Sequence record: KC295538
DNA: 64,000 bases
Strand: one strand, 5' to 3'
Source of the DNA: Escherichia phage PBECO4
Part shown: one piece after another, positions 1 to 64,000 of the stretch
Layout of the letters: each line of letters starts with the position of its first letter
How positions within the stretch are numbered: the stretch's first letter is position 1
Program-made: the position numbers and the translations under genes
The notes under the pieces: generated by a model
The model's database searches: none
Seen by the model: only the letters and a program-made list of their open reading frames with translations
What the model was told of the DNA's origin: nothing

Positions 1-238
1 TATTTTCATCATTGAAATCTAAAATATGTTCATTGTATAGGTAACTAATGTACTTGTTTTTGCATAGTCTAGCATTCATTAGTAACATTTCTACTGCACG
101 TTCATAAGAACAAGGAACAAGGTATAACTTAGTACCATCTTGGTGAATAATTTCCTCAGCACCATGTGGTATAAAACGTTCTGCTGTATGTGGAATATAC
201 GGCTTAGTTTTAAAAATAATTTTGAATTTAGTATCCAT
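1..238 (-). CDS. hypothetical protein (partial; C-terminus beyond window edge)
   Basis: ATG at 236-238 with GGAGG ~7 nt upstream; frame open to position 1 (MDTKFKIIFKTKPYIPHTAERF...). Confidence 0.5.
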   Translation of the reverse strand, partial: MDTKFKIIFKTKPYIPHTAERFIPHGAEEIIHQDGTKLYLVPCSYERAVEMLLMNARLCKNKYISYLYNEHILDFNDEN

Positions 239-254
239 ACCAAATCCTCCAGAT

Positions 255-1103
255 TTATAATGTTTCTTTTATGTTATGTAACATAGTATTAACTATGCAC
301 ATCTTACCACCTAACTTGTAGTAATATTCTAACTTATTAATAATATTACTTTTTAATATATCAAATATTTGATATTCATTTGGATCGAAACTAAGTTCGA
401 ATTGGAATGTATATAAATTGTTAAAGAGGTGAACTAATGATGCATCTGGTGATTCCATTGTAACTGTATATTTTTCACGATAACCAGTACTAATCACTAC
501 TTCGGATATATCACCTTTCATGTATATATCAATATTGTACATCATTGGTCTGCCTGTGGCAATATCTTTCATGCGAAAGAATGCAGTGCTACGATATACA
601 ATGCCTTCTGAAACCTGTTCTTGTATAGTGATATTTGAAACTTCACTCTCTTGGAATTTGGACTCGAATGAATGAGTGTAATTTGTTTTTTCATTATCCG
701 TGTGCATAGTACATGTGTATTTTCCAAAATCATCTCTAGATGTATATGATTTATCACTGCTAGTTTTATAGAACGAAACACCATTGATATGTTGTTCTTT
801 ATACATCATCGTGTCATGGGATTTGTAGTATGAACAATTAGGTGTTGCAAGAGATTCAAACTTGTTCACATCATGACAGTAAGAAATAGAAGAATCGCTA
901 TACATTACTACATCACGAATTGCAACTTCTTTTGTAATACCTTTTTTGACGGAAATTTGAAAGTCATTGTATGGGAAGATTGTATATCCATCGTATGCAT
1001 CTGATGTACTGATACCAAATGGTGTAGTAGAATTCAGAAATTCGTTGATATGTTCAAGTACTGAATACTTTTTAAAATTAAGAAAATCTGAAATGTCTAA
1101 CAT
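255..1103 (-). CDS. hypothetical protein
   Basis: Track ORF 255..1109 starts at TTG; first ATG at 1101-1103 (MLDISDF...). Confidence 0.6.
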   Translation of the reverse strand: MLDISDFLNFKKYSVLEHINEFLNSTTPFGISTSDAYDGYTIFPYNDFQISVKKGITKEVAIRDVVMYSDSSISYCHDVNKFESLATPNCSYYKSHDTMMYKEQHINGVSFYKTSSDKSYTSRDDFGKYTCTMHTDNEKTNYTHSFESKFQESEVSNITIQEQVSEGIVYRSTAFFRMKDIATGRPMMYNIDIYMKGDISEVVISTGYREKYTVTMESPDASLVHLFNNLYTFQFELSFDPNEYQIFDILKSNIINKLEYYYKLGGKMCIVNTMLHNIKETL

Positions 1104-1132
1104 ATACAATCCTCATAAATTTAGACAAAAAA

Positions 1133-1264
1133 TTAGTCGAGAATAAATCTCGACTTGTGTTTTACTTTACCATTTTTCATTTCTTTTTTACGATCCACAT
1201 GTGTCTGAGGTTTATTAAACTCATTCATGTGTTTCTGTACGAAATTGTTAACTTTCTTCGACAT
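1133..1264 (-). CDS. small lysine-rich hypothetical protein (43 aa)
   Basis: ATG..TAA ORF MSKKVNNFVQKHMNEF...; ends in terminator hairpin; below track size cutoff. Confidence 0.3.
   Translation of the reverse strand: MSKKVNNFVQKHMNEFNKPQTHVDRKKEMKNGKVKHKSRFILD
1135..1155 (-). terminator. intrinsic terminator hairpin
   Basis: agtcgagaataaatctcgact inverted repeat followed on minus strand by T-run. Confidence 0.5.
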
Positions 1265-1266
1265 AA

Positions 1267-1740
1267 TTACTCCAAACTAGGATCTTTAACTGTTAGACTT
1301 TCTATGTCACTCGCATAAAGAACTACATTGGATTGATTTTCAGATACTTTAAAGTCGTGATAACTGTCTTTTACGATAAAATTATCTAATATAAACCCTT
1401 TACTACAGCACATCATAATTTTATCATCTTTGATTGTGTAGGTGTTTTTCTTTTTACGTACTTCAGATTGTGGCGTAATACTATCGTTATTACGAATAAC
1501 ACAATCAATATATTGTTCATTTGTACTCATAGGCATACCCATGATAAACGAGTTTTCAGTACTGATTGTTAGTATAAAAACGTTAGTATTTGGGTTGTGA
1601 AAAAAATCATGCATTGTCTTGCTACACAAAAATAGACATTGAATAATGTCCTTCACATTAAACATTATATCATGAACTTTGAATGCGTCCAACTCTAAAA
1701 TGTCATCAATTTTCCCATTTTCAACAGTTTTAATCTCCAT
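1267..1740 (-). CDS. hypothetical protein
   Basis: 157 aa ORF, tightly abutting neighbours. Confidence 0.6.
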   Translation of the reverse strand: MEIKTVENGKIDDILELDAFKVHDIMFNVKDIIQCLFLCSKTMHDFFHNPNTNVFILTISTENSFIMGMPMSTNEQYIDCVIRNNDSITPQSEVRKKKNTYTIKDDKIMMCCSKGFILDNFIVKDSYHDFKVSENQSNVVLYASDIESLTVKDPSLE

Positions 1741-1782
1741 GATCTATCCTTGATCTTCTAATGCACTCCATGTGCGTTTTTA

Positions 1783-2280
1783 TTAAGTCACTGCATTATA
1801 CTTCTCTATAGCATTAGTAATATTTAATATAGCTTCAGGAACCATTTCTTTATTGTATTCACGTTTTAAATTTTCCATTTTCTTAATAATTTCCAAGAAA
1901 AATGGCAAAATACATGAAGTATCTGTAAAATTACATGAGTACAAAGTACTCATTTGAAATAATTCACCTGAATCAATATTAAGAGTATTGTATTCCTTAA
2001 CAATGTTTTCGTTTGAATTGAAAATGTGAAATACTGTTCCCATGTGATGAAGATATACACCATTCTCATTTTGAATATTGCATGGTGTGATTACAATAGC
2101 AGTGTTGTCAATATTATTTACTATTGATAAACGCAGACTATGTAAACCAAAAATAACAGTGCAATCACTTGAACTGCTTTGAATTTGGTCAGCAGTTTGT
2201 GTAACACTTGTAATATTTTCTCCATCAAGACAACTCTTGATTTTATCAAATGAATTTTTCATTGATTTAGTTAGATACAT
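1783..2280 (-). CDS. FamA paralog (FQxS C-terminal module)
   Basis: 165 aa; motif GELFQMSTLY. Confidence 0.7.
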   Translation of the reverse strand: MYLTKSMKNSFDKIKSCLDGENITSVTQTADQIQSSSSDCTVIFGLHSLRLSIVNNIDNTAIVITPCNIQNENGVYLHHMGTVFHIFNSNENIVKEYNTLNIDSGELFQMSTLYSCNFTDTSCILPFFLEIIKKMENLKREYNKEMVPEAILNITNAIEKYNAVT

Positions 2281-2684
2281 TTATGAACACCTTCGAAATA
2301 TTTGATTAATGATTTTATCATATCGCTACTAATGCCATGTAAGTCAACACCTAAACACTCGTATTGAAAAAAATCAATATCCTCCAGCGTGTTTAGATCA
2401 ATTTCCACCTTATCATGACCCAACGAATTCATAATAACACTGCTATCATTAATTGTCAAGAAAGTTTTATTACTTGAACCTAAAAAGATTTTAACATGTT
2501 TATTTGGCATTGCATCATAAGACAACGATTGTGAACCATAAATGTATGTACCTTCCATCGAACCAGTATCTATAAAGTATAGACGAATCCCTTTATGGTA
2601 TTTTGACTCCTTAGTGATCGCCTCTATTAGTTCATCTGTGGTTGTTAACCTTGTTTCTTTCTTCTCTAAATTGCTCAAATGCAT
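2271..2684 (-). CDS. FamA-like paralog (divergent)
   Basis: 137 aa; DIDFFQYECLGV. Confidence 0.55.
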   Translation of the reverse strand: MHLSNLEKKETRLTTTDELIEAITKESKYHKGIRLYFIDTGSMEGTYIYGSQSLSYDAMPNKHVKIFLGSSNKTFLTINDSSVIMNSLGHDKVEIDLNTLEDIDFFQYECLGVDLHGISSDMIKSLIKYFEGVHKCI

Positions 2685-3105
2685 AAAATAATACCTTGAT
2701 CATTTGTAATGTTTCTGACATTACATCAGCAGAAAATTGAACATCAGTGTATTTTACCATAGTACTTTGAGTAAAGAAAGTAGCTTCAATATCTTCAAGG
2801 TCAAATGGCTCATCAAATAAATTAGTACTGAACATATCAGTTTTTTTCTTATAAGTCAACATAAACTTAGCACTGTATCTCAGTACTATTTCATCTTTAC
2901 TTACTAAAATTCGTGCAATGTTCTGTCTTCCAAGCGTCGTAATGTTAACATTAAATGTATTTTTACGTGTCTCGATAATATCAACAAAATATCCATCACC
3001 CTGATAAACATTGTGGTGAACTTCTAAACCTTGTTGTACTGTATTAAACAATGCATCTTGAATAAAATAATTTGCAGTGTCGATGTTTCCTAAAATATCT
3101 AACAT
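2632..3105 (-). CDS. FamA-like paralog (divergent)
   Basis: 157 aa; EATFFTQSTMV. Confidence 0.55.
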   Translation of the reverse strand: MLDILGNIDTANYFIQDALFNTVQQGLEVHHNVYQGDGYFVDIIETRKNTFNVNITTLGRQNIARILVSKDEIVLRYSAKFMLTYKKKTDMFSTNLFDEPFDLEDIEATFFTQSTMVKYTDVQFSADVMSETLQMIKVLFYAFEQFREERNKVNNHR

Positions 3106-3617
3106 AACTTCTCCTTTATAGCTGTCATATTTAGAAGAAATTCAGTAAGCAATTCCTCCGTAACATGCTCTGTATACCAGAATATCACAATATCTTTTGA
3201 AAGTCGTGTATTCATAAAAATATCTACTAACTCTTTGTAGTACTCTAAATCATTAAGATCTTTTAAAATCAATGAGTACTGAAAGAGTAATTCTTCAGTT
3301 AGATTAAATTCTGGGTAGAGTAAATCATTAAATTCATGTGACGCTGTTTGAACTTTAATTTCTTTGAAATCATTTGTTATTCCTCCACATGTTCCATATA
3401 AAGCTGCATAGTCCATGAATCTGGCTTTGGGGTTCAAGTCAAGAACCGTTTCCCCTTTATAGGATAAACGATGGAACGCAGAGAACTTGGTTAATTCCCA
3501 CGGTTGCTTAATGCCTAATTCAAGTATATCAACCCCACTGTACAAAATATCAGTGAATATCTCACCAATCCTCAATAATAATTTAGTACGTGCTAGTACT
3601 GTCATAGGTTCAATCAT
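3099..3617 (-). CDS. FamA paralog
   Basis: 172 aa; EELLFQYSLIL. Confidence 0.7.
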   Translation of the reverse strand: MIEPMTVLARTKLLLRIGEIFTDILYSGVDILELGIKQPWELTKFSAFHRLSYKGETVLDLNPKARFMDYAALYGTCGGITNDFKEIKVQTASHEFNDLLYPEFNLTEELLFQYSLILKDLNDLEYYKELVDIFMNTRLSKDIVIFWYTEHVTEELLTEFLLNMTAIKEKLC

Positions 3618-4030
3618 TATACACCTTCATATTCATCAAGGAAATCTTCGATGATCATTTCAGCTTCATCCATATGCATCGCATCAACTTCAATAATACG
3701 AATTTTAGATGTATCCCAAATCATAAAGCTAGGAACATTGTCTGGCTCGTAATCATTTTTGTACTGAACAGCATCATAACCTTGAGCCGTGCAATTCTCA
3801 ATAAGTGAACGCCACTCATCATCACTGCCTAAATCTTCACACAGAAGCACGTTATCAACATCAACTTCTAAGGTATGCAAGTATACTGTACATGCGTCAA
3901 CAACGTTTAGTGGGCTTCTCAGCTTGCGTAATGCAGCTTCCAAAGCACTGTGTTTGCCTCCCATATGAAGTCCACCATACGGGATATAAAAGTTATCAAT
4001 TTTTACAGTACTCGCATGATACAGTTTCAT
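3617..4030 (-). CDS. hypothetical protein
   Basis: 137 aa ORF; no family motif. Confidence 0.6.
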   Translation of the reverse strand: MKLYHASTVKIDNFYIPYGGLHMGGKHSALEAALRKLRSPLNVVDACTVYLHTLEVDVDNVLLCEDLGSDDEWRSLIENCTAQGYDAVQYKNDYEPDNVPSFMIWDTSKIRIIEVDAMHMDEAEMIIEDFLDEYEGV

Positions 4031-4039
4031 ATTTCATTC

Positions 4040-4624
4040 CTATTTCAGTACTTTAGTCAATGCTTTCACAGCGGTTTCGAGTTGAGCATAGTCGTTAATT
4101 GTAAGGTAATGAATACCATGTGCATTCATTTCAGCATCTATTTTACTATATAAATCAAACATGTCAAGGATATGATTGTATGCATATGAAGTATTTGAAA
4201 CACACAATTCTTGGAACAAACGTTCTTCCAAGTCATTCACAACTTCACCATGAATGTCAAGTACTACACCATCTTTGTAAGTATAGTATTCTTCACTCCA
4301 CTCTTCAGAAAGTCGGAACAGTAACGGATTCCCGCCGAACACTTCCATGTCATAGGAATTTATCTCACTAAGTAGTGTTTCACCTGGTTCTGGTGTGAAG
4401 TCGAAATATGCGAGTGTTGAACCATCATAGTCCTTGAGTGATATACCAGTATGATTTAAGCTTACTTCACCATAATTATTATTCTTGAACTTGATTTTGA
4501 TATTAATCTCAATGTATTTTATTGTCTCATCATCACTGAAATTGTAATCAATTTTATACTTTTCCCAAAGAAGTTTGATATCTTTGAAGTACTTTAATTT
4601 ACTTTCAATTTCTTTAAAGTCCAT
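4040..4624 (-). CDS. FamA paralog
   Basis: 194 aa; EERLFQELCV. Confidence 0.65.
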   Translation of the reverse strand: MDFKEIESKLKYFKDIKLLWEKYKIDYNFSDDETIKYIEINIKIKFKNNNYGEVSLNHTGISLKDYDGSTLAYFDFTPEPGETLLSEINSYDMEVFGGNPLLFRLSEEWSEEYYTYKDGVVLDIHGEVVNDLEERLFQELCVSNTSYAYNHILDMFDLYSKIDAEMNAHGIHYLTINDYAQLETAVKALTKVLK

Positions 4625-5216
4625 CTGGAACCACCATTTCTTGAATGTGCTTACATTTTATATTTGCCATATTAGTATGCAATATAAGGGTGTGATTACG
4701 CAATGATTTTACTTTATAGCACTCATTGAGTACTGAAATAATTCCCCATAACTCTTCTACACTAATAGTGATAGGTTCACTTGTACTCAGTTGCATTAGT
4801 GCTGCTTCAACATCATCTTTGTTATTAATAGTGAACTGAATTCCTCTTTTGAGAATTTTAGTTTTTGGATTGTATTCAGCTAATACATCACCTTCTGGAT
4901 AACCCTCATGAAGTAATAATGTTGTTTCAAAATCACCGCAGTTGAAGTTAATTTCATCATAATCAGGTACACAAATGTTTCCTTCCCCGTACTCATTAGG
5001 TTCAGATTCTAGTGTTAAAATACGCTGAGTCTCATTGCTCAGGATGATAGAATCATTCCAGTACTGGGTAGTGAATGCTCTACGTTTCTTTTGAAAGCAC
5101 ATACTCGACATTGACCCATACTTCTTGTATATGGACTTCTTGAACTCAATAGCAGCAGGAGCCACCTTGATAACTTCACGAATTAAGTCAATAGCTTCTT
5201 GATAACTTTTTCTCAT
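4614..5216 (-). CDS. FamA-like paralog (divergent)
   Basis: 200 aa; EAALMQLSTSE. Confidence 0.55.
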   Translation of the reverse strand: MRKSYQEAIDLIREVIKVAPAAIEFKKSIYKKYGSMSSMCFQKKRRAFTTQYWNDSIILSNETQRILTLESEPNEYGEGNICVPDYDEINFNCGDFETTLLLHEGYPEGDVLAEYNPKTKILKRGIQFTINNKDDVEAALMQLSTSEPITISVEELWGIISVLNECYKVKSLRNHTLILHTNMANIKCKHIQEMVVPDGL

Positions 5217-5764
5217 TTATCGTATCCATATAAAATATGATCTAGTGTACTTTGGACTTCTTCATGAAAGAATGAAGGGTAAACTAGTATTAATTTATCT
5301 TTAAGTTCAAGGGAATGGCATAGTTCTAATGTTTTGTAACAATCCTCGTACTGTGCCAGAACATGCAATGTACTTAACTGAAAATGTTGTTCTTCAGAGT
5401 ACAATAAATCATAAACCATATTATCGGATAAAAGATTAGATTTGATTGAAGGATCAAGTACTGTCTGATGGTGACCAACCCAAAAGATAGCTTTGGAGTT
5501 AATGTTATTACAACCCCATCCTTTCCCCATCTTTTGGTGAATAGCAAATACACAGGAATCATACAAATTAATGTTCAGACGTTCTTCGTCTGCATGGATA
5601 GTTACACCATCAATAGATAGTGTATATTTGAAATCCATAGCCCCCTCACTTCGTGCACGGGAACTAAAGACGATATATCGATGAATTATGGTATTGATTT
5701 TATCTGCCCATCCTTCAACACATTTGGATGCACATAATGTAAAAAGATCATGATTGTAGTTCAT
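5213..5764 (-). CDS. FamA paralog
   Basis: 183 aa; EEQHFQLSTLH. Confidence 0.7.
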   Translation of the reverse strand: MNYNHDLFTLCASKCVEGWADKINTIIHRYIVFSSRARSEGAMDFKYTLSIDGVTIHADEERLNINLYDSCVFAIHQKMGKGWGCNNINSKAIFWVGHHQTVLDPSIKSNLLSDNMVYDLLYSEEQHFQLSTLHVLAQYEDCYKTLELCHSLELKDKLILVYPSFFHEEVQSTLDHILYGYDK

Positions 5765-5825
5765 AAAATTCTCCTTGAGAACAATGTATCATACAAAAAA
5801 ACCAGAGTCAACCCCTGGTACAAAT

Positions 5826-6407
5826 TTAATCCATCATAAGTGGGATGATTGCCCATATCTTTTTCATAATCATATCTTCAGTAAAAACAAATGTTTTAGG
5901 AGCAGTATATGATATTGACACACCAAATGGAAGTTTGATTGCATCATCAATTATATTATGAATATCAAACCATGTTTTAACATAATCATATGGTGGAAGT
6001 TCATGAATTGTACTTAACTGAAAGTAATGTTCTTCACCAAAATCATTATATTCAATTTCACAAATTTTAGTGAATTGTTGATTCCATTTAGATATAATAC
6101 TATTTTTATTATTGTACATAGTAGTTCTATGCATAAAACCATTTTTGCTAGTATGATTTGATATTACGTTTTCTTCAATGTCAGTATCTATTTTAAAATT
6201 CATATCAAAGTTGTAGTACGGACTCGAAGATTCTTTGAATTTTAAATGTAAATTACGATTGTTATTAATTTCAATTTCAATACAAAACACATCTGAATCA
6301 AAACGATTAAACTTGTAATCGTTATCTTCCGGTAGATTCTGTATTTTTTTCATAATACTAAGCATAGGGTGTACTACACTTTTAATAAAATCATTTGTTA
6401 TTTTCAT
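5826..6407 (-). CDS. FamA paralog
   Basis: 193 aa; EEHYFQLSTIH. Confidence 0.7.
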   Translation of the reverse strand: MKITNDFIKSVVHPMLSIMKKIQNLPEDNDYKFNRFDSDVFCIEIEINNNRNLHLKFKESSSPYYNFDMNFKIDTDIEENVISNHTSKNGFMHRTTMYNNKNSIISKWNQQFTKICEIEYNDFGEEHYFQLSTIHELPPYDYVKTWFDIHNIIDDAIKLPFGVSISYTAPKTFVFTEDMIMKKIWAIIPLMMD

Positions 6408-6900
6408 AGTATTCCTTTAGAACTTTATATGATTCAACAATACTATCTTGTGTATAATTTGAACTATATACAACAGCACTTGTTTTAGTTGACCATAGAT
6501 ATGACATAAAGGTTATAACACTACTACATGGACTTAATGTATTGTTTTGGAATTCAATTTCTTCAATGTTATCAGTACTGGTATTGATGAATTGTAAAGT
6601 ATCCATTGATTTATTGTACAGCGATACTATAGTAGAATCCGTACCAGGACTATACATGAATGTCTCATTGCTAATAGTACTATCATTAGTATATGATGGT
6701 TTAGGAATATAAATCAAACGCATGATATCACGCTCCAGACCTGACTTATTACTTTCCACCAAAGAAATCATATCTATATTTGTTATATGTTCAACACTGA
6801 CATGGAACTTTTTGTTTAGAATTACATCTTTTGGAGAATTTTTATATGAAGATAAGATCTCATACATCTCAACTAATTCTCGTGCATTTAATAAACTCAT
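6391..6900 (-). CDS. hypothetical protein
   Basis: 169 aa ORF in array; motif not clear. Confidence 0.55.
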   Translation of the reverse strand: MSLLNARELVEMYEILSSYKNSPKDVILNKKFHVSVEHITNIDMISLVESNKSGLERDIMRLIYIPKPSYTNDSTISNETFMYSPGTDSTIVSLYNKSMDTLQFINTSTDNIEEIEFQNNTLSPCSSVITFMSYLWSTKTSAVVYSSNYTQDSIVESYKVLKEYYENNK

Positions 6901-7325
6901 GTTTTGTCTCTTAATGAAAGAATATCCTTAGTATAAACTGAAACAGAAATATGATTATATTTCATCATTAATTTATACACATAAGAAGCTAGTACTAAAT
7001 CGTAAATTAATTTAGTATTATATAGTACTTGGTATTGTAACGCAAGTGAATCAATATCATCTTTACTTTCAATATCCAGAAATGTACCAAAAATTGTAGT
7101 ACCGTGGAGATGAAAAGTGGAATTAATGCAATCAATGCATTCATTGTCCAACAGAGTAGATGATGATGCCCTCGGTGAATCCCAAATAGTCACTGCGTGT
7201 ATGCCCTCAACGAACAAATCTATCCATATTTTGTGTCGTTGTCTTTTTTTTGTTTTATAATTTTCTGGATTTGAAAGTGTAGTTTCAATTATATCCCATA
7301 TGTACAAACAATCATCTCTTGTCAT
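6897..7325 (-). CDS. hypothetical protein
   Basis: 142 aa ORF; stop/start overlap with neighbours. Confidence 0.55.
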   Translation of the reverse strand: MTRDDCLYIWDIIETTLSNPENYKTKKRQRHKIWIDLFVEGIHAVTIWDSPRASSSTLLDNECIDCINSTFHLHGTTIFGTFLDIESKDDIDSLALQYQVLYNTKLIYDLVLASYVYKLMMKYNHISVSVYTKDILSLRDKT

Positions 7326-7903
7326 TATAGCACCTTATCCATTGCTGCATTTAATGCTTTTAAACGATCTACATTCAAATTATTGAAGATGTATGTTCCT
7401 AACATGTGGAAATCGAACTGGTACTTTTTGTATTCATGATAAATTAAACTACAAAAAATAACAGTACTAAGAACCTCTTCATGTATAACAGTGCTCATCT
7501 GGAACAGTTCTTCTTCAACTGTACTTGATTCTGGATTGATAGCTTTTAACACATACTCTTCATCACCGAATAGTACTTTAATATTATATAAAACACTAAT
7601 AGTACTAATATGGAATGGGTGGTGTGAAAAACTTCCATCATCCTTAATTTGTATATCGGTTCTAATCTCACACTCTTCATTACTTTTATTTTTATTTTTT
7701 ACAATACAAATATTTCTAGCCCCAGAAATAGTAAGAATACCGTGATCGTAATATTCATTGGACCAACATTTAGATGAAATTGCTACATCACGGATGAGGT
7801 ATTGTTTTTCAATTTCTTTTGCACTACTAACAATTGATAACATTTTTGTACTGATATCATATAATAACTGATGGCGTTCTGTCATATAACTATAAGCGTT
7901 CAT
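7325..7903 (-). CDS. FamA paralog
   Basis: 192 aa; EEELFQMSTVIH. Confidence 0.7.
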   Translation of the reverse strand: MNAYSYMTERHQLLYDISTKMLSIVSSAKEIEKQYLIRDVAISSKCWSNEYYDHGILTISGARNICIVKNKNKSNEECEIRTDIQIKDDGSFSHHPFHISTISVLYNIKVLFGDEEYVLKAINPESSTVEEELFQMSTVIHEEVLSTVIFCSLIYHEYKKYQFDFHMLGTYIFNNLNVDRLKALNAAMDKVL

Positions 7904-8474
7904 ATTTTTCCTTAACCGATTCTATATTTTGAAGTAGTGTATTCAGAACATCAGTCTTGTAATTGATAAAATCATTGTACATAACTAGTTCACCACAATC
8001 AAGAACTTTTGCAGTATCGTAACAAAGCATTAAGTACTCGAATTCTTTGTAATTGTCCAACAATGATTTCTGGAAAATGAATGCATCTCGAATATCTTCA
8101 CTTTGGTCTAATTCTGGTGGAACATCCAACCCAATAAAACCATCATCTTCACTGAAATCAGATTCTACAATTTTATTCATTTTTTCATGTAATGCATTCG
8201 CAAATACCATATTAGAAGAAATAGAACCAATACGTTCACGATTTCTGGATGTGCGAATGTACATAGTAATCGTATCCCATGAACTTTTAATTTTTTTAGA
8301 AAATTCATAAGTTTTATATACATCCAACTGAACTGAACCAAAACGATGTTTGGATTTGTTTTCAATTTTCAGTCGATAATCATCAAATTCAACAATTTCT
8401 GTAATGTCATGAATCTCTGAAAGTTCTGCAATGTCATGCATGAGTCTCAAAATTTTAGTTCTGATATGGTTCAT
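7890..8474 (-). CDS. FamA paralog
   Basis: 194 aa; DAFIFQKSLLD. Confidence 0.7.
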   Translation of the reverse strand: MNHIRTKILRLMHDIAELSEIHDITEIVEFDDYRLKIENKSKHRFGSVQLDVYKTYEFSKKIKSSWDTITMYIRTSRNRERIGSISSNMVFANALHEKMNKIVESDFSEDDGFIGLDVPPELDQSEDIRDAFIFQKSLLDNYKEFEYLMLCYDTAKVLDCGELVMYNDFINYKTDVLNTLLQNIESVKEKYERL

Positions 8475-9037
8475 TGTGCATCCTCGAATTTAACAGGTAC
8501 ATATTCATTAATGAAATTCTTAAGAGCCTGTACTAAATCCTCTAATTCTTTTGTACTGTATTTTAAAATAGTTTTAAAGTGAATCAAATCTTTTCTTTCC
8601 ATGATCTTTGGAATTTTATATGCTAACTCTAAACAGCGTACAGTACTGGCATCATACAAAAGGTTTGCGTTGAACATTAGCACATTGTATTCATCAGATG
8701 AAATTTTATAATTATATGTATCAATCACTTCATGTGTGTATAAATTCTTATACACAATTTTATTCTCACTGAAGTTTGAGCAAACACACAGATAATCGTT
8801 GTAAAATGAAGAACGATAATCTTGTTTACGTTGTACATCTGCTATGATTTGTAATACTGTATATTTTTCTTCAGAATCCAACTCAATGTTAGCATAACTG
8901 CTCGCAGTTTCAGATACAAGGATATTGATGTTATATTTCTCATTAACTTTAATGTACTGGCGTGAACCAGTATCAGGAATGAACTTAAAACAATGCTTCA
9001 GAAGTAAGGTAACTTCTTTAATTAATTCAGTACTCAT
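8471..9037 (-). CDS. hypothetical protein
   Basis: 188 aa ORF; motif degenerate. Confidence 0.55.
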   Translation of the reverse strand: MSTELIKEVTLLLKHCFKFIPDTGSRQYIKVNEKYNINILVSETASSYANIELDSEEKYTVLQIIADVQRKQDYRSSFYNDYLCVCSNFSENKIVYKNLYTHEVIDTYNYKISSDEYNVLMFNANLLYDASTVRCLELAYKIPKIMERKDLIHFKTILKYSTKELEDLVQALKNFINEYVPVKFEDAQ

Positions 9038-9108
9038 ATCTTCTCCTATCCTCTATTAAAAGCGATTATAACACATCTGAATGCTACTGTAAAGACATAA
9101 ACACAAAA

Positions 9109-9124
9109 AGACCCATAAGGGTCT
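9109..9124. terminator. bidirectional intrinsic terminator
   Basis: agacccataagggtct hairpin flanked by A-run and T-run. Confidence 0.55.
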
Positions 9125-9691
9125 TTATTTTGGTAAAACACTGTCAATGTACGCTAGAGCTTCATCTCTAAGGTACGTCCCATCTATTGTTAGGTAATAG
9201 TTCATGGGAATATCACTCCCAACGTTCTCATAAATTTTCATACATGATATCACATCTTCATCACAAATGGTACTCAATTGAAAAAGTACTTCATCGGTTA
9301 ACGGTACGATATCAAGTTTAGATATAGGATTGGTATTTTCATTCAACACAATATTAATCAAGTTAGGAGTATTCTTTGACGAAATGTAACGATGCTTACT
9401 ACGAATTACCATTCTCGATAGTGAAATACTGGAACTCCATCTTGGATCAACATCTTCATATGATAACGATATTAACATCTCGTGAAAATCTTGAAATTTC
9501 ATTGACGCATAATATGTTTTGTCCTCACCGTACATTCCAAATGATTTGAATTCAATATCCCCTACTTTGTATGTATCGACATCATTATTTGAGAACTTTA
9601 TTAAACTCTTAATTAGTCTAATTAGAATATCATCTTTATCCATTCTTAAATAACTCCAAGTGCATGTCGTATAAATCTCTGAAGTCTTCAT
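9125..9691 (-). CDS. FamA paralog
   Basis: 188 aa; DEVLFQLSTICD. Confidence 0.7.
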   Translation of the reverse strand: MKTSEIYTTCTWSYLRMDKDDILIRLIKSLIKFSNNDVDTYKVGDIEFKSFGMYGEDKTYYASMKFQDFHEMLISLSYEDVDPRWSSSISLSRMVIRSKHRYISSKNTPNLINIVLNENTNPISKLDIVPLTDEVLFQLSTICDEDVISCMKIYENVGSDIPMNYYLTIDGTYLRDEALAYIDSVLPK

Positions 9692-10199
9692 AGAAATCTT
9701 TTTCTACCAGAATATCCTTTAAACTAGGAAACTCTTCCATAATTTCTTCTATATCCGATTCTATGAAAAACCCTGATCGATTATCGTAGTTTTGTAACAG
9801 ATAACTGAAAGTAATAATGTAAAGAAGTTCATTAGGATTGTGAATTAAACTTAGCTGGAACATAGCTGATTCTAAATCGGATTCAGTACTAAGATCAACC
9901 CAACGTGAATTTCTATAATCAATTCGTACTTGACTTGTATTTGGATTCCATGTGAAGCAATGTGTACCAATATGACCTATACAACCAACCCTTGTACTGT
10001 CTCCGGTATCAACACTGATATCAACAAATAGTTCAACACAGATATCGGATGATGTTACACGACCTTTTTTCAGAAATAAATCATTATCCTTACGAAATTG
10101 TTTGGATGAAAGAGTGTCAATGATGCACATCAATGTTTTTGCAAATGCAACACAATGACGAAATTCAAGCCTATGAAATTGGTAATCATTGATATTCAT
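9636..10199 (-). CDS. FamA paralog
   Basis: 187 aa; ESAMFQLSLIH. Confidence 0.7.
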   Translation of the reverse strand: MNINDYQFHRLEFRHCVAFAKTLMCIIDTLSSKQFRKDNDLFLKKGRVTSSDICVELFVDISVDTGDSTRVGCIGHIGTHCFTWNPNTSQVRIDYRNSRWVDLSTESDLESAMFQLSLIHNPNELLYIITFSYLLQNYDNRSGFFIESDIEEIMEEFPSLKDILVEKDFYEDFRDLYDMHLELFKNG

Positions 10200-10738
10200 A
10201 ATTCAACCCCCAATATTTTATCAGCAATTGATATAACCTTATCATTGAATACATTACCAATCTCAATCCTTATATACATAGCAGGTGGAATCTTTCCTTG
10301 TAGTGAATAATATGTTTGTATACCTAAGTACTCATTATCTGATAATGAAAATTTGATTCTCTCCATATCAATGTCTGTTACTGGTAAATCAATCATTTCA
10401 TAATGGTAGTCAACGTTTTCAGTGTATATTTTATCGAAGTAATTTGAATAATCACTACTAATATAGATGCTATCATCACGAATAATCACTTTATAATCAG
10501 AAGGTTCAAATTTATCTTTAGAAGAAAAGAATGCATCATCTATCTTCTCTTCTCTTATACCGAATAACATTTTACCATCATATTTTACATCAAGAATACT
10601 ACCTAGTATATTAATGGTACAATGCTCATCAATATTATGACGTAAAGAATGAGTCTTGTATTTTGGGTTAATGAAAATTTTCATTAATTTTATACAAATG
10701 TCAGTAATGCATTTTACATTCTCATTTTCTATGTACAT
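10196..10738 (-). CDS. hypothetical protein
   Basis: 180 aa ORF. Confidence 0.55.
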   Translation of the reverse strand: MYIENENVKCITDICIKLMKIFINPKYKTHSLRHNIDEHCTINILGSILDVKYDGKMLFGIREEKIDDAFFSSKDKFEPSDYKVIIRDDSIYISSDYSNYFDKIYTENVDYHYEMIDLPVTDIDMERIKFSLSDNEYLGIQTYYSLQGKIPPAMYIRIEIGNVFNDKVISIADKILGVEL

Positions 10739-11216
10739 TAAAAGCCCTCTTTAATTCTTTTACATTTTTAATGAATACTTTCATTGCAGAAATCTCAAAA
10801 GATAATGTATTAAATTTGCAGTACTTTTTAAAGTACGACATAATGAATAGCATTTTGAGTTCTTTTTCTGTGTAAATTAAACTATTTTGAAAGTAACTTT
10901 CTTCTGATAAATCATCAAGAAACGGATATAAAACTCCATTTGTTCTCAAGAACATGATACCTTCACTCCATGATCTAAATGAAAGGTAATCAGTCTTACC
11001 ACATTCATATAAGGAGTTTATCATTCCATCAATCATTAAGGAGAACTCAATACTGTATCCTAATCTTTCACACTTGTATCTCTTATCTTCTTTCTTTGTA
11101 ATTACGAAGTGATGACCCAGTGAGTCTTTGTTATCGAAAATGAAATCAACTGTCTCTAAACACTCCTTAGCGAACTTCATAGTTTCTCTGTACTTTCGGT
11201 TCATTAGTCTCTCCAA
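10722..11216 (-). CDS. FamA paralog
   Basis: 164 aa; EESYFQNSLIY. Confidence 0.7.
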   Translation of the reverse strand: MERLMNRKYRETMKFAKECLETVDFIFDNKDSLGHHFVITKKEDKRYKCERLGYSIEFSLMIDGMINSLYECGKTDYLSFRSWSEGIMFLRTNGVLYPFLDDLSEESYFQNSLIYTEKELKMLFIMSYFKKYCKFNTLSFEISAMKVFIKNVKELKRAFNVHRK

Positions 11217-11617
11217 ACTTTACCAGGGAAGTGTTTCTCGTAGTACTCATCATCACTTAACATATAATCAGGAGTTTCTACTTCTATGGTTTTGAAGATT
11301 GTTTCTGGAATGTGTGTGACTTTATTGGGTTGTACTTTATGTTCGCGTAAAACCTTCTGTATCGCTCCTAGACGTTGTAAATCGATACATGTAGGAAAGA
11401 CTAAGCTGTACTGAAATAACTCATCAGGGGTCATTATAGACACATCTTTCGCTTGTTTGATTTGATAATTAGTACTAATGAATATATCAAATCCTTGTAC
11501 AGCATTATAGCTTACATAGGTTGTTTTATTTTTGTCAATAGGAGCACTTAAACGATATCCATATACCCCGTGTTGATCAACAAGACAGCGTTGTATAATT
11601 TTAATCATTTCTAACAT
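11204..11617 (-). CDS. FamA paralog
   Basis: 137 aa; PDELFQYSLVF. Confidence 0.7.
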   Translation of the reverse strand: MLEMIKIIQRCLVDQHGVYGYRLSAPIDKNKTTYVSYNAVQGFDIFISTNYQIKQAKDVSIMTPDELFQYSLVFPTCIDLQRLGAIQKVLREHKVQPNKVTHIPETIFKTIEVETPDYMLSDDEYYEKHFPGKVWRD

Positions 11618-11963
11618 AATTTACCTCATATGTATTGTAACACCACGGTTTAACAATATCGATTTGTATATCATTTGCTTCATGAAAATGTTTAAGTACC
11701 TTCTGGTATTCCATTATTTCGTACACATCTTCAGTACTGATAGTGCTCTCCTGAAATAATTCCTCTTCTGATAAAGTACTATAATCAGGGATTTTTATTT
11801 CTGAATATATATCATTTATCTTTCCATTATTTTGATAAATCTGGATATAAAATTGATTGTACTCTGGAATATAGGTTACATAATGGTTGTGGTTGATTAC
11901 ATATCTTGAAACAAAGTATTCAGTACCATCCGTCATGTACTGAATTGTTGTTGTATTATGCAT
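11601..11963 (-). CDS. FamA paralog
   Basis: 120 aa; EEELFQESTIS. Confidence 0.7.
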   Translation of the reverse strand: MHNTTTIQYMTDGTEYFVSRYVINHNHYVTYIPEYNQFYIQIYQNNGKINDIYSEIKIPDYSTLSEEELFQESTISTEDVYEIMEYQKVLKHFHEANDIQIDIVKPWCYNTYEVNYVRND

Positions 11964-12438
11964 TCAAATAATCCACGCATTGATGGTATACAACTAAATC
12001 TATAAAGAATCGTTGTTTGTATTTGTAATGATGAAGTAGTGCACCATAAAGTAATATAGCATTAAGTACTTTTGCATCATGAATACAAGACCCTTGGAAG
12101 TACATTTCTTCTGTCATGAAAACTAACTCACTATAAGGGACAAGCACTGAATCTCTAAAGGTATCAATATTAATCTTCAAATCAGACCCAGGGCAATATG
12201 AAATATATTCGGTTTTGTAATGAAAGTCATTATCATCAAAGTACTCCGCGTAGATTTGATTACCTCTAACATTAGTAAATGCTAGTCTTCCTTTAGATGA
12301 ACTGAACTCATCGTATTGAAACATACCACCAAAAGGCATTCCACCAAAAGGCTTAGGACTTCTGAACTCCTTTGCAATGCGATAGATATTTTCTGTAAAT
12401 TCTAAAACACCATCGTAATCATATTCTGTAGTAATCAT
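11956..12438 (-). CDS. FamA paralog
   Basis: 160 aa; EEMYFQGSCIHD. Confidence 0.7.
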   Translation of the reverse strand: MITTEYDYDGVLEFTENIYRIAKEFRSPKPFGGMPFGGMFQYDEFSSSKGRLAFTNVRGNQIYAEYFDDNDFHYKTEYISYCPGSDLKINIDTFRDSVLVPYSELVFMTEEMYFQGSCIHDAKVLNAILLYGALLHHYKYKQRFFIDLVVYHQCVDYLNA

Positions 12439-12911
12439 AAACCATTTTTCTCCAGGTACTCAATAATACAATCGACATTGTTCAGGTCCAAGTAGAAATG
12501 ATCACTATCGGAATTTAGTTCATTTTTAAGGGCAGTGTAAATCACAGAACTGAAAACAATCCTCTCTGGATACACAGTACTGTACTGGAAGAACTCTTCT
12601 TCAGTGTTAATTACAATCGTATTAAATGCTTCATTTATAAGAAGATGATTGTAGTATTTGAAATTATCTGAACTTGGAAAATGGTATGAAATAAAATCAC
12701 CACTTGGTACTTCATCAAGTACTCTAATGCTACAAGTTGATTCATCTGAACTATAGAGTAACCCATCCATAAATGAAAGGTATCCATTTCGTTTAATAAC
12801 TTTATGTTCCCCCACGGAAAAATCTTCAGTAACATTCGCAAGGAATTTATAAACCCTGATAATGTCTTTTGCTATTTTTTGTGCATTGCTAAATGATAGG
12901 TCTTTGGACAT
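12435..12911 (-). CDS. FamA paralog
   Basis: 158 aa; EEEFFQYSTVY ... FYLDL. Confidence 0.7.
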   Translation of the reverse strand: MSKDLSFSNAQKIAKDIIRVYKFLANVTEDFSVGEHKVIKRNGYLSFMDGLLYSSDESTCSIRVLDEVPSGDFISYHFPSSDNFKYYNHLLINEAFNTIVINTEEEFFQYSTVYPERIVFSSVIYTALKNELNSDSDHFYLDLNNVDCIIEYLEKNGL

Positions 12912-12970
12912 TGTGATATAACCCTTTACAATTAATATAAAGAGATTATATCACAAAGAATCGGAGGGTG

Positions 12971-13555
12971 TCAAGATGGGTTGCGAAGTTCTACCATTTC
13001 TTTCCAAACTAATTGGTAATCTTCTAAGTCCAGATAGAAGTCTTCATTCCAGTGCTCATAAAAGTACTTATACATGAATAGAACTCCTAAATCGTATGCA
13101 GGAAACAATAATGATAGTTGAAAGTAGTATTCCTGATTTAAAACTATATCAATGAACTCTAATGTACGTATGCCACCTTTCGATGAACGTATCTCAATGT
13201 GTGAGGTATCCTTTATACTGTAACACATGAAACCGCCTCTGAATTCTGGATCATATTCACATTCGAACTGCTCACTGTTGTTATAGAAATCTCTCCCACT
13301 TTCTTTATCTTTCGGTCTACGTACTGATACATGAATATTGTTATCACGGTACATTGAACGATTTAGTATTTTCAAACATTTGAACTTATTTTCTTTAATG
13401 AACTTGATAATATCAATTATATCTTGTGCTGTACTGATAGCTGATTCGAATGTATCCAACTTAAGATGATTATATTGTGTTCCATTGTTCATTTTTTCAT
13501 CTAACATATAAACCTCATAATTCATACATTTTTGATTTGAACTGCATATGACCAC
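12971..13555 (-). CDS. FamA paralog
   Basis: 194 aa; QEYYFQLSLLF ... FYLDL. Confidence 0.7.
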   Translation of the reverse strand: MVICSSNQKCMNYEVYMLDEKMNNGTQYNHLKLDTFESAISTAQDIIDIIKFIKENKFKCLKILNRSMYRDNNIHVSVRRPKDKESGRDFYNNSEQFECEYDPEFRGGFMCYSIKDTSHIEIRSSKGGIRTLEFIDIVLNQEYYFQLSLLFPAYDLGVLFMYKYFYEHWNEDFYLDLEDYQLVWKEMVELRNPS

Positions 13556-13850
13556 CTATTTCACATGGATAACAATTCATAATTTTGTTCAATAAAATCT
13601 GGTATTTTTTAATAACTTCTATATCAATTTTTATATTACTATTAAAAACTAATGATTCTTGAAATAATTCACCCTCGTCAAGTGAAGTAAAATCATTTAT
13701 CTTCAACGGTATATTGTTGCATCGCAAGGAGAATGTATTTTCATCACGAATTAAAGTATAGAAATCATTATGTTTTTTATTATAATCAAATTTCACAAGT
13801 AGTAGTTTAATATGAGTAGCGTACATTACTTTCACTAATTCAGTCTTCAT
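13515..13850 (-). CDS. FamA paralog
   Basis: 111 aa; EGELFQESLVF. Confidence 0.7.
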   Translation of the reverse strand: MKTELVKVMYATHIKLLLVKFDYNKKHNDFYTLIRDENTFSLRCNNIPLKINDFTSLDEGELFQESLVFNSNIKIDIEVIKKYQILLNKIMNCYPCEIGGHMQFKSKMYEL

Positions 13851-14202
13851 AACGGAATAAAATTCTCCTGTACTGCTCCGGTCCAGTACTCAATCTCTTC
13901 ACTGGATAATTATCAAAGATTCTTTTCATTTCTTTCTGGATTAAACATAAGAAATCAAAGTTACAATCGTACTTATTATCCCATACTAAACTTTCTTGGA
14001 ATAACTCATCCTCTTGCATTAGTGTAGTGTCAATTACATCTTCACGAACATAGCTATATACTTCATAGCTCTTGAAGCCATCTTCTGATAATTCTAATTC
14101 ATATGCAGCCATATCAAACATATCATCATGGTTTGTCTTCAATGATATAAAACAAGTAACTAATTTTTTAGTTGTATAGTATGTAATACTTAATGTGTTC
14201 AT
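13840..14202 (-). CDS. FamA paralog
   Basis: 120 aa; EDELFQESLVWD. Confidence 0.7.
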   Translation of the reverse strand: MNTLSITYYTTKKLVTCFISLKTNHDDMFDMAAYELELSEDGFKSYEVYSYVREDVIDTTLMQEDELFQESLVWDNKYDCNFDFLCLIQKEMKRIFDNYPVKRLSTGPEQYRRILFRYED

Positions 14203-14207
14203 TTGTT

Positions 14208-14810
14208 TTATACCTCAGTATAAAGCTTACAATAGCTTTCATCAAAATCACAAACACTTCTCAAGTACTGACACAGGTCAGTAAAAATATTTACATTTGC
14301 TATATATACATTATCAAATTCTACTCGTTGAAAGAATGTATGCATAGAATTTGTAATATATCTCATTGCAGATTCACGTTCCATCGTTAAATCATTTGTG
14401 AACATTGCATCTTCATCAGTACTGACTAATTCAATATCAAATGATTGCATATATGGAATACTCTTTCCTAGGGCATAACTATCACCATATGATGCTTCTA
14501 CTGCACCGTTAGAATACACCAATTGATATAAGTCCGAAATAGGGTTATAAAAAGTGCGGCAAATTGAGGAACATAATTTATTATTCATCCAATAGAAAAC
14601 CCTATTTGAATTACCGTCAAATGCTATACGCAATCCATCACCATCTAGAGTAATAATCCCATCCAGAATAAAAGAGAACTGAACTAATGCTTTTTCTAAG
14701 TCCATTCTTTTGTGATAAATGATTTCTTGCATATAGATAATATCATTTACTAATTTCTTAAAAAACAAATGCACATCTGCACTACAACATTTATTTGCAT
14801 TTATTGGCAT
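14208..14810 (-). CDS. FamA-like paralog (divergent)
   Basis: 200 aa; EKALVQFSFILD. Confidence 0.55.
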   Translation of the reverse strand: MPINANKCCSADVHLFFKKLVNDIIYMQEIIYHKRMDLEKALVQFSFILDGIITLDGDGLRIAFDGNSNRVFYWMNNKLCSSICRTFYNPISDLYQLVYSNGAVEASYGDSYALGKSIPYMQSFDIELVSTDEDAMFTNDLTMERESAMRYITNSMHTFFQRVEFDNVYIANVNIFTDLCQYLRSVCDFDESYCKLYTEV

Positions 14811-15361
14811 AATAGTTCCTTATACATATTATGTACTTTACAAATCTCATTATAGTATTTCATATCAATATCATTTGTATTAAAAACGGAAACAGACAAT
14901 ACCGCTAAATCATCAATGAAGTAATTATTATCGGCGTACTCTTTTAACTTATTGAACATATAGATGCATTTTATACTTAATTCATCATGCAACACACTGT
15001 TCTGAAAAATATTCTCTTCAGTATTAGGAGATAAGTAATCTTCAATTATATACGATAAACTACTATCGCAATCTTTATAGATTGAAATTGATGGATGTAA
15101 TGTGTCATACATTACACAAAACAGATCACCGTCATATGTGGATATTAAACTATTATTGGAAACAGTAGGATGATAATATTTCAGTACTGAAAACTTTGAA
15201 CAATCAGTGCAGTAAAAATGATCCATCCCTCGACGACTTTCGTATGAGAATAGTTTACTTGTATATTCAATCCCTTTGGTGCGACGGATTGTTTCATGCA
15301 TTTCATTGCATTGCATTAAAATTACCATACGTTCAAACGCAAGATCTAAATCATCGTACAT
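14801..15361 (-). CDS. FamA paralog
   Basis: 186 aa; EENIFQNSVLHD. Confidence 0.7.
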   Translation of the reverse strand: MYDDLDLAFERMVILMQCNEMHETIRRTKGIEYTSKLFSYESRRGMDHFYCTDCSKFSVLKYYHPTVSNNSLISTYDGDLFCVMYDTLHPSISIYKDCDSSLSYIIEDYLSPNTEENIFQNSVLHDELSIKCIYMFNKLKEYADNNYFIDDLAVLSVSVFNTNDIDMKYYNEICKVHNMYKELLCQ

Positions 15362-15542
15362 AACGGATATCCTTCTTCAACGAATTAATATATTCTAAAA
15401 TAACTTGTTCTTGGTATTGGGTTCCTAAGTACATCAGTACTTTCAACTCTTTGAATTCAGTACTATATGAGTCTGTTTGCATCATTCTAGTAGAATATAT
15501 ATTGAATAGTTTAGCAATGTCATTTTGGTCTATTATTATCAT
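15351..15542 (-). CDS. FamB paralog (LGTxxQE motif) embedded in FamA array
   Basis: 63 aa; MYLGTQYQEQVI. Confidence 0.6.
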   Translation of the reverse strand: MIIIDQNDIAKLFNIYSTRMMQTDSYSTEFKELKVLMYLGTQYQEQVILEYINSLKKDIRYVR

Positions 15543-15738
15543 ATATTCTCTTCTGGATTAGTTCCTGTAAGTGCTGAATATAACCCTTCATTGCAACATC
15601 CTGTTTGTTAGAGCCAACGAAGAACAAGAGCTTAAAGTCATGGTAATCCATTTTTGGTTTAGTAGTGAACCATATGTCCCACACTGCACTCACAGTTCTC
15701 ATGTATTCAATTCGATTAAATGTTTTTGAATACTTCAT
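15520..15738 (-). CDS. FamB-like paralog embedded in FamA array
   Basis: 72 aa; FFVGSNKQDVAM. Confidence 0.55.
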   Translation of the reverse strand: MKYSKTFNRIEYMRTVSAVWDIWFTTKPKMDYHDFKLLFFVGSNKQDVAMKGYIQHLQELIQKRIYDNNRPK

Positions 15739-16252
15739 CGATGTTCATCGCCAATAAGTTAATATACAAATTACTGTTAAATGCAATCTGCAATTCCATA
15801 TAGAACTGAATGATAGCATAGTCAGGGTCAGTACACGATAGTTGAAAACACTGTTCGTCAAATGCATTGTAATTGTACTTAGGGATGTGAATTTCACGCT
15901 TCAAATCAGGTTGACCCCACTTCATCGCATACACACCAATGTTATTGTTCTTTTTCCTTTTCTTAAATGTTAATTGTTGAATATTTCCAGCGTTGTCTAG
16001 GAAAATAGTATTATTCGACACAGGTGCACCAATAGAAAACAATGATGTATCAATTACGTGTGTCTCACGCACCTCACACTTCTGGAATGCCCCAGTACCC
16101 TGTAATACATAATGAAAATTGTACTTCTCATTAACAACAGTACTAGGATCGATTAAACCAGTACTGCATTTTTTGAGTACTGGTACAATGGTGCGAATCT
16201 TTTTTGATAAATCTTGTAATGCATCAAAGTCATTGATGTTAACTTTCATCAC
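15716..16252 (-). CDS. FamA-like paralog (divergent)
   Basis: 178 aa; DEQCFQLSCTD. Confidence 0.55.
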   Translation of the reverse strand: MMKVNINDFDALQDLSKKIRTIVPVLKKCSTGLIDPSTVVNEKYNFHYVLQGTGAFQKCEVRETHVIDTSLFSIGAPVSNNTIFLDNAGNIQQLTFKKRKKNNNIGVYAMKWGQPDLKREIHIPKYNYNAFDEQCFQLSCTDPDYAIIQFYMELQIAFNSNLYINLLAMNIDEVFKNI

Positions 16253-16698
16253 TCGAATGTAGCCTCTTCAGTAGTAACAAAATTGGTTAGTGTATCCAGT
16301 TCAGCAGTGTCAAGATAAAATACATCTAGTACAGATTTCTGATATATTACACTGAATGTGCATAGATTGTCAAGTGTTCCTTGTTCATAAACAGTACTAC
16401 CCTGGAAGTACCCTTCTTCAGTACTCAGGGATAAAATATCTGAAATTTTAAAAGATTCTTCAGTTGTATGTCTTTCTATATTAACTATATTGCCGTTTCG
16501 GTTCAATGAAATATAATCGTATGCTAACTCAATTAGACTATAATTATCCGCATTAGTGTCAAATAAAGCGACAATTTTTCGTCTCAATCTCTCATCGTGA
16601 TCATGGTTTTCATCAGCTAAGTATTCAGGATTTTCTTTGAAGAACTTAACAACTTTTAGAATATCATTTGCTTTCTTGATTGCACTTTCGTAACTCAT
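16249..16698 (-). CDS. FamA paralog
   Basis: 149 aa; EEGYFQGSTVY ... FYLDT. Confidence 0.7.
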   Translation of the reverse strand: MSYESAIKKANDILKVVKFFKENPEYLADENHDHDERLRRKIVALFDTNADNYSLIELAYDYISLNRNGNIVNIERHTTEESFKISDILSLSTEEGYFQGSTVYEQGTLDNLCTFSVIYQKSVLDVFYLDTAELDTLTNFVTTEEATFE

Positions 16699-17003
16699 AA
16701 TAATTCAACCACTCCATCTCTAAAGTACATATAACTACCACCATTGGATACTGTGAATTCTATTGTCCCCAATAATATATTATATTTTTTTATTTCACAT
16801 GTAGTACTTGTAGTGTAAGGCTCACCATCTCCTAAGTACATTGACATATGACATAGAACTTTTCTACCAGCATATTTCTCTTCAAACGATTGTTCAAAAC
16901 TATGCATAATTTGATTTAAAGCTGAAATGTAATTAATAAAGTCAGGTATTTCTGTCAATGAATTATAAACCGTACAAAGTGAATCAAATTCATTTTTAGT
17001 CAT
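16695..17003 (-). CDS. hypothetical protein
   Basis: 102 aa ORF; no family motif. Confidence 0.55.
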   Translation of the reverse strand: MTKNEFDSLCTVYNSLTEIPDFINYISALNQIMHSFEQSFEEKYAGRKVLCHMSMYLGDGEPYTTSTTCEIKKYNILLGTIEFTVSNGGSYMYFRDGVVELL

Positions 17004-17317
17004 TATATTTCTATCTCAATGTAATCCTGTGTGATTAAGTAATCCCAATGATACTTCACCTGCTTTTGTAATTCAATTAACGTAAAGAAGTTGATCGATT
17101 TATCCCACACGAGCGATTCCTGGAAAATAAATGATTCATGTTCATCGTAATAATCACACTCTAAAAAATCAGGTATATATTCACTATCGTGAATGTATTC
17201 AACAAACGAACTAGCTTGGCATTTCTTTACTACTAGTAATAATGAATTATCATGATCAAACAGATACAATAAACTAATTTCACCAGGGACGTACTGAACA
17301 CTGAATAAGTTTTTCAT
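17003..17317 (-). CDS. FamA paralog
   Basis: 104 aa; ESFIFQESLVWD. Confidence 0.7.
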   Translation of the reverse strand: MKNLFSVQYVPGEISLLYLFDHDNSLLLVVKKCQASSFVEYIHDSEYIPDFLECDYYDEHESFIFQESLVWDKSINFFTLIELQKQVKYHWDYLITQDYIEIEI

Positions 17318-17766
17318 TCTATACCTTCTGGATCTTTACGAAGTTCTTCGAAATCCAAATAAAATCGAGGACAGTTAACACTCTTTAAGTACCACATAAT
17401 AACTAATGCTTCAAGTACTTCATCATCGTAAACAGTACTGTTTTGGAAGTAATATTCTTCACTATCCCACGGACCATCCAGTACTTCATAATTCAAAATT
17501 AATGGTTTTTTGCGATTAATAAAACGAATGCTACCATTTTCAACATAACTAATAAATTCTGCATCTCTATTGTATTCAGAAAACGATATAGGACTATTGG
17601 AATTCAACCCAAGAATAACCCTTACACCAACGGAGTTATTATACATTTCATCTTTGTAGTAGTTGCCGTTCTCGGCTTTGTACACTTCTTTGAACTTTCC
17701 TGCCTTTATATCGTCAAAGTATCCATGTAGTTCTTTTGCTTTTTCAAGAGCACTTTGTAATGACAT
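17314..17766 (-). CDS. FamA paralog, MSLQSALEKAK subfamily copy 1
   Basis: 150 aa; WDSEEYYFQNSTVYD; FYLDFEEL. Confidence 0.75.
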   Translation of the reverse strand: MSLQSALEKAKELHGYFDDIKAGKFKEVYKAENGNYYKDEMYNNSVGVRVILGLNSNSPISFSEYNRDAEFISYVENGSIRFINRKKPLILNYEVLDGPWDSEEYYFQNSTVYDDEVLEALVIMWYLKSVNCPRFYLDFEELRKDPEGIE

Positions 17767-18232
17767 TACCTTCTCCTACAGTATTCTCTACATATTCATA
17801 ATCAAAATAGAAACTACTGGAGTCAATACTTTTGAAATACCACATAATCACAATAACATCCAGTTCTTCTTCATTGTACAACGTACTATTCTGGAAGTAA
17901 TACTCTTCACTATCCCACGGACCTTCTAGTACTGAATAAGGAATGATAGTGTCATCAGCATCACTATCTGTGTTGTAGATGGTAATATCTTCATTACGGC
18001 AATAACTAATGTACTGATTGTACATATGATATTCACAGTTATCACTGTCACCAGTATCAGTGTGCAGTACTAATGTTTCTGCACATATCTCGGACTCGTC
18101 ATAATCGTCACGGTCTTTTACAAAAAATTCAGTATCAGATGTTTTATATACACCTGGAACTGAACCTTCTTGTACCATAATCATATACTCATGAATCTTC
18201 TTTGCTTCTTTCAATGCACTTTGTAACGACAT
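17744..18232 (-). CDS. FamA paralog, MSLQSALEKAK subfamily copy 2
   Basis: 162 aa; WDSEEYYFQNSTLYN. Confidence 0.75.
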   Translation of the reverse strand: MSLQSALKEAKKIHEYMIMVQEGSVPGVYKTSDTEFFVKDRDDYDESEICAETLVLHTDTGDSDNCEYHMYNQYISYCRNEDITIYNTDSDADDTIIPYSVLEGPWDSEEYYFQNSTLYNEEELDVIVIMWYFKSIDSSSFYFDYEYVENTVGEGNVITKCS

Positions 18233-18675
18233 TACAAATCCCCTGAACTTAAATATTCACATGCTCCCCAGTCAAGAAAGAATGGTTCAAAATTCAATTC
18301 CTTAAAGTACCACAACACAACCAAGGAATCAAGCATTTCTTGGTTAAAAATGAAACTCTGTTGGAAGTAATACTCTTCAGTACCCCACGGGCCATCAAGT
18401 ACCCCGAAGTCAACAGGTGCATTTGATGTGTCAAACGTAATCTTAGTACCTGGAATATATACAAAAAAACTAGTATATTGACTACATGAAGAGTACTGTA
18501 TAGTATTGTCTTTATCCTGTCCCATAAGTAAAATATCATCAGAATATGTCTTTATACCTGATAGATAATACTCATCACCAAATGCACTTACTTTATCACC
18601 ATAGAACCCACTTTTTATGTTATCGTGGAAGTGATGTATTCTGTGTGCTAGTTCAAGTGCACTTGCTAAACTCAT
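18232..18675 (-). CDS. FamA paralog, MSLQSALEKAK subfamily copy 3
   Basis: 147 aa; WGTEEYYFQQSFIFN. Confidence 0.75.
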   Translation of the reverse strand: MSLASALELAHRIHHFHDNIKSGFYGDKVSAFGDEYYLSGIKTYSDDILLMGQDKDNTIQYSSCSQYTSFFVYIPGTKITFDTSNAPVDFGVLDGPWGTEEYYFQQSFIFNQEMLDSLVVLWYFKELNFEPFFLDWGACEYLSSGDL

Positions 18676-19142
18676 ATATCCTCTTTAATAACTCGTAGTA
18701 GATCCAAGTCCAAATAGAAGCTAGGACAATCTGTATTATTAAAGTACCACAGAATGACAAGCTTGTCAAGTACATCTTCTGCGTAGATCGTATTCTGCTG
18801 GAAGTAGTACTCTTCACTTCCCCAGTCATTATCCAGTACTGAATACGGAAGATGTTTCTCTGCTGCACCAGATATAATGTCAGAATCTTGTATTAAAATA
18901 TCAGCATCACGACAGAAGTACATGTAATTATCTTCCAAATTAACATCACACCCATTGAGTGTTGTTTCAGAAGAATCTAAGTTTTCTTCATACATGTGAA
19001 TGTACTCACTACTGTCATCGTATCTCATTCGACAATAAGATTTACCTTCCTTGAATAGATATCCATTGAGACAATTTGCTACAATTTCTTTGCTGCATAA
19101 ATCAATTAACTTCGCAATCTCTAATGCTCTTTCTAAACTCAT
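18672..19142 (-). CDS. FamA paralog, MSLQSALEKAK subfamily copy 4
   Basis: 156 aa; WGSEEYYFQQNTIYA. Confidence 0.75.
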   Translation of the reverse strand: MSLERALEIAKLIDLCSKEIVANCLNGYLFKEGKSYCRMRYDDSSEYIHMYEENLDSSETTLNGCDVNLEDNYMYFCRDADILIQDSDIISGAAEKHLPYSVLDNDWGSEEYYFQQNTIYAEDVLDKLVILWYFNNTDCPSFYLDLDLLRVIKEDI

Positions 19143-19143
19143 T

Positions 19144-19635
19144 TTAACCCCTGTTAATACCGTTATCTACAGTTTTCTTTACGTATTTGTAATCGAAATA
19201 GAAGTTCCCAGAACCAATACTTTTAAAGTACCACATAATTATAATAACATCAAGCACTTCATTATCGTATACAGTACTTTGTTGGAAGTAATACTCTTCA
19301 CTATCCCACGGACCTTCCAGTACTTCACTCGGAATTATAATGTCATCGGAATCGCTATCAGTACTGTAGATGGTATCTGTATCATTAATATAGACCATGT
19401 ACTCATTATGCATATTAATGAAGCATTCATAATCATTAGGGTCGGTATCCAGTACACACGTTTCTGTATCCAGTACGCACGTTTCTGTATCTGAGTCGTC
19501 ATTATTAAGGAGGTTATCCGGTACATAATATTGAGTACTTGTGTCTTTGAAAACACCGTAAACTGAACCTTCTTTTGCCATATTCATGTACTCATGAATC
19601 TTCTTTGCTTTTTCCAATGAACTCTGTAATGTCAT
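19144..19635 (-). CDS. FamA paralog, MSLQSALEKAK subfamily copy 5
   Basis: 163 aa; WDSEEYYFQQSTVYD. Confidence 0.75.
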   Translation of the reverse strand: MTLQSSLEKAKKIHEYMNMAKEGSVYGVFKDTSTQYYVPDNLLNNDDSDTETCVLDTETCVLDTDPNDYECFINMHNEYMVYINDTDTIYSTDSDSDDIIIPSEVLEGPWDSEEYYFQQSTVYDNEVLDVIIIMWYFKSIGSGNFYFDYKYVKKTVDNGINRG

Positions 19636-19644
19636 TTTATAATC

Positions 19645-19998
19645 TCATATATTGAAATAATAATTATTCGTTCTTGATGGGGATGGATTAAATACGTTTT
19701 CTTTTTCAAATCTCTTCATTTCATTTTGCAAAGAAACCATTTCTTCAAATGTACAGGAGTACTTATTCTTATCAAACACTAATGCAGCCTGAAATAGTTC
19801 ACCATCGTCCAGTACTGTATAATCTATAAGACTCTCAGATTCATAGTCATCATGTGATACATGAATAAATTTAAAACAAGAATCTTTGTAATGCATATAT
19901 AAACTCAACTCATGTTCCGAGTCTCCCTTAATAAGATTACAGCACAAGTCCCATCCTTTAGGTAACTTATAATAGTACATAGAATAATCATATGTCAT
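19645..19998 (-). CDS. FamA paralog, LFQxALVFDKKY subfamily
   Basis: 117 aa; DGELFQAALVFDKNKYSCTFEEM. Confidence 0.7.
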   Translation of the reverse strand: MTYDYSMYYYKLPKGWDLCCNLIKGDSEHELSLYMHYKDSCFKFIHVSHDDYESESLIDYTVLDDGELFQAALVFDKNKYSCTFEEMVSLQNEMKRFEKENVFNPSPSRTNNYYFNI

Positions 19999-20354
19999 TC
20001 TTGAATTCCTAAATTGAATTTGTATTCTTGATTAATACTTGCATTGGGTTTATTCAAAGCAGCATACTCTTTCATTTCATTTTGTATTGCAATAACTTCT
20101 TCAAATGTACACAAGTACTTCTTATCAAATACTAATGATTCTTGGAATAGTTCTGCGGTATCCATTAATGTATAGTCAGGCATATCTTGGTGTGGATACT
20201 GTAATGAACTGTAATCAATGAATGTAAATTTACCCTGAGTGTAATGAATATACTCATTTGCACTGTGCATTAAATCACCTTTGTTTAAATTACAAAAGTA
20301 CTGATAACTGTGCTTAAAAGAATGTACTGATATTAAAAAATCAAATTCCATCAC
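19995..20354 (-). CDS. FamA paralog, LFQxALVFDKKY subfamily
   Basis: 119 aa; TAELFQESLVFDKKYLCTFEEV. Confidence 0.7.
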   Translation of the reverse strand: MMEFDFLISVHSFKHSYQYFCNLNKGDLMHSANEYIHYTQGKFTFIDYSSLQYPHQDMPDYTLMDTAELFQESLVFDKKYLCTFEEVIAIQNEMKEYAALNKPNASINQEYKFNLGIQE

Positions 20355-20728
20355 TCTTCCCCTAGATTGAAATGATTACAAAAATTATCTTCACCAGTAC
20401 TGCACCAGATATCTATACATTCCCTGTGAATACATTTAATTCTACGCTGTAATTCAATCATCTCTTCTAATGTACAGATGTACTTCTTATCAAATACTAA
20501 TGCCTCCTGAAACAGTGCAGCATCATCAAGTACTGTATAGTCCAACATCTCGGTTGCTTTACCCCTAAACCCAGTACTAAAATCCATCAAATAAAAGTCA
20601 GCATTCCAGTACTTTAAAATCTTGTCCCTAGCGTAGTTTAAATCACCCTTGTATAAGTTAGAGTGCGTAACTAACTCACCAGTGTACATCCATGTCCTTG
20701 CACAAAATTCATTATATTTTATTTCCAT
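20351..20728 (-). CDS. FamA paralog, LFQxALVFDKKY subfamily
   Basis: Start moved to ATG at 20728 (MEIKYNEF...); DAALFQEALVFDKKYICTLEEM. Confidence 0.7.
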   Translation of the reverse strand: MEIKYNEFCARTWMYTGELVTHSNLYKGDLNYARDKILKYWNADFYLMDFSTGFRGKATEMLDYTVLDDAALFQEALVFDKKYICTLEEMIELQRRIKCIHRECIDIWCSTGEDNFCNHFNLGEE

Positions 20729-20778
20729 CTTAATCTCTACTATAATTAATAAGGTAAACTCCAATATAAGGAGCACGT

Positions 20779-20909
20779 TGCGGGGCGGGGTATTTTTTTG
20801 TTTCAGGAAACATGCCCTGTACTCTGAAAAACACAATATAAAACTTTATATTAAACATATACCTTAACATGTTTTTCAGCGGAAATTTTTTTGACCCCCC
20901 CCTGCGGCC
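20779..20909. other. GC-rich structured intergenic element (G-tract ... C-tract)
   Basis: gcggggcgggg + T-run at 20780-20800 and gacccccccctgcggcc at 20893-20909 can pair across ~100 nt; unusual in AT-rich context. Confidence 0.4.
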
Positions 20910-20927
20910 TGTCAAAATGAAACGTCT

Positions 20928-21137
20928 CTATTTATTCAGCCTAGAAAGCTTGATTTCTTCAATCCTTTTCATTGCACAAAGCCTTCGACTCGTCATCTCG
21001 TATAAATTCAATACTCGGTTTACCGTATTATCTACACTCTGAACCAAATATGTATCCTTCAAAATCAAATCCATCATGTATTCAAAACCCTTAATACTAT
21101 GCGAACTTATCACTTCCGGCTCTTCAAACGTAATCAT
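20928..21137 (-). CDS. hypothetical protein
   Basis: 69 aa ORF. Confidence 0.5.
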   Translation of the reverse strand: MITFEEPEVISSHSIKGFEYMMDLILKDTYLVQSVDNTVNRVLNLYEMTSRRLCAMKRIEEIKLSRLNK

Positions 21138-21327
21138 AATTCCAATCCCCTATTCCCTCTAACCTTCTAAGATATCTTGCGTAAATTATTTCGAAATATC
21201 TGTGCAACGAAATTACGGATTGCTCATAATCATCATTCCTGTACATTGTGCATGTAAGAAAATCATTTAAACCGTAATCTAAACTGCACTTGAACTTCTC
21301 CTTTGCAACATCTCTAAAATTATTCAT
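21124..21327 (-). CDS. hypothetical protein
   Basis: 67 aa ORF. Confidence 0.5.
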   Translation of the reverse strand: MNNFRDVAKEKFKCSLDYGLNDFLTCTMYRNDDYEQSVISLHRYFEIIYARYLRRLEGIGDWNYDYV

Positions 21328-21487
21328 AATATGTCCTCTGTACAGCGTAGGTGTACTGTGAACTCAGCACCACTAATAGGTAATCTATATTGTAAGCACG
21401 ATTTCCTCGTTGACTAGCACGACTGGAATAAAGAATATTATCCACATATGCATTGAACTGATCTTCAAATAACTCTTTCATCAGCAT
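21324..21487 (-). CDS. small hypothetical protein (54 aa)
   Basis: ATG ORF MLMKELFEDQFNAY...; ATGA stop/start overlap with downstream gene. Confidence 0.35.
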
Positions 21488-21509
21488 TATACCATCACAT
21501 AATCATACA

Positions 21510-22061
21510 TCATACATTAACAACTTTATCGATGTAATCTTCTAACATATCAATATATCTGGTATTGGTTCTAACTAAAAGGTATGCAAATCCAGAAAAC
21601 TCCTGTGTATAATGCTTTACAGCGTACATACAACGAAGCTTATCATTGTCATACATTGTACTGTACTGAAACAAACTCTCGTCTGATAGCTCTAATAACG
21701 CTTGGGCTTCACTTCTCGTGAACTTCATAGGGTCATGTACTGCATCACAAAAACAAACCTGTGTCTCGCTATTGAAACCCTGTGATAGATATATACCTTC
21801 ACACTCTGAACGCACCGATACTGCATTATAACTATGTGTTGCCCCCATCATATCTGAACTCAAAACTAAAATCAACCCATTTTTATTTTTAATCAACAAA
21901 TCTGACTTAAGGGATTTGATCTCCGTATGGGAAATATCACCAAATCTTCCTGGGACTTCAAACTTATCAACGTTGTATACAATCTTTTGTACTTGCTCTT
22001 TTAAACGCTTAATTGCACTTCTGTCTTTTTCTAATGTATCTAATAAACTCATTGAACTCAT
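21510..22061 (-). CDS. FamA paralog
   Basis: Start moved to ATG at 22061 (MSSMSLL...); DESLFQYSTMYD. Confidence 0.65.
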   Translation of the reverse strand: MSSMSLLDTLEKDRSAIKRLKEQVQKIVYNVDKFEVPGRFGDISHTEIKSLKSDLLIKNKNGLILVLSSDMMGATHSYNAVSVRSECEGIYLSQGFNSETQVCFCDAVHDPMKFTRSEAQALLELSDESLFQYSTMYDNDKLRCMYAVKHYTQEFSGFAYLLVRTNTRYIDMLEDYIDKVVNV

Positions 22062-22071
22062 TGTACTTTCC

Positions 22072-22416
22072 TTACATATTTGTACCGAACAAAACGGAAC
22101 TTTGAATGCCATTAATCGACACTTCATGTACATATATATTTTGTCTGAACAAAGGAACTAATTGAACTAAACTCGTTTGCATAATAATATGCATATGTAC
22201 ATTGTCATATGCCGTTTCGTATTGGAATCGTGCAGCTTCATCTTCTATGAAATTCGGAACTTGGACTGGATTCTCAAAATTTGTCCTTGTACTGAACTGT
22301 ACATCATTGTCCTGTACCTTAATACCATATGAATTATCATTGTTATCAACTACATCAAATTCAATTAAACTACCATCTTTACTGACGTTTACTATATAAA
22401 CCGAAAATCGACTCAT
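22072..22416 (-). CDS. FamA-like paralog (divergent)
   Basis: 114 aa; EAARFQYETAYD. Confidence 0.5.
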   Translation of the reverse strand: MSRFSVYIVNVSKDGSLIEFDVVDNNDNSYGIKVQDNDVQFSTRTNFENPVQVPNFIEDEAARFQYETAYDNVHMHIIMQTSLVQLVPLFRQNIYVHEVSINGIQSSVLFGTNM

Positions 22417-22928
22417 AAACCTATTTCCTCTAAATCTTTGACAAATGTATCATAATCCGATAATGACAAAAATATGTCTGTACTGATGTTCTGACGTAAT
22501 GTATTAAACAAATTATGTACCTGTAATAAATCAGGTGAATAAATCAGGGATTGCTGGAAATACGATTCTTCTGTATCTAATATATCCCTGCACTCAATTT
22601 CACGAACTCGTTGGTATATTGAATTTAATAATACATTTTCATCTTTGAGCATTGGAAGGTATCGGATGTACATGTTCTCCATCAACTCATCTTGGATTGA
22701 ACCCCTGAACTGCAACACGTATTCAAAACACATCACTACATCTTGTAGGTAATTGGCACTGTACTGATTACTATACACGATTTTATGACAACTGAACTCG
22801 GAATCATTTCTGAACCAATTGTTACCCTCTTTCCTGTACTTATGACTAAGCTTCCCATCCTCCAACGCTCGAATGAACTTCATAATGTTAATTGCAAAAT
22901 CATATGAATGATGCTTGTGTTGATGCAT
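22413..22928 (-). CDS. FamA paralog
   Basis: 171 aa; EESYFQQSLIY. Confidence 0.7.
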   Translation of the reverse strand: MHQHKHHSYDFAINIMKFIRALEDGKLSHKYRKEGNNWFRNDSEFSCHKIVYSNQYSANYLQDVVMCFEYVLQFRGSIQDELMENMYIRYLPMLKDENVLLNSIYQRVREIECRDILDTEESYFQQSLIYSPDLLQVHNLFNTLRQNISTDIFLSLSDYDTFVKDLEEIGL

Positions 22929-22936
22929 TTTTTACC

Positions 22937-23131
22937 TCAATTCTGTCCGAAAAAATAACCAAAATGTTTAAAGCAAGAAAGCATTACTATGTTCATCACT
23001 CTATCATCAAATTCATCTTGTGTTTCTGCACATAATGTTTCACTGATATTCATATGTAATAATTCAAGCTGGAAACTATCGGTGAACCAATCAAACTTAC
23101 GGTATTTTTGTTTAACATCAACTGTAAGCAT
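22937..23131 (-). CDS. hypothetical protein
   Basis: 64 aa ORF. Confidence 0.45.
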   Translation of the reverse strand: MLTVDVKQKYRKFDWFTDSFQLELLHMNISETLCAETQDEFDDRVMNIVMLSCFKHFGYFFGQN

Positions 23132-23132
23132 A

Positions 23133-23756
23133 CTATATATCCAACCCTTTTACAACATCTACGAAATGTTCAAACACTTCTTTTGAAAAATAACCACCTT
23201 CACAAAAAAGCATACTAAACGGTGGCAGCATGTCCGATAACTCTTTAGCTAAATTGATTTCTGCTCTTAACTCTTGAACATCAATGATATCATGTACTAA
23301 AGATAATTGAAACATGAATGCATCTACATCTTCATTCATTTCTGAATTGTAATATAACTCTTCAGGGAATTTGTCGGTTTCGTAATAATAAAAAACTTTA
23401 TTGTTGAACACACCACTAATAGGAACATCATTTTCATCTTTCTTTGAAATGTTTGTTTCCCATGACTCTATATTATTAGGAACAAAAAAATCATAGGCTG
23501 ATTTTGAACCCTGTACTGAATCCAACTTTATTCCATAATATTCCGTATCCATGTATTTCTGCTGTAATGTAATACCACGTGTACTGACATTCACTTGGAA
23601 TATATCATCTTTATCTGGAACGCTAAATGGAATACATAACACTGAATTCTCAGGGTATTTGGCAATGAATGCATCCAGCACTTTATTAAGCACTGGAATG
23701 GCAATTTTACTGTACTGCATCAAATCATACATTTTAATTCTGGTCATATCATTCAC
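23133..23756 (-). CDS. FamA paralog
   Basis: 207 aa; DAFMFQLSLVHD. Confidence 0.7.
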   Translation of the reverse strand: MNDMTRIKMYDLMQYSKIAIPVLNKVLDAFIAKYPENSVLCIPFSVPDKDDIFQVNVSTRGITLQQKYMDTEYYGIKLDSVQGSKSAYDFFVPNNIESWETNISKKDENDVPISGVFNNKVFYYYETDKFPEELYYNSEMNEDVDAFMFQLSLVHDIIDVQELRAEINLAKELSDMLPPFSMLFCEGGYFSKEVFEHFVDVVKGLDI

Positions 23757-24279
23757 CTGTGTATGTTTTCACCCTTAGCGATTCAAAATCCCATACATCA
23801 CTGATTGTACCATTGTGCCTGTAATCATAATATTCTACTAATACATTATACAATAACTTCAACGATACAAATTCATGATTCCACGGAGCTTTATTCTCAT
23901 GAACACATTTGGTGATATAAGGTATAATATATAAACTAAACAACACTAATGGTGAATGTATACATTGCATTTGAAAATATTCTTCTTCTTGCATACAATG
24001 TTCAGGAATAATTAGATCATAATGTGTCTCAAATAAATGTAAACCTATTGTGGTTTTTTTCGTATCACATGCGTACCATATTGTACTATCCGAAATAAAT
24101 GGAATGATACCATTATTGTTTGCAATGTACATCATATGGTAAGAGCGATTTGTCTTGTTAAATATCTCGATACTTTCGATATTACTACAAATCATGTATT
24201 CAAGGCAATCAATGATCTTATCTTTAAATGTACCAATTTCATTGAATGACATTGCTTTCTGTACTGTTGTACTGCTCAT
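23749..24279 (-). CDS. FamA paralog
   Basis: 176 aa; EEEYFQMQCIH. Confidence 0.65.
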   Translation of the reverse strand: MSSTTVQKAMSFNEIGTFKDKIIDCLEYMICSNIESIEIFNKTNRSYHMMYIANNNGIIPFISDSTIWYACDTKKTTIGLHLFETHYDLIIPEHCMQEEEYFQMQCIHSPLVLFSLYIIPYITKCVHENKAPWNHEFVSLKLLYNVLVEYYDYRHNGTISDVWDFESLRVKTYTGE

Positions 24280-24818
24280 ATGTTCTCCTTAAAAAAATCC
24301 AAATACTCTTCATTGAAAGCATATGTATCATCTTTTATGTTATGCACCACATAATCATAAAGAGCTATGAATGCAGGGATTATGATCTTACATGATGTAT
24401 TATTATATTTGTGCTGCTCCAAATCAACGGTATTCAATTTAGCAATAAGCATAGCAACAAAGATATCTTCATGGCGGTGTACTGTACTGTACTGAAAATA
24501 TTCATCCTCTCCAATATCAGGATGATATAACGGTATATCCAAATTATTACGAATTGACATTTTATATTTTTGTAATGCAGCTAAATGCATGAACCACAAT
24601 CTATCTTCATGGAAAGATGGAAAAATAATTTTGTCTGTGCTAATAAAAATTTCTTCATTTCGATTATTTGTCACAAGAGGTGCATACATTTTAATTTTTG
24701 CAGATCTAATAATTAAATTAAAAATATAATGAATCTTATGAACTGCACTTGATGCATCTTCGTATGTACTTGGGATTATGAAACTCACTATATGTTCTCC
24801 TTTAAAATGATTACACAT
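24276..24818 (-). CDS. FamA paralog
   Basis: 180 aa; EDEYFQYSTVH. Confidence 0.7.
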   Translation of the reverse strand: MCNHFKGEHIVSFIIPSTYEDASSAVHKIHYIFNLIIRSAKIKMYAPLVTNNRNEEIFISTDKIIFPSFHEDRLWFMHLAALQKYKMSIRNNLDIPLYHPDIGEDEYFQYSTVHRHEDIFVAMLIAKLNTVDLEQHKYNNTSCKIIIPAFIALYDYVVHNIKDDTYAFNEEYLDFFKENI

Positions 24819-24870
24819 GATAACAGCTTTGGTCTTCTATGTCAATACCAAAACGAAAAAAGCCCATATC

Positions 24871-25377
24871 TTACGATACAGGCGTTCTGGGCATGTTTAT
24901 TTGAATTTCATTGTACAAATCATCAATATATAGACATGAAAACGATACACTTTCTTTAACTATATTGTTGTGATAAAGCATTTTAAATGCAATATAGAAA
25001 AATAAATCAATATCATCATGTACTAAATTCTGCTGGAACCACCACTCTTCTGTTAAATCTTGTGCATTAAAATCATCAGGAACTACAATTGACGACATAT
25101 CAGAATCTTCTTTGTACTCAAACCACATGTCGTCATTCGGATAACGTTCATGCTTCTCTGGGTAACAATTGGTGGGATTAAATGCTAAAATATAAAATGC
25201 CGTCGAAGAATGTTCTTTATTAAAAAATGAATTATTCCACACCTGATACCTTTCACCAACATCAAGCTCTTTTGATACTGATGTTATTGCACATAATGTA
25301 CTGTATATTGTTTCTATTTTGTGAACAAATTTAAATGCTGCATCTAAACTGAACTCTAAATCAGACATGCGGTGCAT
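24871..25377 (-). CDS. FamA paralog
   Basis: 168 aa; EEWWFQQNLVHD. Confidence 0.7.
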   Translation of the reverse strand: MHRMSDLEFSLDAAFKFVHKIETIYSTLCAITSVSKELDVGERYQVWNNSFFNKEHSSTAFYILAFNPTNCYPEKHERYPNDDMWFEYKEDSDMSSIVVPDDFNAQDLTEEWWFQQNLVHDDIDLFFYIAFKMLYHNNIVKESVSFSCLYIDDLYNEIQINMPRTPVS

Positions 25378-25697
25378 AAAATTACCTCAACTAAAACAAG
25401 AACGGTATTGAATTCGATGCAACCTTTGATTCCTTGATTGTACATGTACTTTGCTACTACATATTTCTGTACTAAATTATAATTTTTAAATTCCTCAAAA
25501 TTGTAATTTAGAACAAAATCTGTACTCAAAAATAACTTATGCATCTCTAATGCACTTTGATAATACGCGTACAACTCACGGATATCAATACTGGTTAAAT
25601 TATATTGTTCATATCTATGATACGGGATGGCTTCAATTTCAATACTATAAAACCATTCTCTTAACTTATTAATATCAAATGTATTATTCAGCTTCAT
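25356..25697 (-). CDS. hypothetical protein
   Basis: 113 aa ORF. Confidence 0.5.
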   Translation of the reverse strand: MKLNNTFDINKLREWFYSIEIEAIPYHRYEQYNLTSIDIRELYAYYQSALEMHKLFLSTDFVLNYNFEEFKNYNLVQKYVVAKYMYNQGIKGCIEFNTVLVLVEVILCTACLI

Positions 25698-26250
25698 AAC
25701 TCAATACCTCCATTAAACACTCATACACACCATCAATCGCATAAGCACAAAAATTGAAATTAATTTTGTGATTCTTGTGTAATGGACTATTGTGTACTGT
25801 ACTCATTATGACATTATAAAATAACAAACGCACTGGTACAAGCATTGAACCTTGGAAAAATTCTTCCTCTGATTTATATGTATTGTACTCTATTGCTTTG
25901 TTCGTTTCTGTATCATATTTTACCATTACTAACGGGGCATTTTTATTATACCATGCGTACTCTAAATCATTCTTTCCAATAACAGCACCAGGTGCAAAAT
26001 CCAAAAGACCAATAACACTACGGGCATTTGGTGTATCAGGTGTATTGAATCGTTTATCAAAATGACTCGTGCACGTAATATATGTATTGTACTTCGATGG
26101 AATAATACCAATACATTTGTGGAAATGACGCTTGTGATATTTCTGGGCATTATATAAGGCTGCAACAATACAAGCTAACTTTTGTCCCATAAGGATGGCA
26201 TTAGCGTAGGTGTACTGAATATCATTGCTGGTACGGTACTTCGAGGTCAT
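25684..26250 (-). CDS. FamA paralog
   Basis: 188 aa; EEEFFQGSMLV. Confidence 0.7.
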   Translation of the reverse strand: MTSKYRTSNDIQYTYANAILMGQKLACIVAALYNAQKYHKRHFHKCIGIIPSKYNTYITCTSHFDKRFNTPDTPNARSVIGLLDFAPGAVIGKNDLEYAWYNKNAPLVMVKYDTETNKAIEYNTYKSEEEFFQGSMLVPVRLLFYNVIMSTVHNSPLHKNHKINFNFCAYAIDGVYECLMEVLSYEAE

Positions 26251-26533
26251 AATATTTCCTTTGCCATATCATGGGCTTAAAATCAATAACAGCTTTCTGT
26301 ATCTTTTTTAATAATAAGACATCATAACCACCCGTGTCAATCACTAATTGCTGTTGGAACAATTCTTCATCGGATAATGTATTGAAATCTACAAAATAAT
26401 CTGTAACTATCGAATCATTTAAATGTGCCATGTACCAACCTGAACTTCTTGAATAAATCAAATTCCACCCATCGTCATCATCTTCTAATTCAACATAAAT
26501 CATATCTGGGGTATACATCATTTTATACTTCAT
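26222..26533 (-). CDS. FamA paralog
   Basis: 103 aa; DEELFQQQLVID. Confidence 0.65.
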   Translation of the reverse strand: MKYKMMYTPDMIYVELEDDDDGWNLIYSRSSGWYMAHLNDSIVTDYFVDFNTLSDEELFQQQLVIDTGGYDVLLLKKIQKAVIDFKPMIWQRKYYDLEVPYQQ

Positions 26534-27077
26534 AACTATATCCTTGCATTAATAAATCATAAACTACATGGACTAAATTTAATTGAATATAAAATTTTAA
26601 ACCTTTAATTAATGAATTCAAATGCATTGTACTGAATAACATTAGATACATCATCTCATGCGGTTTTGTGATTAATGATTTTTGAAATACTTCAGCTTCA
26701 TCATAAGGGTCTATGAACTGAAATTTGTCTTCATCATAATTTGTATTGGAATGCTGATATATAAAATAATCATCATTGGTATTGTACCACAAATATCCTT
26801 CGAATCCTGTACTAACATCTTTGGTCAATGGGGATGCTGATACTGGATTTGAACTGATTAATGCACCTACATCAACAATCCCCGTTGTATCATATTCGAT
26901 TTCAACATCAATGTCAATATCAATGTATTTCCTTGCGATATCTGCGTTTATGGACAAATATAAACTACCACCTGTCCTCTGACTCAGGATTCCATCTATC
27001 TGCGATATAGGATGGTTGTTATTGAGGATAAGCATTATTGTACTTATCTTGTGTGCTAATAACTCTATCTCATTCAT
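26523..27077 (-). CDS. FamA paralog
   Basis: 184 aa; EAEVFQKSLIT. Confidence 0.7.
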   Translation of the reverse strand: MNEIELLAHKISTIMLILNNNHPISQIDGILSQRTGGSLYLSINADIARKYIDIDIDVEIEYDTTGIVDVGALISSNPVSASPLTKDVSTGFEGYLWYNTNDDYFIYQHSNTNYDEDKFQFIDPYDEAEVFQKSLITKPHEMMYLMLFSTMHLNSLIKGLKFYIQLNLVHVVYDLLMQGYSYEV

Positions 27078-27277
27078 AATTTACCTATCGATGGATACCT
27101 AGGATTTGTAGGATGTAAAATCCTGTCCTGTACTGAAAGGTGCTCAAATGTAATTAAACTCAAATAATAATCGTAATTATCAATACCACCCTTCAAATGT
27201 ATATTGTAATACATCTTAATACTATCTAATAATGAATCCTGTAATGCATTTAATGTTATCGTATTAATCTTTTGCAT
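27074..27277 (-). CDS. hypothetical protein
   Basis: 67 aa ORF. Confidence 0.45.
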   Translation of the reverse strand: MQKINTITLNALQDSLLDSIKMYYNIHLKGGIDNYDYYLSLITFEHLSVQDRILHPTNPRYPSIGKL

Positions 27278-27425
27278 TAATGTTCTTCTCTTAAAAATCG
27301 TTTGATAGCATAATCTAAATAAAATTCATAACACATGCTATCTCTGTTCTTTATCCATATTTTGTAATCGGATTTTATATTACGCAACAAATAATTTGTA
27401 TTAATTGTGTAATAATCTAATCGCC

Positions 27426-27812
27426 CTAATCTTTCCATTTAATAGGATACTCCTTTCCTTGTACTATATATGACAAAATCCATCCGTAATGAATAGGATG
27501 ATTTTTATCTGAATCAGGAATAAAATATAAAGCTGTACTTGGATTATGACTGAATAAATCTTTATTGTCAAATGTAAAATGTGATAATATAATTTTCCTT
27601 GTACTTGGACGAATAACATTCTTAACACTGAACTCTGTTCCTTTGTATTTCTCCGAGAATTCAAATAATGCATCTGTAATTAAATCACTGAACTCTTGGA
27701 TTACAAAATTCTGATAAAATGCATTAATCTCTTTTAACTCTGTATACAATTCACTTCTGGTATTCAAAAGGAATATTACTTGTTTAAGATCCTGTACTAT
27801 TGTTGGGTTCAT
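27426..27812 (-). CDS. hypothetical protein
   Basis: 128 aa ORF. Confidence 0.55.
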   Translation of the reverse strand: MNPTIVQDLKQVIFLLNTRSELYTELKEINAFYQNFVIQEFSDLITDALFEFSEKYKGTEFSVKNVIRPSTRKIILSHFTFDNKDLFSHNPSTALYFIPDSDKNHPIHYGWILSYIVQGKEYPIKWKD

Positions 27813-28071
27813 ATTTGTTTATCTCATTATGTACCTTAAGCATAAAAATTTGCATATGAATTTTTTGTTCAAGGTGCTTGATAAATTTCTGTACTGTATC
27901 TTCTTGATCTTTTGTACCAAGATAAAATAACATATTAAATTCAGATAATCTCAGAGAGAAATCTTCCTCTCCCCCTCGTAAACAAAAATCCCTGTACTTT
28001 GAAGCGTACAATAAAGAATCTACCTTTTTATATATTTGGGTCTGCATTGTATCTCCATTTTCAAGGACCAT
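27784..28071 (-). CDS. FamB paralog
   Basis: 95 aa; LFYLGTKDQEDTV. Confidence 0.6.
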   Translation of the reverse strand: MVLENGDTMQTQIYKKVDSLLYASKYRDFCLRGGEEDFSLRLSEFNMLFYLGTKDQEDTVQKFIKHLEQKIHMQIFMLKVHNEINKYEPNNSTGS

Positions 28072-28232
28072 ATGAGCTTATCAACGCATTGATCCTGTGC
28101 TATTGTCCCTAGATAAAATAATACATCAAAATCTGATATTTTGATATTAAAAGGATCGGTGTGTACATTTTTAATAAACTCCCTGTACTTCATTTCATAT
28201 GCATTAGGTATATTCTTATATGTCAATTTCAA
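28020..28232 (-). CDS. FamB paralog
   Basis: 70 aa; LFYLGTIAQDQCV. Confidence 0.6.
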   Translation of the reverse strand: MKLTYKNIPNAYEMKYREFIKNVHTDPFNIKISDFDVLFYLGTIAQDQCVDKLIWSLKMEIQCRPKYIKR

Positions 28233-28533
28233 TGATCCTCCCTGACATACCTTGTATTAGCTTATCATACATATCGAGCATCACTTTTTGAATACTAATT
28301 AGTACTGGCATCGTGCAAATATCAATGTCGTATACTAAGCTGTACTGGAATAATTCATCTTCCTGCATTTGTACTAAATTAGGTAAAAGATAATTGTCTG
28401 CCTCTTCATCCTGGTACTTGAAATGCATAACACCATCCTTTTTGTACAAAAGAATGTCAATATCACCCAACTCTTCGGCATAACCAAATATACATATATT
28501 AGATGTTTTTGCTATATTAAATTTCATCTCCAC
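28216..28533 (-). CDS. FamA paralog (short)
   Basis: 105 aa; EDELFQYSLVYD. Confidence 0.7.
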   Translation of the reverse strand: MEMKFNIAKTSNICIFGYAEELGDIDILLYKKDGVMHFKYQDEEADNYLLPNLVQMQEDELFQYSLVYDIDICTMPVLISIQKVMLDMYDKLIQGMSGRIIEIDI

Positions 28534-28769
28534 CTCTCTCCGTCAGCACAAGAGTACTGGTACGTTGTCGTTAGGGTAGGGACCATGTTCGTAATGGGCA
28601 TGTTGTTAACAATAACCGTAACAGGCATAAGAATCGTCTCTACTCTACTCTGTCCTGTCCTTGTGCAATTCATCTTCTGCATTTCATCTGAATCCATGAA
28701 ATACAATACAAATGGTGCAATCCCAAGAACAATACACAAGACGATAAGGAAATTTAAAAAATTTAACAT
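28524..28769 (-). CDS. small membrane protein (single N-terminal TM helix)
   Basis: 81 aa; hydrophobic FLNFLIVLCIVLGIAPFVLYF. Confidence 0.5.
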   Translation of the reverse strand: MLNFLNFLIVLCIVLGIAPFVLYFMDSDEMQKMNCTRTGQSRVETILMPVTVIVNNMPITNMVPTLTTTYQYSCADGERWR

Positions 28770-28830
28770 AATTTTCTACCCTAATGATTAACGTACAGGT
28801 ACTATATCAGTAATGAAAAGTACTGTCAAG

Positions 28831-29226
28831 CTAGTATTGCACTGTTCTAATGAAAGTACCTTTACTCATGGATTTAAGCTTATGAACCTCTTCCTGTATA
28901 CCCTTGATTAACCCTAAAGGTATAGGTACATCATGTACTAAGCTGTACTGAAAGTATTCTTCTTCAGATAAAGTACTAACATCTGGAACGCCAATTTTAG
29001 TTAGATAATCTTGATGTGTTGACCAATAAATTATATCTTCAGTACTATTGTACTCCCCATATACTGAACAATATTGATGAATATCTTTCCTGTACCCTTG
29101 AGCAATAAAGAACTTATCTACTGCATTACCAGCATTAATAGAATTCACTTCGATTGTCACAGTACTTGAGCTTGTATAACTCTTAATATTATCAGTACTC
29201 AACTGTGTGTTCTTCATAATCACCAT
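28831..29226 (-). CDS. FamA paralog
   Basis: 131 aa; EEEYFQYSLVHD. Confidence 0.7.
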   Translation of the reverse strand: MVIMKNTQLSTDNIKSYTSSSTVTIEVNSINAGNAVDKFFIAQGYRKDIHQYCSVYGEYNSTEDIIYWSTHQDYLTKIGVPDVSTLSEEEYFQYSLVHDVPIPLGLIKGIQEEVHKLKSMSKGTFIRTVQY

Positions 29227-29536
29227 TAGGCTCCTGTTTAGATTCTTTCATTAGTACTATCATCTTATGTACTAATGGCATAGGAAACTCTAAATCCCAT
29301 ACTAATGATTCCTGAAAGTATTCCTCTGGTGATAAAGTACTTAAATCTTTAATATCAACGTGCTTGTATATTTTATTTTCGTAATTAACAAATGATATAT
29401 ATAAATCACTAACATAAGAATCATAGGTAATTGTGAATGGCTTACCCTTGTAATCCATTACATCTCTACATAGACTACTTTTGATATATGTATGTTCAAA
29501 TGATTTATATACCTTGAGTTGTATATTAGTTTTCAT
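29192..29536 (-). CDS. FamA paralog
   Basis: 114 aa; PEEYFQESLVWD. Confidence 0.7.
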   Translation of the reverse strand: MKTNIQLKVYKSFEHTYIKSSLCRDVMDYKGKPFTITYDSYVSDLYISFVNYENKIYKHVDIKDLSTLSPEEYFQESLVWDLEFPMPLVHKMIVLMKESKQEPNGDYEEHTVEY

Positions 29537-29801
29537 ATTTCTCTTTATTAGCTTGTTTGGTTTTATAGTGAATTAAATCTATTAATGTAATCAAGTACAA
29601 CGTCAAATAGTACTCTTGTTGATCTGTACCTAATGATACAAAGAACTTGTGCTCATAGATTAAAACCTGTTTCTCTTCAAATGGACATTTAATCCTCTGT
29701 ATAGGCTTAAGTAAATGATAGTACTTATTAAATCTATGATACATTTCTAGTTCTGTCAGTACTTTCATATTAAACATGTACTCCATTAGCAGTAGCATCA
29801 C
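29526..29801 (-). CDS. FamB paralog
   Basis: 91 aa; FFVSLGTDQQEYY. Confidence 0.6.
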   Translation of the reverse strand: MMLLLMEYMFNMKVLTELEMYHRFNKYYHLLKPIQRIKCPFEEKQVLIYEHKFFVSLGTDQQEYYLTLYLITLIDLIHYKTKQANKEKYEN

Positions 29802-29991
29802 GTAAAGCTGTCAAATACTTCTGTACGGCTTGCTCTTGCTTATTTGTACCTAAAAGTATATACATCCATAATTCACTGTAATGTACATCTTGTGTATAAG
29901 GGTTGTTGTAACTTTTTGATAATATAGCATCAAATTCAGATGCATGAACCCTTGTGAACTTAAGAATATCTTGTTGTGTTATGATTCTCAT
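29770..29991 (-). CDS. FamB paralog
   Basis: 73 aa; YILLGTNKQEQAV. Confidence 0.65.
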   Translation of the reverse strand: MRIITQQDILKFTRVHASEFDAILSKSYNNPYTQDVHYSELWMYILLGTNKQEQAVQKYLTALRDATANGVHV

Positions 29992-30203
29992 ATCTTTTCC
30001 TGAACTATCTGCATAAGAATCCCTATGTGTGAATTAACAGTTCTCTCTTGATGCTGTGTTCCTAAGAGTGTCAGTACTATCATCTCTGAACGCAAAAGAT
30101 TTTTTTCAAGTTCACTTATATCAGTTCTTGAATCAAGTGCCATATATTTGTGATTATTCTTCCTGAATAGTGCCAAGTACTCTTGATTTGATATTTCCTT
30201 CAT
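29988..30203 (-). CDS. FamB paralog
   Basis: 71 aa; LTLLGTQHQERTV. Confidence 0.65.
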   Translation of the reverse strand: MKEISNQEYLALFRKNNHKYMALDSRTDISELEKNLLRSEMIVLTLLGTQHQERTVNSHIGILMQIVQEKI

Positions 30204-30430
30204 AGTTTATTCCTGATGCCATTTAAAAGTGCTCTAATATGCTCATTGACAAATCGCTCTTGGGAATCTGTTCCTAGAGTGAGTAGCAATCTTAAATCTG
30301 AACTTTTGATGTGATATTCTAAATCATTCTTTGATTCTTGCATCAGTTTCTTAAAGGATGAGAAGTTTGCAGCCATTAGTTCAATGTATTCTGCTGTTCC
30401 TAGGGGTTTGTGTGTGTGCTGTCTGTGCAT
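30200..30430 (-). CDS. FamB paralog
   Basis: 76 aa; LTLGTDSQERFV. Confidence 0.65.
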   Translation of the reverse strand: MHRQHTHKPLGTAEYIELMAANFSSFKKLMQESKNDLEYHIKSSDLRLLLTLGTDSQERFVNEHIRALLNGIRNKL

Positions 30431-30642
30431 TTTAATTGTATTACCCTTTTGAGTGTATTAATGTAATTATACACATTGGCTTCTTGATAGTTTGTTCCTA
30501 GAGTAGCTTGAACGTAGATTTCATTTAACTTAATAATTTTATCAGTATCTGGAAGTTTTGATGTGTTAATGGCAAATAACTTCGAAAACAGTCCATTTAT
30601 GATTGTTAGGTATTCTACTTCGGTAATGATTCGCATTTGCAT
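30400..30642 (-). CDS. FamB paralog
   Basis: 80 aa; QATLGTNYQEANV. Confidence 0.65.
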   Translation of the reverse strand: MQMRIITEVEYLTIINGLFSKLFAINTSKLPDTDKIIKLNEIYVQATLGTNYQEANVYNYINTLKRVIQLKCTDSTHTNP

Positions 30643-30854
30643 TGGATAAACCTTTTTAGTTCATTGATGTAATCATTAATATTGCATTCTTGATAGTTAG
30701 TCCCTAGTGTAGCTTGAACATAGATTTCACTTACTAGAATACTTATTTCATCATCTGGTAATTTCATGCTTTTTGTTATAAACAGCTTTAGAATTAAACT
30801 ACTTAATAGTTGGTTGTATTCTGTGGGTGAAATGATTTTCATTTGCATTTGCAT
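30615..30854 (-). CDS. FamB paralog
   Basis: 79 aa; QATLGTNYQECNI. Confidence 0.65.
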   Translation of the reverse strand: MQMQMKIISPTEYNQLLSSLILKLFITKSMKLPDDEISILVSEIYVQATLGTNYQECNINDYINELKRFIQCKCESLPK

Positions 30855-31060
30855 TTTCTCAGTACTGATTCTTTAAGTTCATTAATGTAGCACTCTACAT
30901 ATTCTTCTTGTAGGTTTGTTCCGATATGTAACAGTACTCTTAAATCTGCTCTCAGTACTTCTTTGTCATCTTCATCTATATCAGACAGTGTTATGTTTAA
31001 GAATTTACTTGAACTCTCTATAAGTAATATTACTGAATCACCTTTGCTTAAAATTTTCAT
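30839..31060 (-). CDS. FamB paralog
   Basis: 73 aa; LLHIGTNLQEEYV. Confidence 0.65.
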   Translation of the reverse strand: MKILSKGDSVILLIESSSKFLNITLSDIDEDDKEVLRADLRVLLHIGTNLQEEYVECYINELKESVLRKCKCK

Positions 31061-31268
31061 AATCTCTTTTTGCTTTCCTCGCCAAAAGGTACATATACGA
31101 TTCTTCGTATTGTGCTTGGAAGTTTGTGTTTAAGAGTCGAAACAACTTCTGTTCTGCTAGAACGAGTTGCTTATCTTCATAACAACGGTAGCGTATCAAC
31201 TTTTTGTATTCGATGTTGATTACATCCATTACTATAAGTCCATGTTCATCATCTGTCAAGTGTTTCAT
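31038..31268 (-). CDS. FamB paralog
   Basis: 76 aa; FRLLNTNFQAQYE. Confidence 0.6.
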   Translation of the reverse strand: MKHLTDDEHGLIVMDVINIEYKKLIRYRCYEDKQLVLAEQKLFRLLNTNFQAQYEESYMYLLARKAKRDYENFKQR

Positions 31269-31507
31269 GCATTTTTTCTTTTTCTTATATGTTTAGTTAA
31301 AAGGTATATTAGTTTTCTGATGTATTCTTCCTGATAGTTTGTTCCTAGGAGTGCAAGAAGTTTTGCTTCAACTAAAGCTAATTGACGTTCTTCGAATGTG
31401 TGTTCCAGTATGTACTTGGGGTTTGATTTTTTAGAAATTGCACTATTAGTTTTCATTACAATCGTATGATATTCATTAACTGTTAGGATTTTTAAATTCT
31501 TGAGCAT
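31265..31507 (-). CDS. FamB paralog
   Basis: 80 aa; LALLGTNYQEEYI. Confidence 0.65.
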   Translation of the reverse strand: MLKNLKILTVNEYHTIVMKTNSAISKKSNPKYILEHTFEERQLALVEAKLLALLGTNYQEEYIRKLIYLLTKHIRKRKNA

Positions 31508-31727
31508 GTATCTTTTCCTTTATAGAGAATTTAAGATATCGAAGCATACTTTCAATGTAATACTCTTGTCTGTCAGTGCCAAGAAAGTACATGAGTTGAA
31601 TGTATAAAACTTCTGCACTCCTTTCGGCATGTGACTTGTTTGTGTCGTTTGGAAGTTGATTTGTAAGTTTTCTGGATTTAATTAGTCGTTCTTTTAACTC
31701 ATCGTCTGTTAAGTATTTCATTTGCAT
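31476..31727 (-). CDS. FamB paralog
   Basis: 83 aa; MYFLGTDRQEYYI. Confidence 0.65.
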   Translation of the reverse strand: MQMKYLTDDELKERLIKSRKLTNQLPNDTNKSHAERSAEVLYIQLMYFLGTDRQEYYIESMLRYLKFSIKEKIHAQEFKNPNS

Positions 31728-31953
31728 TTACTTTTTCCTTAATAGTGATTTTAAGATATCTAATCATACGTGCAACATATTCCTCTTGTCTATCAGTTCC
31801 AAGAAGGTATGGTAGTGATTGGAATAAAACTTCTGCACTCCTTTCGGCAGGGGTTTGGTTTAGGTCAATTGGACGTTTATTGGTATATCTCTTGGCACGA
31901 ACTAATCTCTCGACGTATTCATTATAGGTTAAGTATATCATTTCATTTTGCAT
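31699..31953 (-). CDS. FamB paralog
   Basis: 84 aa; PYLLGTDRQEEYV. Confidence 0.65.
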   Translation of the reverse strand: MQNEMIYLTYNEYVERLVRAKRYTNKRPIDLNQTPAERSAEVLFQSLPYLLGTDRQEEYVARMIRYLKITIKEKVNANEILNRR

Positions 31954-32169
31954 TTACATTCTCTCATGTACATCCTGGGTTAAAAGATCAATCCAGATTT
32001 CCACATATCGTTGTTGGTGTTGCGTCCCTAATAGTACACCCAACTTAGCTTCACACTCTAATAACAATCTGGTTTTGTATGGTAGACTTTGGAATCCTAT
32101 AGTAGCATCTAATTTGGTAATTGCATAGTTGATTCGGATGAATCTTTCTTGCAATGTGATGTTGATCAT
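31954..32169 (-). CDS. FamB paralog
   Basis: 71 aa; GVLLGTQHQQRYV. Confidence 0.65.
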   Translation of the reverse strand: MINITLQERFIRINYAITKLDATIGFQSLPYKTRLLLECEAKLGVLLGTQHQQRYVEIWIDLLTQDVHERM

Positions 32170-32429
32170 TTCTTAGTACACCTCAGTGGTTGGGTCATTT
32201 GATGAAAGTACAGCTTACCTCTGATTTCCAGTAGCAACTCCGCGATTAAGCGATTTACTTCTGTATCTTGATAGTTTGTTCCTAAGAATACACCCATCTT
32301 TAACTCACGCATCATAATCATTTTCTTACTGTGTTGAATTTCTGGGTTGTGATAGATTGTATTACGTTTGTGCGTAATTTTTGTCATACGCTCGGTATAT
32401 TCATCTTTACTTAAATTGATCATTTGCAT
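32166..32429 (-). CDS. FamB paralog
   Basis: Start moved to ATG at 32429 (MQMINLSKDEY); GVFLGTNYQDTEV. Confidence 0.65.
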   Translation of the reverse strand: MQMINLSKDEYTERMTKITHKRNTIYHNPEIQHSKKMIMMRELKMGVFLGTNYQDTEVNRLIAELLLEIRGKLYFHQMTQPLRCTKK

Positions 32430-32458
32430 GTTAATTACCCTTACATTTATTTTCAATA

Positions 32459-32698
32459 CTATTCTTTAGTTTGTAGATATAGTTTTCTTCCAATGTATCT
32501 CTTAAGTGCGATTATGTATTCATCTACATAATACTCCTGATAGTTTGTTCCTATGAATGCACCCACCTTTAACTCAAGTTTCATAATCATCTTATTTCCG
32601 TGTTTAATGACTTCTCCGTGATGGATTTCATTAAGTCCAGGTGCAATTTTTACCAGGCGTTCTTTATATTTTGCTTGAGATAATTTAATCATTTTCAT
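32459..32698 (-). CDS. FamB paralog
   Basis: Start moved to ATG at 32698 (MKMIKLSQAKY); GAFIGTNYQEYYV. Confidence 0.65.
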   Translation of the reverse strand: MKMIKLSQAKYKERLVKIAPGLNEIHHGEVIKHGNKMIMKLELKVGAFIGTNYQEYYVDEYIIALKRYIGRKLYLQTKE

Positions 32699-32699
32699 G

Positions 32700-32930
32700 T
32701 TAATTACCCTTACATTTATTTTCAATACTATTCATGAGTTCTATAAGATAGTTTTCTACCTTACCTTCCTGATAGTTAGTCCCTAGGAAGTTGCACAACA
32801 CGGCTTCTATGATTTTGATTTTCCTGATATCAGGCTTCAATCTTTTGTTATTGAATATTTGAATCCTTATATCTCTGGATGCATTTAAACGTTTTTGATA
32901 TTCATGGTAAGTTAAATTAATCATTTTCAT
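32700..32930 (-). CDS. FamB paralog
   Basis: 76 aa; CNFLGTNYQEGKV. Confidence 0.65.
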   Translation of the reverse strand: MKMINLTYHEYQKRLNASRDIRIQIFNNKRLKPDIRKIKIIEAVLCNFLGTNYQEGKVENYLIELMNSIENKCKGN

Positions 32931-33145
32931 TTACGTTTAACCTCTCGCTGGAGGGCATCAATTAACATCAGTACAGCATTCTCTTGATAGTTTGTTCCTA
33001 AGACTGAAAGCATCTTTATCTCATTTACTAAAATCAACTTCTTTGAGGGTTCAATAATGTGACTATCATAAACGGCCTTACGTGCTGGATAAGTTTTCGC
33101 CAGTATAACATAAAATTCGTCTTTACTTAAATTAATCATTTGCAT
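32927..33145 (-). CDS. FamB paralog
   Basis: 72 aa; LSVLGTNYQENAV. Confidence 0.65.
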   Translation of the reverse strand: MQMINLSKDEFYVILAKTYPARKAVYDSHIIEPSKKLILVNEIKMLSVLGTNYQENAVLMLIDALQREVKRK

Positions 33146-33354
33146 TTACTTTTAACCTCTTTCTGTAGAGCGTCAATCCATAGATCTACATACATTTGTT
33201 GATAGTTTGTGCCTAAGAGTGCACCTACATAGAGTTCAGTTACTAGTGCGTGCTTAAGGTTAGCTTGGATGCTCTTATCGCTTGATAAGATTTTCCTTCT
33301 GCTGGTGCATGTTTTCAGGAGTCTGATGTATTCAAAGCCTTGTAATTTTCTCAT
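33136..33354 (-). CDS. FamB paralog
   Basis: 72 aa; GALLGTNYQQMYV. Confidence 0.65.
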   Translation of the reverse strand: MRKLQGFEYIRLLKTCTSRRKILSSDKSIQANLKHALVTELYVGALLGTNYQQMYVDLWIDALQKEVKSKCK

Positions 33355-33566
33355 TCTTTTGATATCACCTTGTTACGTAAGGCACTTAACAATACGTCAG
33401 TGTAGATGTTTTGATAGTTTGTCCCTACGAAAGCACCCAACTTCATTTCAGCTATTATAACACATTTGTCCTCTTGTGCAATAGATTTGTTTAACACAAT
33501 ACTATACACTTTTGATTTGATAGTTTGTAACCTCCAATGATACTGATACTCATTAAGGATTATCAT
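33351..33566 (-). CDS. FamB paralog
   Basis: 71 aa; GAFVGTNYQNIYT. Confidence 0.65.
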   Translation of the reverse strand: MIILNEYQYHWRLQTIKSKVYSIVLNKSIAQEDKCVIIAEMKLGAFVGTNYQNIYTDVLLSALRNKVISKE

Positions 33567-33801
33567 TCTCTTTCCTCCAGATTTCGGTTCTCATGTGTTG
33601 GCAGTGTGCTTCGATGAACATATCTATTGATTTGGCAATTGCGTTTTTATCAGTGCCTGTCATCAGTACAAGCATCTCTGCCTCACTATGAATTAAACGC
33701 ATGATATCATAGGGTAATATTTCAGATACAGTGTCATAGTGTTTCTGTGCCAGTGTCTGCAATAGTTTACAATACATTTTGTGATTTAGTCTTTGTCGCA
33801 T
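33553..33801 (-). CDS. FamB-like paralog (divergent)
   Basis: 82 aa; LVLMTGTDKNAIA. Confidence 0.5.
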   Translation of the reverse strand: MRQRLNHKMYCKLLQTLAQKHYDTVSEILPYDIMRLIHSEAEMLVLMTGTDKNAIAKSIDMFIEAHCQHMRTEIWRKENDNP

Positions 33802-34058
33802 TGTTTATTCCATTCTTTTTTGGCTCTATGGGTTTTATATTGGATTTGGTTTCTCAATGCTGCCAGGTATCGTAGAATGAACAGTTCTTGATAGTTTGTT
33901 CCAATGAATTTCATAAGATAAACATCACCGTTGATAACATCCAATTCAGGTGCACCATGTAATGTATAGTTTTTTCTAAGGGTGTTAAGAATAGAGAAGA
34001 GGGCGGTTTGATACTCAGAGCTTGATAAAGTTTTCATATTTTTCCACAATTCGTTCAT
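33786..34058 (-). CDS. FamB paralog
   Basis: 90 aa; MKFIGTNYQELFI. Confidence 0.65.
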   Translation of the reverse strand: MNELWKNMKTLSSSEYQTALFSILNTLRKNYTLHGAPELDVINGDVYLMKFIGTNYQELFILRYLAALRNQIQYKTHRAKKEWNKQCDKD

Positions 34059-34272
34059 TTAGTTTTATCTGTATAAGATCCATTAGTTGTTCAAGATAAT
34101 CGGTACAATATTTCTCTTGATATTGGGTTCCCACAAAGTACAGCAACCATAGCTCATGAACTTTAACTTTCATCTCGTTCCATGAAAGTGCATCGTCATC
34201 GTAGATTACTCTTGCTTCTGGGGTGAGCTTTCGAATTCTAAGTGAATATTCATCGTTCGTCAAGTGTTTCAT
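34015..34272 (-). CDS. FamB paralog
   Basis: 85 aa; LYFVGTQYQEKYC. Confidence 0.65.
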   Translation of the reverse strand: MKHLTNDEYSLRIRKLTPEARVIYDDDALSWNEMKVKVHELWLLYFVGTQYQEKYCTDYLEQLMDLIQIKLNERIVEKYENFIKL

Positions 34273-34273
34273 T

Positions 34274-34428
34274 TACATTTATCCCTTATTAGATTTGTGA
34301 GTGCAACTATGTGTTCATGGATATAAAAATTCTGATGAGAAGTTCCAAGAAAGTACAACATCCCTCCCTCACTCTGCTCGACTTCTAGTTTAGTATCGAG
34401 TTGGTCAGATATGTTAATGAAAACCATT
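34274..34428 (-). CDS. FamB paralog (51 aa, below track cutoff)
   Basis: ATG ORF MVFINISDQ...MLYFLGTSHQNFYI; ATGA overlap with upstream gene. Confidence 0.5.
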
Positions 34429-34651
34429 AGTTCTTTTCCTTTCTTTCTATTTGTTTCATAAGAACATTGATATACTCACCCGCAAACCTATTCTGATACT
34501 GCGTCCCCATGAATTCCAACATCCATACTTCAGCAACCTTTTCTTCAATTTCAGTCCATTGTAAGTACATCATAGTGAAGTAAATGGTGTTCTCTTTTTT
34601 TCTGGCACTCTTAGCACGGGCCTCGTATTCAAAGTTATTAATGATGTTCAT
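34427..34651 (-). CDS. FamB paralog
   Basis: Start moved to ATG at 34651 (MNIINNFEYE); LEFMGTQYQNRFA. Confidence 0.6.
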   Translation of the reverse strand: MNIINNFEYEARAKSARKKENTIYFTMMYLQWTEIEEKVAEVWMLEFMGTQYQNRFAGEYINVLMKQIERKEKN

Positions 34652-34865
34652 TACATTTGTCCATAATGTAATTCTTGAGTGCAACTATGTGTGCAATAAC
34701 ATACTCTTCCTGGAAGTTCGTCCCCAGTACAGCCATCATGCGTTTATCGGTGGTGTTTATCCTGTGTTCCCTTACACATAAACCTTCTTTGTGAGGAAGT
34801 GTAAAATATTTGTTTATTGCAGCAACGATAATTTTATTCTTCTCGGAGTTACTTAAATGTTTCAT
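34638..34865 (-). CDS. FamB paralog
   Basis: 75 aa; MAVLGTNFQEEYV. Confidence 0.65.
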   Translation of the reverse strand: MKHLSNSEKNKIIVAAINKYFTLPHKEGLCVREHRINTTDKRMMAVLGTNFQEEYVIAHIVALKNYIMDKCNEHH

Positions 34866-35074
34866 AGTTTACTCCTGATATAATTCTGAAGTGCAATTAA
34901 GTATTCCCCTACATAATACACCTGAAAGTCTGTATCAAGGAATGCACCCATAAGTAAATCTTTTTCTAATACCCTTGATAAGTTAAGGTCTGCATTTGAA
35001 AGGTATATAAGTAAGATTTCACCCTGTGCGGAATTGAAACGTTTCTTATATTCTTCTGGTGTTAAAAAAATCAT
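34862..35074 (-). CDS. FamB paralog
   Basis: 70 aa; GAFLDTDFQVYYV. Confidence 0.6.
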   Translation of the reverse strand: MIFLTPEEYKKRFNSAQGEILLIYLSNADLNLSRVLEKDLLMGAFLDTDFQVYYVGEYLIALQNYIRSKL

Positions 35075-35286
35075 AATTTGCTCCTGATATATTTCTCAAG
35101 AGATGACAAATACTTTTCCTCATAATACTTCTGATAGTCTGTTCCTAAGAATGCACCCAATAGTATATCATTTTCCAATACCTCGGCTAAGTTTAAATCA
35201 GAAGTCTCTTCGTATATTATGAGGATTTCAAGTTGTCTGGCAGCGATGCGTTCAGTATATTGATATGAGTTTTCTATAATAATCAT
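35071..35286 (-). CDS. FamB paralog
   Basis: 71 aa; GAFLGTDYQKYYE. Confidence 0.65.
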   Translation of the reverse strand: MIIIENSYQYTERIAARQLEILIIYEETSDLNLAEVLENDILLGAFLGTDYQKYYEEKYLSSLEKYIRSKL

Positions 35287-35492
35287 AATTTACTCTTTAT
35301 ATCTTGAATTAAAAATCGAATCCATTCTTCAACATAATCTTCCTGATGGTTTGTGTTCAGTACAGCCAACATGCGGATCTCTGCTCTTGCAACTTCAATT
35401 TCAGTTTTAGGAAGGTCTTTGCTGATATCCACCATTAAGTCCATGTATTTCAAGATAAGACCGTATGATTGGGTTCGTGTTATAGTTTTCAT
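35283..35492 (-). CDS. FamB paralog
   Basis: 69 aa; LAVLNTNHQEDYV. Confidence 0.6.
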   Translation of the reverse strand: MKTITRTQSYGLILKYMDLMVDISKDLPKTEIEVARAEIRMLAVLNTNHQEDYVEEWIRFLIQDIKSKL

Positions 35493-35689
35493 TGTTTCCT
35501 CGTGGACAATATTTTATTTTTCAATGTATCCATATATTGAATCACCCATCTTTCCTGATAGTTAGTTCCCAAAGTAATCAAAAGGTATAACTCCATTCGT
35601 TCTACGTGTGTGTCTGTATTATAAATCTTTGTGAAGTTTTTACGTAACAGTGATTGATATTCTTCTTTATTTAAAATACGCATTTTCAT
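35489..35689 (-). CDS. FamB paralog
   Basis: 66 aa; ITLGTNYQERWV. Confidence 0.65.
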   Translation of the reverse strand: MKMRILNKEEYQSLLRKNFTKIYNTDTHVERMELYLLITLGTNYQERWVIQYMDTLKNKILSTRKQ

Positions 35690-35883
35690 AGTTTACTCGT
35701 TATATCTTCAATTAAATACCAAATCCAATCGTTGACATACCTTTCCTGAAAGTTAGTTCCAATGAATAGTGCCATAATTAATTCACGCTTATAGGCAATA
35801 CCACGGTCATGGGACTTATACATTATCATAGCCATGTTATTGATAAGTCTTTCGTGGTGCTGTTCTTTAGTTAAAATACGCAT
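35686..35883 (-). CDS. FamB paralog
   Basis: 65 aa; LFIGTNFQERYV. Confidence 0.65.
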   Translation of the reverse strand: MRILTKEQHHERLINNMAMIMYKSHDRGIAYKRELIMALFIGTNFQERYVNDWIWYLIEDITSKL

Positions 35884-35916
35884 AGGATAAAATCCATAGG
35901 TTCATATGTGAAAAAA

Positions 35917-35942
35917 CATCATACCCCATGTGAGGCATGATG
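35917..35942 (-). terminator. intrinsic terminator
   Basis: catcataccccatgtgaggcatgatg hairpin followed on minus strand by T6. Confidence 0.5.
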
Positions 35943-35969
35943 TCAAGATGTTTTGTTCATATAAATGCA

Positions 35970-36335
35970 TTATACTTCAAATGAAATATTCCCAGTAGCA
36001 CGTGAGTCTTTACAATTCTCAATAGTAGTACATCCCAATTTTTGTATTTCACGTACCAATTCAATAGGAAGTTTAAAATCCCATTTCTTCGCTTCTTTTG
36101 CGAACGCTTTCTCGGACAGTACAACTAAGTTTTTTATACGAATCAATGAATAGATATCTGCATATTGATTTTCATCAATAGAAAATACCATTTCGTTATT
36201 GTTGCTAACAACTGATACAAGGGTGTCAGGTGCTTCAGTGATATCAGCAATGAATGATTTTATAGTAGATGTAGGTTTAAAAAACAACCATTCTACATTA
36301 AAGGAAGTACCACATTTATTAGATGATGGATTCAT
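35970..36335 (-). CDS. hypothetical protein
   Basis: 121 aa ORF. Confidence 0.55.
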   Translation of the reverse strand: MNPSSNKCGTSFNVEWLFFKPTSTIKSFIADITEAPDTLVSVVSNNNEMVFSIDENQYADIYSLIRIKNLVVLSEKAFAKEAKKWDFKLPIELVREIQKLGCTTIENCKDSRATGNISFEV

Positions 36336-36425
36336 AGTTCGGTGACCTCTAAAGTTGAGTTAATGTAACTAACATATAAAATATGAATGAAATATAATAT
36401 AGACTATATATTATCAGAATTATAT

Positions 36426-36590
36426 AAAAAGTCAAGCCCCTATCACTCCTTTTTTCGAAGTCGCTAAGGTTACCCGCCCTTTAGCCCCCTACGCATTTTG
36501 CCATAGTCCAATCCCTTTTATTTCAAAAAAGTCAAGGGATTACCTATGCATTTTTTTAACGCATAATTTTAAAAACGCCTTGACTTTTTT
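36426..36590. repeat. intergenic repeat cluster (aaaaagtcaagg direct and inverted copies; tacgcatt repeats)
   Basis: aaaaagtcaagcccc, aaaaaagtcaaggg and inverted ccttgactttttt within 165 bp of ORF-free DNA. Confidence 0.5.
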
Positions 36591-36618
36591 CTGAATCAGT
36601 ACTAGATCCCTTTACGCA

Positions 36619-36828
36619 TTAATCCTTCGTTACGCTAACGATTATCTGTGTATCCCCGTAGTCCTGCCATACTTCCACGCCATCGGTCGCCCTGGTTAGT
36701 CGTGCTGTCATCTGCTTAATGGTCTTAGGCTTTAGTGGAACCTGTTGCAGTACTGTACGCATAGCATCATTGACGTTATCATGTACGCCTGCAATAGTAC
36801 CTAGAACGCTGTATACTGTATAGAACAT
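36619..36828 (-). CDS. hypothetical protein
   Basis: 69 aa ORF; AGGAG SD. Confidence 0.55.
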   Translation of the reverse strand: MFYTVYSVLGTIAGVHDNVNDAMRTVLQQVPLKPKTIKQMTARLTRATDGVEVWQDYGDTQIIVSVTKD

Positions 36829-36896
36829 ATGTATGTACTCCTGATATAGTTAAGGCCGCTACAAGGCGGCCTATGATGTTTGGTGATGTGTAACGC

Positions 36897-37298
36897 TTAC
36901 AGTCCTAAGATAGTGCGTGCTTCGTTACGTTCCGTACACAGCTGCATGATGTGAGCAAGTAAGTCCTTGCTAATGTATCCGTTGTCCATAGCTTCACGGA
37001 TAGATACATCATAAGCACCGAACCCCGTGCGAACGATACGCACATCATTCAGGTTAGTATTATAGATACCGCCGAGATCAACGGCTTCGAATACTACATC
37101 AACAGAATATTCATTGTTGCCATCGTGGAAGTTTTCCAGTGCAATAGTATTGGATACCGCCCAACGTTTGCAGTTTCCAATGATGCGGCACTGTTCCGGT
37201 TGGATAGTGCCATTACTTACAGCGTACTCCAGTGCATCTTTACCGAAAGTCCGAGCCAGTACTAAAACGTCAGCGAAGGAATTGATTGAGAAGGTCAT
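36897..37298 (-). CDS. hypothetical protein
   Basis: Start moved to ATG at 37298 downstream of leader hairpin and AGGAG SD. Confidence 0.6.
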   Translation of the reverse strand: MTFSINSFADVLVLARTFGKDALEYAVSNGTIQPEQCRIIGNCKRWAVSNTIALENFHDGNNEYSVDVVFEAVDLGGIYNTNLNDVRIVRTGFGAYDVSIREAMDNGYISKDLLAHIMQLCTERNEARTILGL

Positions 37299-37318
37299 GA
37301 TAAAACTCCTTAATTTAG

Positions 37319-37380
37319 GAGGGAGAACCATTTCCCCCTCTCTATGTAAAACATTATACTTGATTCTAAGTACTATGCAA
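37319..37380 (-). promoter_or_regulatory. sigma70-like promoter + 5'-leader stem-loop (PeSL-like cassette)
   Basis: minus strand TTGCAT-N16-TATAAT, then gagggggaaatggttctccctc hairpin, then AGGAG-ATG. Confidence 0.6.
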
Positions 37381-37387
37381 GTACTTT

Positions 37388-37720
37388 TTACATTTTAATT
37401 CCTGGATTCAGGTAACGGTGAGATCCATATTCTGGATAGGTTTCGTTCCAGTACTGTAAATCGATAGTACCTTTCGCGTTAATCTTGTCTACCAGCTTAT
37501 TCATCTTAGCGTATACTACGTCAGCATCGATGCGTTTAAAGCCAGTAGCTTTAGTGAAGTAGTAGTGATTTGCTTCACTATCATTAAGGATATACCGAGC
37601 ACCGTTTGCAGTCTGTGCGATAATGATTGAGTATTCTACTTCCCGATCCAGACCGTCGATGAATACAGATGAAACATTGGTACGGATGAAAGCTTTAACG
37701 ATAGCGATTGAAGTACTCAT
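37388..37720 (-). CDS. hypothetical protein
   Basis: 110 aa ORF. Confidence 0.6.
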   Translation of the reverse strand: MSTSIAIVKAFIRTNVSSVFIDGLDREVEYSIIIAQTANGARYILNDSEANHYYFTKATGFKRIDADVVYAKMNKLVDKINAKGTIDLQYWNETYPEYGSHRYLNPGIKM

Positions 37721-37870
37721 TTTGAATCTCCTAACTTTGTGGGCCGTCGCACCATTGCCGCCCTACGAGATACATTATTGCAGTACTGATATACTTTGTC
37801 AATACTTTTTTATTAATAGTTTTAGTTCCACCAGCAGATAGTTACTCACCGTTATTAACTATATATTTTG

Positions 37871-37953
37871 GATACACTTATGCACCCTGTGGGCTGATTT
37901 GTTTCTATGCGTATATAATAGCAAAGGGACTGACCGGAGTCAATCCCTTTTTT
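37871..37953 (+). repeat. terminator-bearing repeat, copy 1 (candidate small RNA cassette)
   Basis: gatacact..gcaccctgtgggc..tatataatagcaaa + gggactgaccggagtcaatccc hairpin + T6. Confidence 0.5.
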
Positions 37954-37964
37954 ATTCTTTTTTG

Positions 37965-38165
37965 TTAGATGATTCTCCAATCATCAACGATCATGGTAAG
38001 ATACCGAACCAGTGATTCGAGTGATTCGTGTTCTCGATAGTCTGCCGCACCGCCAGCGGTACAAGTACAGCCGATTAAGCCGTTTTGCAATTCCTTAATC
38101 TGTACATCGATAAGGTTGGCTTTAGCTTCTTTCAGTACTTCAACCAGGGCGAGAGCGATAGACAT
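37965..38165 (-). CDS. hypothetical protein
   Basis: 66 aa ORF; GGAG SD. Confidence 0.55.
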   Translation of the reverse strand: MSIALALVEVLKEAKANLIDVQIKELQNGLIGCTCTAGGAADYREHESLESLVRYLTMIVDDWRII

Positions 38166-38188
38166 AATGTTTTACTCCAAACTATTGG

Positions 38189-38250
38189 CGGGAGAACTAT
38201 TCCCCCGCTCTATGTAAAACATTATACATTACTGGTTAGTACTGTCAAAT
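38189..38250 (-). promoter_or_regulatory. sigma70-like promoter + 5'-leader stem-loop (PeSL-like)
   Basis: TTGACA-N17-TATAAT then gcgggggaatagttctcccgcc hairpin. Confidence 0.65.
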
Positions 38251-38255
38251 AGTTT

Positions 38256-38513
38256 TTATGAAATATCTTCGATGTAGTCGGCCCATTTCATTTTTTCAGT
38301 ACTGTCAATGGCTACCGGATTATTTGGATCAAACCATTCACCATTACCGCAATACATACCAACGGCTACGGTTTTATAGCCATCCTGGGCCGTACACCAC
38401 GACATTGCACGATAGATATGGCCTTTAACTGGTTGCAGTACTGGTAACGTTTTATGGTCTTCTACGTAGGCCATAGCTTGAGGATTTACCCGATATTGTG
38501 TGAATTGTTCCAT
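38256..38513 (-). CDS. hypothetical protein
   Basis: 85 aa ORF. Confidence 0.55.
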   Translation of the reverse strand: MEQFTQYRVNPQAMAYVEDHKTLPVLQPVKGHIYRAMSWCTAQDGYKTVAVGMYCGNGEWFDPNNPVAIDSTEKMKWADYIEDIS

Positions 38514-38589
38514 TATGTTTCCCCTTGTAGTTAGTAAAGTTATTACATCAGTACTATCAAGCTATGTCAATAGTACTGAAATAAAACTT

Positions 38590-38814
38590 TTAGATTAGAT
38601 TATTGAGGCCGTCAATGGTAGACTCACTTTCTTCTTTCTCCCATTGTCGGTAGTACTTCCATGCTTCATGATAGGTGGCGATTAGTTCATCTTTTTGATC
38701 CTGGTTACATGCCAGTACTGAATCACGGTGAGCGGTGTTATAGATAGAATCGAATGATTTCTTCTCTTCTGCCAGGTTAGCTACTTCCCGCATCAGTTCA
38801 TCAAAGTTAGCCAT
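38590..38814 (-). CDS. hypothetical protein
   Basis: 74 aa ORF. Confidence 0.55.
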   Translation of the reverse strand: MANFDELMREVANLAEEKKSFDSIYNTAHRDSVLACNQDQKDELIATYHEAWKYYRQWEKEESESTIDGLNNLI

Positions 38815-38832
38815 TTTATTACTCCTTTTAGT

Positions 38833-38889
38833 GGGGGAGGATATCTCCCCCTATGCAAAACATTATACTTTGTTTTAGTTATTATGCAA
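38833..38889 (-). promoter_or_regulatory. PeSL-like promoter + leader hairpin
   Basis: TTGCAT..TATAAT then gggggagatatcctccccc hairpin. Confidence 0.6.
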
Positions 38890-39145
38890 GTACTTTTTTC
38901 ATATAAACATTAAATTCTACACCGCCGTAACCTTCCACGATGATATGTTTTGCGTTATCACGTTTGCACATAGTGAAACCATCGTTTACGTGTTTTGCAT
39001 TTTCCAGGGCGACATCACCGATAGCGGCACATACAGCACTAATAACGATATTCCGCAAAGTACTGGTATCATTAGCGGTCATAGTAGTTTGCATGATTAC
39101 GTTGTCGTATACGTGTGCATTGATAGTGATTTCGATAGTGTTCAT
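38882..39145 (-). CDS. hypothetical protein
   Basis: 87 aa ORF; AGGAG SD. Confidence 0.6.
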   Translation of the reverse strand: MNTIEITINAHVYDNVIMQTTMTANDTSTLRNIVISAVCAAIGDVALENAKHVNDGFTMCKRDNAKHIIVEGYGGVEFNVYMKKVLA

Positions 39146-39162
39146 GGTGTATCTCCTGGACT

Positions 39163-39224
39163 GGCGGGAGAACTATTCCCCCGCTCTATGTAAAACATTA
39201 TACGTTAATCTAACTACAATGCAA
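39163..39224 (-). promoter_or_regulatory. PeSL-like promoter + leader hairpin
   Basis: TTGCAT-N17-TATAAT then gcgggggaatagttctcccgcc. Confidence 0.6.
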
Positions 39225-39231
39225 GTACTTT

Positions 39232-39423
39232 TTAAATTTTATTTCCGATATAGTCTGGCCTGTTCTTTTCGGTCATACGCTTAAGCATTTTTTGCATATG
39301 GCTTATTGCTTGTAGTGTATCCTCTTCCAGGGATGAATCGAGATAATCAGGATCATTCTTCACCTTGCAATGATTATGATAGCGTAGTACTGCCAGTACT
39401 TTTTTAACTTCTTCAACTGTCAT
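39232..39423 (-). CDS. hypothetical protein
   Basis: 63 aa ORF. Confidence 0.5.
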   Translation of the reverse strand: MTVEEVKKVLAVLRYHNHCKVKNDPDYLDSSLEEDTLQAISHMQKMLKRMTEKNRPDYIGNKI

Positions 39424-39692
39424 AATAAGTACTCCACTTCGTTAGCTTTCAGGTTAGTATCAATCATCAATGGTTTTTTGTAGTTCACAAAACGATTAGT
39501 TTTTTCGATAGCGAATCCCATATAATCCAGCTTACTAACAGTACATTCATTCTTAAAAACTTCTTTCGCTGCATCGATGGCTGATTGCATGGATAACCGA
39601 CCATCTAAATTAATGTTTCCAAATGATCCACCAGCAGAAGTAGGATTACCGTTCATATCTTTAATGATCATAGTAGCGGAGTAGCTGGACAT
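39420..39692 (-). CDS. hypothetical protein
   Basis: 90 aa ORF. Confidence 0.55.
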   Translation of the reverse strand: MSSYSATMIIKDMNGNPTSAGGSFGNINLDGRLSMQSAIDAAKEVFKNECTVSKLDYMGFAIEKTNRFVNYKKPLMIDTNLKANEVEYLL

Positions 39693-39713
39693 AATTTTGT
39701 TTCCTTTTAGTAT

Positions 39714-39773
39714 CGGGGAGAACTATTCTCCCCTTGATGTAAACTATTATACAGTACTAATATACTTTGTCAA
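39714..39773 (-). promoter_or_regulatory. PeSL-like promoter + leader hairpin
   Basis: TTGACA-N16-TATAAT then ggggagaatagttctcccc. Confidence 0.65.
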
Positions 39774-39776
39774 TAC

Positions 39777-39998
39777 TTAATTACGTTTAAAATGATATGT
39801 GCCTTTATCATCCTGTACGCCCCATACTGATTTACCATCAACACCAGTGAAGCCGGATTGTAATTCAATATGGAAACCATTATTATCAACTACAAAAACT
39901 TTTTTATTTTCATCCCGATAACATTGATATTCTGAATCAACATTAAAGGCCGCATCATTCAGAAGATTGGAAGCGTAAATGCAAGTCATTGTAGTCAT
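39777..39998 (-). CDS. hypothetical protein
   Basis: Start moved to ATG at 39998 (MTTMTCIY...); track N-terminus MFYIERGKRFS is the translated leader hairpin. Confidence 0.55.
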   Translation of the reverse strand: MTTMTCIYASNLLNDAAFNVDSEYQCYRDENKKVFVVDNNGFHIELQSGFTGVDGKSVWGVQDDKGTYHFKRN

Positions 39999-40017
39999 GA
40001 TTTTATTCCTTATTGCC

Positions 40018-40078
40018 AGGGAGAACCGTTTCCCCCTCTCGATATAAAACATTATACTTGATTCTAAGTACAATGCAA
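40018..40078 (-). promoter_or_regulatory. PeSL-like promoter + leader hairpin
   Basis: TTGCAT-N16-TATAAT then gagggggaaacggttctccc. Confidence 0.6.
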
Positions 40079-40120
40079 GTACTTTTTTAAAATAGTTTTC
40101 AGTACTGAATACTTATATAA

Positions 40121-40210
40121 TAGATACACTTCCGCACCCTATGGGTCAGTGAGTTATCTCTCAATGAATATATAATAGCAAAGGGACTGACCGGAGTCAA
40201 TCCCTTTTTT
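40121..40210 (+). repeat. terminator-bearing repeat, copy 2 (candidate small RNA cassette)
   Basis: TATAAT-agatacacttccgcaccctatgggtc...aaagggactgaccggagtcaatccc + T6. Confidence 0.5.
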
Positions 40211-40218
40211 AATCTTTT

Positions 40219-40803
40219 TTATCGTGTTATAGTTACGGCTTTTACATCACGCTTTTTATAGTACTGATTCCAGATATTGCGGGTTAAACCGTAATCAAGT
40301 ACTTTAATAAGGCCGTTGCGATCCTGGCCGATATTCTGTTTTCTGATATCTCTTATCGTTAGTGTTGACAGTGTATCATCAACGTGTTGTAGTGCATCAG
40401 CAAAGCGGTGCTGGCGTTCAATAGCATTACGTTTAATATTGTACTTTAATTCGTTGCACGCGTTAACGTGCTTCACACTGCCTTTACTTGCAGTACTCAA
40501 CCGATCCATAACAATAAACATATTATCAGGATCGCTTAAATGCATATGCACTTTAGCGAAGAACTGTTTCAACTGAGGGCGGTCATAGTCTAAAAAATTC
40601 CATACCCTACATTCTGTTTCATTTTGTTCTACACCCGCATCACAATTCGCGACCTTGATCACTAACCGATCATTTAAAGCGAAAACTATACGGGAAGAAC
40701 CCGCACCGATGATCTCCAGACCAGCTAACCGACAAGCTGAAAGGATCTCTTTGTTGGTTTCCATTGCTGACAGGGTACGGATGAATTTAGTATAATTACG
40801 CAT
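40219..40803 (-). CDS. putative protein kinase (minimal eukaryotic-like kinase fold)
   Basis: Gly-rich loop IGAGSSRIVF, VIKV lysine, DIRKQN catalytic-loop-like, DYG (DFG-like), all in canonical order; start moved to ATG at 40803 with AAGGAG SD. Confidence 0.55.
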   Translation of the reverse strand: MRNYTKFIRTLSAMETNKEILSACRLAGLEIIGAGSSRIVFALNDRLVIKVANCDAGVEQNETECRVWNFLDYDRPQLKQFFAKVHMHLSDPDNMFIVMDRLSTASKGSVKHVNACNELKYNIKRNAIERQHRFADALQHVDDTLSTLTIRDIRKQNIGQDRNGLIKVLDYGLTRNIWNQYYKKRDVKAVTITR

Positions 40804-40831
40804 TGCATGTTCTCCTTGAGTTAATGAAACT

Positions 40832-40860
40832 ATCTTACAGTACTTTACTATCAATGGCAA
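40832..40860 (-). promoter_or_regulatory. sigma70-like promoter
   Basis: minus strand TTGCCA-N17-TAAGAT upstream of kinase-like gene. Confidence 0.5.
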
Positions 40861-41077
40861 CTACTTTTTTTACACTAACCGCGTGAATCACTTCCTTAGT
40901 GTTTTTAGTACTGAATACTTTCGCCGTGCCTTGTTCTACTGCAATACGATAACGACCGTTAACATCAACCATATTAATAAAGTCCGGTGTACTAAACCGA
41001 GTAGTTTTACATTTCAGTACTGTTAACAGTTCCACCAGCGATGTGGTTTCTTTGATACGTTTTTCTAAAGTAATCAT
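40835..41077 (-). CDS. hypothetical protein
   Basis: Start moved to ATG at 41077 (MITLEKRIKE...). Confidence 0.5.
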   Translation of the reverse strand: MITLEKRIKETTSLVELLTVLKCKTTRFSTPDFINMVDVNGRYRIAVEQGTAKVFSTKNTKEVIHAVSVKKVVAIDSKVL

Positions 41078-41130
41078 TTTGTTTTCCCCGTGTTGGTATG
41101 TACATATAGTACTAAAACATTTGAGTACTG

Positions 41131-41385
41131 TCAACGTGATATTAGTTTTATTTTCTTATTATATTGTTGATGTTCATAAAGGTTTATCTTTCCTGTGTTC
41201 TCTATTACTATTCTGTTGTTAGTGTCTACATCGATTACACGCAGTTTTCCGTTGCTTAACTTCCTTGGTAATAGGTTACCATTAATAAACTCATTAGCAA
41301 GCTGTACGGCCTTTGTGATGATTCTCTGAGGTGCTTTATAGTGTACCCGCAAGATATTATCTTTAGATAGTTGTACCTTAATCAT
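41131..41385 (-). CDS. hypothetical protein
   Basis: 84 aa ORF. Confidence 0.55.
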   Translation of the reverse strand: MIKVQLSKDNILRVHYKAPQRIITKAVQLANEFINGNLLPRKLSNGKLRVIDVDTNNRIVIENTGKINLYEHQQYNKKIKLISR

Positions 41386-41406
41386 TTTAGTTTATCCTAT
41401 AAAAAA

Positions 41407-41425
41407 GGCGGGAACTGATCCCGCC
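41407..41425 (-). terminator. intrinsic terminator
   Basis: ggcgggaactgatcccgcc hairpin followed on minus strand by T6. Confidence 0.6.
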
Positions 41426-41447
41426 GTGTTGTTAGTACTGCAAGTTA

Positions 41448-41843
41448 TTAGATAACCTGTCGGCGTTTACTATATACTGTTACACGATTACCCTTACGGT
41501 CGTGTCGGATCTCTTTCTGGTTGCGTACCAGTTCACTTGGACGCTTCAGGTTTGCCAGGTGATCCGCGTGAGTCCAAGCGGTATGGTTTGTCTGTACTTT
41601 GATATCAGAATCAGCGATAAACTCATCTTGTGCATCAAGTATTGACGCCAGTAAATCCGCTCGTTTTAGTTCTGCTGCTGTTAGTACTGGCTCCGGTGAA
41701 TTCACAATATCAGAGATCTCTTTGAACTGTACGGCCCAGCGTTGACCTTTCGGTGCATCTTTGCCCATGTCTTTAAATGTTTCGCCTTCCTCGCGTGCAA
41801 CAATACGGGCAGCTTCACGGGTAGCGTAGAATTTAGTAATCAT
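41448..41843 (-). CDS. hypothetical protein (paralog of 54341..54607)
   Basis: shared KFYATREAARIxAR..GxTFKDMG and DRKGNRVTVY; start moved to ATG at 41843. Confidence 0.65.
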   Translation of the reverse strand: MITKFYATREAARIVAREEGETFKDMGKDAPKGQRWAVQFKEISDIVNSPEPVLTAAELKRADLLASILDAQDEFIADSDIKVQTNHTAWTHADHLANLKRPSELVRNQKEIRHDRKGNRVTVYSKRRQVI

Positions 41844-41938
41844 GGTATACATCCTATTAGTTGAGTTAGTACTACAAGTTAGAGTCTATTATAAAGTACT
41901 ATCTGGGCAATGTCAAATAGTACTTTAAATGGATTCTA

Positions 41939-42262
41939 TTACATGTCTTTCTTACGTTTTACATCGTGGTAGCGAACTGTTATTTCTTTGTTGATCTCTT
42001 CCTCGATGCGGTGAATAACTGTTTCTTTCGGGTTGAAACCTATAACGGTTTCTTTAATGATCTCCAAGCCCGTGTATTCTCCTTGTGTACCGTAACCGTA
42101 AGTAAAGGTTTCATGTCCCAGGTCTTCCCAGCGGTCGCCAATTAACGCGGACACGTAGCAAGAGTGGTAAGTGTTACCGTTCCGATCAGTCCAGCGATTA
42201 ACTTTAATGTCAAAGGAGGTTACAATTTTCAGTTCTACTTTCTGGGTAAGGATCATAGCCAT
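41939..42262 (-). CDS. hypothetical protein (paralog of 48709..49032)
   Basis: shared RWTDxxGNTYHSC.VS and DVKRKKD. Confidence 0.65.
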   Translation of the reverse strand: MAMILTQKVELKIVTSFDIKVNRWTDRNGNTYHSCYVSALIGDRWEDLGHETFTYGYGTQGEYTGLEIIKETVIGFNPKETVIHRIEEEINKEITVRYHDVKRKKDM

Positions 42263-42286
42263 TTTTATTTCTCTCTCTCTTTGTTA

Positions 42287-42350
42287 GGAGGGGAACCGTT
42301 TCCCCTCGCTTGATGTAAACTATTATACAGTACTAAGATACTTTGTCAAT
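42287..42350 (-). promoter_or_regulatory. PeSL-like promoter + leader hairpin
   Basis: TTGACA-N17-TATAAT then ggggaaacggttcccc. Confidence 0.65.
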
Positions 42351-42352
42351 AC

Positions 42353-42535
42353 TTATTTTTTGGAAAGTTTACGCATTAATTCTACGCTTTCTTGTGAACG
42401 TTTTGCTACCTGGCAATCTGTATGGGTAGTAAACATTTTTGTATAGTCTGACGGTTTGCCACCGAACCGAGCGGCACGCTCACGGGCACTTGGAACTAAT
42501 ACGATTTCTTTCTTACAGATAGTGCACTTAGCCAT
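42353..42535 (-). CDS. hypothetical small protein (possible Cys/His metal-binding)
   Basis: 60 aa; CTICKK ... HTDC. Confidence 0.5.
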   Translation of the reverse strand: MAKCTICKKEIVLVPSARERAARFGGKPSDYTKMFTTHTDCQVAKRSQESVELMRKLSKK

Positions 42536-42557
42536 TTTTATTTCTCTCTCTTTGTTA

Positions 42558-42616
42558 GGAGGGGAACCATTCCCCCCTTGATGTAAACTATTATACAGTA
42601 CTAAGATACTTTGTCA
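42558..42616 (-). promoter_or_regulatory. PeSL-like promoter + leader hairpin
   Basis: TTGACA-N16-TATAAT then gggggaatggttcccc. Confidence 0.65.
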
Positions 42617-42620
42617 ATAC

Positions 42621-42896
42621 TTAATTATTGTAAATGCAGTGAATAGTGATAAAGTTTTTACGACCGTAAACCTGCAAATCAATATCAATGTAGTGCTTAT
42701 CAAGTACATCCTCGACGCTTAACGCGGTGTCGTGAATATCTTCGTAGAATTGAGGATCTACAATCTTGCTTAAGTCATCCGGCGTTAACTTATCGTTAAG
42801 CCATTGAACCGCCTGGATATCTGCTTCACGTTTCCAGTCTTCCAGGTTAGTAGTCAGTACTTGCTCGATTTCGTTAGCTGTCAGTAGAATCCGCAT
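42621..42896 (-). CDS. hypothetical protein
   Basis: 91 aa ORF. Confidence 0.6.
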   Translation of the reverse strand: MRILLTANEIEQVLTTNLEDWKREADIQAVQWLNDKLTPDDLSKIVDPQFYEDIHDTALSVEDVLDKHYIDIDLQVYGRKNFITIHCIYNN

Positions 42897-42961
42897 TTTT
42901 ATGTTTCCTTATCAGTAGTTGATGTAAGTATTATACTCGTTTACTTTCTATTGTCAATCTT

Positions 42962-43060
42962 TTTTTATCAGGGGAGTTTTTCGTATGTCTTACTCCTGGA
43001 CTACTTAACGGGGTTACTTGTTTTGTTCCCCGTCCTGATGTAAAACATTATACTTGATTC
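42962..43060 (-). promoter_or_regulatory. long conserved 5'-leader element (copy 1 of 3) with promoter
   Basis: atcaggggagtttttcgt..cttactcctgg..acgggg..ccccgtcctgatgtaaaacattatac; near-identical at 53653-53760, variant at 50455-50555. Confidence 0.5.
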
Positions 43061-43093
43061 TAAGTACAATGCAAGTACTTTTTAAAAATAGTT

Positions 43094-43258
43094 TTACTTA
43101 CTCATATTAACAGGCTTGAACGGTGGCAATGTAAGATCATGCGGGGTTAAACTATCATGCTTTGCCCACATACCGGAATCCCTACGGAATAATACCTTAT
43201 TGTTTTTTATACGATAAAAGTTACCATTATCAGTGTTTTTGTACCATATCATTTTCAT
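43094..43258 (-). CDS. small hypothetical protein (54 aa)
   Basis: ATG ORF MKMIWYKNTDNGNFYRIK...; AGGAG SD; below track cutoff. Confidence 0.45.
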   Translation of the reverse strand: MKMIWYKNTDNGNFYRIKNNKVLFRRDSGMWAKHDSLTPHDLTLPPFKPVNMSK

Positions 43259-43343
43259 TTACTCCTGGTTATGTCGTTATTAAACATTATACGGGGTTAT
43301 AGATAGTTTTCAAGTATATTTCAGTACTAGCCACCAGCATATA

Positions 43344-43430
43344 ATAGATACATTTATGCACCCTATGGGCTGATTTTTTTCTATGCGTATATAATAGCAA
43401 AGGGACTGACCGGAGTCAATCCCTTTTTTA
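43344..43430 (+). repeat. terminator-bearing repeat, copy 3 (candidate small RNA cassette)
   Basis: TATAAT-agatacatttatgcaccctatgggctg...gggactgaccggagtcaatccc + T6. Confidence 0.5.
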
Positions 43431-43437
43431 ATTCTTT

Positions 43438-43587
43438 TTAAACTTCTTTCGGGTTGCGATATGTGATAGCGTTCGGGTACATTTGTTTAATGTTATTCCA
43501 TGCCTGGTTAACATTGTAACCACTTGAGCGAATCAGTTGGTTACTACCGACACCTTGAAACACTACTTCGAATAAGAATTCTTTCAT
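43438..43587 (-). CDS. small hypothetical protein (49 aa)
   Basis: ATG ORF MKEFLFEVVFQGVGS...; GAGGTG SD. Confidence 0.4.
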   Translation of the reverse strand: MKEFLFEVVFQGVGSNQLIRSSGYNVNQAWNNIKQMYPNAITYRNPKEV

Positions 43588-43756
43588 GCTTTCACCTCGC
43601 TATCTGCTTTACCTTTACGCCAGGACATTACTAATTGTTCGCGTTGCCATAAATCGAGTGATACAAAAAGTTTTGCGGTATCACTTTTAGGATACTCGCC
43701 AGTAGTACCTAACCGATAAAACAGATCTTTCAGTACTGATAATTCTACTTGAATCA
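43584..43756 (-). CDS. small hypothetical protein (57 aa)
   Basis: ATG ORF MIQVELSVLKDLFYR...; AGGAG SD; ATGA overlap. Confidence 0.4.
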
Positions 43757-43863
43757 TTTTATTACTCCTGATTGATTTAATACTTCTACTATTGCATGAA
43801 TGATCATAAGTACAGCTAAAACAATAATCATCGGATTCATTTGCATAAGCTGTACTCCTTCTA

Positions 43864-44076
43864 TTAATCTTTCAGCCAATGATCTTGAATGAATTTTTCA
43901 CAGAATCCCTGTTTCATGGATTCCAACAGGCGTTCGCGGTGAGCGTTTGCGAATTGCTCAGTACTATGCGTTACGCCAGGCTGATAACGTGATACCCCAT
44001 CCGGTCCGATGTATTGTACATCCCACGGTTTTTCGTTAGTATCAGACCATTTACGAACGATTAGTTGACCTTGCAT
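43864..44076 (-). CDS. hypothetical protein
   Basis: 70 aa ORF. Confidence 0.55.
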   Translation of the reverse strand: MQGQLIVRKWSDTNEKPWDVQYIGPDGVSRYQPGVTHSTEQFANAHRERLLESMKQGFCEKFIQDHWLKD

Positions 44077-44092
44077 TTTTCTTTCCTCTCAG

Positions 44093-44153
44093 TGGGGAGA
44101 ATCATTTCTCCCCTTCATGTAACTTATTATACAGTACTAGATTATCTTGTCAA
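44093..44153 (-). promoter_or_regulatory. PeSL-like promoter + leader hairpin
   Basis: TTGACA-N16-TATAAT then ggggagaaatgattctcccc. Confidence 0.65.
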
Positions 44154-44159
44154 TAGTTT

Positions 44160-44483
44160 TTATTCACCTTGTTTGAATTTAGTTTTCTCCATTGATTCCA
44201 TGATTGCAACCAATACGCCGTGGATCTCGCTTAACGCGGAATCACTGAAAGCATTAATGAATAGTCGATCATTCTCGCGAATATTTTTAATGTACTTTTC
44301 AGCAGTAGTTGCGAATTCATTCAACGGTAGATCAAATGCTTTATCCCATGATGGATGGCGTAATTGTAACAGTACTGGATTATCACGATCACCAGGGGAA
44401 AACGTACCAGTGATGAAACATACGCCCGGAATACTTTCGAACTGGCAACGGACTTCCTTTGTGATAGTAGTATGAATGTACAT
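44160..44483 (-). CDS. hypothetical protein
   Basis: 107 aa ORF; GAGGA SD. Confidence 0.6.
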   Translation of the reverse strand: MYIHTTITKEVRCQFESIPGVCFITGTFSPGDRDNPVLLQLRHPSWDKAFDLPLNEFATTAEKYIKNIRENDRLFINAFSDSALSEIHGVLVAIMESMEKTKFKQGE

Positions 44484-44510
44484 TTATTGTTATCCTCTAT
44501 TAAATTAATA

Positions 44511-44705
44511 TTACAGTTTATGAATCAATTCTTTATCTAAGCGATAGCGTACATTATTAATAGTAACGGCATTGTTTTTAATGCTACGCTGTACAGGTCC
44601 ACCAGCAATAACAAATGTTGCTTTATTACCCCGAACAATGATAGCACTTCCAGGATTACCGAAATCATCTTGTACTAAAATACTTGATAAGTTTTCCATT
44701 TTCAT
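44511..44705 (-). CDS. hypothetical protein
   Basis: 64 aa ORF. Confidence 0.55.
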   Translation of the reverse strand: MKMENLSSILVQDDFGNPGSAIIVRGNKATFVIAGGPVQRSIKNNAVTINNVRYRLDKELIHKL

Positions 44706-44716
44706 TTCCTCTTAGT

Positions 44717-44773
44717 AGGGGAAGATGTTTCCCCTTGATGTAAGTACTATAACACTACTGGATAGTACTGTCA
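44717..44773 (-). promoter_or_regulatory. PeSL-like promoter + leader hairpin
   Basis: TTGACA..TATAGT then ggggaaacatcttcccc. Confidence 0.55.
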
Positions 44774-44780
44774 ATACTTT

Positions 44781-45038
44781 TTATCTCATAGATCTATGCC
44801 AACAATTACGCGGGGGACGTTTAAAAGTACTATCATGATCCTCCTGGCAAGTTATGCAGTACTTACATCCCTTAACGGCCTGGCGTCGTTTCTCAGGGAT
44901 TATATCGCCGCAGTCGAGGCAATGTATCAGTGATTCTATTTGTGCGTTAATTTGCTTTCTAGCGTGGTTAACGGCGGCCTGAATCACTGCGTTAATCTCG
45001 TCTTGTTCGGCCCCATCTTTCGCGAATCCTACAGCCAT
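44781..45038 (-). CDS. TraR/DksA-family C4 zinc-finger protein
   Basis: CLDCGDIIPEKRRQAVKGCKYCITCQ: CxxC-N17-CxxC typical of phage TraR/DksA-like proteins. Confidence 0.6.
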   Translation of the reverse strand: MAVGFAKDGAEQDEINAVIQAAVNHARKQINAQIESLIHCLDCGDIIPEKRRQAVKGCKYCITCQEDHDSTFKRPPRNCWHRSMR

Positions 45039-45242
45039 TATTTTAACCTCATTATAAAAATACTATAGTACTGTAATGCGACAATAATATTACTTGTTCT
45101 TACTTTTTCCAATCCACATGATACCACATATTCATCCCCATATGTGCGGAACGATACACCATGAAAATTTTTATACACTTGCACTACTAATCATAACCTT
45201 TCGTCTAACCAACTGCATAGAATTATACTACTTTACGCAAAT

Positions 45243-45275
45243 TGATCAAGTATTGATCAGATCATTTTTTGATCA
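45243..45275. promoter_or_regulatory. cluster of three TGATCA palindromes (GATC sites) in long leader
   Basis: ttgatcaagtattgatcagatcattttttgatcaa; overlaps TTGATC-N17-TATAAT on minus strand. Confidence 0.45.
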
Positions 45276-45369
45276 ATATTATACAGTTACATTTGTGCAC
45301 CCTATGGGTTAGTGACGTTCTCGTCTTGATGTAAGTATTATGCCAGTACTTGATGATATTGTCAATAGT

Positions 45370-45567
45370 TTATTTTAATTTTTTTCTGTCATTGATTAAT
45401 GCTTTCAGTACTATACTAATGATTTGCAATGATTCATCAATGACTATAAAATTATTCTCTTTCATTAGATGATAGTTACCATTGATTGTATATTCTAAGG
45501 AGTACTGTTTACGTTTAATTTTTGATAATGTTTCTATTTGTTTTTGTACTGATTTCATGCTAATCAT
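45370..45567 (-). CDS. hypothetical protein
   Basis: 65 aa ORF. Confidence 0.5.
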   Translation of the reverse strand: MISMKSVQKQIETLSKIKRKQYSLEYTINGNYHLMKENNFIVIDESLQIISIVLKALINDRKKLK

Positions 45568-45672
45568 TGTTAAACGTCCTGTAACGCATTCTAACGAGAT
45601 AAACGGTTTAGTACTGGCATTGTATAGGGTAATGAATTAAAGCCCACCAGCGTTAACCAGTGGGCTATAATC

Positions 45673-45816
45673 TTACATCTTGCGGATAATCTTAACAGTA
45701 TCTTTCACCGATTTACCGTCTTGCTGGCATTGCTCGATCATTGCGTATTGTTCTGCTGTAAGATCCTCGCCAGTTTTTGCCAGTACTGCGTCGATGAATG
45801 AATCCAGTGCGATCAT
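45673..45816 (-). CDS. small hypothetical protein (47 aa)
   Basis: ATG ORF MIALDSFIDAVLAKTGEDL...; below track cutoff. Confidence 0.4.
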   Translation of the reverse strand: MIALDSFIDAVLAKTGEDLTAEQYAMIEQCQQDGKSVKDTVKIIRKM

Positions 45817-45915
45817 TTTGTTTCTCTCTTAGGTTAAGTTAACTACTGTTTATAAAACTTATTATACAGTACTATCAAACGTTGTCAATATCTTTAATAG
45901 TACTGGTAATATATT

Positions 45916-46158
45916 TTAGCGGTAATCGTCGTATGCTTTATTCACCTGGCGAATGTAACTTTCAAAGGCTTCGTCTACCGTTTCATACTCCCGAACATAA
46001 TCACCATAGGAAACTACATACATACCTTTTTGATCTTCAAACGACATGATGATAGAATCCAGGCCGATGATTTCAGTTTTTGCGATGATAGCCATTTTTA
46101 ATTCCTTAGTAGTGTAGTTGATAAAAGTTATTATGCCAGTACTATCAATCAGTGTCAA
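45916..46158 (-). CDS. hypothetical protein
   Basis: 80 aa ORF. Confidence 0.55.
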   Translation of the reverse strand: MTLIDSTGIITFINYTTKELKMAIIAKTEIIGLDSIIMSFEDQKGMYVVSYGDYVREYETVDEAFESYIRQVNKAYDDYR

Positions 46159-46178
46159 TAGTACTGTGATAATATTTT

Positions 46179-46391
46179 TTAGTTAATAATAGTCAGTGTA
46201 AAATTGTAATCCCCTGCCTGGTATAGTACTTTATCGCCGAACGTTCCAACACGTTTCATATTGCAATAGATACCCATAACACTTTTTACATCTTTGATAT
46301 TCCGAACGCCAGTAATATCCTTGTTTAAATGATCGTGATCAGAAAATAAAACTTGTTTTGCATTTTTCAGTACAGTGCAGATATTAGCCAT
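46179..46391 (-). CDS. hypothetical protein
   Basis: 70 aa ORF. Confidence 0.55.
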   Translation of the reverse strand: MANICTVLKNAKQVLFSDHDHLNKDITGVRNIKDVKSVMGIYCNMKRVGTFGDKVLYQAGDYNFTLTIIN

Positions 46392-46411
46392 TTTGTTTTC
46401 TCTCTGTTAGT

Positions 46412-46471
46412 GGGGAGAATCATTTCTCCCCTTCATGTAACTTATTATACAGTACTATAATCTATTGTCAA
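46412..46471 (-). promoter_or_regulatory. PeSL-like promoter + leader hairpin
   Basis: TTGACA..TATAAT then ggggagaaatgattctcccc. Confidence 0.65.
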
Positions 46472-46485
46472 ACTATTTTTTTATA

Positions 46486-46827
46486 TTATTCGAAATCTTC
46501 TGGACCGGACTGATAATCATCTTCACCGTATGCACTTTCTAACTTCTCGCCAGTGTGATCATCAGTTAGTGAATCATCCTCATAATTCACGTCTACGCCT
46601 ACAATGTAAAACTGGCTATCGTCTGGATCATTGAAATTAATTTTCTGAATGTTTACAATAACTGTATTGATGCCCAGGACACAGCCATCAGCCGTTACAA
46701 AGTACTGATAGTTTTCACAACCGCCTGAATTGAAACCGTAATTGATTTCGGCCCGACCATCATTTAAACGCAGTGCCTGGGCGATGATTTCGTTTTCAAA
46801 GTTAGATTGAGCAATTGAGATAGTCAT
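46486..46827 (-). CDS. hypothetical protein (acidic C-terminus)
   Basis: 113 aa ORF. Confidence 0.6.
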   Translation of the reverse strand: MTISIAQSNFENEIIAQALRLNDGRAEINYGFNSGGCENYQYFVTADGCVLGINTVIVNIQKINFNDPDDSQFYIVGVDVNYEDDSLTDDHTGEKLESAYGEDDYQSGPEDFE

Positions 46828-46847
46828 GATTCGTTTCCTTATTACTA

Positions 46848-46906
46848 GGGGAAACCGTTTCCCCTTTCGATGTAAAACATTATACGCTTATTGAGATAGT
46901 TTGCAA
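46848..46906 (-). promoter_or_regulatory. PeSL-like promoter + leader hairpin
   Basis: TTGCAA-N16-TATAAT then ggggaaacggtttcccc. Confidence 0.6.
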
Positions 46907-46960
46907 GTACTTTTTATCAAATACTTTAAAATAGTTTTCAGTACTCAAACATTATACAAT

Positions 46961-47050
46961 AGATACACTCCTGCACCCTGTGGGCTAGTGAGCTATCTCT
47001 CAATGATTATATAATAACAAAATGGCTGACCGAAGTCAACCACTTTTTTC
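46961..47050 (+). repeat. terminator-bearing repeat, copy 4 (variant)
   Basis: TACAAT-agatacactcctgcaccctgtgggct...tggctgaccgaagtcaacca + T6. Confidence 0.45.
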
Positions 47051-47052
47051 AT

Positions 47053-47187
47053 TTATTTTTTAGCTTTAAGTACTGCGGCCTTTCGTGTCATGCCTTGCTT
47101 GATGTATTCCTGTACTTTCGCTTTACGTGCTTTAGCTTTATCTGCTTTAGTTTTAGGAGTACTGTAAACTATACCGTTAGGATTCAT
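47053..47187 (-). CDS. small lysine-rich hypothetical protein (44 aa)
   Basis: ATG ORF MNPNGIVYSTPKTKADKAKARKAK... Confidence 0.35.
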   Translation of the reverse strand: MNPNGIVYSTPKTKADKAKARKAKVQEYIKQGMTRKAAVLKAKK

Positions 47188-47273
47188 TTAAATCACCATA
47201 AAGAATAGATAGGTTACTAACAACGCCGCGATCAATGCACCGACCAGGGCCGAACTGTAATAAGCTAAGGATC

Positions 47274-47426
47274 TCATTTTTTAGCCTGAAAATAATGTTT
47301 AATTTGTGCGGCGGTCAGTGCACAATTACGCAGGAAGTTTTCTGTATAACTGCGGCGAGTATTAAAAGAGAATTGACCTTTACCGTTACCGATAGTTACA
47401 TCCATCCGAGCGTTGTATTGTTTCAT
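47274..47426 (-). CDS. hypothetical protein
   Basis: Start moved to ATG at 47426 (MKQYNARMDV...) after leader hairpin. Confidence 0.5.
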   Translation of the reverse strand: MKQYNARMDVTIGNGKGQFSFNTRRSYTENFLRNCALTAAQIKHYFQAKK

Positions 47427-47444
47427 TTTGTATCTCCTGTTATC

Positions 47445-47504
47445 GGGGAGAATCATTTCTCCCCTTCATGTAAAACATTATACAGTACTAAAAACTAATT
47501 GCAA
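47445..47504 (-). promoter_or_regulatory. PeSL-like promoter + leader hairpin
   Basis: TTGCAA-N17-TATAAT then ggggagaaatgattctcccc. Confidence 0.65.
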
Positions 47505-47507
47505 GTA

Positions 47508-47750
47508 TTATTTTAAACTTTGTGCGACTAATTTCGCACGGTCAATCATATACTGCCATTTTTGGATCTCTTCTGGCAGAAAACGATATTCACCAATAAC
47601 AATAGTGATACACTTTTCAGCTTGGTCAATGTATGTAGTATCAATCTCGACTTGAACGGGTACACGTTCGCCGTATTCAGTCCCTGGGATAATGCAATCA
47701 TTATCATAAGTTACAGTAGTAGTAGTGTCTTTGATTAAAATTGTTTCCAT
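47508..47750 (-). CDS. hypothetical protein
   Basis: 80 aa ORF. Confidence 0.55.
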   Translation of the reverse strand: METILIKDTTTTVTYDNDCIIPGTEYGERVPVQVEIDTTYIDQAEKCITIVIGEYRFLPEEIQKWQYMIDRAKLVAQSLK

Positions 47751-47774
47751 TATACTTTCCTCGTTAGGTGTAAG

Positions 47775-47828
47775 GGGAACGTTTTCCCCTTCATGTAAAA
47801 CATTATACAGTACTGAAAACTAATTGCA
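47775..47828 (-). promoter_or_regulatory. PeSL-like promoter + leader hairpin
   Basis: TTGCAA..TATAAT then ggggaaaacgttcccc. Confidence 0.6.
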
Positions 47829-48029
47829 AGTACTTTCCGAAAGTAAATGCTCATACGCTGCATTAACTACATTTTCAATAACCGACTGTACAGAAAGATC
47901 CCCCACGTCCTGGCTATAGTAGAAATTGCTTACAGTGGTGTCATCGTATGCAAATACTTTACCAGGTACTGCATCAATCACATACATATTAACCTTTAAG
48001 ATGTCGATCTTATCCTGTACAGTAAGCAT
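47820..48029 (-). CDS. hypothetical protein
   Basis: 69 aa ORF. Confidence 0.55.
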   Translation of the reverse strand: MLTVQDKIDILKVNMYVIDAVPGKVFAYDDTTVSNFYYSQDVGDLSVQSVIENVVNAAYEHLLSESTCN

Positions 48030-48034
48030 ATTAA

Positions 48035-48307
48035 TTAACCTTTTAAGTACTGGCTTAAGTAGTCTTTTTGATCTTCGGTGATTGCAGTCATCTTCCCTAG
48101 TACTGGATTGATGATATAATCCCCTGTAACGTCCTGTAACGCATTCTCAGGCGGTTTAACGGCTGGGGTAGCCATAGCCATTGCCTGGACTTGTTCGACG
48201 CTGTAACGCTCATAAAGGCGGCATTCTTCCGGTGTTAACATAGCATCAGTACGCTTCATCGGTTTAATGATGCTTTCGATCTCATTCAGTACTTGATTAA
48301 CGTTCAT
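48035..48307 (-). CDS. hypothetical protein
   Basis: 90 aa ORF. Confidence 0.55.
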   Translation of the reverse strand: MNVNQVLNEIESIIKPMKRTDAMLTPEECRLYERYSVEQVQAMAMATPAVKPPENALQDVTGDYIINPVLGKMTAITEDQKDYLSQYLKG

Positions 48308-48358
48308 GGTATAATCCCCAATATAAGCGGCCTAAATCGACCGCTAACGATGTTTTGA

Positions 48359-48628
48359 TTAATAGGTGTAAGGTTGACGCTCAAACAATGATTGTACGCT
48401 GTACGCCCCGCTAATGGGCTTCGCTGGCAAATCAATTTTATATTGTTCACGCTTAAAGATAATAAAACGGCAATTGTTTTTAACATCAAAATTGATTGAA
48501 CGTTCCAGGAGTTTTCCATCGTGCACAAATACAAGATAACCGCTTGGTACTTGTTTTGTAGAACTGGTTGCAACCATAGACCGACGAACATGTGTACCTG
48601 CATCGATTAAAGTACTGATATTTTTCAT
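48359..48628 (-). CDS. hypothetical protein
   Basis: 89 aa ORF; GAGGA SD; preferred over overlapping alternative frame. Confidence 0.55.
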   Translation of the reverse strand: MKNISTLIDAGTHVRRSMVATSSTKQVPSGYLVFVHDGKLLERSINFDVKNNCRFIIFKREQYKIDLPAKPISGAYSVQSLFERQPYTY

Positions 48629-48708
48629 TTTACTATCCTCTTAAGTTGATTTAATTTCTTTCCCCTATGCAGACACTGTATCAAAGTATCTGCATAAAGT
48701 AAAGCTAA

Positions 48709-49032
48709 TTAAAGATCTTTTTTACGTTTTACATCCTGTACAGTACAATGCAACGGGATAGACAAATCATTACACAAACGAGTAAGGGAGGTTTCAACAG
48801 TATCAAGCCCGTCTACTGATTCCTTTAAGAGATCAAACGCCGTTTGTTGATATGCATCTTCATAGCCATAAGTAAATGATTCAACCGCCAGATCATTCAA
48901 ACCGTTATCCAGTTCAACGCTTACATGACAAGAATGATAAGTATTGCCATATGAATCAGTCCAACGTTTACCGTCAACATTGATTGCATGGATTGCAGCC
49001 AGGGAAACGGTATTGATGATAGTTTTAGCCAT
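48709..49032 (-). CDS. hypothetical protein (paralog of 41939..42262)
   Basis: 107 aa; shared RWTDSYGNTYHSCHVS and DVKRKKD. Confidence 0.65.
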   Translation of the reverse strand: MAKTIINTVSLAAIHAINVDGKRWTDSYGNTYHSCHVSVELDNGLNDLAVESFTYGYEDAYQQTAFDLLKESVDGLDTVETSLTRLCNDLSIPLHCTVQDVKRKKDL

Positions 49033-49123
49033 TTTAGTATTCCTTAAATTAATATGTGTCGTCTTGATAAAATCTATTATGCCAGTACTATCAAACTATG
49101 TCAATAGTACTGTGATAATATTT

Positions 49124-49336
49124 TTACTTACTTTCTTTCGCTGCTTTATATGTTGCCACTGCCATAACCACATCAGCACGAACAAAGTTTTTAACCGTGT
49201 CACTGTAATAATTGATCGCATCATCTATATCTGCGAACGTCCGATACATACCGCACCAAGATACTTTATAACCTTCTTTCACTTCTGCCAGTTTAACGAT
49301 AGTCTTGTTAACTTTGATTTTAGTAATGATAGCCAT
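49124..49336 (-). CDS. hypothetical protein
   Basis: Start moved to ATG at 49336 (MAIITKIKV...). Confidence 0.55.
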   Translation of the reverse strand: MAIITKIKVNKTIVKLAEVKEGYKVSWCGMYRTFADIDDAINYYSDTVKNFVRADVVMAVATYKAAKESK

Positions 49337-49355
49337 TTTAGTTTCCTCATTATCA

Positions 49356-49414
49356 GGGAGAACCATTTCTCCCCTTGATGTAATGTATTATACTTTATTC
49401 GATTTACTTTGCAA
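49356..49414 (-). promoter_or_regulatory. PeSL-like promoter + leader hairpin
   Basis: TTGCAA..TATAAT then ggggagaaatggttctccc. Confidence 0.6.
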
Positions 49415-49423
49415 GTACTTTTT

Positions 49424-49651
49424 TTAATTTAATTCATCCAGGCAAAGGATACGCTCAACGCCCAAATCAGTTAAACTAATCGACGGCACTTGATAGGTTT
49501 CAATGTATGCTACACTTGCCCACTGACCGAACTCATTAACGGCCCAGGTATTCATTGCATTTTGCAATTCCGCACCTGCCTTGTTAGTAATGACTGCAAC
49601 TACTTGTTCGTTGCCAGTAGTACCAGATACGCGAGTAATGATAATAGCCAT
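49424..49651 (-). CDS. hypothetical protein
   Basis: Start moved to ATG at 49651 (MAIIITRVSG...). Confidence 0.55.
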   Translation of the reverse strand: MAIIITRVSGTTGNEQVVAVITNKAGAELQNAMNTWAVNEFGQWASVAYIETYQVPSISLTDLGVERILCLDELN

Positions 49652-49674
49652 TGTTTTGATTCCTTTGATTTGGA

Positions 49675-49734
49675 AGGAGAACCGTTTCCCCCTCTCGATG
49701 TAAAACATTATACGCTAATCTCTTAATCGTGCAA
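49675..49734 (-). promoter_or_regulatory. PeSL-like promoter + leader hairpin
   Basis: promoter then gagggggaaacggttctcc hairpin. Confidence 0.6.
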
Positions 49735-49893
49735 GTACTTTTTATTACTTTTTGCAAAATACTTTAAACGCTCTCAATCGCATTCTAACGACCTTAACGC
49801 CACCAGCTAGGGCGATGTATCAGATAATCAGTTTAATGCGTTAGAATCGATTCTAGGCGGTGCTGGTGGACTGGAATACTACAGACACAAAAA

Positions 49894-49915
49894 AGCCCAC
49901 TGTTTAAGGTGGGCT
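49894..49915 (-). terminator. intrinsic terminator
   Basis: agcccaccttaaacagtgggct + T6 on minus strand; identical copy at 50628-50649. Confidence 0.65.
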
Positions 49916-49936
49916 AGTGATTCAGTACTTTAATTG

Positions 49937-50434
49937 TTATGCTTCAACTTTGCGATGAGCTTCGATCCATTCCTCGCGAGTCATACCGCTTTCTTTGATA
50001 GCGTCCAGTACTACCGCAATGCAGTTACCGCGTACAGGAATCATATGTTCTTCCCCGTTATCAAGTACTACAGTAACACGTTCTTGAATCCATTTTTTAG
50101 GTTTAGATTCTGGCTTATCTTCACCATACTTAACCGCCAGGGCTTTATGTGCCATTTCTACAACTACTTCCAGATCCAATCCAGCCACCGCCGCCTGGAT
50201 ACTTTCGATTGTTGCTTGCAGTTCGGCTTCACGGGCTTTTTTCTGTTCTTCCAGTTCTGCTACCTTTTTGGCTTGCAGTTCTTTAGCTTCACTGTACGCA
50301 ATGTTAAAATTGTTGCGTACTGCTTTCATGGTATCGTTATCCAGGTCAGCCAACAATTCAGCAGCAATAACAGTATCGTTTGAAATCAGTGCTTTCAGGA
50401 ATGATTTTACATTAGCCATTTTATAAATCCTCAA
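49937..50434 (-). CDS. hypothetical protein (predicted coiled-coil, basic C-terminal region)
   Basis: 165 aa ORF; heptad-like AELEEQKKAREAELQATIESIQ. Confidence 0.6.
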   Translation of the reverse strand: MRIYKMANVKSFLKALISNDTVIAAELLADLDNDTMKAVRNNFNIAYSEAKELQAKKVAELEEQKKAREAELQATIESIQAAVAGLDLEVVVEMAHKALAVKYGEDKPESKPKKWIQERVTVVLDNGEEHMIPVRGNCIAVVLDAIKESGMTREEWIEAHRKVEA

Positions 50435-50454
50435 TTAAAGTTTAGTTTACGTTT

Positions 50455-50555
50455 ATTAGTGTATCAAAGTTTTATCGACGTGTCCAGTTTTTCGTTCGAC
50501 TTACTGGCGGTCTACTTAGTGCTCCCCGTCTTGATGTAATACATTCTACGCCTTT
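50455..50555 (-). promoter_or_regulatory. long conserved 5'-leader element (copy 2, variant)
   Basis: gtccagtttttcgttcgacttactggcggtctacttagtgctccccgtcttgatgtaatacattctac. Confidence 0.4.
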
Positions 50556-50627
50556 TTGTGGTAATGTCAACTACTATTTTAAAACTATTTTTAAAGTATG
50601 CAGTACTACGATAATACAAAAACAAAA

Positions 50628-50649
50628 AAGCCCACTGTTTAAGGTGGGC
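50628..50649 (-). terminator. intrinsic terminator
   Basis: same hairpin + T-run as 49894-49915. Confidence 0.65.
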
Positions 50650-50667
50650 TAGTGATTCAGTACTATA

Positions 50668-50967
50668 TTATAAACAGTTAATTACTCCGGTGTGCGTTAC
50701 TTTCTCAGTATCCATAACCGTGACCGATCCACGCTTAGTACTTACATCGTAATAAATTGTCGTGCTACCTTTTTCGTCTTCTTCATGGAACGGGCCGCTT
50801 TTAAATGCTTCTGGCTGGATCTCTAAATCCTTTAAAACAATCTCGCCAGTACTTTCATCTGTCATCGCAACAGTGCACTGAATGAATTTTTCACTACTTA
50901 CATCTAACGACGCATTAACAGCGAAAGAGGAAACAGATAAAGCCAGGGCGATGATTGCAATTTTCAT
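50668..50967 (-). CDS. exported small protein (signal peptide)
   Basis: MKIAIIALALSVSSFAVNA / SLD: hydrophobic core with AxA-type cleavage motif. Confidence 0.6.
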   Translation of the reverse strand: MKIAIIALALSVSSFAVNASLDVSSEKFIQCTVAMTDESTGEIVLKDLEIQPEAFKSGPFHEEDEKGSTTIYYDVSTKRGSVTVMDTEKVTHTGVINCL

Positions 50968-50987
50968 TTGATTATCCTTAGTTACCA

Positions 50988-51046
50988 GGGGGAACCGCTC
51001 CCCCGTGCGATGTAAAATATTGTACAGTACTAAAAACTAATTGCAA
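50988..51046 (-). promoter_or_regulatory. PeSL-like promoter + leader hairpin
   Basis: TTGCAA..TACAAT then gggggagcggttccccc. Confidence 0.6.
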
Positions 51047-51051
51047 GTACT

Positions 51052-51288
51052 TTATGATTTTTTATAAAACATTTCGGCAGTAATATTTTTACCCGTTGGT
51101 TGTACTTTATCCAGAATTTTTTGATGCCCTGGCCGTCCAAATGAATATGATCCGTAAACCGTAAACCAGTAGTTACCCTCAGTGTTTACATGTACAGCAC
51201 AATAGGGAACGCCCCGCGATTCATCACCAATAAAGTGTGATACCGTTCCCGTTACATTAGCAGACGTTGATTTGATTTGTTCAAGCAT
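51052..51288 (-). CDS. hypothetical protein
   Basis: 78 aa ORF. Confidence 0.55.
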   Translation of the reverse strand: MLEQIKSTSANVTGTVSHFIGDESRGVPYCAVHVNTEGNYWFTVYGSYSFGRPGHQKILDKVQPTGKNITAEMFYKKS

Positions 51289-51309
51289 TTTCTTATTCCT
51301 TAGTTACCA

Positions 51310-51363
51310 GGGGGAACCGCTCCCCCTATGCAAAACATTATACGCGTTTAAAAACTAATAGCA
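51310..51363 (-). promoter_or_regulatory. PeSL-like promoter + leader hairpin
   Basis: promoter then gggggagcggttccccc. Confidence 0.55.
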
Positions 51364-51397
51364 AGTATTTTAATAAAAAGTATTTGAAAAATAATTG

Positions 51398-51426
51398 TTG
51401 ACAACTGCATCCAGTACTGGCATAAT
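51398..51426 (+). promoter_or_regulatory. plus-strand sigma70-like promoter (antisense to flanking genes)
   Basis: TTGACA-N17-CATAAT, reading into ..ctaacccaccgggtgc.. element. Confidence 0.5.
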
Positions 51427-51506
51427 TACTACATCAAGACGAAACAGTCACTAACCCACCGGGTGCCGAGATCCGTCTATTAAATGATTCAGTACTTAAC
51501 AATAAA

Positions 51507-51524
51507 GGGGATCAATCGATCCCC
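51507..51524 (-). terminator. intrinsic terminator
   Basis: ggggatcaatcgatcccc perfect palindrome + T-run on minus strand. Confidence 0.55.
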
Positions 51525-51530
51525 TATGTA

Positions 51531-51752
51531 TTACTTAGTAAGGTATAAACAGAAGTCACCTTTATTTGCTACGCCGCCAGTGTAACGCGATGAATAGTTA
51601 GAAACGTCCTGGACTTCTGCTATTACCAGTGTATCATCATTCAATTCGTCGCAGAAGCAAACGGCTGGATCTTTTACGCCGATCTTGTCGGCATGTTCCC
51701 GCATAGATTTAACCAGTGCTTCCAGTTGAGAAAGAGTAGTGATATTAGCCAT
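51531..51752 (-). CDS. hypothetical protein
   Basis: Start moved to ATG at 51752 (MANITTL...). Confidence 0.55.
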   Translation of the reverse strand: MANITTLSQLEALVKSMREHADKIGVKDPAVCFCDELNDDTLVIAEVQDVSNYSSRYTGGVANKGDFCLYLTK

Positions 51753-51771
51753 TGTATTTTCCTCATTACCA

Positions 51772-51830
51772 GGGAGAACCATTTCTCCCCTCTATGTAAA
51801 CTATTATACAGTACTGAAAACTAATTGCAA
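51772..51830 (-). promoter_or_regulatory. PeSL-like promoter + leader hairpin
   Basis: TTGCAA-N16-TATAAT then ggggagaaatggttctccc. Confidence 0.65.
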
Positions 51831-51836
51831 GTACTT

Positions 51837-52025
51837 TTAATTAAATTCCATAAAATCATTCTCAACGTGCACAACAATTTGATTGTTTTTAAAGTCCGCA
51901 GCGAACTCGATGCAATCATAAACCGCTTTTTGTGTTACAATGCTATGAGTACCAATCGGATTAATAGGGGATTGAATTGTTTCAATCTCGTTCCCTTGCT
52001 CATTAACAATTAAAATATTAAACAT
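51837..52025 (-). CDS. hypothetical protein
   Basis: 62 aa ORF. Confidence 0.5.
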   Translation of the reverse strand: MFNILIVNEQGNEIETIQSPINPIGTHSIVTQKAVYDCIEFAADFKNNQIVVHVENDFMEFN

Positions 52026-52081
52026 CGCTGTTACTCCTGGGTAGTGTTAACTCGATATAAAGTATTATACGCCTTTATTGC

Positions 52082-52288
52082 TTAGTGTCCAGTACTTTTT
52101 AAAACATATTCATAAACACTACGCACATCATTGATCATCGCCTGGCGGTTAGCAGGTAACGCACCAGGATCGCCACTATCCCAGGCATTGATAAAACTCC
52201 CCAAATCATGAAAGATTTTATTCTGTAAGCCGATTAACTGCAATTCTTTTTCTTCAAGCTCTTTGATACGGTCAATTAAAAGACTCAT
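52082..52288 (-). CDS. hypothetical protein
   Basis: Start moved to ATG at 52288 (MSLLIDRIKE...); GAGGAttatctaATG context shared with next gene. Confidence 0.55.
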   Translation of the reverse strand: MSLLIDRIKELEEKELQLIGLQNKIFHDLGSFINAWDSGDPGALPANRQAMINDVRSVYEYVLKSTGH

Positions 52289-52305
52289 TAGATAATCCTC
52301 AGTAC

Positions 52306-52593
52306 TTAATTGTAAGATCCGCAACGGTTACAATAGTGCCCGTCTTCCTCGTCATCGTCAACGAATTGACCGACGAAATTATCTACTTTCTCTTTGAGAT
52401 TCTGATAATTGTTTTCAACTTCCTTTAGACGTTCCTGGTAGTATTCCAGGGCTTGCACATACGCCGCCTCAGCCGTTTTCGCTCTTAAGGCTAAATTCAT
52501 GCCACGCGTTTCATCGTACATCCAAAAGCCATCGGTGCACTCACTGATTGACAATGATTTGGTTAACACTTTATAGTCAATTACTTTGCTCAT
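52306..52593 (-). CDS. hypothetical protein
   Basis: Start moved to ATG at 52593 (MSKVIDYKV...) after ggcgggtgtggttcccgcc hairpin. Confidence 0.55.
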   Translation of the reverse strand: MSKVIDYKVLTKSLSISECTDGFWMYDETRGMNLALRAKTAEAAYVQALEYYQERLKEVENNYQNLKEKVDNFVGQFVDDDEEDGHYCNRCGSYN

Positions 52594-52649
52594 TAGATAA
52601 TCCTCAGTAAAGGCGGGAACCACACCCGCCATTGATTCAGTACTGAATG

Positions 52650-52889
52650 TTACATTCCAACCATTGCAGCACGGATCGCCGTAGTGCTATACTTGAATCC
52701 GTCCGGTGTTGTAGTAGTACCGTTGGCTTTTAATCTGCGGTACATACATTGGGCCGCAATATCTTTAGTTTTACATTGTGCGATGCAACTTTGAGCAAGC
52801 CGATATAATGACTCACCGTTATTAATCCACAATGAAACATTCCAATGAGTTTTGTTTTTGTGCCCGTTGTAAGTTTTAGTAGTAGCCAT
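52650..52889 (-). CDS. hypothetical protein (paralog of 54698..54937)
   Basis: 79 aa; shared GHKNKTHWNVSLWINN and TPDGFKYSTTAIRAAMVGM. Confidence 0.65.
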   Translation of the reverse strand: MATTKTYNGHKNKTHWNVSLWINNGESLYRLAQSCIAQCKTKDIAAQCMYRRLKANGTTTTPDGFKYSTTAIRAAMVGM

Positions 52890-52911
52890 TTTTAAATCCT
52901 CGTTTAATTGA

Positions 52912-52973
52912 GCGGGAGAACCATTCCCCCGCCTCGATATAAAGTATTATACGCTTTTAAACTTAGTTTGCAA
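52912..52973 (-). promoter_or_regulatory. PeSL-like promoter + leader hairpin
   Basis: TTGCAA..TATAAT then gcgggggaatggttctcccgc. Confidence 0.65.
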
Positions 52974-52985
52974 GTACTTTTTAAA

Positions 52986-53597
52986 TTAATATGCGATTGA
53001 TTCTACTACGTCATCAATAACATTGAATTGATACTCGTTACCCTCGATCAGTGCCGTGATGTTCTCAGTAGTGAATTGATCCTCATATGCATTCTCTAAA
53101 TCACGGTACAACTTGCGGGACAATTCACGAATAGTATCAGTGAGTAGTTCCTCAAGCTCATTAACTAACGTTTCTTGTTTTGCGGTTAAATCAGTGTAAG
53201 CCGATTCAATGTACCCGCTTACAGTATTCTCATGCGAGTAGTGGGAGTGCGAACGCTTTACACTCATCGCCAAATCATCTTCATTCAGCAAGTGACGGAT
53301 TGAGCGATACTTAGTTAATGCTCTTACCTTGCGTAAAAACTTCACTGCGTCAACGTGGTCAGTACTGATTGATGCACCGTCACCCTGGGACCAAAAACCA
53401 CTGAATTGTATTTCAGCTTCATTAATGCCATATTCCGGTAGTACTGTTTCTTTATAGTATTCAATTTCACTTTCAGAAAAATAATTGTCGTTTGAGTTTT
53501 TTTCACGTTCCCGAACCAGTTCGATAGCTGACGTTTGTTGTTCTGCGTTCAATTCAGAAAAATCCATAACGAAAGTAGTAGTAGTGATAGTTTTCAT
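52986..53597 (-). CDS. hypothetical protein
   Basis: 203 aa ORF; largest gene of cassette region. Confidence 0.6.
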   Translation of the reverse strand: MKTITTTTFVMDFSELNAEQQTSAIELVREREKNSNDNYFSESEIEYYKETVLPEYGINEAEIQFSGFWSQGDGASISTDHVDAVKFLRKVRALTKYRSIRHLLNEDDLAMSVKRSHSHYSHENTVSGYIESAYTDLTAKQETLVNELEELLTDTIRELSRKLYRDLENAYEDQFTTENITALIEGNEYQFNVIDDVVESIAY

Positions 53598-53652
53598 TTT
53601 GTAACCCTCATTCAGTAGTTGATGTAAGTATTATACGCTTTTAAAAACATTT

Positions 53653-53760
53653 GTCAAACTATTTTATCAGGGGAGTTTTTCGTGTGCCTTACTCCTGGGC
53701 TACTTAACGGGAAGTTACTTATTTCGTTCCCCGTCCTGATGTAAAACATTATACGCCTTT
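53653..53760 (-). promoter_or_regulatory. long conserved 5'-leader element (copy 3) with tandem promoters
   Basis: near-identical to 42962-43060; second TTGACA..TATAAT promoter closer to the ATG. Confidence 0.5.
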
Positions 53761-53818
53761 AAACATAGTTTGCAAGTACTTTTTAAAAATAGTTTTCAGT
53801 ACTGAATATTAAAAAAGT

Positions 53819-53847
53819 ATTGACAGCATTATCAAGTACTGGCATAA
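53819..53847 (+). promoter_or_regulatory. plus-strand sigma70-like promoter
   Basis: TTGACA-N17-CATAAT; convergent with a minus-strand TTGACT..CATAAT promoter ~100 bp away. Confidence 0.5.
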
Positions 53848-54022
53848 TATACCACATGACAACAGCTAACCCACCGGGTGCACAATTGTAACTATACTAA
53901 ACTAATTTTTCTATAGATACACTCCCGCACCCTATGGGCTACGGCTTATCTGCCAATGAATACATTATGCCAGTACTGACAAAATAAGTCAATACCGGCA
54001 ATTGTAAAGATTTGTAAACTAC

Positions 54023-54253
54023 TTATACTGCAATCGCGTCCAGGCTATAATAATAATAAGTGCCGTATTGGTGTACTTTATTACCTTTTATTTCAGTACT
54101 GAATGAATCCGAACGATTTGCATATGATGTTAATTTAAAGTACTTTGATTTGCTGATACGTTGCCATACACCACAGATCCGCTGTAAGTAAGTAGTTTTA
54201 TTCGTGGTAGTATCTTTTACGGTTTTAACTTCAGTCATATACATATTAGTCAT
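54023..54253 (-). CDS. hypothetical protein
   Basis: 76 aa ORF. Confidence 0.55.
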   Translation of the reverse strand: MTNMYMTEVKTVKDTTTNKTTYLQRICGVWQRISKSKYFKLTSYANRSDSFSTEIKGNKVHQYGTYYYYSLDAIAV

Positions 54254-54273
54254 TTTTATTACTCCAGGTTATA

Positions 54274-54333
54274 GGCGGGAAGAGTTCCCGCTCTCGATGT
54301 AAAACATTATACGCCTTTAAACATAGTTTGCAA
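54274..54333 (-). promoter_or_regulatory. PeSL-like promoter + leader hairpin
   Basis: TTGCAA..TATAAT then gcgggaactcttcccgcc. Confidence 0.65.
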
Positions 54334-54340
54334 GTACTTT

Positions 54341-54607
54341 TTATTCAAGTACTGCAATCTTTTTAGTACGGTACACGGTCACGCGGTTGCCCTTTCGGTC
54401 GAGCTTTATTTCTACCACTCGACGCGATACACTATCGGGACTTTTTAAGGCCGCTAACCAGTACTGTAATGATCTGGCTGTACTACGCTTTACAATGGCC
54501 CAACGTTTACCACGTTCCGATTGTACGCCCATATCTTTAAACGTTGCCCCGTCCTGGCGTGCGGCGATCCGAGCTTGTTCACGCGTCGCAAAATACTTAA
54601 TATTCAT
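54341..54607 (-). CDS. hypothetical protein (paralog of 41448..41843)
   Basis: Start moved to ATG at 54607 (MNIKYFATREQ...). Confidence 0.65.
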   Translation of the reverse strand: MNIKYFATREQARIAARQDGATFKDMGVQSERGKRWAIVKRSTARSLQYWLAALKSPDSVSRRVVEIKLDRKGNRVTVYRTKKIAVLE

Positions 54608-54697
54608 GCTGTTGCCCTTATCGTTGGTGTATGAATAAAACACTATTATAAAGTACTATCGCAAAAAATGATAGTACTTTAAATAAATTCTATTCTA

Positions 54698-54937
54698 TTA
54701 CATTCCAACCATCGCCGCACGGATCGCAGTAGTGCTATACTTAAAGCCGTCCGGTGTTTTATCTTGTCCAGTCTGTTCTAAAAATAGCATCATATGACGG
54801 GCCGCATCATTACGATTAGTATTGGCGGCAATAAAGTCCTGGGCCAACCGATACAATCCCTCATCGTTATTAATCCAAAGGCTTACATTCCAATGAGTTT
54901 TGTTTTTGTGACCTAAGAACATTTTTGATTTAGCCAT
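54698..54937 (-). CDS. hypothetical protein (paralog of 52650..52889)
   Basis: Start moved to ATG at 54937 (MAKSKMFLGHKNK...). Confidence 0.65.
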   Translation of the reverse strand: MAKSKMFLGHKNKTHWNVSLWINNDEGLYRLAQDFIAANTNRNDAARHMMLFLEQTGQDKTPDGFKYSTTAIRAAMVGM

Positions 54938-54957
54938 TTTTTTAATCCTCTTATATA

Positions 54958-55016
54958 GTGGGGAACTATTCCCCACCTGATGTAAAGTATTATACGCTTT
55001 TAAATTTAGTTTGCAA
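54958..55016 (-). promoter_or_regulatory. PeSL-like promoter + leader hairpin
   Basis: TTGCAA..TATAAT then gtggggaatagttccccac. Confidence 0.65.
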
Positions 55017-55019
55017 GTA

Positions 55020-55253
55020 CTATTTTTTCAGTACTGGTAAACCTTTGATCTCACCTGGCTGTACTTCCTCAAAGGCGACCGCCATCATACGGCTATCATC
55101 TTCCTTACATTCTTCCATCGCATCACAAAAATGATTAATAACGTCCGGTGCAACGTCAACCACATCAAACAAGCCAACCTCAGTGCAACGGCTTAAAGCG
55201 TTTAATAGGTCAGTCAGTGCAACGGATTGAGAAACAGTTAAAATAGTACTCAT
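55020..55253 (-). CDS. hypothetical protein
   Basis: 77 aa ORF. Confidence 0.55.
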   Translation of the reverse strand: MSTILTVSQSVALTDLLNALSRCTEVGLFDVVDVAPDVINHFCDAMEECKEDDSRMMAVAFEEVQPGEIKGLPVLKK

Positions 55254-55273
55254 ACAATTAATCTCTTAATTAT

Positions 55274-55333
55274 AGTGGGGAACTATTCCCCACCTGATGT
55301 AAAACATTATACGCTTTTAAACTTAGTTTGCAA
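55274..55333 (-). promoter_or_regulatory. PeSL-like promoter + leader hairpin
   Basis: same hairpin sequence as 54958-54976. Confidence 0.65.
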
Positions 55334-55347
55334 GTACTTTATTAAAC

Positions 55348-55710
55348 TTATTTGTAAATTTTGCCACTGTCAGCCCATACCAGGAAACGAGGCATATTAT
55401 CCCATGCATCTTGTTTTAAATTTAAACCGTGCAATTCCTCAGTAGTTGCCATCCCTGGTACTGGCTTACTACACACCGCGAAATTTTCGCCCATATACTG
55501 ATAAACCATCGTCAAATCATTTGAGATCATCTTATGGATCATCGCATCAAGCATCACGGTAGCGGCGTATTGTTCACGCTTAAGCGGCAGCATTTTAATC
55601 AGTTCGCGGTATGCGTCAATGTGAGTTTTAACCGTTGCCGCCGGAAGATCTTTCATCTCGTCGCGGAAGTTAACCAGGTTAGCAATAATTTTGGTGATTT
55701 GAGTTGCCAT
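55348..55710 (-). CDS. hypothetical protein
   Basis: Start moved to ATG at 55710 (MATQITKII...). Confidence 0.6.
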   Translation of the reverse strand: MATQITKIIANLVNFRDEMKDLPAATVKTHIDAYRELIKMLPLKREQYAATVMLDAMIHKMISNDLTMVYQYMGENFAVCSKPVPGMATTEELHGLNLKQDAWDNMPRFLVWADSGKIYK

Positions 55711-55733
55711 CGTTTTAATCTCTCTTAAAGTGT

Positions 55734-55793
55734 AGCGGGAACACTTCCCGCTCTCGATGTAAAACATTATACGCTTTTATCAGTACGGTGCAA
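55734..55793 (-). promoter_or_regulatory. PeSL-like promoter + leader hairpin
   Basis: promoter then agcgggaagtgttcccgct. Confidence 0.6.
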
Positions 55794-55825
55794 GTACTTT
55801 CTACAAATACTTTTAAAATAGTTTT

Positions 55826-55917
55826 CTTTCTATATAGGAGTACTATTATTCAGTACTGAATCAATCCAGGGGAACTATCTTTCTATATAGGAGTACTATT
55901 ATTCAGTACTGAATCAA
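55826..55917. repeat. tandem direct repeat (2 x ~40 bp)
   Basis: ctttctatataggagtactattattcagtactgaatcaa twice, 13-bp spacer. Confidence 0.7.
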
Positions 55918-56069
55918 CCAAATCACTACTACACCCCATAAAACGGCCTCAGACGCATTCTAACGCATTAATACACCTAAGCTATACATTTGCACCACTC
56001 CCAACAATCCAGGGCGTTACGGGCCGTTTAAACGCGTTAAATTATTTTCAATTATTTTGTTTTTAGGTA

Positions 56070-56097
56070 TTGACTTGATCCTGAAAAAGCGTATAAT
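56070..56097 (+). promoter_or_regulatory. plus-strand sigma70-like promoter
   Basis: TTGACT-N16-TATAAT in ORF-free region. Confidence 0.5.
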
Positions 56098-56284
56098 TAC
56101 TACATAGACGCGAGAAAGCGGAAACCCCAGAGGGTGCGGAATTACGCCCAAAATTCAAGATATAAAAAAAGGATACACTCCCGCACCCTAGCAGGTAAAC
56201 GCACTTTCTCAGTACTGAATTATAGTACCATAGTCCGGCCCAGGATGGCAAGCAAATTAATTAAAACTTTTTTCATCCAGGGTA

Positions 56285-56312
56285 TTGCTTTATTTTTCCA
56301 GTACTGTATAAT
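56285..56312 (+). promoter_or_regulatory. plus-strand sigma70-like promoter
   Basis: TTGCTT-N16-TATAAT. Confidence 0.45.
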
Positions 56313-56409
56313 AGTTCCATCAAGTCGAGAAAGACTCAAGCCCACCGGGTGCATAGTTACGCCCAAAATTCAGTACTGAAAAAATTTTTAAAAATATCCG
56401 TCCAGGCCG

Positions 56410-56438
56410 TTGACATTGCCCCCAGTTTATAAGATAAT
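56410..56438 (+). promoter_or_regulatory. plus-strand sigma70-like promoter
   Basis: TTGACA-N17-GATAAT upstream of iteron-like array. Confidence 0.5.
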
Positions 56439-56534
56439 GATTCCAGATTCAGAAAAATCTAACTCCAGATACTGCGGGGAAACTATCCCCACGCGGTAGG
56501 GGAACTATTGGAAAAAACAAAATAAAATTTTGAT

Positions 56535-56655
56535 TTAGCCGTCTATACTTCCAGACGTGTAACCATCTAGCCGTTTAGCCGTCCAAACGTCTAGCCATCC
56601 AGCCATCCAGAAATCTAGCCGTTTAGCCGTCTAGATGGATAGCCATCTTTACTTC
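56535..56655. repeat. iteron-like direct repeat array (TAGCCGTY / AGCCATC units)
   Basis: ttagccgtc, ctagccgtttagccgtc (twice), ctagccatccagccatccag, agatggatagccatc within ~120 bp. Confidence 0.65.
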
Positions 56656-57048
56656 CAGACTTCTGGAGGGCTAGACATATCTACGTCCAAAATCCACCCA
56701 GGGTAACTACGCCCAAAATCCGTCAGTACTATACCATAGATCTATCTTTTGAAAGGGAGTATTCAGTACTGCCACAATAGCCCTCACTATGTTACCCTAG
56801 GAGGATGAAGACTATCATGTAGTACTGAATACTGTTAGAGGGAATCCACCAGCTTGTGCTGGTGGCATAATGCTTTAGATTAAAATCAGTACTGACACCA
56901 TTCTGTTAATATCAGTACTGTTATTACGATTTTCATATGAGGTTCAAAAAGATGTACCACCACAGGAGGAACTATCTTTTCTGTACTGTCTCACGACAGG
57001 AGGTAGAGTAAATGAATTGTTCGCAGCAACTCATCACCCTATGTAGAA

Positions 57049-57077
57049 CATTATACAGTACTGAATCATAATGTCAA
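57049..57077 (-). promoter_or_regulatory. minus-strand sigma70-like promoter reading into ORF-free region
   Basis: TTGACA-N17-TATAAT on minus strand; no ORF downstream for >1 kb. Confidence 0.5.
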
Positions 57078-57705
57078 TAGCTTTCTTTCATTATTCAGTA
57101 CTGATATTCTTGAGAACTACCCGACTACAAACATCATTATATCCCACAAATCATAAACGTCCCAACGTAAATTTCAACTTTCGAAGATCCAACTTTTATT
57201 TCATAGGTACTCCAAAATTTTTAGGATCGAGATTTAGGATGGAGTACTAACCAACTTTTTGCTGGAGCCTCAAGGGGTAATGGAATTTTACCCCGAAGGG
57301 TAAAGGGGTAATTGAAATTAAGGTGAAAGTAATAATTCAGTACTAATCATTGCGTGATTACTTTTGATTACATTTGATGTAATTTGAAAAATGGAAAAGG
57401 AGCTTGGAAACTACAAAGTACGGCAGACTTCCTCTGCCTACTTAGTGGCATATCAGTACTGAATCCTTCCCGTGCATTCTTGAGCATTCTTGTCTATACT
57501 AATCAGTACTGAATCATATATAATCATTCTGTGATTCTACGGTGCTCATATAAATGTTTATATATGATTACTTATGACTACCTATGATTACGGGGTTTAG
57601 CCTGGGGAGAATCCTAGTGATCGCATTTGTCCAGGCTGAATTTTAACAATTCGCCTGTACATAAAGGTTGTTCACTAGGAGCTTCCCCTGTCTACTTGTG
57701 TTTAA

Positions 57706-57897
57706 TTACTTCCTATATATAAGCATTAAGATATAGTAGTACTGATTATACTGTACATTCTCTTTAATATTATAAGGGTCTATAGCAATCTCGGTACATC
57801 TGTTAAATGCATATCTATTAAATGCCAGTGGAATTATAGATCTAATCCATACTTGTTCATTTTCTTTTAGTTTACTTATATAGAAGTTTTTATACAT
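57706..57897 (-). CDS. FamC paralog
   Basis: 63 aa; MYKNFYISKL ... YYYILMLIYRK. Confidence 0.6.
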   Translation of the reverse strand: MYKNFYISKLKENEQVWIRSIIPLAFNRYAFNRCTEIAIDPYNIKENVQYNQYYYILMLIYRK

Positions 57898-57912
57898 AGT
57901 ATTCTCTATTAA

Positions 57913-58095
57913 TTAATATGATAGTACTAGTGTTAGTACTGAGCACAATTGTTCTTTGTAGTTCTTAGGGTATATAGAATCTTTTATGCACTCATTGAAG
58001 TGCCATAGGTATAATCTTGGGTCGCATTCTTTATATATTCTTACGGGGACGAATGTTAGTTTTCGTATATAGAATTCTTTATGTTCTTTATTCAT
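57913..58095 (-). CDS. FamC paralog
   Basis: 60 aa; MNKEHKEFYIRKL ... FNECIKDSI. Confidence 0.6.
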   Translation of the reverse strand: MNKEHKEFYIRKLTFVPVRIYKECDPRLYLWHFNECIKDSIYPKNYKEQLCSVLTLVLSY

Positions 58096-58096
58096 A

Positions 58097-58285
58097 TTAG
58101 TACCTGAATATAAGTAGGATTATGTTATAGTACTGGTTAGTACTGCAATGATTCTCTATACATCGATTAACAGTTATGGAATAGCTATATCTGGCGTAAG
58201 CATTATCCAGCGGGATTTTACATTGAGCACTTAGAGAAAGTACAGTAGGTAGTGTATTCAAATAGAAGTCTTTGTAATTATTCAT
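58097..58285 (-). CDS. FamC paralog
   Basis: 62 aa; MNNYKDFYLNTL ... YYNIILLIFRY. Confidence 0.6.
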   Translation of the reverse strand: MNNYKDFYLNTLPTVLSLSAQCKIPLDNAYARYSYSITVNRCIENHCSTNQYYNIILLIFRY

Positions 58286-58487
58286 ACAGGAATAGTATAC
58301 CTATGATACCTGAGTACAGGTTAGTACTGTTACCATCTTCGTTTGCGTTTAAAGTCATTTGAATACAATTATTGTAGCATACTCTGCCGAAAAATGTATT
58401 AGTACTTAAAGGTGGAGTAGTCCTTAGAAACATTTGTTCTGAGGGGCTTATGTATTTGGAGTAGAATTCTTTATGTTCTTTATTCAT
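58278..58487 (-). CDS. FamC paralog
   Basis: 69 aa; MNKEHKEFYSKY ... YNNCIQMTL. Confidence 0.6.
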   Translation of the reverse strand: MNKEHKEFYSKYISPSEQMFLRTTPPLSTNTFFGRVCYNNCIQMTLNANEDGNSTNLYSGIIGILFLYE

Positions 58488-58492
58488 ATTAG

Positions 58493-58678
58493 TTAGTGTC
58501 TGTATATAAGTAATAGTAAGAATACGTACTGCACATCTTCATCTTTAGTATTGAGTACTGTACGTATTGCGTCATTAAACAAGAATATAGTACTTGGGTC
58601 ATGAAAATTTAAAGGGGTTCTGGGTACGGCATGTTTGTAGTTCCCTTTAACAAATTGTGTGTAGTATTCTCTATGCAT
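58493..58678 (-). CDS. FamC paralog
   Basis: 61 aa; MHREYYTQFV ... YVFLLLLIYRH. Confidence 0.6.
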   Translation of the reverse strand: MHREYYTQFVKGNYKHAVPRTPLNFHDPSTIFLFNDAIRTVLNTKDEDVQYVFLLLLIYRH

Positions 58679-58679
58679 A

Positions 58680-58865
58680 TTAGTACCTATATATTAGGGC
58701 GAGAATGTAGTACAATTCATATGGAATGTAATTTGGGGTGATCGCACACTGTGTATGGTAAATGAATTGTTCGGTATTTTTCTTATCCTTGATATCTATT
58801 GGGATTTGTGGTATAAGCATTTTGGAGTTTAGATCGAGATGGCTTAAGTAGAATTCTTTATGCAT
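58680..58865 (-). CDS. FamC paralog
   Basis: 61 aa; MHKEFYLSHL ... YYILALIYRY. Confidence 0.6.
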   Translation of the reverse strand: MHKEFYLSHLDLNSKMLIPQIPIDIKDKKNTEQFIYHTQCAITPNYIPYELYYILALIYRY

Positions 58866-58874
58866 ATTGTTCTC

Positions 58875-59063
58875 TTAGAATACGAAAGCTAGGTACAGGG
58901 TATGATACAGTACTCGATGATAGCTGTCAAAATCTAGTATACATGCTTTAGTGCACATAGTAAAGTACACTTTATCGTTTTGTGCATTGATACCGCGAGG
59001 TTTATCTAATAGATTAGTTCTGAGGTACATTGGGAAATATTTTGTGTAGTATTCTTTATGCAT
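58875..59063 (-). CDS. FamC paralog
   Basis: Start moved to ATG at 59063 (MHKEYYTKYF...). Confidence 0.6.
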   Translation of the reverse strand: MHKEYYTKYFPMYLRTNLLDKPRGINAQNDKVYFTMCTKACILDFDSYHRVLYHTLYLAFVF

Positions 59064-59064
59064 A

Positions 59065-59247
59065 TTAGTACCTGAATATAAGTAGGATAGTGTTATATAG
59101 CTGGTCATAACTACTACTATTTTCTATACTTCGTTCTATGCAGTTATTGAATCCCAGTACTGCCAAATCGTTATCCAGGGGGACTTTGTATCTGGTGTAG
59201 TGTTCAAAAATGCTGGGGAGAAATTGTGTGTAGTATTCTTTGTGCAT
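59065..59247 (-). CDS. FamC paralog
   Basis: 60 aa; MHKEYYTQFL ... FNNCIERSI ... LYNTILLIFRY. Confidence 0.6.
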   Translation of the reverse strand: MHKEYYTQFLPSIFEHYTRYKVPLDNDLAVLGFNNCIERSIENSSSYDQLYNTILLIFRY

Positions 59248-59248
59248 A

Positions 59249-59434
59249 TTAGTACTTATATATTAGTAAAAGGATGTGATACAGTACTCGATTATAGTCT
59301 TCAATATATATCGAGGATTTAGTGCACTGAATGAAGTAGTCTTTTTCGTAGTTTTTTTCTATACCCAATGCAACGTTTGGTACAAGGTGTTGGAGATACA
59401 TTGGGAGTTTCTCTATGTAGTATTCTTTATACAT
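59249..59434 (-). CDS. FamC paralog
   Basis: 61 aa; MYKEYYIEKL ... YHILLLIYKY. Confidence 0.6.
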   Translation of the reverse strand: MYKEYYIEKLPMYLQHLVPNVALGIEKNYEKDYFIQCTKSSIYIEDYNRVLYHILLLIYKY

Positions 59435-59443
59435 ATATTATCC

Positions 59444-59644
59444 TTAGTACTGGAACGCAAGGTACAGGGTGTGGTACAGTTGTACTTGATAATTGTTTTC
59501 ATTAGCTTCTTCATTAAGTACTTGTTCAGTACATGTACGGAAGTAATCAGCTTCATATATACAGTCAATACCGCGAGGTTCATCTTCTAATAGATTTCCT
59601 TGTAGAAACTTTGGTAGTTCTTTTATGTAGAATTCTTTATACAT
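59444..59644 (-). CDS. FamC paralog
   Basis: Start moved to ATG at 59644 (MYKEFYIKEL...). Confidence 0.6.
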   Translation of the reverse strand: MYKEFYIKELPKFLQGNLLEDEPRGIDCIYEADYFRTCTEQVLNEEANENNYQVQLYHTLYLAFQY

Positions 59645-60308
59645 AGTTTGTAATATACGTAATGAGGTGATGCATTTTCTTATTAGTACTGATAATTTCC
59701 TGTACATGTTTTGTCAGATTGTACGCGTTTTTATAGAGTGCTGGATTATCGATTACAGTACTGTACATGAATAGTTCTTCCTCGGATAATTCTTTGCCTT
59801 GTAATTCTTTGAGGAATTGTAGTACTGTATCAGTTTCTTCTGTACGTTGTGCTTGCCAGAAGTGCATATTCTCGTGTACTTTTTCTGCATCAGTAGAGTA
59901 TATGCCACCCATTTGGAATTGTGCTGTATTGACATCGTGGGAGGTGTTACAATTCCCGAAGAAGTATGTATTCCCGAAGTATAGCATTAAAGTGCACGGG
60001 GTATTATCCAACTGCATATTGATGATGAAGGATGCGTTCTTTAGTACCTTTGTGCTCGTATTAGTACTCAATACTTTTAAATCAGTATTATAGATATTCA
60101 TATAATGAACAGCTATATTATTTTTCTTCATGTACAATTCAAGGTTCTTTGATACGTTAACTCCATTTGTACTGGATTTTTCCTTTTTATTTCGTTTCTT
60201 TAGTACATTCGGGTGATACGTATATGCAGATGTAACTGATTCTGCCTGAATACTATTGAGGTACTTAAAGTGCTTAAGGTATTGTTTGCTGTGTGCATTA
60301 AGTTTCAT
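59637..60308 (-). CDS. hypothetical protein with FamA-like motif
   Basis: 223 aa; EEELFMYSTVID near C-terminus. Confidence 0.6.
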   Translation of the reverse strand: MKLNAHSKQYLKHFKYLNSIQAESVTSAYTYHPNVLKKRNKKEKSSTNGVNVSKNLELYMKKNNIAVHYMNIYNTDLKVLSTNTSTKVLKNASFIINMQLDNTPCTLMLYFGNTYFFGNCNTSHDVNTAQFQMGGIYSTDAEKVHENMHFWQAQRTEETDTVLQFLKELQGKELSEEELFMYSTVIDNPALYKNAYNLTKHVQEIISTNKKMHHLITYITNYV

Positions 60309-60318
60309 TTGGTTTCCT

Positions 60319-60498
60319 TTATATAGATGCCAGGGCGAGGATTTCCCTGTAGGGATTATCTTGTGTTAGTACAGCATAAATGCAGCTATTGAGATTAATA
60401 TTTTTAGTACTTTTTGTTCCTAGTTTGTAGTACTTCACGAAGGTGTCGTACATGAAACGGTCTTTTATGGTTATACGTTCTCTATAGAATTGTTGCAT
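60319..60498 (-). CDS. FamC-like small protein (59 aa)
   Basis: ATG ORF MQQFYRERITIKDRFMYDTFVKYY...; below track cutoff. Confidence 0.4.
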   Translation of the reverse strand: MQQFYRERITIKDRFMYDTFVKYYKLGTKSTKNINLNSCIYAVLTQDNPYREILALASI

Positions 60499-60506
60499 AG
60501 TATTCC

Positions 60507-60689
60507 TTAAATAGCGATTAGTTTCATTACTTCTCTGTATGTGTACTTTTCGTTTTGTGCATCTCTTGTGACGACATATAGGAAGGTGTGTTTATCTTTT
60601 TTGTTCCCGCAATTGTAGAAAATATTGAACTTATTGAAGTTGAATCTTTCGGCGTGTTGTAGTTTAGTTAAATAGAATTCTATGTTCAT
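60507..60689 (-). CDS. FamC-like paralog
   Basis: 60 aa; MNIEFYLTKL ... KYTYREVMKLIAI. Confidence 0.55.
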   Translation of the reverse strand: MNIEFYLTKLQHAERFNFNKFNIFYNCGNKKDKHTFLYVVTRDAQNEKYTYREVMKLIAI

Positions 60690-60697
60690 TTTCTTCC

Positions 60698-60883
60698 TTA
60701 CATTTCAATAAGTTTCAGTACTGCTCGGTACGTGTACTTAGTTGTCAGTGCTTCTTTAATAGAAATACAGAAGTAATGTTGTTTGTCTCTTATACTGCCG
60801 CGTTTGTAGTACCACACATGGGAGTTGTGACTGTACTTGTCTCTGTCGGATAGTTGTTGGTAGTAGTAGCTTATATGATTCAT
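60698..60883 (-). CDS. FamC-like paralog
   Basis: 61 aa; ... TKYTYRAVLKLIEM. Confidence 0.55.
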   Translation of the reverse strand: MNHISYYYQQLSDRDKYSHNSHVWYYKRGSIRDKQHYFCISIKEALTTKYTYRAVLKLIEM

Positions 60884-60930
60884 TGTAATTAGCCTTACTA
60901 TGTTAAAGTACTCGGTCCCTGGTGTACCTT

Positions 60931-61125
60931 TTAGAACTTAAAGATGAGGTTCAGGATAGAGCGGTACTTAGTTGCAGGGAACGTATGTTCTATTGCATAA
61001 CGTGTCACCATCCTGAAATCGTAATTATAATACAGATTATCCTTTCTCATAGGTGGTGCTAAAGAGAATGATAGCTGTTCTTGTTTGGGTAGTTTACTAC
61101 AATAGAAATCTTTATGATTATTCAT
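60931..61125 (-). CDS. FamC paralog
   Basis: 64 aa; MNNHKDFYCSKL ... KYRSILNLIFKF. Confidence 0.6.
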   Translation of the reverse strand: MNNHKDFYCSKLPKQEQLSFSLAPPMRKDNLYYNYDFRMVTRYAIEHTFPATKYRSILNLIFKF

Positions 61126-61327
61126 AGAAATATATTAGTCCTATTAAACCTGAGTACATAATATTTTTGTTATTACATTCGATTGCTTCTATAGTACTAC
61201 GTATACAATTATTAAAGCAATCTCTGGCGTGTGGTGTATCTATACTTAAAGGTGATACACTCCTTAGAAACAATTGTTCTTCGTTGCTAAGGTATTTGGT
61301 GTAGAATTCTTTATGTTCAGTATTCAT
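61118..61327 (-). CDS. FamC paralog
   Basis: 69 aa; MNTEHKEFYTKY ... FNNCIRSTI; close paralog of 58278..58487. Confidence 0.6.
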   Translation of the reverse strand: MNTEHKEFYTKYLSNEEQLFLRSVSPLSIDTPHARDCFNNCIRSTIEAIECNNKNIMYSGLIGLIYFYE

Positions 61328-61328
61328 A

Positions 61329-61532
61329 TTAGTACTCGATTAAAAGGGCAAGGATATAATAGTATTGCATACTTTCTGCCCCTTGTAAAGCATTTCTTAT
61401 GATATTACTCCTGTACGAGTTCAGGAGTTTAGGACAACGTTTGTAGTGTATAAAAGTATTTTGTGTATACAGTAGGCTTTCTCGTAGACCTTTTGTTGGT
61501 AGTGCATCGATGTAGTACTGTTCAATGTTCAT
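61329..61532 (-). CDS. FamC paralog
   Basis: 67 aa; MNIEQYYIDAL ... YYYILALLIEY. Confidence 0.6.
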   Translation of the reverse strand: MNIEQYYIDALPTKGLRESLLYTQNTFIHYKRCPKLLNSYRSNIIRNALQGAESMQYYYILALLIEY

Positions 61533-61756
61533 ATAGATAGCAGTACTAAGATTTTTGATAATTGTTTATTGCTATCCCCGCAGATGTTGCTGTGTAAAAT
61601 ACTCACAATGAGGGTATCAATTGCATTGTTCATCATAAGGGTGCATCCTGGACTATTATAATTTTTTAGCTCAATTAGCCACGAACTATCCGCGAGAAAT
61701 TCCCCGTACTCTAGTTCATTTAGAGTATTGAGGTAGTACTTAAGAGTATTTGTCAT
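61529..61756 (-). CDS. FamC-like paralog
   Basis: 75 aa; MTNTLKYYLNTL... Confidence 0.5.
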   Translation of the reverse strand: MTNTLKYYLNTLNELEYGEFLADSSWLIELKNYNSPGCTLMMNNAIDTLIVSILHSNICGDSNKQLSKILVLLSI

Positions 61757-61858
61757 GTGTAGTTCTCCTTATATTCCTTCTATAGTACACCAGTACTGAA
61801 AGGATGTCAAGGGTTTTCTTTATGGGGTAAATATGATATAATGAATAAGGAGGGAAAT

Positions 61859-63061
61859 ATGTTACCTTTTGGAAGAATGGTTAAGTACGCAAATATTGCA
61901 CCAGGTCCAGAACCTGTAGAGTTCTCAGATGTTTTACAACAACATTATACAAACTGTATGTATCTACATAACCCAACTAATACTTTATATGGTTATGGTA
62001 GTAATAACATGTATCAATTTGGTCTTGGGAATTCAGCAGCAGTTTCGTCATTTACAGTACTTGCAAGGAACTGTGCAGCCTTTTGGCTTGGTGTTCAAGG
62101 TTCGTTGATGATTGATTTGGATAATAAAATATACTACACTGGGTCTGTGGCTGCATTTTCTGATTATGGAGATGCAACACCTGTTAATGGTTATTTGACA
62201 ACATGGACTGATGTTACTGTTGCATTTAATAAAATAGGTGTTATGGCTAATATGATCAAGAGTGTATATATAGGTGAAAGTACTAGAATATTATTAACCG
62301 ATGGTAGAGTAATTGCGTGTGGAAGAAATACCAATGGTGAATGTGGCTCTGGTAATAAAAATTCCATCCCTACACTCACAGTTATGACTAATATGGGTGA
62401 AGTTACACATATGGCATGTTCATTACAAGGAACGCACTATATCAAATCAAATAAAGATGCATGGTTTTGTGGTAAGGATAACTTTGGTGAAAGTGGATGT
62501 GGTGGTAGTTCTGTTGTATATTTGAACAAATTCGTGATTAGTAATGTAGAACATATTAGTACTACATACGATGTTACTTGGTGGTTTACTACTGGTGGGT
62601 CTGTATATTATAGCGGGGCTAACAGTACTGGACAAGCGGGTAATGGTACGACTACATCGGTAAATCAGCTAACACCAATTAGGAACACATCGGTCACGGT
62701 TGATGTAAGTAAGTACAGTACTTTTATTTGTCCAAGTAATATGGGAAATGCATCAATTGGTGCACCTATGGCACAATACGCACCATATGTTAGAAGTAGT
62801 GGTGCTAACTCATATGGTCAAGAAGGTAATGGAACTAATACATTAGTTAGAACTTGGAATATTTTTAATCTTAGTGCAATAAGTGGTGGTTATGAAAATG
62901 TTCTTATGGCATCTAAAGATTGGAGCAGAACCATAATAATTACTAAAGATTATAAATTATATGCATGTGGTGGCTGGAATGGAAATGGTGGTAGATTGCC
63001 AGATGGCACTTATAGTATTACTACACTAACATTAATGCCAACGCAGTTATGGCAACAATAG
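61859..63061 (+). CDS. RCC1-like repeat (beta-propeller) protein
   Basis: Repeated G-x-N-x-x-G-Q/E-x-G-x-G units (GANSTGQAGNGTTTS, GANSYGQEGNGTNT, GRNTNGECGSGNKNS); GGAGGG SD before ATG at 61859. Confidence 0.65.
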   Translation: MLPFGRMVKYANIAPGPEPVEFSDVLQQHYTNCMYLHNPTNTLYGYGSNNMYQFGLGNSAAVSSFTVLARNCAAFWLGVQGSLMIDLDNKIYYTGSVAAFSDYGDATPVNGYLTTWTDVTVAFNKIGVMANMIKSVYIGESTRILLTDGRVIACGRNTNGECGSGNKNSIPTLTVMTNMGEVTHMACSLQGTHYIKSNKDAWFCGKDNFGESGCGGSSVVYLNKFVISNVEHISTTYDVTWWFTTGGSVYYSGANSTGQAGNGTTTSVNQLTPIRNTSVTVDVSKYSTFICPSNMGNASIGAPMAQYAPYVRSSGANSYGQEGNGTNTLVRTWNIFNLSAISGGYENVLMASKDWSRTIIITKDYKLYACGGWNGNGGRLPDGTYSITTLTLMPTQLWQQ

Positions 63062-63069
63062 GAGGGAAT

Positions 63070-64000: not shown

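Follow-up and report, generated by a model that had tools for sequence, protein, structure and literature searches.

What are the dozens of small, related genes that crowd one strand of a jumbo coliphage genome, and what might they do for the phage? The question is raised by PBECO4, an Asteriusvirus of the 121Q/phAPEC6 type within the 121Q/RaK2 group, of which a stretch of 64,000 nt (KC295538; the window) is analyzed here. An array of >30 genes had already been noted in 121Q (Hua et al. 2017). In PBECO4, 40 minus-strand ORFs spanning 1783–29536 belong to one family, called FamA below. At a threshold of E<1e-3, an HMM iterated from the shared motif recovered 38 of these ORFs, and a broader HMM, with RaK2 homologues added, recovered 40.

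Members and layout of the array

FamA proteins have 100–210 aa and occur in long and short forms, all encoded on the minus strand (length, motif and HMM E are given in brackets). The first supported member is the long form at 1783–2280 (165 aa; GELFQMSTLY; 3e-13), the collinear reciprocal best hit of RaK2 L003 30418–30915. It is followed by 3099–3617 (172 aa; EELLFQYSLIL; 7e-11; reciprocal best hit RaK2 28963–29514), 5826–6407 (193 aa; EEHYFQLSTIH; 1e-13), 7325–7903 (192 aa; EEELFQMSTVI; 1e-17), 7890–8474 (194 aa; DAFIFQKSLLD; 1e-13), 9125–9691 (188 aa; DEVLFQLSTIC; 6e-19), 9636–10199 (187 aa; ESAMFQLSLIH; 3e-22; reciprocal best hit RaK2 22283–22891) and 10722–11216 (164 aa; EESYFQNSLIY; 4e-23). 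Further along are 11956–12438 (160 aa; EEMYFQGSCIH; 6e-24), whose reciprocal best hit is RaK2 ORF419 with 31% identity over 167 aa, and 12435–12911 (158 aa; EEEFFQYSTVY; 7e-24), whose coliphage orthologues are between 24% and 99% identical. Next come 12971–13555 (194 aa; QEYYFQLSLLF; 2e-25), 14801–15361 (186 aa; EENIFQNSVLH; 5e-15) and 16249–16698 (149 aa; EEGYFQGSTVY; 6e-24).

The middle of the array holds 17314–17766 (150 aa; SEEYYFQNSTVY; 2e-28), 17744–18232 (162 aa; SEEYYFQNSTLY; 2e-29), which lies within a five-gene sub-cluster of closest paralogues, 18232–18675 (147 aa; TEEYYFQQSFIF; 1e-25), 18672–19142 (156 aa; SEEYYFQQNTIY; 3e-22) and 19144–19635 (163 aa; SEEYYFQQSTVY; 2e-30). Beyond these lie 21510–22133 (207 aa; DESLFQYSTMY; 1e-18), 22413–22928 (171 aa; EESYFQQSLIY; 4e-20), 23133–23756 (207 aa; DAFMFQLSLVH; 1e-9), 23749–24279 (176 aa; EEEYFQMQCIH; 5e-20), 24276–24818 (EDEYFQYSTVH; 4e-18), 24871–25377 (168 aa; EEWWFQQNLVH; 3e-17), 25684–26250 (188 aa; EEEFFQGSMLV; 1e-19) and 26523–27077 (184 aa; EAEVFQKSLIT; 6e-20). 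Two divergent members are found by the broader HMM only, namely 5213–5764 (183 aa; EEQHFQLSTLH; 2e-4; hhalign probability 62%) and 22072–22416 (114 aa; EAARFQYETAY; 9e-6).

The short forms are 11204–11617 (137 aa; PDELFQYSLVF; 5e-14; included in alignment A2), 11601–11963 (120 aa; EEELFQESTIS; 2e-15), 13515–13850 (111 aa; EGELFQESLVF; 4e-14), 13840–14202 (120 aa; EDELFQESLVW, with an IQKEMK helix; 2e-14), 17003–17317 (104 aa; ESFIFQESLVW; 8e-8), 19645–19998 (117 aa; DGELFQAALVF; 7e-15), 19995–20354 (119 aa; TAELFQESLVF; 3e-16), 20351–20836 (8e-15), 26222–26533 (103 aa; DEELFQQQLVI; 6e-12), 28216–28533 (105 aa; EDELFQYSLVY; 8e-13), 28831–29226 (131 aa; EEEYFQYSLVH; 5e-19) and 29192–29536 (114 aa; PEEYFQESLVW; 3e-13), the last being the most upstream gene of the array. 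The true start of 20351–20836 is probably an ATG near 20728 (MEIKYNEF...); its TTG-started extension is hydrophobic and gives a TM-like score, as nothing else in the family does, and the 121Q orthologue measures 369 nt.

The original prediction counted about 45 tandem paralogues. The family is genuine, but that number is reached only with about five degenerate-looking candidates, so that the sequences point to about 40 real members and 40–45 copies in all. Probably degenerate is 4040–4624 (LEERLFQELCVSN), which hhalign aligns with 52 columns of the C-terminal module at a probability of 45% (E 2e-4). Possible cases are 6391–6900 (EEIEFQNNTL), the best non-member (HMM E 0.035; hhalign probability 12%), which also has a reciprocal best hit, in collinear position, within the RaK2 array; 10196–10738 (MERIKFSLSDNEY), which may have lost the FQ motif and whose reciprocal best hit is a RaK2 family member (L003 23423–24007) with EEEMFQLSLVV; 15716–16252 (FDEQCFQLSC), with the expected distance from motif to C-terminus and weak profile support; and, weakly, 2271–2684 (EDIDFFQYECL; HMM E 0.09; hhalign probability 6%). 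All five are on the minus strand. Membership of the ORF at 255–1109, where the array had been thought to begin, is unsupported (hhalign probability 1%). Nor are the members consecutive, as about 25 non-family ORFs, four of them from a second family, are interspersed among them. Tight packing was described correctly: among 69 non-nested ORFs, 51 of the 68 junctions overlap, and 14 are of the ATGA type.

A motif conserved at the protein level

Sequence conservation in FamA centers mostly on a C-terminal motif with the consensus [ST]-E-E-x-[YL]-F-Q-x-S-[LT]-[VI]-[YHFW]-D, whose F lies 40–75 residues (median 52) from the C-terminus. The F-Q pair never varies among the 40 PBECO4 members, a set of 65 sequences drawn from two genera, or a further 132 database representatives. 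Around it, E is found at −4 in 26 and at −3 in 24 of 38 members, Y or L at −1 in 29, S at +3 in 32, L or T at +4 in 33, and V, I or L at +5 in 37. Of the 56 ORFs in the array with a length of 100 aa or more, 40 contain the core pattern FQx[SNAQ][LTCFMV][VILM]; when the residues are shuffled, a mean of 0.26 ORFs and never more than 3 contain it. Beyond 29.6 kb on the minus strand (97 ORFs) and on the plus strand (149 ORFs), no ORF has the pattern. Synonymous codons vary within the motif (Phe, 19 TTT and 19 TTC; Gln, 22 CAG and 16 CAA). Thus, conservation acts on the protein, which disposes of a nucleotide-level repeat read in frame by chance, the objection raised with the original prediction. 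The N-terminal parts are as divergent as had been stated: an HMM built from them alone recovers 5 of 47 in cross-validation, which is too little for detection by sequence.

Predicted fold and protein properties

AlphaFold models of a long form (17314–17766; pLDDT 84, pTM 0.80) and a short form (19995–20354; pLDDT 83, pTM 0.79) were obtained independently and agree in topology, with the whole chain forming a single compact domain. The earlier picture of a variable N-domain on a conserved C-module therefore holds for the distribution of conservation, but is not supported for the architecture. The predicted fold is one alpha/beta domain, which opens with an optional N-terminal helix and a beta-meander of 5–7 strands; a short capped helix with [ST]EEx[YL]FQ then leads into a long amphipathic helix, and a beta-strand (FYLDL) comes last. 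In both models, the motif segment is helical and well packed (pLDDT 90–98), and confidence is lower in the beta region of the long form (pLDDT 49–75). Judged from these models, the motif would be a structural helix with a cap and not a separable docking peptide.

FamA proteins are acidic, with a median pI of 4.8 and a mean net charge of −9.6, as compared with a pI of 7.9 for neighboring genes. No TM segments were found in them, and they read as soluble.

Distribution, orthology and selection

Searches of Pfam, NCBIfam, PADLOC and the PDB gave no match, and the PHROGs matched are all of unknown function; the motif is thus, as first supposed, no named domain. Proteins with a known role in anti-defence, host takeover or immunity showed no link to FamA in sequence or fold. 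A search of 1.84 billion representative proteins brought up 137 relatives, all stand-alone, of 65–210 aa and with the FQ motif, and each one with a source name comes from a RaK2-like jumbo phage. On this sequence evidence, the family appears restricted to these myoviruses. GAP32 and Serratia BF have about 8 copies, in syntenic positions, RaK2 has at least 27, and three Asteriusvirus genomes have 40–41.

For 37 of 38 FamA genes there is a 1:1 syntenic orthologue, and reading frames are intact in all genomes compared. Between orthologues, whole-gene dN/dS is 0.23–0.30, being lowest in the motif (0.16–0.17) and 0.32–0.34 in the variable beta region. These values indicate purifying and not diversifying selection, and no signal of positive selection was seen at the resolution tested. 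Consequently, the diversifying repertoire first proposed is not supported; FamA divergence is instead old and now conserved. In the collinear orthology between PBECO4 and RaK2, FamA proteins are 22–42% identical, as against 40–64% for interleaved non-family genes. Phages that share a host species hardly differ in the gene content of the array, and dS varies widely between adjacent genes (0.02 to >2), which indicates that recombination has replaced alleles, much as it does in accessory regions.

Transcription signals

Near-consensus sigma-70 promoters, of which 31 were counted as compared with 2.8 expected, all lie on the coding strand, and a region dense in them is found upstream of the array. 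They are kept in 121Q and Ecwhy_1, and an equal strand bias is seen in RaK2 and GAP32. For instance, the predicted minus-strand promoter at 12945–12974 (TTGACA-18-TATAAT) matches the consensus at 12 of 12 positions, lies 34 nt upstream of gene 12435–12911, and recurs unchanged in 121Q and Ecwhy_1, in the orthologous gap. Another at 28801–28829 (TTGACA-17-TATAGT; 11 of 12 matches), in an intergenic gap within the array, is kept at the orthologous gap in the same two phages. Those at 24817–24845 (TTGACA-17-TATCAT) and 9065–9093 (TTTACA-17-TATAAT) are conserved in 121Q and in Ecwhy_1, respectively. Because the former overlaps the annotated start of 24276–24818 (its −10 element ends at 24817), that start is probably placed too far upstream. 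Terminator-like hairpins are found on the same strand at 24862–24883 (with a T run, directly upstream of the promoter at 24817–24845), 9107–9126, 5801–5819 (in an intergenic gap) and 1135–1155 (at the distal end of the array). Since host-type promoters feed the operons, FamA is probably made early by the host RNA polymerase, as far as promoter consensus can tell. The CBB paper describes a region rich in RpoD-like promoters, with short hypothetical genes and a suspected early role in host takeover; it is not equated here with the FamA locus.

Proposed function and alternatives

The reading favored here, with a probability of roughly 40%, is that FamA is a set of early intracellular binders, each paralogue with its own specificity, that serves host takeover or counter-defence. 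Tandem duplication would have expanded an ancestral block of about eight genes to 27 or more in RaK2 and 40–45 in Asteriusvirus, with every copy since kept by purifying selection as a separate 1:1 orthologue. Expression would be from long, translationally coupled operons with host-type sigma-70 promoters. A scaffold role is proposed for the conserved helical core, and each paralogue may be directed to its own host target, in defence systems or housekeeping machinery, by its diverged loops and beta-sheet; the models would suit such a scaffold with a variable surface. The motif would be the structural hinge and most constrained part of the domain and not a detachable targeting tag, and the proteins would act as stand-alone, non-virion binders or inhibitors inside the cell. 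An early, non-structural, host-directed role fits the genomic setting. Nevertheless, the lack of a positive-selection signal and of a link to known anti-defence or takeover proteins counts against this reading, and the near-fixed gene content counts against a fast arms race, for which more presence/absence variation is usually expected.

The same 1:1 orthologues, purifying selection and near-fixed content would also suit housekeeping-like roles inside the phage program, with FamA proteins serving the replication, transcription or assembly of the 350-kb genome as, for example, specificity adaptors, chaperones or regulators. Synteny of the array with Dam methylase and cytidylyltransferase genes, kept across four genera, points the same way. 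However, copy number spreads five-fold (8, 27, 40+) between genera with similar core machinery, FamA evolves faster than the conserved genes interleaved with it, and no FamA protein was found in virions, which together leave such roles rather unlikely.

More doubtful is that all paralogues dock through the invariant FQ on one shared partner (sliding clamp, RNA polymerase, protease or chaperone), the variable part providing differing activities or competition. In addition to the invariance of F and Q across members, two genera and database representatives, about 85% of members have acidic residues ahead of the motif, and Q-x-S-L-V-[FYW] loosely resembles bacterial clamp-binding motifs such as QLSLF and QLxLxL. 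Yet Qx[SD][LM]x[FLYW] fits just 11 of 40 members, and the invariance is partly circular, as the membership profile rewards the motif. Furthermore, in the models the segment reads as a textbook capped helix (S/T N-cap, acidic N1–N3, then hydrophobics) inside a well-packed region, and 40 non-redundant genes kept for a single partner would be hard to explain.

Genome padding by functionless or selfish duplicates after capsid enlargement is largely refuted by the selection data and thus very improbable: tandem duplication has been proposed as a route to larger jumbo-phage genomes (Hua et al. 2017), but dN/dS is 0.23–0.30 in both protein halves, frames stay intact in all genomes compared, and orthologues are collinear between genera at 22–42% identity. 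Least credible is cleavage by a Gln-specific protease at a mimic (E-E-x-Y-F-Q-[GS]) of the potyvirus NIa/TEV-type site ExxYxQ|S/G. In its favor, ExxYxQ fits 13 of 40 members, and near-perfect sites occur in 11956–12438 (EEMYFQGS) and 16249–16698 (EEGYFQGS); against it, the strict site fits just 2 of 40, P1′ is unconstrained while the Ser at P2′ is conserved, the segment is modeled as a confidently packed helix, and RaK2-like phages are not known to have a 3C/NIa-like protease.

Finally, the module might be a capsid-targeting or protease-processing signal of packaged, injected proteins, a packaging role having been among the original suggestions. The T4 gp21 site is (L/I)xE, and L-[ST]-E ahead of the motif is similar to it, but [LI]xE stands at the gp21-like position in just 7 of 40 members, and the motif is modeled within the folded core, away from the termini. 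In the two published virion proteomes, the 62 proteins of phAPEC6 include none of the array genes gp396c–gp466c, and the list for CBB lacks CBB_53, so that this reading is hardly tenable. An inner body is described for phAPEC6, and by this reading FamA proteins would be likened to the internal proteins of T4 and the inner-body proteins of phiKZ.

The array and its shared motif

The window is 94-99% identical in DNA sequence to the Asteriusvirus jumbo myoviruses (~350 kb), that is, to Salmonella phage SD-6_S16 and Escherichia phages JP4, E9.1, phAPEC6 and 121Q, and the genes of the array are labelled 'hypothetical protein' throughout all records. The array (1783-29536, minus strand) has a G+C content of ~31%. 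As originally predicted, its genes are densely packed on one strand: there are 69 non-nested ORFs, which overlap at 51 of 68 junctions, and 14 of the junctions are of the ATGA type.

An HMM seeded with the shared motif and iterated converges on 38 ORFs (E<1e-3), and a broader model to which homologues from phage RaK2 were added recovers 40. These proteins, here called FamA, share the consensus [ST]-E-E-x-[YL]-F-Q-x-S-[LT]-[VI]-[YHFW]-D, in which F and Q are invariant, within a conserved segment that lies 40-75 residues from the C-terminus. The motif is real, as the first reading of the sequence had claimed, since 40 of the 56 ORFs of the array with 100 aa or more contain its core pattern, where shuffled proteins give 0.26, and this pattern is found nowhere outside the array on either strand of the window. 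The Phe and Gln codons are split nearly evenly between synonyms; thus, the motif is conserved at the protein level.

The predicted extent of the family has to be reduced. Of ~45 copies, 40 are recovered by HMM, while some five more (ORFs starting at 4040, 6391, 10196, 2271 and 15716) look degenerate and have weaker evidence. The family does not begin at 255, as the ORF at 255-1109 has no support as a member, and its members are not consecutive, as ~25 unrelated ORFs are interspersed among them. For two members the start of the longest ORF is probably wrong: 20351-20836 (-) starts at a TTG and has a hydrophobic extension that the 121Q annotation lacks, and at 24276-24818 (-) the -10 element of a promoter ends one base away from the putative start codon.

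Protein form and predicted fold

FamA proteins occur in a long form of 145-210 aa, with an N-terminal helix and in many cases an FYLDL end, and in a short form of 100-137 aa with an IQKEMK-type helix. AlphaFold gave confident models for one long and one short member (pLDDT 84 and 83, pTM 0.80 and 0.79, respectively). The two have a common topology, in which a beta-meander is followed by a short motif-bearing helix, a long helix and a terminal strand, and the long-form model has an extra N-terminal helix. In our interpretation of these models, the series of S/T, three acidic residues, a hydrophobic residue and F would form a standard helix N-cap and then residues of the core, and because of this N-cap-like pattern the motif is taken as a structural hinge of one domain. 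The models therefore speak against the separate C-terminal docking module that had been proposed. This single-domain picture rests on the AlphaFold models, since N-terminal homology is not demonstrable by sequence: in cross-validation, an HMM of the N-terminal parts recovers 5 of 47. FamA proteins are acidic, with a median pI of 4.8 and a mean net charge of -9.6 (five members have a pI of 4.05-4.25), and have no TM segments.

The early impression that the motif belongs to no named domain holds. When 38 members were scanned against Pfam-A, NCBIfam and PADLOC, nothing consistent was found; all matches were sub-threshold, and no family was matched by more than one member. An hmmsearch of 177,635 PDB sequences with the profile of the FamA alignment gave 0 matches at E up to 10. 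FamA has neither a fold match nor a Pfam match to SUKH / SMI1-KNR4 immunity proteins. The anti-restriction proteins Ocr, ArdA and Arn, DNA mimics whose very acidic surface imitates the spacing of DNA phosphates, gave no fold match either. Foldseek searches of viral models returned only uncharacterised proteins, from 121Q, RaK2, SP27, Serratia phage BF, Yersinia phage fHe-Yen9-04, GAP32 and one Erwinia jumbo phage. The fold is apparently new. In PHROGs, ~31 groups match FamA, with E down to 1e-140, and all are of 'unknown function'; of 38 members, for instance, 21, 16 and 12 match phrog_12674, phrog_13866 and phrog_9317, respectively (E down to 1e-65). PHROGs thus splits the family into unannotated groups and does not record the unifying motif, fold, copy-number history or context.

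Distribution and growth of the family

Scanned exhaustively with HMMER, a set of 1.84 billion representative proteins yielded only 137 FamA clusters, all of stand-alone proteins of 65-210 aa, and FQ is present in 132 of the 132 representatives checked, which were those new relative to earlier searches. In the ten clusters that were checked for source, all source-named members come from RaK2-like phages or from E. coli assemblies with ~350 kb contigs. Relatives of window genes, in the protein clusters of P0062, P0083, P0094 and P0150, are encoded on contigs of 345-360 kb in many NCBI 'Escherichia coli' isolate assemblies, O157 included; these are apparently Asteriusvirus genomes co-assembled with bacterial isolates, via a carrier state or contamination. 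In complete RefSeq E. coli genomes no FamA copy was found. In tblastn, the HMM consensus gave no match and was replaced as query by an actual FamA member.

In RaK2 (Alcyoneusvirus), at least 27 members form a syntenic array that lies upstream of the genes for Dam methylase and cytidylyltransferase, and GAP32 (Mimasvirus) and Serratia phage BF (Eneladusvirus) have ~8 each in the same position. A search with this ancestral block adds phages of Erwinia, Yersinia and Pectobacterium (CBB gp053). Reciprocal best hits between 255-12438 and RaK2 are collinear, with identities of 22-42% for FamA and 40-64% for the non-family genes in between. From this collinear orthology and the copy numbers it follows that an ancestral block of ~8 genes grew stepwise. 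On these sequence comparisons, the FamA copies are older than the split of the genera and change faster than the genes beside them. Within the window, the closest paralogues are just 35-58% identical. The similarity of neighbouring FamA genes slightly exceeds that of random pairs (1/2000 permutations), a signal driven by two sub-clusters, and most best paralogues lie far apart; the apparent signature of tandem duplication is weak.

Gene content is nearly stable within Asteriusvirus: the three genomes compared have 40, 41 and 41 members, with few gains, losses or swaps, and 37 of 38 members have 1:1 syntenic orthologues in comparisons with 121Q and Ecwhy_1. In the same comparisons, pooled dN/dS comes to 0.26 (121Q) and 0.23 (Ecwhy_1). 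Along the fold it is lowest in the motif segment (0.16-0.17), highest in the beta region (0.32-0.34) and nowhere near 1. The original prediction of a diversifying repertoire is therefore not borne out as pervasive diversifying selection at present. To judge from sequence evolution, the genes are functional, and the reading of the array as functionless duplicates is very improbable. Between neighbouring genes of 255-29536, dS against the Ecwhy_1 locus forms a mosaic that ranges from ~0.02 to >2. For instance, it is ~0.02 at 19144-19635, where amino acid identity to the orthologue is 99%, and >2 at 14801-15361, where identity is 54%. This wide spread between neighbours points to gene-by-gene replacement of alleles by recombination.

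Neighbouring genes

A second tandem family comprises 32 minus-strand proteins of 63-96 aa (consensus ...LLAFLGTNYQERYVEEYINALKNKI), of which 28 are contiguous and directly upstream of FamA (29526-35883) and four lie inside the FamA array (15351-15542, 15520-15738, 27784-28071 and 28020-28232). The 121Q locus has 26 copies, Ecwhy_1 has 31 and RaK2 has 10; GAP32 and BF have none, and the family has no Pfam match. Interleaved with the distal array are minus-strand genes of neither family (1267-1740, 2632-3105 and 3617-4030) that are far better conserved than FamA. The product of 1267-1740 is 64% identical to its RaK2 counterpart and 54% to that of GAP32, and the product of 3617-4030 (MKLYHASTVKIDNFYIPYGGLHMGG...) is 58% and 47% identical, respectively. 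These genes have no Pfam or PDB match, and their PHROGs are of unknown function.

Coding switches strand near 59 kb, where GC skew changes sign, and 59276-63061 is on the plus strand. In the stretch matching 40000-64000, relatives annotate RCC1-like 'regulator of chromosome condensation / DNA condensation' paralogues, several of which are virion proteins in phAPEC6.

Promoters and predicted expression

The coding strand carries 31 near-consensus sigma-70 promoters, with at least 11 of 12 matches each; Markov simulations give 2.8, and the opposite strand has 7. About 20 of them lie at 35900-58950, all on the minus strand, with a perfect or near-perfect TTGACA-16/17-TATAAT; each is 28-60 nt upstream of a small ORF, and almost every small gene there has one. 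By sequence, the stretch resembles an immediate-early region in which each gene has its own promoter. Four other promoters are internal to the array, in intergenic gaps, with terminator-like hairpins beside three, and all four are kept at the orthologous gaps of 121Q and/or Ecwhy_1. The strand bias is also observed in RaK2 and GAP32, and the GAP32 record annotates promoters of this type in the equivalent region. In CBB, a promoter-rich stretch of short hypothetical genes was suspected in the CBB paper to be an early host-takeover region. This layout places FamA in long operons, downstream of what is presumed to be the immediate-early region, and FamA would probably be transcribed early by the host RNAP.

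A literature search for transcriptomes of these phage genera found none. The PA5oct transcriptome was considered as a proxy; it is not transferable, because no syntenic array lies upstream of the cytidylyltransferase-like gene of Callisto, a PA5oct-like Pseudomonas phage. Within the promoter-dense region, a 213-aa ORF at 40219-40860 (-) has a weak Pkinase match (E 0.002, 17.9 bits, cut-off 31.7). It could encode an early Ser/Thr kinase akin to T7 gp0.7, or the match could be due to chance.

Possible roles

We favour, with a probability of about 0.4, the reading that FamA is an early cytoplasmic battery of single-domain proteins in which every paralogue has a target of its own. The conserved helical core would act as a scaffold for a diverged beta surface, and paralogues would be retained for individual targets, host proteins being the most plausible ones. 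If so, the array would partly explain the many 'hypothetical' genes of jumbo phages. With phAPEC6, 121Q and Sharanji available in culture, it would also offer dozens of host-takeover or anti-defence candidates in an E. coli system that is tractable. A bolder claim, which we consider doubtful, is that FamA has a new fold and forms the largest set of host-directed inhibitors known from any cultured coliphage, with 40 or more non-redundant early proteins against separate defence or host targets. If true, the array would provide, ready for use, a library of new anti-defence proteins that could also serve to probe E. coli immunity components.

Among the rivals, a role internal to the phage survives best, unlikely as it is; in that case the definition of the family would still be useful and its wider interest modest. 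A single docking partner shared by all paralogues has a lower standing and seems improbable. A beta-clamp motif, for instance, is QL[SD]LF or QLxLxL in an exposed, flexible stretch; the relaxed pattern fits 11 of 40 members, and in the models the segment lies in a packed region predicted with high confidence.

Packaging of the proteins, which the original prediction had allowed for by proposing a packaging module, has very little left in its favour. The virion data are published proteomes of close relatives and not of PBECO4 itself. The phAPEC6 virion (62 proteins) lacks all of gp396c-gp466c, which correspond to the array, and the CBB virion list goes from CBB_38 to CBB_104, so that CBB_53 is absent. 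Absence from both proteomes is evidence against packaging or an internal-protein role, as played by T4-type internal proteins or phiKZ inner-body proteins. Moreover, the conserved segment is near the C-terminus, unlike the N-terminal capsid-targeting sequence of T4-type internal proteins that ends in an (L/I)xE protease site, and [LI]xE occurs at -6 to -4 in just 7 of 40 members. Least credible of all is a TEV-like or other cleavage site, as the NIa/TEV-type pattern ExxYxQ|[SG] has a strict fit in 2 of 40 members and a relaxed fit in 13 of 40. In general, readings of the segment as a short linear motif (TEV site, clamp-binding motif, gp21 site) were rejected, since each suits only a minority of members.

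FamA takes up ~19 kb of the 350-kb genome (~5%), and the second family takes 32 more genes. With copy numbers of 8, 27 and 40 or more and with orthologues retained, FamA is a clean natural case of the growth of a viral gene family, and the FQ helix is a simple handle for spotting members and designing mutants.

Comparison with known systems

Tandem gene arrays have been noted in 121Q and phage G, that of 121Q in one sentence (Hua et al. 2017, PMC5646251). In phage G, a Zn-ribbon family has expanded to ~35 copies (Iyer et al. 2021, PMC7824862), and ~10% of RaK2 gene products are paralogous (PMC3622015). FamA is not described in the Sharanji, RaK2, phAPEC6 or Iyer 2021 papers, and nowhere in the searchable literature are the FQ motif, the fold, the stepwise expansion or the cross-genus orthology defined. 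FamA is like the arrays of 121Q, phage G and RaK2 in that small proteins have expanded in tandem, in a lineage-specific manner, in a jumbo phage.

The IP locus of T4 and the hyperplastic early regions of T4-like phages also contain clustered small genes with mosaic allele replacement and a counter-defence role (IPI*). The T4 IPs have a common N-terminal capsid-targeting sequence and are packaged, whereas in FamA the conserved part is C-terminal and inside the fold, and the proteins are not in the virions of relatives. The polyimmunity arrays of bacteria consist of small, diverged alpha+beta proteins, each of which is thought to neutralise a separate toxin. Such loci, with tandem SUKH / Imm paralogues, were reportedly described by Zhang, Iyer and Aravind in 2011. 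FamA resembles them as a tandem array of small, diverged alpha+beta proteins.

Finally, the ASFV MGF110/360/505 families and the Bcl-2-like and ankyrin families of poxviruses are built from a small fold in many tandem copies, located in an early, terminal or accessory region. In such multigene families of eukaryotic DNA viruses, sequences have diverged until they are barely recognisable, with a structural core preserved, and in the characterised cases each paralogue binds a separate host factor. FamA has another fold and a bacterial host; the likeness would be in a possible mode of action and not in membership. FamA is a viral multigene family, apparently with a new fold, for which the multigene families of large eukaryotic DNA viruses are the closest working analogy.

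Follow-up and report, generated by a model that had tools for sequence, protein, structure and literature searches.

In African swine fever virus, the multigene families MGF360 and MGF505 are interleaved at the variable ends of the genome, and poxviruses are known for their "genomic accordions". The hyperplastic regions of T4-type phages are subject to PeSL-mediated modular shuffling (Arbiol et al., 2010, PMC2839356; Comeau et al., 2014, PMC4122927). Bacillus phage G carries a zinc-ribbon family of about 35 copies (Iyer et al., 2021, PMC7824862), and 22 paralogous ORFs were noted in phage CBB (PMC5259590). A search of the accessible literature library revealed no paper on the families described here or on their interleaving.

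We analyzed a stretch of 64,000 nucleotides from Escherichia phage PBECO4 (KC295538), below called the window, which represents the early-gene arm of a 121Q-like jumbo coliphage (Asteriusvirus); all of its genes are on the minus strand. This early, hyper-variable genome arm contains lineage-specific expansions of three unrelated families of small proteins, FamA, FamB and FamC, arranged in three arrays:

1783..27077, minus strand: main FamA array, about 31 HMM-positive genes, 100-207 aa (iterated HMM, alignment)
29526..35883, minus strand: main FamB array, 28 HMM-positive genes, 52-96 aa, with the marginal ORF 33553-33801 in addition
57706..61756, minus strand: FamC array, 17 genes, 59-87 aa, phrog_11711

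Long and short subtypes are interspersed in the FamA array, together with some weaker or unrelated ORFs. The FamA hallmark, (S/T)-E-E-x-(L/Y/F)-F-Q-x-S-(T/L)-(V/I), is located about 45-55 residues from the C-terminus. Alignment of the FamB proteins (52-96 aa) showed the motif L/V-G-T/S-x-x-Q-E/D followed by a C-terminal helix (Y-I-x-x-L); Q and L are invariant, G and T near-invariant. AlphaFold models reached a pLDDT of 91 for FamA and 96 for FamB, the latter with four helices. Neither a Pfam match nor a solved-structure relative was found for the window families; FamA-like folds are also present in RaK2, GAP32, Serratia phage BF and Yersinia phage fHe-Yen9-04. The order of A and B labels in the window forms 7 runs, compared to 34.5 (±4.1) expected at random; thus, the arrays are real, and so are the few intrusions into them. 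Overall, the layout is probably the result of ancient interleaving combined with local duplication and single-gene turnover.

The first-pass annotation had placed two FamB-type genes inside the FamA array. To score such genes independently, we used profiles built without the candidates: the FamB HMM was trained on the contiguous array 29526-35883 only and scored against 173 ORFs, and the FamA HMM was trained only on ORFs below 27100. On proper alignment, these profiles uphold the family membership of the displaced genes, with the exception of 59637-60308, where only a motif is found (see below). The following FamB genes lie outside the main array:

15351..15542, minus strand: FamB gene within the FamA array, 63 aa, leave-out FamB HMM E=9e-14
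15520..15738, minus strand: second, divergent FamB gene within the FamA array, 72 aa, leave-out HMM E=4e-6
27784..28071 and 28020..28232, minus strand: FamB pair, leave-out HMM E=1e-7 and 8e-7

All coordinates of the first-pass list are correct, and for the first two genes profile, library and motif agree. Both bear the motif L/V-G-T/S-x-x-Q-E/D, the second in a G-S-N variant, and both match phrog_4148 (E=2.5e-16 and E=8.9e-4), as does the array member 29770-29991, in a PHROG library scan that took in 15351 and 15520 and not 27784 or 28020. Gene 15351-15542 has syntenic orthologues in ph0011, BF17, 121Q and Turkey5 and a dN/dS of 0.16. The orthologues of 15520 from the window, A4 and Turkey5 form a clade with 73% bootstrap; the site of the 15520-like gene differs in Turkey5 and JNE01, and in Turkey5 it is found about 5 kb away, at the equivalent of window position ~20.9-21.5 kb. 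Therefore, either this gene was relocated to some extent or old duplicates were lost differentially. The pair 27784-28232, absent from the first-pass list, is located just outside the main FamB array with FamA genes and an unrelated gene X in between. The two genes are sisters (80% bootstrap) with orthologues in ph0011, BF17 and A4, and the 28020 orthologues form a clade across lineages with 100% bootstrap.

Three FamA genes had likewise been reported inside the start of the FamB array, and all three were recovered by the leave-out HMM. Together with gene X and its promoter-like site they make up a mixed zone at 28.2-29.6 kb:

28216..28533, minus strand: short FamA gene, conserved anchor of the mixed zone, leave-out HMM E=1e-8, leave-one-out 2e-7
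28524..28769, minus strand: unrelated gene X, conserved anchor, 81 aa, hydrophobic N-terminus, phrog_8826
28770..28830, minus strand: sigma-70-like, promoter-like intergenic site before X, TTGACA-17-TATAGT with TG
28831..29226, minus strand: short FamA gene, strain-variable, leave-out HMM E=8e-12, leave-one-out 2e-13
29192..29536, minus strand: short FamA gene adjoining the first gene of the FamB array, leave-out HMM E=6e-11, leave-one-out 2e-10

The hallmark motifs of the three FamA genes are QEDELFQYSLVYD, SEEEYFQYSLVHD and SPEEYFQESLVWD, respectively. Gene 28216-28533 (dN/dS 0.10) has reciprocal best matches in ph0011 (95%), Turkey5 (49%) and A4 (36%). Gene 29192-29536 (dN/dS 0.18-0.34) is kept in the 121Q, ph0011, A4 and WPEC5 lineages and is duplicated in tandem in vB_Ec-M-J, with copies 70% identical. 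Gene 28831-29226 is present in 25 of 34 records and absent from 121Q, ph0011, A4, vB_Ec-M-J, Turkey3, UE-S1, Turkey5 and JNE01. Single FamA and FamB genes of the mixed zone are thus present or absent depending on the strain, with breakpoints at stop and start codons. In WPEC5 the zone reads A-A2-X-A3-B-A4 (FamA, gene X and FamB labels); the window and BF17 are without A2 and B, ph0011, the A4 genome and vB_Ec-M-J are without A3, and 121Q is without A2, A3 and B. The A2 junction, GGAGATAATG...GAGAATAATATG, carries an RBS and a start codon at either side. Whether each difference is a loss or a gain was judged by parsimony among a handful of genomes rather than from a rooted phylogeny.

A FamA-like protein in the FamC array had been listed as a further intrusion:

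59637..60308, minus strand: FamA-motif protein within the FamC array, 223 aa, motif LSEEELFMYSTVID at residues 174-187

Its location and hallmark motif stand; a full-length FamA match does not (E=0.24 with the full-length profile). The motif is the top non-family match of a motif-centred FamA HMM (E=1.4e-4) and lies at the distance from the C-terminus expected for the hallmark, and divergent orthologues show the canonical F-Q (Turkey5, SEDEMFQWSTII; EJP2, TDEKMFQYSTMI). When these orthologues were included, the hhalign probability of a match with FamA rose to 89% (P=2e-6), over just 24 columns. The FamA profile had 135 matches among 1.84e9 proteins, none of its size (218-225 aa). Since the motif matches and the full length does not, "FamA-like" is a fair description of a protein that has only the hallmark motif in common with FamA and whose membership is unproven. 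There is one match per genome in 35 records. The Turkey5 gene is likewise located within the FamC array; in the one EJP2 locus examined (8.6 kb) three tandem paralogues and no FamC match were found. The gene may be an older resident enclosed by the FamC array, not a FamA gene that recently moved in.

We found a rare cassette on the far side of the FamB array:

35884..36618, minus strand: rare cassette with a divergent FamA-like gene at 35970-36335, flanked by promoter-like sites in 36336-36618 and 35884-35969

Among 33 records the gene, which brings a promoter of its own, is found only in the window and BF17, and its protein has only one protein cluster among 5.8e9 sequences. The leave-one-out E-value was 0.11 for FamA as a whole and 0.0012 for its short subfamily, BLASTP against 29192-type genes gave 6e-5 to 3e-4, and the hallmark is degenerate (SEKAFAKEAKKWD). 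Judged by these scores, it is probably FamA-like, with borderline membership in FamA. No array member fits as the source of the cassette.

To place the interleaving in time, we compared family-labelled maps of seven genomes. All seven are interleaved, mostly syntenically, including two with orthologues only about 30-57% identical; each map contains the patterns ...A-B-B-.-A... and B-B-A-...-A-B(n) and has 6-8 A/B runs. The intrusions of the first-pass list recur at identical or syntenic positions in BF17, 121Q, ph0011 and A4, and most of them also in Turkey5 and JNE01. Reciprocal best matches showed that the displaced genes keep the same neighbours even at 28-57% identity. Since the same mixed layout is present in all relatives compared, it is old, and the out-of-place genes had taken up their interleaved positions by the time of the common ancestor of the sampled genus. 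The displaced genes branch deeply and share no more than about 40% identity with any member of the arrays. Their dN/dS values of 0.10-0.52 indicate purifying selection (family medians 0.26-0.35, flanking genes 0.13-0.15), and they have been retained as functional genes since then. The trees of the families are poorly supported and star-like; old transfers between arrays may therefore have occurred and are needed for the origin of the interleaving.

Clades with at least 60% bootstrap in the FamA and FamB trees comprise adjacent genes or one local cluster; the sole non-local pairing, 29192 with 13840, reached 53%. Where tree support exists, the closest paralogues are thus neighbours or members of one local cluster, which argues that each array grows mainly in place, contrary to the first-pass view that the arrays did not grow in isolation. 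Strains differ by single-gene loss or gain within the arrays. Unequal crossovers are seen between paralogues next to each other: BF17 and 121Q have an extra FamA gene with an 85-nt direct repeat (96% identity) on its flanks, and a second extra gene of BF17 has near-identical ends (about 90-220 nt) in common with its neighbour. Both signs of tandem-array turnover by unequal crossing-over are therefore seen, with neighbours as closest paralogues and copy-number breakpoints inside paralogous direct repeats. Strains diverge mainly through copying of neighbouring genes and single-gene loss or gain, not through ongoing shuffling between arrays. An active "genomic accordion" was considered and rejected: recent near-identical tandem copies were not found, and the best DNA identity of paralogue pairs in the window is about 76-78%, reached by neighbours only.

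In addition, the hexamer AGTACT is 14-fold over-represented, often as CAGTACTG, and two conserved islands free of it bracket the mixed zone:

20609..28301, no strand: AGTACT-free island 1, distal FamA genes and the FamB pair 27784-28232
30955..36598, no strand: AGTACT-free island 2, the larger part of the FamB array and the 35970 cassette

The zone at 28.2-31.0 kb between them is an AGTACT-rich islet.

The interleaving had initially been taken to mean that gene-sized units are shuffled between the arrays. Part of this holds, as single genes come and go in the mixed zone, the 35970 cassette is found only in the window and BF17 and the 15520-like gene lies at another site in Turkey5. That the FamA, FamB and FamC arrays exchange gene-sized units at present, via short repeated junction sequences, is improbable. 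A and B genes are present or absent with gene precision within one 1.3-kb zone, a rare FamA-like cassette lies beyond the far end of the FamB array, one junction shows microhomology and the 15520-like gene takes differing positions in two lineages. However, the listed intrusions are deep branches, fixed and syntenic across the genus, and do not derive from current or recent exchange. Recent copies are lacking (maximum DNA identity ~78%, neighbours only), and no repeats were found around the displaced genes, with no direct repeat of at least 10 nt at the borders of 15351-15738. In addition, WPEC5 resolves an apparent one-slot A/B "swap" into two independent presence/absence differences, and the 35970 cassette is not derived from any array member.

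It is likewise unlikely that the mixed zone arose as in T4-type phages, by recombination of repeated promoter/terminator cassettes, perhaps via mini-circles. The 36-57 kb arm is indeed full of copies of the early-promoter motif TTGACA...AGTACTGTATAAT, the 35970 cassette has a promoter on either side, compared to a single one at this place in 121Q, and the 28831 cassette abuts the 28770-28830 promoter, at whose -35 box homology resumes in relatives without this upstream cassette. But the array genes overlap with hardly any intergenic DNA, leaving only ~6 promoter-like gaps in 36 kb, promoters are missing from the edges of the A2 and B indels, terminator-like stem-loops show no enrichment (7 versus 5.7 expected) and the two promoters around 35970 have little in common beyond the -35 box. 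Duplication of an ancestral A-B-B (or B-B-A) segment as the source of the FamB pairs 15351-15738 and 27784-28232 is very improbable: each intrusion is a FamB pair adjoining a FamA gene, and 15351, 27784 and 28020 cluster weakly in the window-only tree, but in the three-genome tree this clade has 12% bootstrap and that of all four displaced genes 3%, 15520 groups elsewhere, and the adjoining FamA genes do not belong together (14801 long type, 28216 short type). We also regard it as doubtful that 28.2-31.0 kb is a dedicated exchange point for single-gene cassettes, acting through RBS/start microhomology and promoter cassettes and marked by AGTACT as the putative binding or target site of a phage-encoded factor. 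If this were true, the factor would be excluded from, or never have been selected in, the array blocks, and jumbo phages would have an equivalent of the PeSL shuffling of T4, tied to a sequence signal throughout the genome. Selection for intact genes could also account for the RBS/start microhomology, which would then not be a recombination substrate.

Under ancient interleaving with local duplication and single-gene turnover, neighbouring genes would duplicate and then diverge strongly. Recombination between similar ends of adjacent paralogues may yield unit-sized deletions and insertions, and gene-precise ones might use the short RBS/start-codon sequences present on every tightly packed gene. 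Promoter-plus-gene cassettes would occasionally enter promoter-bearing intergenic gaps, and homologous recombination between co-infecting relatives could spread the variants, giving a mosaic identity pattern.

Like T4-type hyperplastic regions, the window contains small early genes, mostly of unknown function, with conserved regions on both sides. Individual genes are inserted, deleted or replaced from one close relative to the next, strong sigma-70-like promoters recur along the region and one cassette is promoter-bounded. In contrast to T4-type regions, the window has its variable genes in three large families of paralogues that form overlapping, promoter-poor arrays, most indel edges lie at start/stop codons or in paralogous repeats instead of at promoter/stem-loop cassettes, and stem-loops are not enriched. 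With the expansions of phage G and CBB the window shares a small protein in tens of copies per jumbo-phage genome, here from families with neither Pfam match nor solved-structure relative. African swine fever virus and poxviruses belong to another virus realm and involve other proteins, and unlike a poxvirus accordion the window shows no recent high-identity amplification; its maximum paralogue DNA identity of ~78% points to slow turnover, not to an active accordion. By analogy, the window nevertheless resembles these systems as a large DNA virus with tandem paralogue arrays and interspersed families, in which copy number would vary between strains via unequal recombination and a role in host interaction is presumed.

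Minus-strand ORFs that are not nested in others (173 in the window) were clustered by all-against-all BLASTP. FamB emerged as a single cluster of 32 genes; FamA consists of several linked clusters, which an iterated HMM joins into 35 genes (1783-36335), and the clusters making up FamC were joined into 17 genes. Nearly all array ORFs lie on the minus strand, and most overlap by a few bases. Profile-profile comparison gave hhalign probabilities of 2% or less between families, showing that the three are mutually unrelated and ruling out that FamB is a fragment of FamA. They are assigned independently in PHROGs, FamB to phrog_4148, FamC to phrog_11711 and FamA to phrog_9317, phrog_12674, phrog_13866, phrog_15629 and phrog_19795, all of unknown function; a Pfam scan of ten representatives returned nothing above threshold. 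FamB is confidently predicted to be a four-helix protein (pLDDT 96), and the model had no significant match in the PDB. The FamA fold, confidently predicted and without a solved relative, has matches in other RaK2-like jumbo phages; a search of 1.84 billion proteins with the FamA profile retrieved no more than 135 cluster representatives. The three uncharacterised families together amount to roughly 85 genes of this 350-kb phage; within the searchable library, no description of the arrays or of their interleaving was found.

The first-pass annotation had placed two FamB genes inside the FamA array and three FamA genes at the start of the FamB array. Each family profile was rebuilt without the candidate genes, FamB from the contiguous array only and FamA from genes below 27100, and the displaced genes were recovered with the following E-values.

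Displaced genes and their E-values against the leave-out profiles
15351-15542, minus strand, FamB gene inside the FamA array, 9e-14
15520-15738, minus strand, FamB gene inside the FamA array, 4e-6
27784-28071, minus strand, FamB gene, 1e-7
28020-28232, minus strand, FamB gene, 8e-7
28216-28533, minus strand, FamA gene at the start of the FamB array, 1e-8
28831-29226, minus strand, FamA gene at the start of the FamB array, 8e-12
29192-29536, minus strand, FamA gene at the start of the FamB array, 6e-11

Since profiles built without them recover the candidates, both placements are correct. Two genes have to be added: an unrelated 81-aa gene (28524-28769, here X) among the three FamA genes, and a divergent FamA-like gene of borderline membership (35970-36335) past the far end of the FamB array. 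Along the window, the A and B labels fall into 7 runs, compared with 34.5 ± 4.1 expected at random.

Although real, the interleaving is old. The families were mapped in the related phages BF17, 121Q, ph0011, A4, Turkey5 and JNE01, and all of these genomes carry FamB genes embedded in the FamA array as well as a mixed B-B-A-...-A-B(n) boundary; synteny thus bears out the interleaving and speaks against recent shuffling. Reciprocal best hits showed that genes 15351, 27784, 28020, 28216, X and 29192 (named by start coordinate) keep their neighbours in ph0011, BF17 and A4, the one exception being 15351, whose best hit in A4 lacks reciprocity. At only 49-59% identity, 15351, 28216 and X still lie beside the same neighbours in Turkey5. 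Within the window, the displaced FamB genes are at least about 0.72-0.8 BLOSUM distance away from every array member, and the supported clades of the FamB tree are adjacent pairs (30400/30615, 31476/31699, 34862/35071, 27784/28020 and others). The FamA tree likewise supports the clusters 17314-19635 and 19645-20836. A FamB tree of three genomes contains cross-genome clades of 15520-like (73%) and 28020-like (100%) genes, and the grouping of all displaced genes received 3%; segmental duplication of an A-B-B block is given no support by the trees. Purifying selection acts on the displaced genes (dN/dS 0.10-0.52), which match their families; the family medians are 0.26-0.35 compared with 0.13-0.15 for flank genes. 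A check for short repeated junctions at the borders of the displaced genes had been suggested; around 15351-15738, no flanking repeat reached 10 nt. The DNA repeats between 14.5 and 36.5 kb all correspond to conserved coding motifs within genes, LGTNYQE and EEYYFQ, and DNA identity between paralogues there is at most about 78%. Two further members of one five-gene cluster lie between the sister FamA paralogues 17744-18232 and 19144-19635 (100% bootstrap, ~78% DNA identity over 218 nt) of that cluster. This layout points to a duplication inside it that was segmental or placed the copy at a non-adjacent position, or to gene conversion.

Window bases 14000-30000 are matched by 34 phage records, all of them Escherichia/Salmonella jumbo phages of the genus Asteriusvirus (121Q, PBECO4 group), with JP4 as best match (98.6%). 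The closest strain differs by segment: BF17 is 100% identical over 28600-29400, and for the 59637 protein CRJP21 is 100% identical and JP4 only 77%, which makes the genome a mosaic of circulating relatives. Array-gene orthologues of the window and Turkey5 are only about 28-57% identical, genes just outside the arrays (36619-36828 and 36897-37331) 94-95%; nucleotide identity to ph0011 is 73-85% within the arrays and 95% just outside. The arrays (1-36335) form a hyper-variable block beside a conserved one (36400-46600).

Strains differ in single genes. In BF17 and 121Q the 19995 orthologue is followed by an additional FamA gene, located between 85-nt direct repeats (96% identity) that are copies of the 5' end of this orthologue; the window has one repeat copy without the extra gene. 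A second extra FamA gene in BF17 has almost the same end sequences as the neighbouring gene 26523-27077. Both differences are attributed to unequal crossover. The mixed zone at the FamA/FamB boundary (from ~28.2 kb) varies as follows.

Gene order in the mixed zone (A2, A3, B and A4 are gene slots)
WPEC5: A (28216), A2, X, A3 (28831), B, A4 (29192)
Window and BF17: without A2 and B
ph0011, A4 (phage) and vB_Ec-M-J: without A3
121Q: without A2, A3 and B

Breakpoints fall on stop and start codons, and both edges of A2 carry GAGA(T)AAT(A)ATG, a ribosome binding site (RBS) with start codon. A replacement of a B by an A gene between X and 29192, as a comparison of the window with ph0011 alone could suggest, was dropped: both genes stand side by side in WPEC5, so that the window and ph0011 differ by two independent differences. 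A tandem copy of the 29192 gene, 70% identical, is present in vB_Ec-M-J, and Turkey5 and JNE01 have a 15520-like gene at a different position, in the cluster of small genes that corresponds to window ~20.9-21.5 kb. The variable FamA gene 28831-29226 has no start codons other than 29226 and 29217, and both lie within the upstream gene 29192-29536, at its conserved 3' end; in ph0011 the reading frame from the same ATG runs into a stop after 12 codons.

A FamA-like protein (59637-60308) had also been reported inside the FamC array. The likeness holds at motif level, where this protein is the top non-member of a motif-centred FamA profile (1.4e-4), but not against the full FamA profile (E=0.24). 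Its divergent orthologues in Turkey5 and EJP2 have the canonical F-Q; with these included, the hhalign probability increases from 42-51% to 89%, over 24 columns only. The protein gives a single hit per genome in 35 genomes, and in Turkey5 the gene also lies within the FamC array. The distant EJP2 carries three tandem paralogues, two with the F-Q motif, and the fetched EJP2 locus contained no FamC hits. The simplest reading, inferred from this one outgroup locus, is that 59637 is a resident gene surrounded by the FamC array. In EJP2, five tandem ~115-aa predicted multi-pass membrane proteins (431-2163) are followed by the paralogues of 206-225 aa (2710-4675); these genes converge on RCC1-like genes, whereas the FamC array of the window and Turkey5 diverges from such genes.

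Ancient interleaving and duplication of neighbours, combined with slow single-gene turnover, is the best-supported explanation. The arrays would have grown by duplicating neighbours, and single genes would be lost or gained slowly as paralogous ends, or RBS/start microhomologies, recombine; promoter cassettes would occasionally be added. Of 33 records, the window and BF17 alone carry one such cassette, which comprises 35970-36335 and a second promoter; 121Q has a single promoter at this position. Promoters are predicted at 35884-35969 and 36336-36618, and also at 28770-28830 in the mixed zone. A search of 5.8 billion sequences found one near-identical cluster for its protein and no other homologue, close or distant, and thus identified no source. 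The PeSL model fits only part of the data: a repeated early promoter does fill the 36 to 57 kb arm, but promoters are scarce in the arrays and missing from most indel edges, and stem-loops show no enrichment. Early-promoter-like repeats precede many small genes in the intergenic gaps of 36336-57705.

Repeated promoter types
TTGACAAAGTATnTTAGTACTGTATAAT, gaps, for example: 39693-39776, 42263-42352, 42536-42620, 44077-44159, 45817-45915, 46392-46485
TTGACTCCGGTCAGTCCCTTTGCTATTAT, second type: 37721-37964, 40074-40218, 43259-43437, 46828-47273

The commonest hexamer in the window is the palindrome AGTACT (258 sites; 18.1 ± 3.7 expected), which often extends to CAGTACTG. Sites fall between genes as well as within them, where each of the three reading frames is represented. 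The motif arises through the choice among synonymous codons: Ser-Thr dipeptides are encoded as AGT-ACT in 64 of 103 cases (62%) in rich regions compared with 0 of 22 in AGTACT-free islands.

AGTACT-free islands
20609-28301 and 30955-36598: cover distal FamA genes and most of the FamB array

The islands, also present in BF17, 121Q, A4, Turkey5 and JNE01, flank both sides of the AGTACT-rich mixed zone and are the segments most diverged from ph0011. No literature on the excess was found within the searchable library; this signal, whose gaps over parts of the arrays are conserved, may be a more interesting lead than the interleaving.

Shuffling of gene-sized units between arrays, as opposed to each array growing alone, had been proposed from the layout. 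Presence or absence of single genes between strains agrees with this proposal; the interleaving as a sign of active shuffling does not stand. A gene-by-gene map of fixed anchors and strain-variable members is a natural start for functional questions on the three families. As in other viral multigene families, array growth is local, divergence under purifying selection is fast, and single genes are lost or gained; since the layout is also old, it is by itself no evidence for an active shuffling mechanism. The picture matches what is known for the hyperplastic regions of T4-type phages (PMC2839356, PMC4122927).

Follow-up and report, generated by a model that had tools for sequence, protein, structure and literature searches.

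A conserved single-copy intergenic cassette with two GC-rich blocks as a candidate regulatory site upstream of a paralog array in an Asteriusvirus jumbo phage

Results

We analyzed a stretch of 64,000 nt from Escherichia phage PBECO4 (sequence record KC295538), here called the window, which is 93–99% identical to SD-6_S16, G17 and 121Q and thus belongs to an Asteriusvirus jumbo phage of the 121Q/PBECO4 group. It is an E. coli/Salmonella phage with a genome of about 350 kb. The locus is a non-coding gap of 199 nt (20729–20927), surrounded by tightly packed genes that all lie on the − strand, and directly upstream of a tandem array of three phrog_15629 paralogs. The original prediction placed it between genes of one family (FamA). 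This is correct for the downstream neighbor (20351–20728, − strand), which is a member of phrog_15629, but not for the upstream 69-aa ORF (20928–21137), which matched no PHROG or Pfam family.

The TAG stop codon of the 69-aa ORF (20928–20930, − strand) forms the upstream border of the gap and is adjoined by a TTGACA hexamer (20911–20916, − strand), whose third base is G, T or C across alleles. As the hexamer is missing from the versions of the gap in A4, EJP2 and Hallingskeid, we place it outside the conserved cassette described below. At the other end, a weak Shine-Dalgarno region, TAGAGATTAAG, together with the ATG (20728–20726) of the first paralog, occupies 20726–20745 on the − strand. UE-S1 keeps the N-terminus KY[NK]EFC..TWMY at the protein level although its DNA has diverged, which supports this ATG as the start codon. 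The same protein conservation, which covers the first 13 codons, marks a TAGAGA-17-TATAAT stretch within the gene start as coding, and we rejected it as a promoter. Further into the gap lies a small leader hairpin, CUCC-N7-GGAG (20759–20773, − strand), which is conserved across alleles; it has no compensatory support, and single changes in WPEC3 and 121Q weaken its pairing. The center of the gap is an AT-rich core (20800–20883) with 31% G+C and 89–96% identity among alleles.

On the + strand, the left side of the element reads gcGGGGCGGGG (20780–20790), TA and T7 (20793–20799), and the right side reads T7 (20886–20892), GA, C8 (20895–20902) and TGCGGCC. We refer to the right side as GC block 1 (20893–20910; GA-C8-TGCGGCC on the + strand, GGCCGCA-G8-TC on the gene strand) and to the G-tract as GC block 2 (20780–20790; GCGGGGCGGGG on the + strand, CCCCGCCCCGC on the gene strand, where it follows AATAC). 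The sequence is thus as originally described, a G-tract with T7 and a C-tract about 100 nt downstream, the exact distance being 104 nt. The enclosed stretch (20791–20894) has a G+C content of 26%, against 32% in the surrounding 36 kb. The G-run, GGGGCGGGG (20782–20790), and the C8 run are the sole such runs in the 64 kb, in agreement with the claim that they form the only long G/C homopolymer pair of the window. Runs of at least seven G or C occur at this locus only, GGGGSGGGG is found once (0.05 expected), and a scan for eight of nine G or C returned one G site (20782) and one C site (20894/5). As no G-rich and C-rich sites fell within 200 nt of each other in any of 200 first-order Markov simulations, the two runs are real and non-random.

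It had been proposed that the runs can pair around an AT-rich loop, and thermodynamically this holds for the window allele, with duplex energies of −27 kcal/mol on the + strand and −21 kcal/mol on the − strand. We considered that the gap is a structured RNA in a long leftward (− strand) polycistronic transcript, in which the G/C blocks would act as a clamp and hold the AT-rich segment as one large stem-loop. Such a structure might serve as an RNase III-type processing site, stabilize the transcript or insulate the paralog array from the genes upstream. Pairing potential is present in 15/15 distinct window-clade tract alleles tested (−12.7 to −21.8 kcal/mol on the − strand, −14 to −27 on the +), and the inner GGGGU/ACCCC pairs are nearly invariant. 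In addition, the segment 20770–20915 of the window allele folds better than its shuffles, with z = −3.27 on the + strand (0/200 shuffles as good) and z = −1.95 on the −. Turkey5 has an alternative long-range pair of its own (7 bp, CAGGCCG/CGGCCUG) at equivalent places.

The comparison of alleles does not bear this structure out. RNAalifold found no compensatory pairs (covariation term −0.08), and the MFE structure of the window scored on 18 alleles gave no double changes, a count whose power is limited by the modest divergence, with a covariation score of 0.026 against a shuffle mean of 0.027. In the outer helix 9/17 pairs vary, in every case by breaking, and one-sided changes weaken the inner helices. 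Duplexes of cognate G-side and C-side sequences have no advantage over swapped pairs (permutation p = 0.87 on the + strand, 0.94 on the −); the two runs are the most variable parts of the gap, and no co-evolution between them was seen. The favorable z on the + strand, too, is lost in most other alleles: it is near 0 in G17, 121Q, Ecwhy1, EcMJ and fEgEco12 (values of −1.0, −0.5, −0.4, 0.0 and −0.1 among the five) and stays low in only two of the seven others, UB (−2.2) and CMSTMSU (−2.65). The Turkey5 stem is broken by an uncompensated change in JNE01, in EJP2 the two GC blocks have their G-rich sides on the same strand, which precludes pairing, neither tract is present in ph0011, and the element as a whole is absent from UE-S1. 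A search of the whole window against Rfam gave no match at the gathering score and, even at E ≤ 10, nothing above noise of 10–17 bits, and a tRNA/tmRNA search returned none. A conserved long-range RNA stem between the runs is thus not supported, every comparative test that we ran having come out against it, and the structured RNA of the original prediction is in our opinion unlikely. The best reading of the pairing is that of a by-product in the window clade, not a conserved feature.

A terminator had also been suggested, and none was found in the gap on either strand in a scan of 19500–22500. On the + strand, the G-tract with T7 is no terminator because the adjacent 5′ arm is missing, and on the gene strand the runs precede A7 or AACGUG and no U-run. 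This bears on a further idea, namely that the locus specifies a small RNA or antisense transcript from the + strand, either with the G-tract and T7 as terminator or with the whole hairpin as its body. The + strand gives the best fold (since several of the pairs are G-U), the order of GC block and T-run recalls the 3′ half of a terminator, the corresponding block of Turkey5 forms a terminator-like hairpin (opposite strand), and there is a TATAAT at 20741–20746 (+). However, T7 has no hairpin partner beside it, the z of the + strand is not conserved, and the local genes are all on the − strand. The TATAAT, moreover, is TGTAAT in six alleles and TTTAAT in CRJP21, with loss of a key A or T, and the other candidate, TTGACC-16-CAAAAT (+), lacks the final T in four alleles and in Turkey5. 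We regard such a transcript as very improbable.

What is conserved in the gap is a DNA motif of 21 nt, GGGGTCAAAAAAATTTCCGCT, which runs from 20898 to 20878 on the gene strand (general form GGGGTCAAAAAAWTTTYCGCT; pattern GGGGTC-A6/7-T3/4-YCGCT) and contains an A-tract/T-tract junction. It occurs once in the window, with none expected even when up to three mismatches are allowed, and is common to the window clade, A4, Turkey5/JNE01, EJP2 and the Erwinia jumbo phage Hallingskeid. The C-run is the 5′ G-run of this motif in expanded form, while the G-run corresponds to a variable GC block further downstream. The motif precedes phrog_15629 genes in constant orientation, on the gene strand, in four diverged Asteriusvirus allele groups, and in Hallingskeid it is present between unrelated flanking proteins. 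A search of bacterial genomes with the motif pattern gave three matches in 596 Gb, which is chance level, and a search of IMG/VR gave one, a chance match within a gene.

Conservation is at least as high in the gap as in the flanking genes (89–96% in the core against 70–99%). TH47 and the window share 94% identity in the gap against 85–86% in the genes, and for BF17 the values are 94% in the core and 70.5% in the upstream gene. A phrog_15629 gene invariably comes directly after the Asteriusvirus cassette, whatever the upstream neighbor (window, A4, Turkey5, EJP2): in A4 the downstream gene is a 42% paralog and the upstream gene is a different one, and in EJP2 the cassette precedes the first of four paralogs. 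As it is absent from UE-S1, the cassette is dispensable. For the allele set, IMG/VR contributed 121Q only and one metagenome scan three 121Q-like copies, and when the gaps of Turkey5, EJP2 and Hallingskeid were used as BLAST queries, JNE01 and Hallingskeid were the only new versions.

The two GC blocks are far less constant. The run in GC block 1 has lengths of C4 to C10, and near-identical genomes disagree in it (C7 in 121Q and C6 in the metagenome contigs OEQX01000020/OERM01000014; C8 in SP27 and C6 in UB). Conservation within the gap is lowest in GC block 2, which has a mean agreement with the window of 0.83 and counts CGGCGGCGGGG, CGGTGGCGGGG, CGCGGCGGGG, TGCGGCGGGG and GGGGCGGGG among its variants, and the adjoining T-run (20793–20799) is hypervariable, from T5 to T9. 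The T7 within the motif (20886–20892), in contrast, is the same in 16/17 window-clade alleles compared. As one T7 is constant and the other variable, the mutational input is evidently present, and we take the motif to be held by selection.

Such variation could suggest a contingency switch, in which slippage would alter the geometry of a promoter (TTGACA - G(n) - TCAAAAAAAT, gene strand) or the strength of the clamp, so that sibling phages express the paralog array at different levels. The perfect TTGACA is 17 nt upstream of the A-run in the window, and in C6 alleles it is 17 nt from AAAAAT, so that TTGACA-N17/19-AAAAAA(T) spans the G-run. On the other hand, the −10 candidate is merely AAAAAT or AAAAAA, the −35 drifts within the clade and is lost outside it as described above, some of the length differences may be homopolymer sequencing or assembly errors, and there is no evidence of heterogeneity within populations. 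A sigma-70 promoter with the G-run as spacer seems unlikely, its −35 being unconserved outside the clade and its −10 weak, and a phase-variable switch appears improbable to us.

The single, constantly placed copy bears on two other explanations. One is a mobile or invertible segment, such as a MITE-like insert or an invertible promoter switch, with the GC runs as imperfect terminal inverted repeats. The arms match at 10/12 positions after reverse-complementing one of them (GCGGGGCGGGGT vs. GCAGGGGGGGGT), and the element is present in some phages and absent from others. Nevertheless, further copies are absent from nearly every record, no target-site duplication is found at the edges, the orientation is identical in 21/21 window-clade copies, and the arms are the least conserved part. 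Nor are the ph0011 and Turkey5 versions empty sites; as the whole gap aligns, they are diverged orthologues, with both tracts and the motif missing in ph0011. We consider this explanation scarcely credible.

The other is a DNA-level element, namely a (redundant) replication origin or another unique protein-loading site, in which the 21-nt motif would serve as binding site, the core of 26% G+C would unwind and the GC blocks would limit the melting. Nearly all records contain the element once per genome, WPEC3 alone showing a second short match, the motif is kept across genera whatever the flanking genes, and the GC blocks do border an AT-rich core. Furthermore, three independent rearrangements have breakpoints at or near the tracts: a deletion in SD-1_S14 begins directly after T7, the homology of A4 stops at the C-run, and the replacement in ph0011 runs from tract to tract. 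However, the element is not essential, as UE-S1 lacks it and ph0011 lacks tracts and motif, it has no iterons or repeated boxes, and its orientation and position relative to the phrog_15629 gene are constant. As gene regulation fits this constancy better than an origin does, we think a DNA-level element of this kind rather improbable.

Candidate promoter elements were sought on the gene strand. A candidate extended −10, TGT-TAAGGT (20861–20869, − strand), varies only in the "n" of TGn (T or C), and TAAGGT is present in the EJP2 version as well (ATAAGGTATAAT). A second candidate −10, TATATT (20835–20840, − strand), lacks a good −35; the homologous position has TAAAAT in alleles of the Ecwhy1/fEgEco12 type and TGt-TAGAAT in Turkey5/JNE01, so that T−12, A−11 and T−7 are kept. 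From the motif to a TATAAT in EJP2 and to a TAAGAT in Hallingskeid the distance is exactly 21 nt each, and in Hallingskeid a GC hairpin follows 11 nt past the TAAGAT. The same layout (−10, about 10 nt, GC hairpin, Shine-Dalgarno) recurs in dozens of early promoters in the terminal-repeat region of the window. No sigma-70 consensus (≥9/12) was found on the gene strand within the gap of the window, Turkey5, EJP2 or Hallingskeid; the single gene-strand match in EJP2 is at the end of the upstream ORF, outside the gap. The −35 hexamers are poor in all of these versions, and the distance from motif to −10 is not constant, being 11 or 37 nt for the window candidates and 35 nt in Turkey5, as opposed to the 21 nt above.

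Several other identities were rejected. For the related jumbo phage CBB, a Rak2-like promoter class has been described with TGAAAC(G), a 17-nt spacer and tgNTATAAT (PMC5259590 Table S6); the gene strand of the gap has TGAAAAAC and TGAAAC, with no TATAAT-like hexamer 17 nt on. Look-alikes of the T4-type late promoter (TATAAATA) and of sigma-28 and sigma-32 promoters were, in a check by eye, partial and wrongly spaced. A small protein is also rejected: an ATG at 20870 opens 46 codons that are cut to 10 in eight alleles and interrupted by other stops elsewhere, and the database annotations of small ORFs within the gap disagree in every record. A host origin is not supported, with no match in 5,426 E. 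coli genomes, and a repeated element does not agree with the single copy or with a search of the window, where no shared 10-mers were found clustered elsewhere. Finally, the terminal repeat of fEgEco12 measures 20,993 bp (PMC13070987), its copy of the element is at 37,022–37,218, and the terminus corresponds to about 57.3–57.5 kb of the window. The element is thus about 16 kb from the boundary of the ~21-kb direct terminal repeat, and hence is not a packaging or terminus signal. The Sharanji record begins approximately 490 nt from the element, its start being an arbitrary assembly cut within a small gene.

Discussion

The position, conservation and variability of the gap, its motif and the absence of covariation between its runs are established by the comparison of alleles. 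Among the possibilities originally named, a protein-binding or regulatory site is the one that we favor. Specifically, we suggest that the gap is a single-copy cis-regulatory promoter/leader cassette with slippage-prone GC blocks, a tentative reading to which we give a probability of roughly 0.4, its function being deduced from sequence. The cassette would combine a promoter-upstream site and a leader for the leftward (− strand) phrog_15629 tandem array. From 5′ to 3′ it would consist of the motif, an AT-rich stretch with TAnnnT hexamers, a GC-rich block and a leader of about 50 nt with the ribosome-binding site. The selected core would be the 21-nt DNA motif with its A-tract/T-tract junction, placed where an UP element or an activator site would be, and RNA polymerase, as the host core with either sigma-70 or the RpoD-like sigma of the phage itself, would start within the AT-rich core, such that the second GC block is transcribed as part of the leader. 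The two runs would then be the two GC blocks of the cassette, expanded in this clade into slippage-prone homopolymers.

We infer both the promoter activity and the existence of a binding factor. It counts against a promoter that TAnnnT hexamers are frequent by chance in AT-rich DNA, and the array could alternatively be served by read-through from upstream promoters, e.g. 22208–22181; we found no promoter or transcript map for any Asteriusvirus in the literature. The persistence of the GC blocks in a genome of 33% G+C is described, not explained, by the cassette model.

The rrnB P1 promoter is a sigma-70 promoter that depends on an UP element. The cassette resembles promoters of the UP-element or activator type in that an A6-7/T3-4 tract is found about 40–50 bp upstream of a TAnnnT hexamer, and in the fixed 21-nt spacing of the EJP2 and Hallingskeid versions. 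For CBB, promoters of the RpoD-like type that carry an UP-like element have been reported (PMC5259590). As in the early promoters of the window itself, a GC hairpin and a ribosome-binding site follow in the cassette. Unlike UP-element promoters, the cassette has no recognizable −35, and its spacing is variable in the lineages of the window and Turkey5. UP elements, moreover, have no counterpart of the longer sequence-specific motif (GGGGTC...YCGCT) around the tract of the cassette, whose promoter activity is presumptive.

The PeSL cassettes of T4-type phages, reportedly described by Arbiol et al. in 2010, are said to combine an early promoter and a stem-loop between ORFan genes. PeSLs are many-copy repeats that drive homologous shuffling. 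The cassette is similarly short and non-coding, has promoter-like and GC stem-forming parts, lies in a hyperplastic region of small genes and can be found before different gene neighbors (A4). However, it is present in single copy per genome, and the many-copy promoter-hairpin units of the terminal repeat of the window seem to fit the PeSL description better than the gap element does.

Two further phage systems share features with the cassette. The T4 origins ori(uvsY) and ori(34) consist of a promoter followed by a DNA-unwinding element, and here, too, a promoter-like region is joined to an AT-rich stretch, in a non-essential element of a phage with T4-like replication genes. Unlike these origins, the cassette is tied to one gene family, which suggests gene control, and the likeness is one of composition alone. 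The RNase III processing stem-loops between the early genes of T7 are compact, irregular helices of roughly 20–30 bp. The cassette resembles them in its intergenic position within a presumed long early transcript and in a possible long-range stem, but this stem would be a short G:C clamp around a branched AT-rich segment of 104 nt, for which comparative support is lacking.

In Neisseria porA and opc and in Bordetella fim, poly-G or poly-C tracts between −35 and −10 constitute contingency loci. The cassette likewise has G/C runs of 4–10 whose length varies in close relatives beside promoter-like hexamers, but it lacks a convincing −10, its flanking −35 is not conserved, and it is found in a virulent coliphage. 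We have few grounds to expect that the paired homopolymers are a hypermutable tuning device by which slippage varies the expression of the paralog array among progeny; if they were, this would be a contingency locus as in bacterial pathogens, here in a lytic phage.

The comparative data gave no backing to a striking pair of G- and C-runs with a good fold z in one genome, and we regard the case as cautionary. Most genes of the ~350-kb Asteriusvirus/Rak2-like jumbo phages are functionally uncharacterized (83% of the genes of phAPEC6 have no known function), and the cassette offers a concrete handle on their regulation. We point out that a non-coding motif of 21 nt is kept across genera while the surrounding genes change, and that it is linked to a single expanding paralog family. 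Should it indeed be a promoter-upstream or operator site, the motif could lead to the factor that controls the phrog_15629 family and could help to annotate similar sites.

Results

The G run (GGGGCGGGG, 20782-20790 on the + strand, followed by TA and then T7) and the C run, contained in T7-GA-C8 at 20886-20902, read as the original prediction described them. G or C runs of at least 7 occur nowhere else in the window, GGGGSGGGG occurs once against 0.05 expected, and a scan of the 64 kb for 8 of 9 G or C found a single site of each kind, the two spaced 112 nt apart. A G-rich/C-rich pair within 200 nt arose in 0 of 200 Markov simulations, which together with the run scan bears out that this is the only long G/C homopolymer pair of the window. 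The runs enclose 104 nt of 26% G+C, and the pair is confirmed as real and beyond chance.

The surrounding 3 kb share 93-99% identity with Asteriusvirus jumbo phages infecting E. coli and Salmonella (SD-6_S16 99.2%, G17 97.4%, 121Q 93.2%), and all plausible genes nearby lie on the - strand, abutting or overlapping. The runs fall in a 199-nt non-coding gap between a 69-aa ORF, whose TAG stop (20928-20930) forms the upstream edge, and a 125-aa ORF with its ATG at 20728. The latter matches phrog_15629, a family of unknown function, as do a second and a third paralog on the same strand (19995-20354 and 19645-19998). The placement between paralogous genes thus holds on the downstream side, where the gap is the 5′ edge of the tandem array, but not upstream, as the 69-aa ORF had no match in family searches. 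At 20,351-20,354, G17/121Q-type genomes have ~530-590 bp extra (1358-1887 in L001, 1358-1947 in L002), comprising one additional ORF of paralog-like length (369-372 nt) and a further, short one (162-225 nt). Array copy number thus varies among isolates.

Folded as RNA, 20770-20915 gives -42.0 kcal/mol on the + strand (z = -3.27, 0/200 shuffles equally good) and -38.6 kcal/mol on the - strand (z = -1.95); folded as DNA, z is -1.2. The + strand folds better because several of its pairs are G-U, and the gene (-) strand has A-C mismatches in their place. Any MFE prediction will pair a G-rich with a C-rich block when both lie in AT-rich DNA. The gap sequences of 17 other Asteriusvirus genomes were gathered and aligned, and the two runs proved to be the least conserved portion of the gap: the G side reads GCGGGGCGGGG, GCGGGGGCGGGG, CGGCGGCGGGG, CGGTGGCGGGG, CGCGGCGGGG, TGCGGCGGGG or GGGGCGGGG, and the C run ranges from C4 to C10, with T interruptions in some alleles. 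The compensatory changes in related phages that a structured RNA had led us to look for are absent: RNAalifold returned 37 pairs with 0 compensatory changes (covariation term -0.08), and the window's own MFE structure, counted across the 18 sequences, showed 0 double changes and a covariation score of 0.026, where shuffles average 0.027; a clade divergence of just 5-10% gives this test low power, yet all changes seen are one-sided. In the outer helix 9/17 pairs vary, solely by breaking, and the inner AATATAAA/TTTATATT hairpin has two pairs broken in 8/18 sequences. When every G side was paired with every C side, cognate combinations were no better than swapped ones on the + strand (mean -18.8 vs -19.4 kcal/mol, permutation p = 0.87). 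The window allele folds, but most others do not keep its + strand z (CMSTMSU -2.65, UB -2.2, G17 -1.0, 121Q -0.5, Ecwhy1 -0.4, fEgEco12 -0.1, EcMJ 0.0). With no covariation, equally good pairing of swapped sides and z lost in most alleles, a conserved structured RNA is unsupported, and nothing indicates selection for the G/C helix in these sequences. An RNA clamp within a read-through - strand transcript could be read into the - strand fold; with cognate and swapped sides indistinguishable there too (permutation p = 0.94), we regard it as unlikely. A small RNA on the + strand, the better-folding one, is highly improbable. Rfam gave no hit at gathering score and 10-17-bit noise alone at E <= 10, and a tRNA scan found none.

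The suggestion of a terminator finds no support either, a terminator-like site being absent from the gap. A small ORF (ATG 20870, 46 codons) was rejected as non-coding, being truncated to 10 codons in eight alleles; GenBank annotation of this frame is inconsistent across several records. The element is present in one copy per genome, apart from a second short match in WPEC3, and no relatives were found in 5,426 E. coli genomes; that it is a mobile or invertible segment is scarcely credible. A boundary of the long terminal repeat was ruled out, as that repeat spans 20,993 bp in fEgEco12 (PMC13070987), whose copy of the element lies at 37.0-37.2 kb.

A different kind of conservation is seen in distant versions. 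Turkey5, JNE01 and EJP2, also Asteriusvirus, have phrog_15629 genes though no DNA match to the gap, and in each a non-coding gap directly precedes the first of these genes; that of Turkey5 aligns with the window gap over its full length. Common to all four gaps is a gene-strand sequence, GGGGTCAAAAAA(A/T)TTTCCGCT, with TTTTCGCT replacing TTTCCGCT in about half of the alleles close to that of PBECO4 (the window clade). This 21-nt motif is unique in the window (20898->20878; 0 expected at <=3 mismatches). BLAST with the EJP2 gap as query found it 21/21 in Erwinia phage Hallingskeid (366 kb), where it lies in a gap of 137 nt whose flanking proteins show no kinship to the Asteriusvirus ones and no PHROG match. 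Since bacterial genomes totalling 596 Gb yield three matches to the 20-mer motif pattern, close to the number expected by chance, and IMG/VR a single, in-gene one, the sharing of the motif among these jumbo phages is not due to chance.

On the gene strand, the C run corresponds to the motif's 5′ GGGG. Turkey5, JNE01, EJP2 and Hallingskeid have four G's at this position; in the window clade the tract is expanded to G4-G10. The G run is another GC block, which comes after AATAC in every version and differs among them in sequence and even strand bias. It is C-rich on the gene strand in the window; mixed in Turkey5, with a local terminator-like hairpin on the opposite strand; G-rich and (GGC)n-like in EJP2, so that the EJP2 blocks are unable to pair; and a self-complementary hairpin (CGCGGC-N8-GCCGCG) in Hallingskeid. 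Turkey5 has its own long-range pair, CAGGCCG/CGGCCTG, in which one change in JNE01 goes uncompensated. Conservation thus extends to the motif and to a high GC content at two positions, and not to a helix joining them.

Run lengths vary at several places in the gap: the T-run beside the G run from T5 to T9, the A5 run of the core from A4 to A6, and the C run even between near-identical genomes (121Q C7 vs C6 in two metagenome contigs; SP27 C8 vs UB C6). The T7 within the motif is invariant in 16/17 window-clade alleles. Slippage is thus active in the gap, with the motif alone shielded from it. Such variability could also serve a phase-variable switch, which we consider very unlikely.

Most genomes have the full element. 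SD-1_S14 has a natural ~240-bp deletion, equivalent to window 20,800-21,037, that begins directly after the T7 beside the G run and ends within the upstream ORF, so that neither the AT-rich core nor the C run remains and that ORF lacks its 3′ part; a ACTCTGAA repeat is found at its right edge (~21037) and 22 nt inside its left edge (window 20822). A4 retains the C run through the ribosome-binding site; its downstream gene is a 42%-identical paralog and its upstream gene a different one. In ph0011 the gap, 140 nt long, can be aligned over its whole length and contains neither run, and UE-S1 has the same two flanking genes with just 45 unrelated nt between them. The element is therefore dispensable; it accompanies the family of the downstream gene, and rearrangement breakpoints fall at its edges. 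Where present, the gap is conserved at least as well as its flanking genes: against TH47 both gap parts are 94% identical and the genes 85.7% and 84.6%, the comparison with BF17 gives 94% for the core and 70.5% for the upstream gene, and phages with the gap still at ~92% show as little as 76-77% identity in the downstream protein. A DNA-level site, e.g. a redundant origin, is in our view rather improbable.

Several other non-coding features of the window were observed. The region ~36,900-57,400 (G+C 0.37-0.41 vs 0.29-0.35) corresponds, by mapping to fEgEco12, to the ~21-kb direct terminal repeat. Its - strand has dozens of early-promoter units that differ little from one another, each with AAAAAGTACTTGCA-N17-TATAAT, ~10 nt, a GGGGA..TCCCC hairpin, SD and the ATG of a small gene. 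These many-copy units are far more like PeSL-type mobile regulatory cassettes than the gap element is. The palindrome AGTACT / CAGTACTG occurs in nearly every intergenic gap of 36,000-57,700, frequently twice per gap and also within promoter spacers. A ~100-nt unit, AAAAAAGGGATTGACTCCGGTCAGTCCCTTTGCTATTATATA ... AGCCCA(C/T)AGGGTGC(A/G)..., recurs at 37,721-37,964, 40,053-40,218, 43,259-43,437, 46,828-47,052 and 53,598-54,022, with its -35 TTGAC inside a hairpin (GGGATTGACTCCGGTCAGTCCC); the conserved GC-rich segment after that hairpin might be a small RNA. The physical left genome end (the fEgEco12 repeat start, with experimentally confirmed termini) maps to ~57,300-57,500, where gene orientation and GC skew also flip; the assembly from which the window was taken is therefore a circularised one that spans the junction. 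Near this terminus, a 52-nt non-coding stretch at 56,090-56,141 (gene strand ...GGGCGTAATTCCGCACCCTCTGGGGTTTCCGCTTTCTCGCG...) has 94-96% identity in other genera, namely in Salmonella phages 7t3, SE_PL, Munch and PHA46 and Erwinia phage Kaldavass, mostly in unannotated DNA, and is a second cross-genus conserved non-coding element. A compact overlap of terminator and promoter occurs at 5,765-5,825, where the next promoter (-35 TTGACT, -10 TACATT) has its -35 within the loop of a terminator-like hairpin, ACCAG-GGGTTGACT-CTGGT, that is followed by T7.

Discussion

Among the options originally offered for the runs, a protein-binding or regulatory site is the one that survives, as judged from sequence comparison. 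In EJP2 a TATAAT, and in Hallingskeid a TAAGAT, lies exactly 21 nt after the motif, the latter followed 11 nt on by a GC hairpin and ribosome-binding site, a layout like that of the window's terminal-repeat promoter units. At this spacing the A/T tract of the motif would span roughly -48 to -39, where an UP element or an activator site would be expected. The window clade offers two - strand candidates: TGT-TAAGGT (20869-20861), in which only the n of TGn varies, and TATATT (20840-20835), aligned with TAAAAT in a sister clade and TGt-TAGAAT in Turkey5/JNE01. Terminator-plus-sigma-70 units also stand in window gaps outside the terminal repeat, e.g. at 9038-9124 and 24819-24870. From the EJP2 and Hallingskeid spacing and the window-clade candidates we suggest, with a probability of roughly 0.4, that the gap could be a promoter-upstream site and leader for the phrog_15629 array. 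Against this, TAnnnT hexamers are common by chance, the motif-to-hexamer spacing is inconstant across lineages and an acceptable -35 was found in none of the versions examined; transcript data for Asteriusvirus phages were not found in the literature. The probability left over by the promoter-upstream reading and its five rivals falls to none of these.

In conclusion, the element would be a cis-regulatory intergenic cassette of an ordinary kind, though previously undescribed, for which SD-1_S14 represents a ready-made deletion mutant. Its interest is modest and lies in two points, the 21-nt motif shared across genera and the hypervariable homopolymers at the edges of the cassette.
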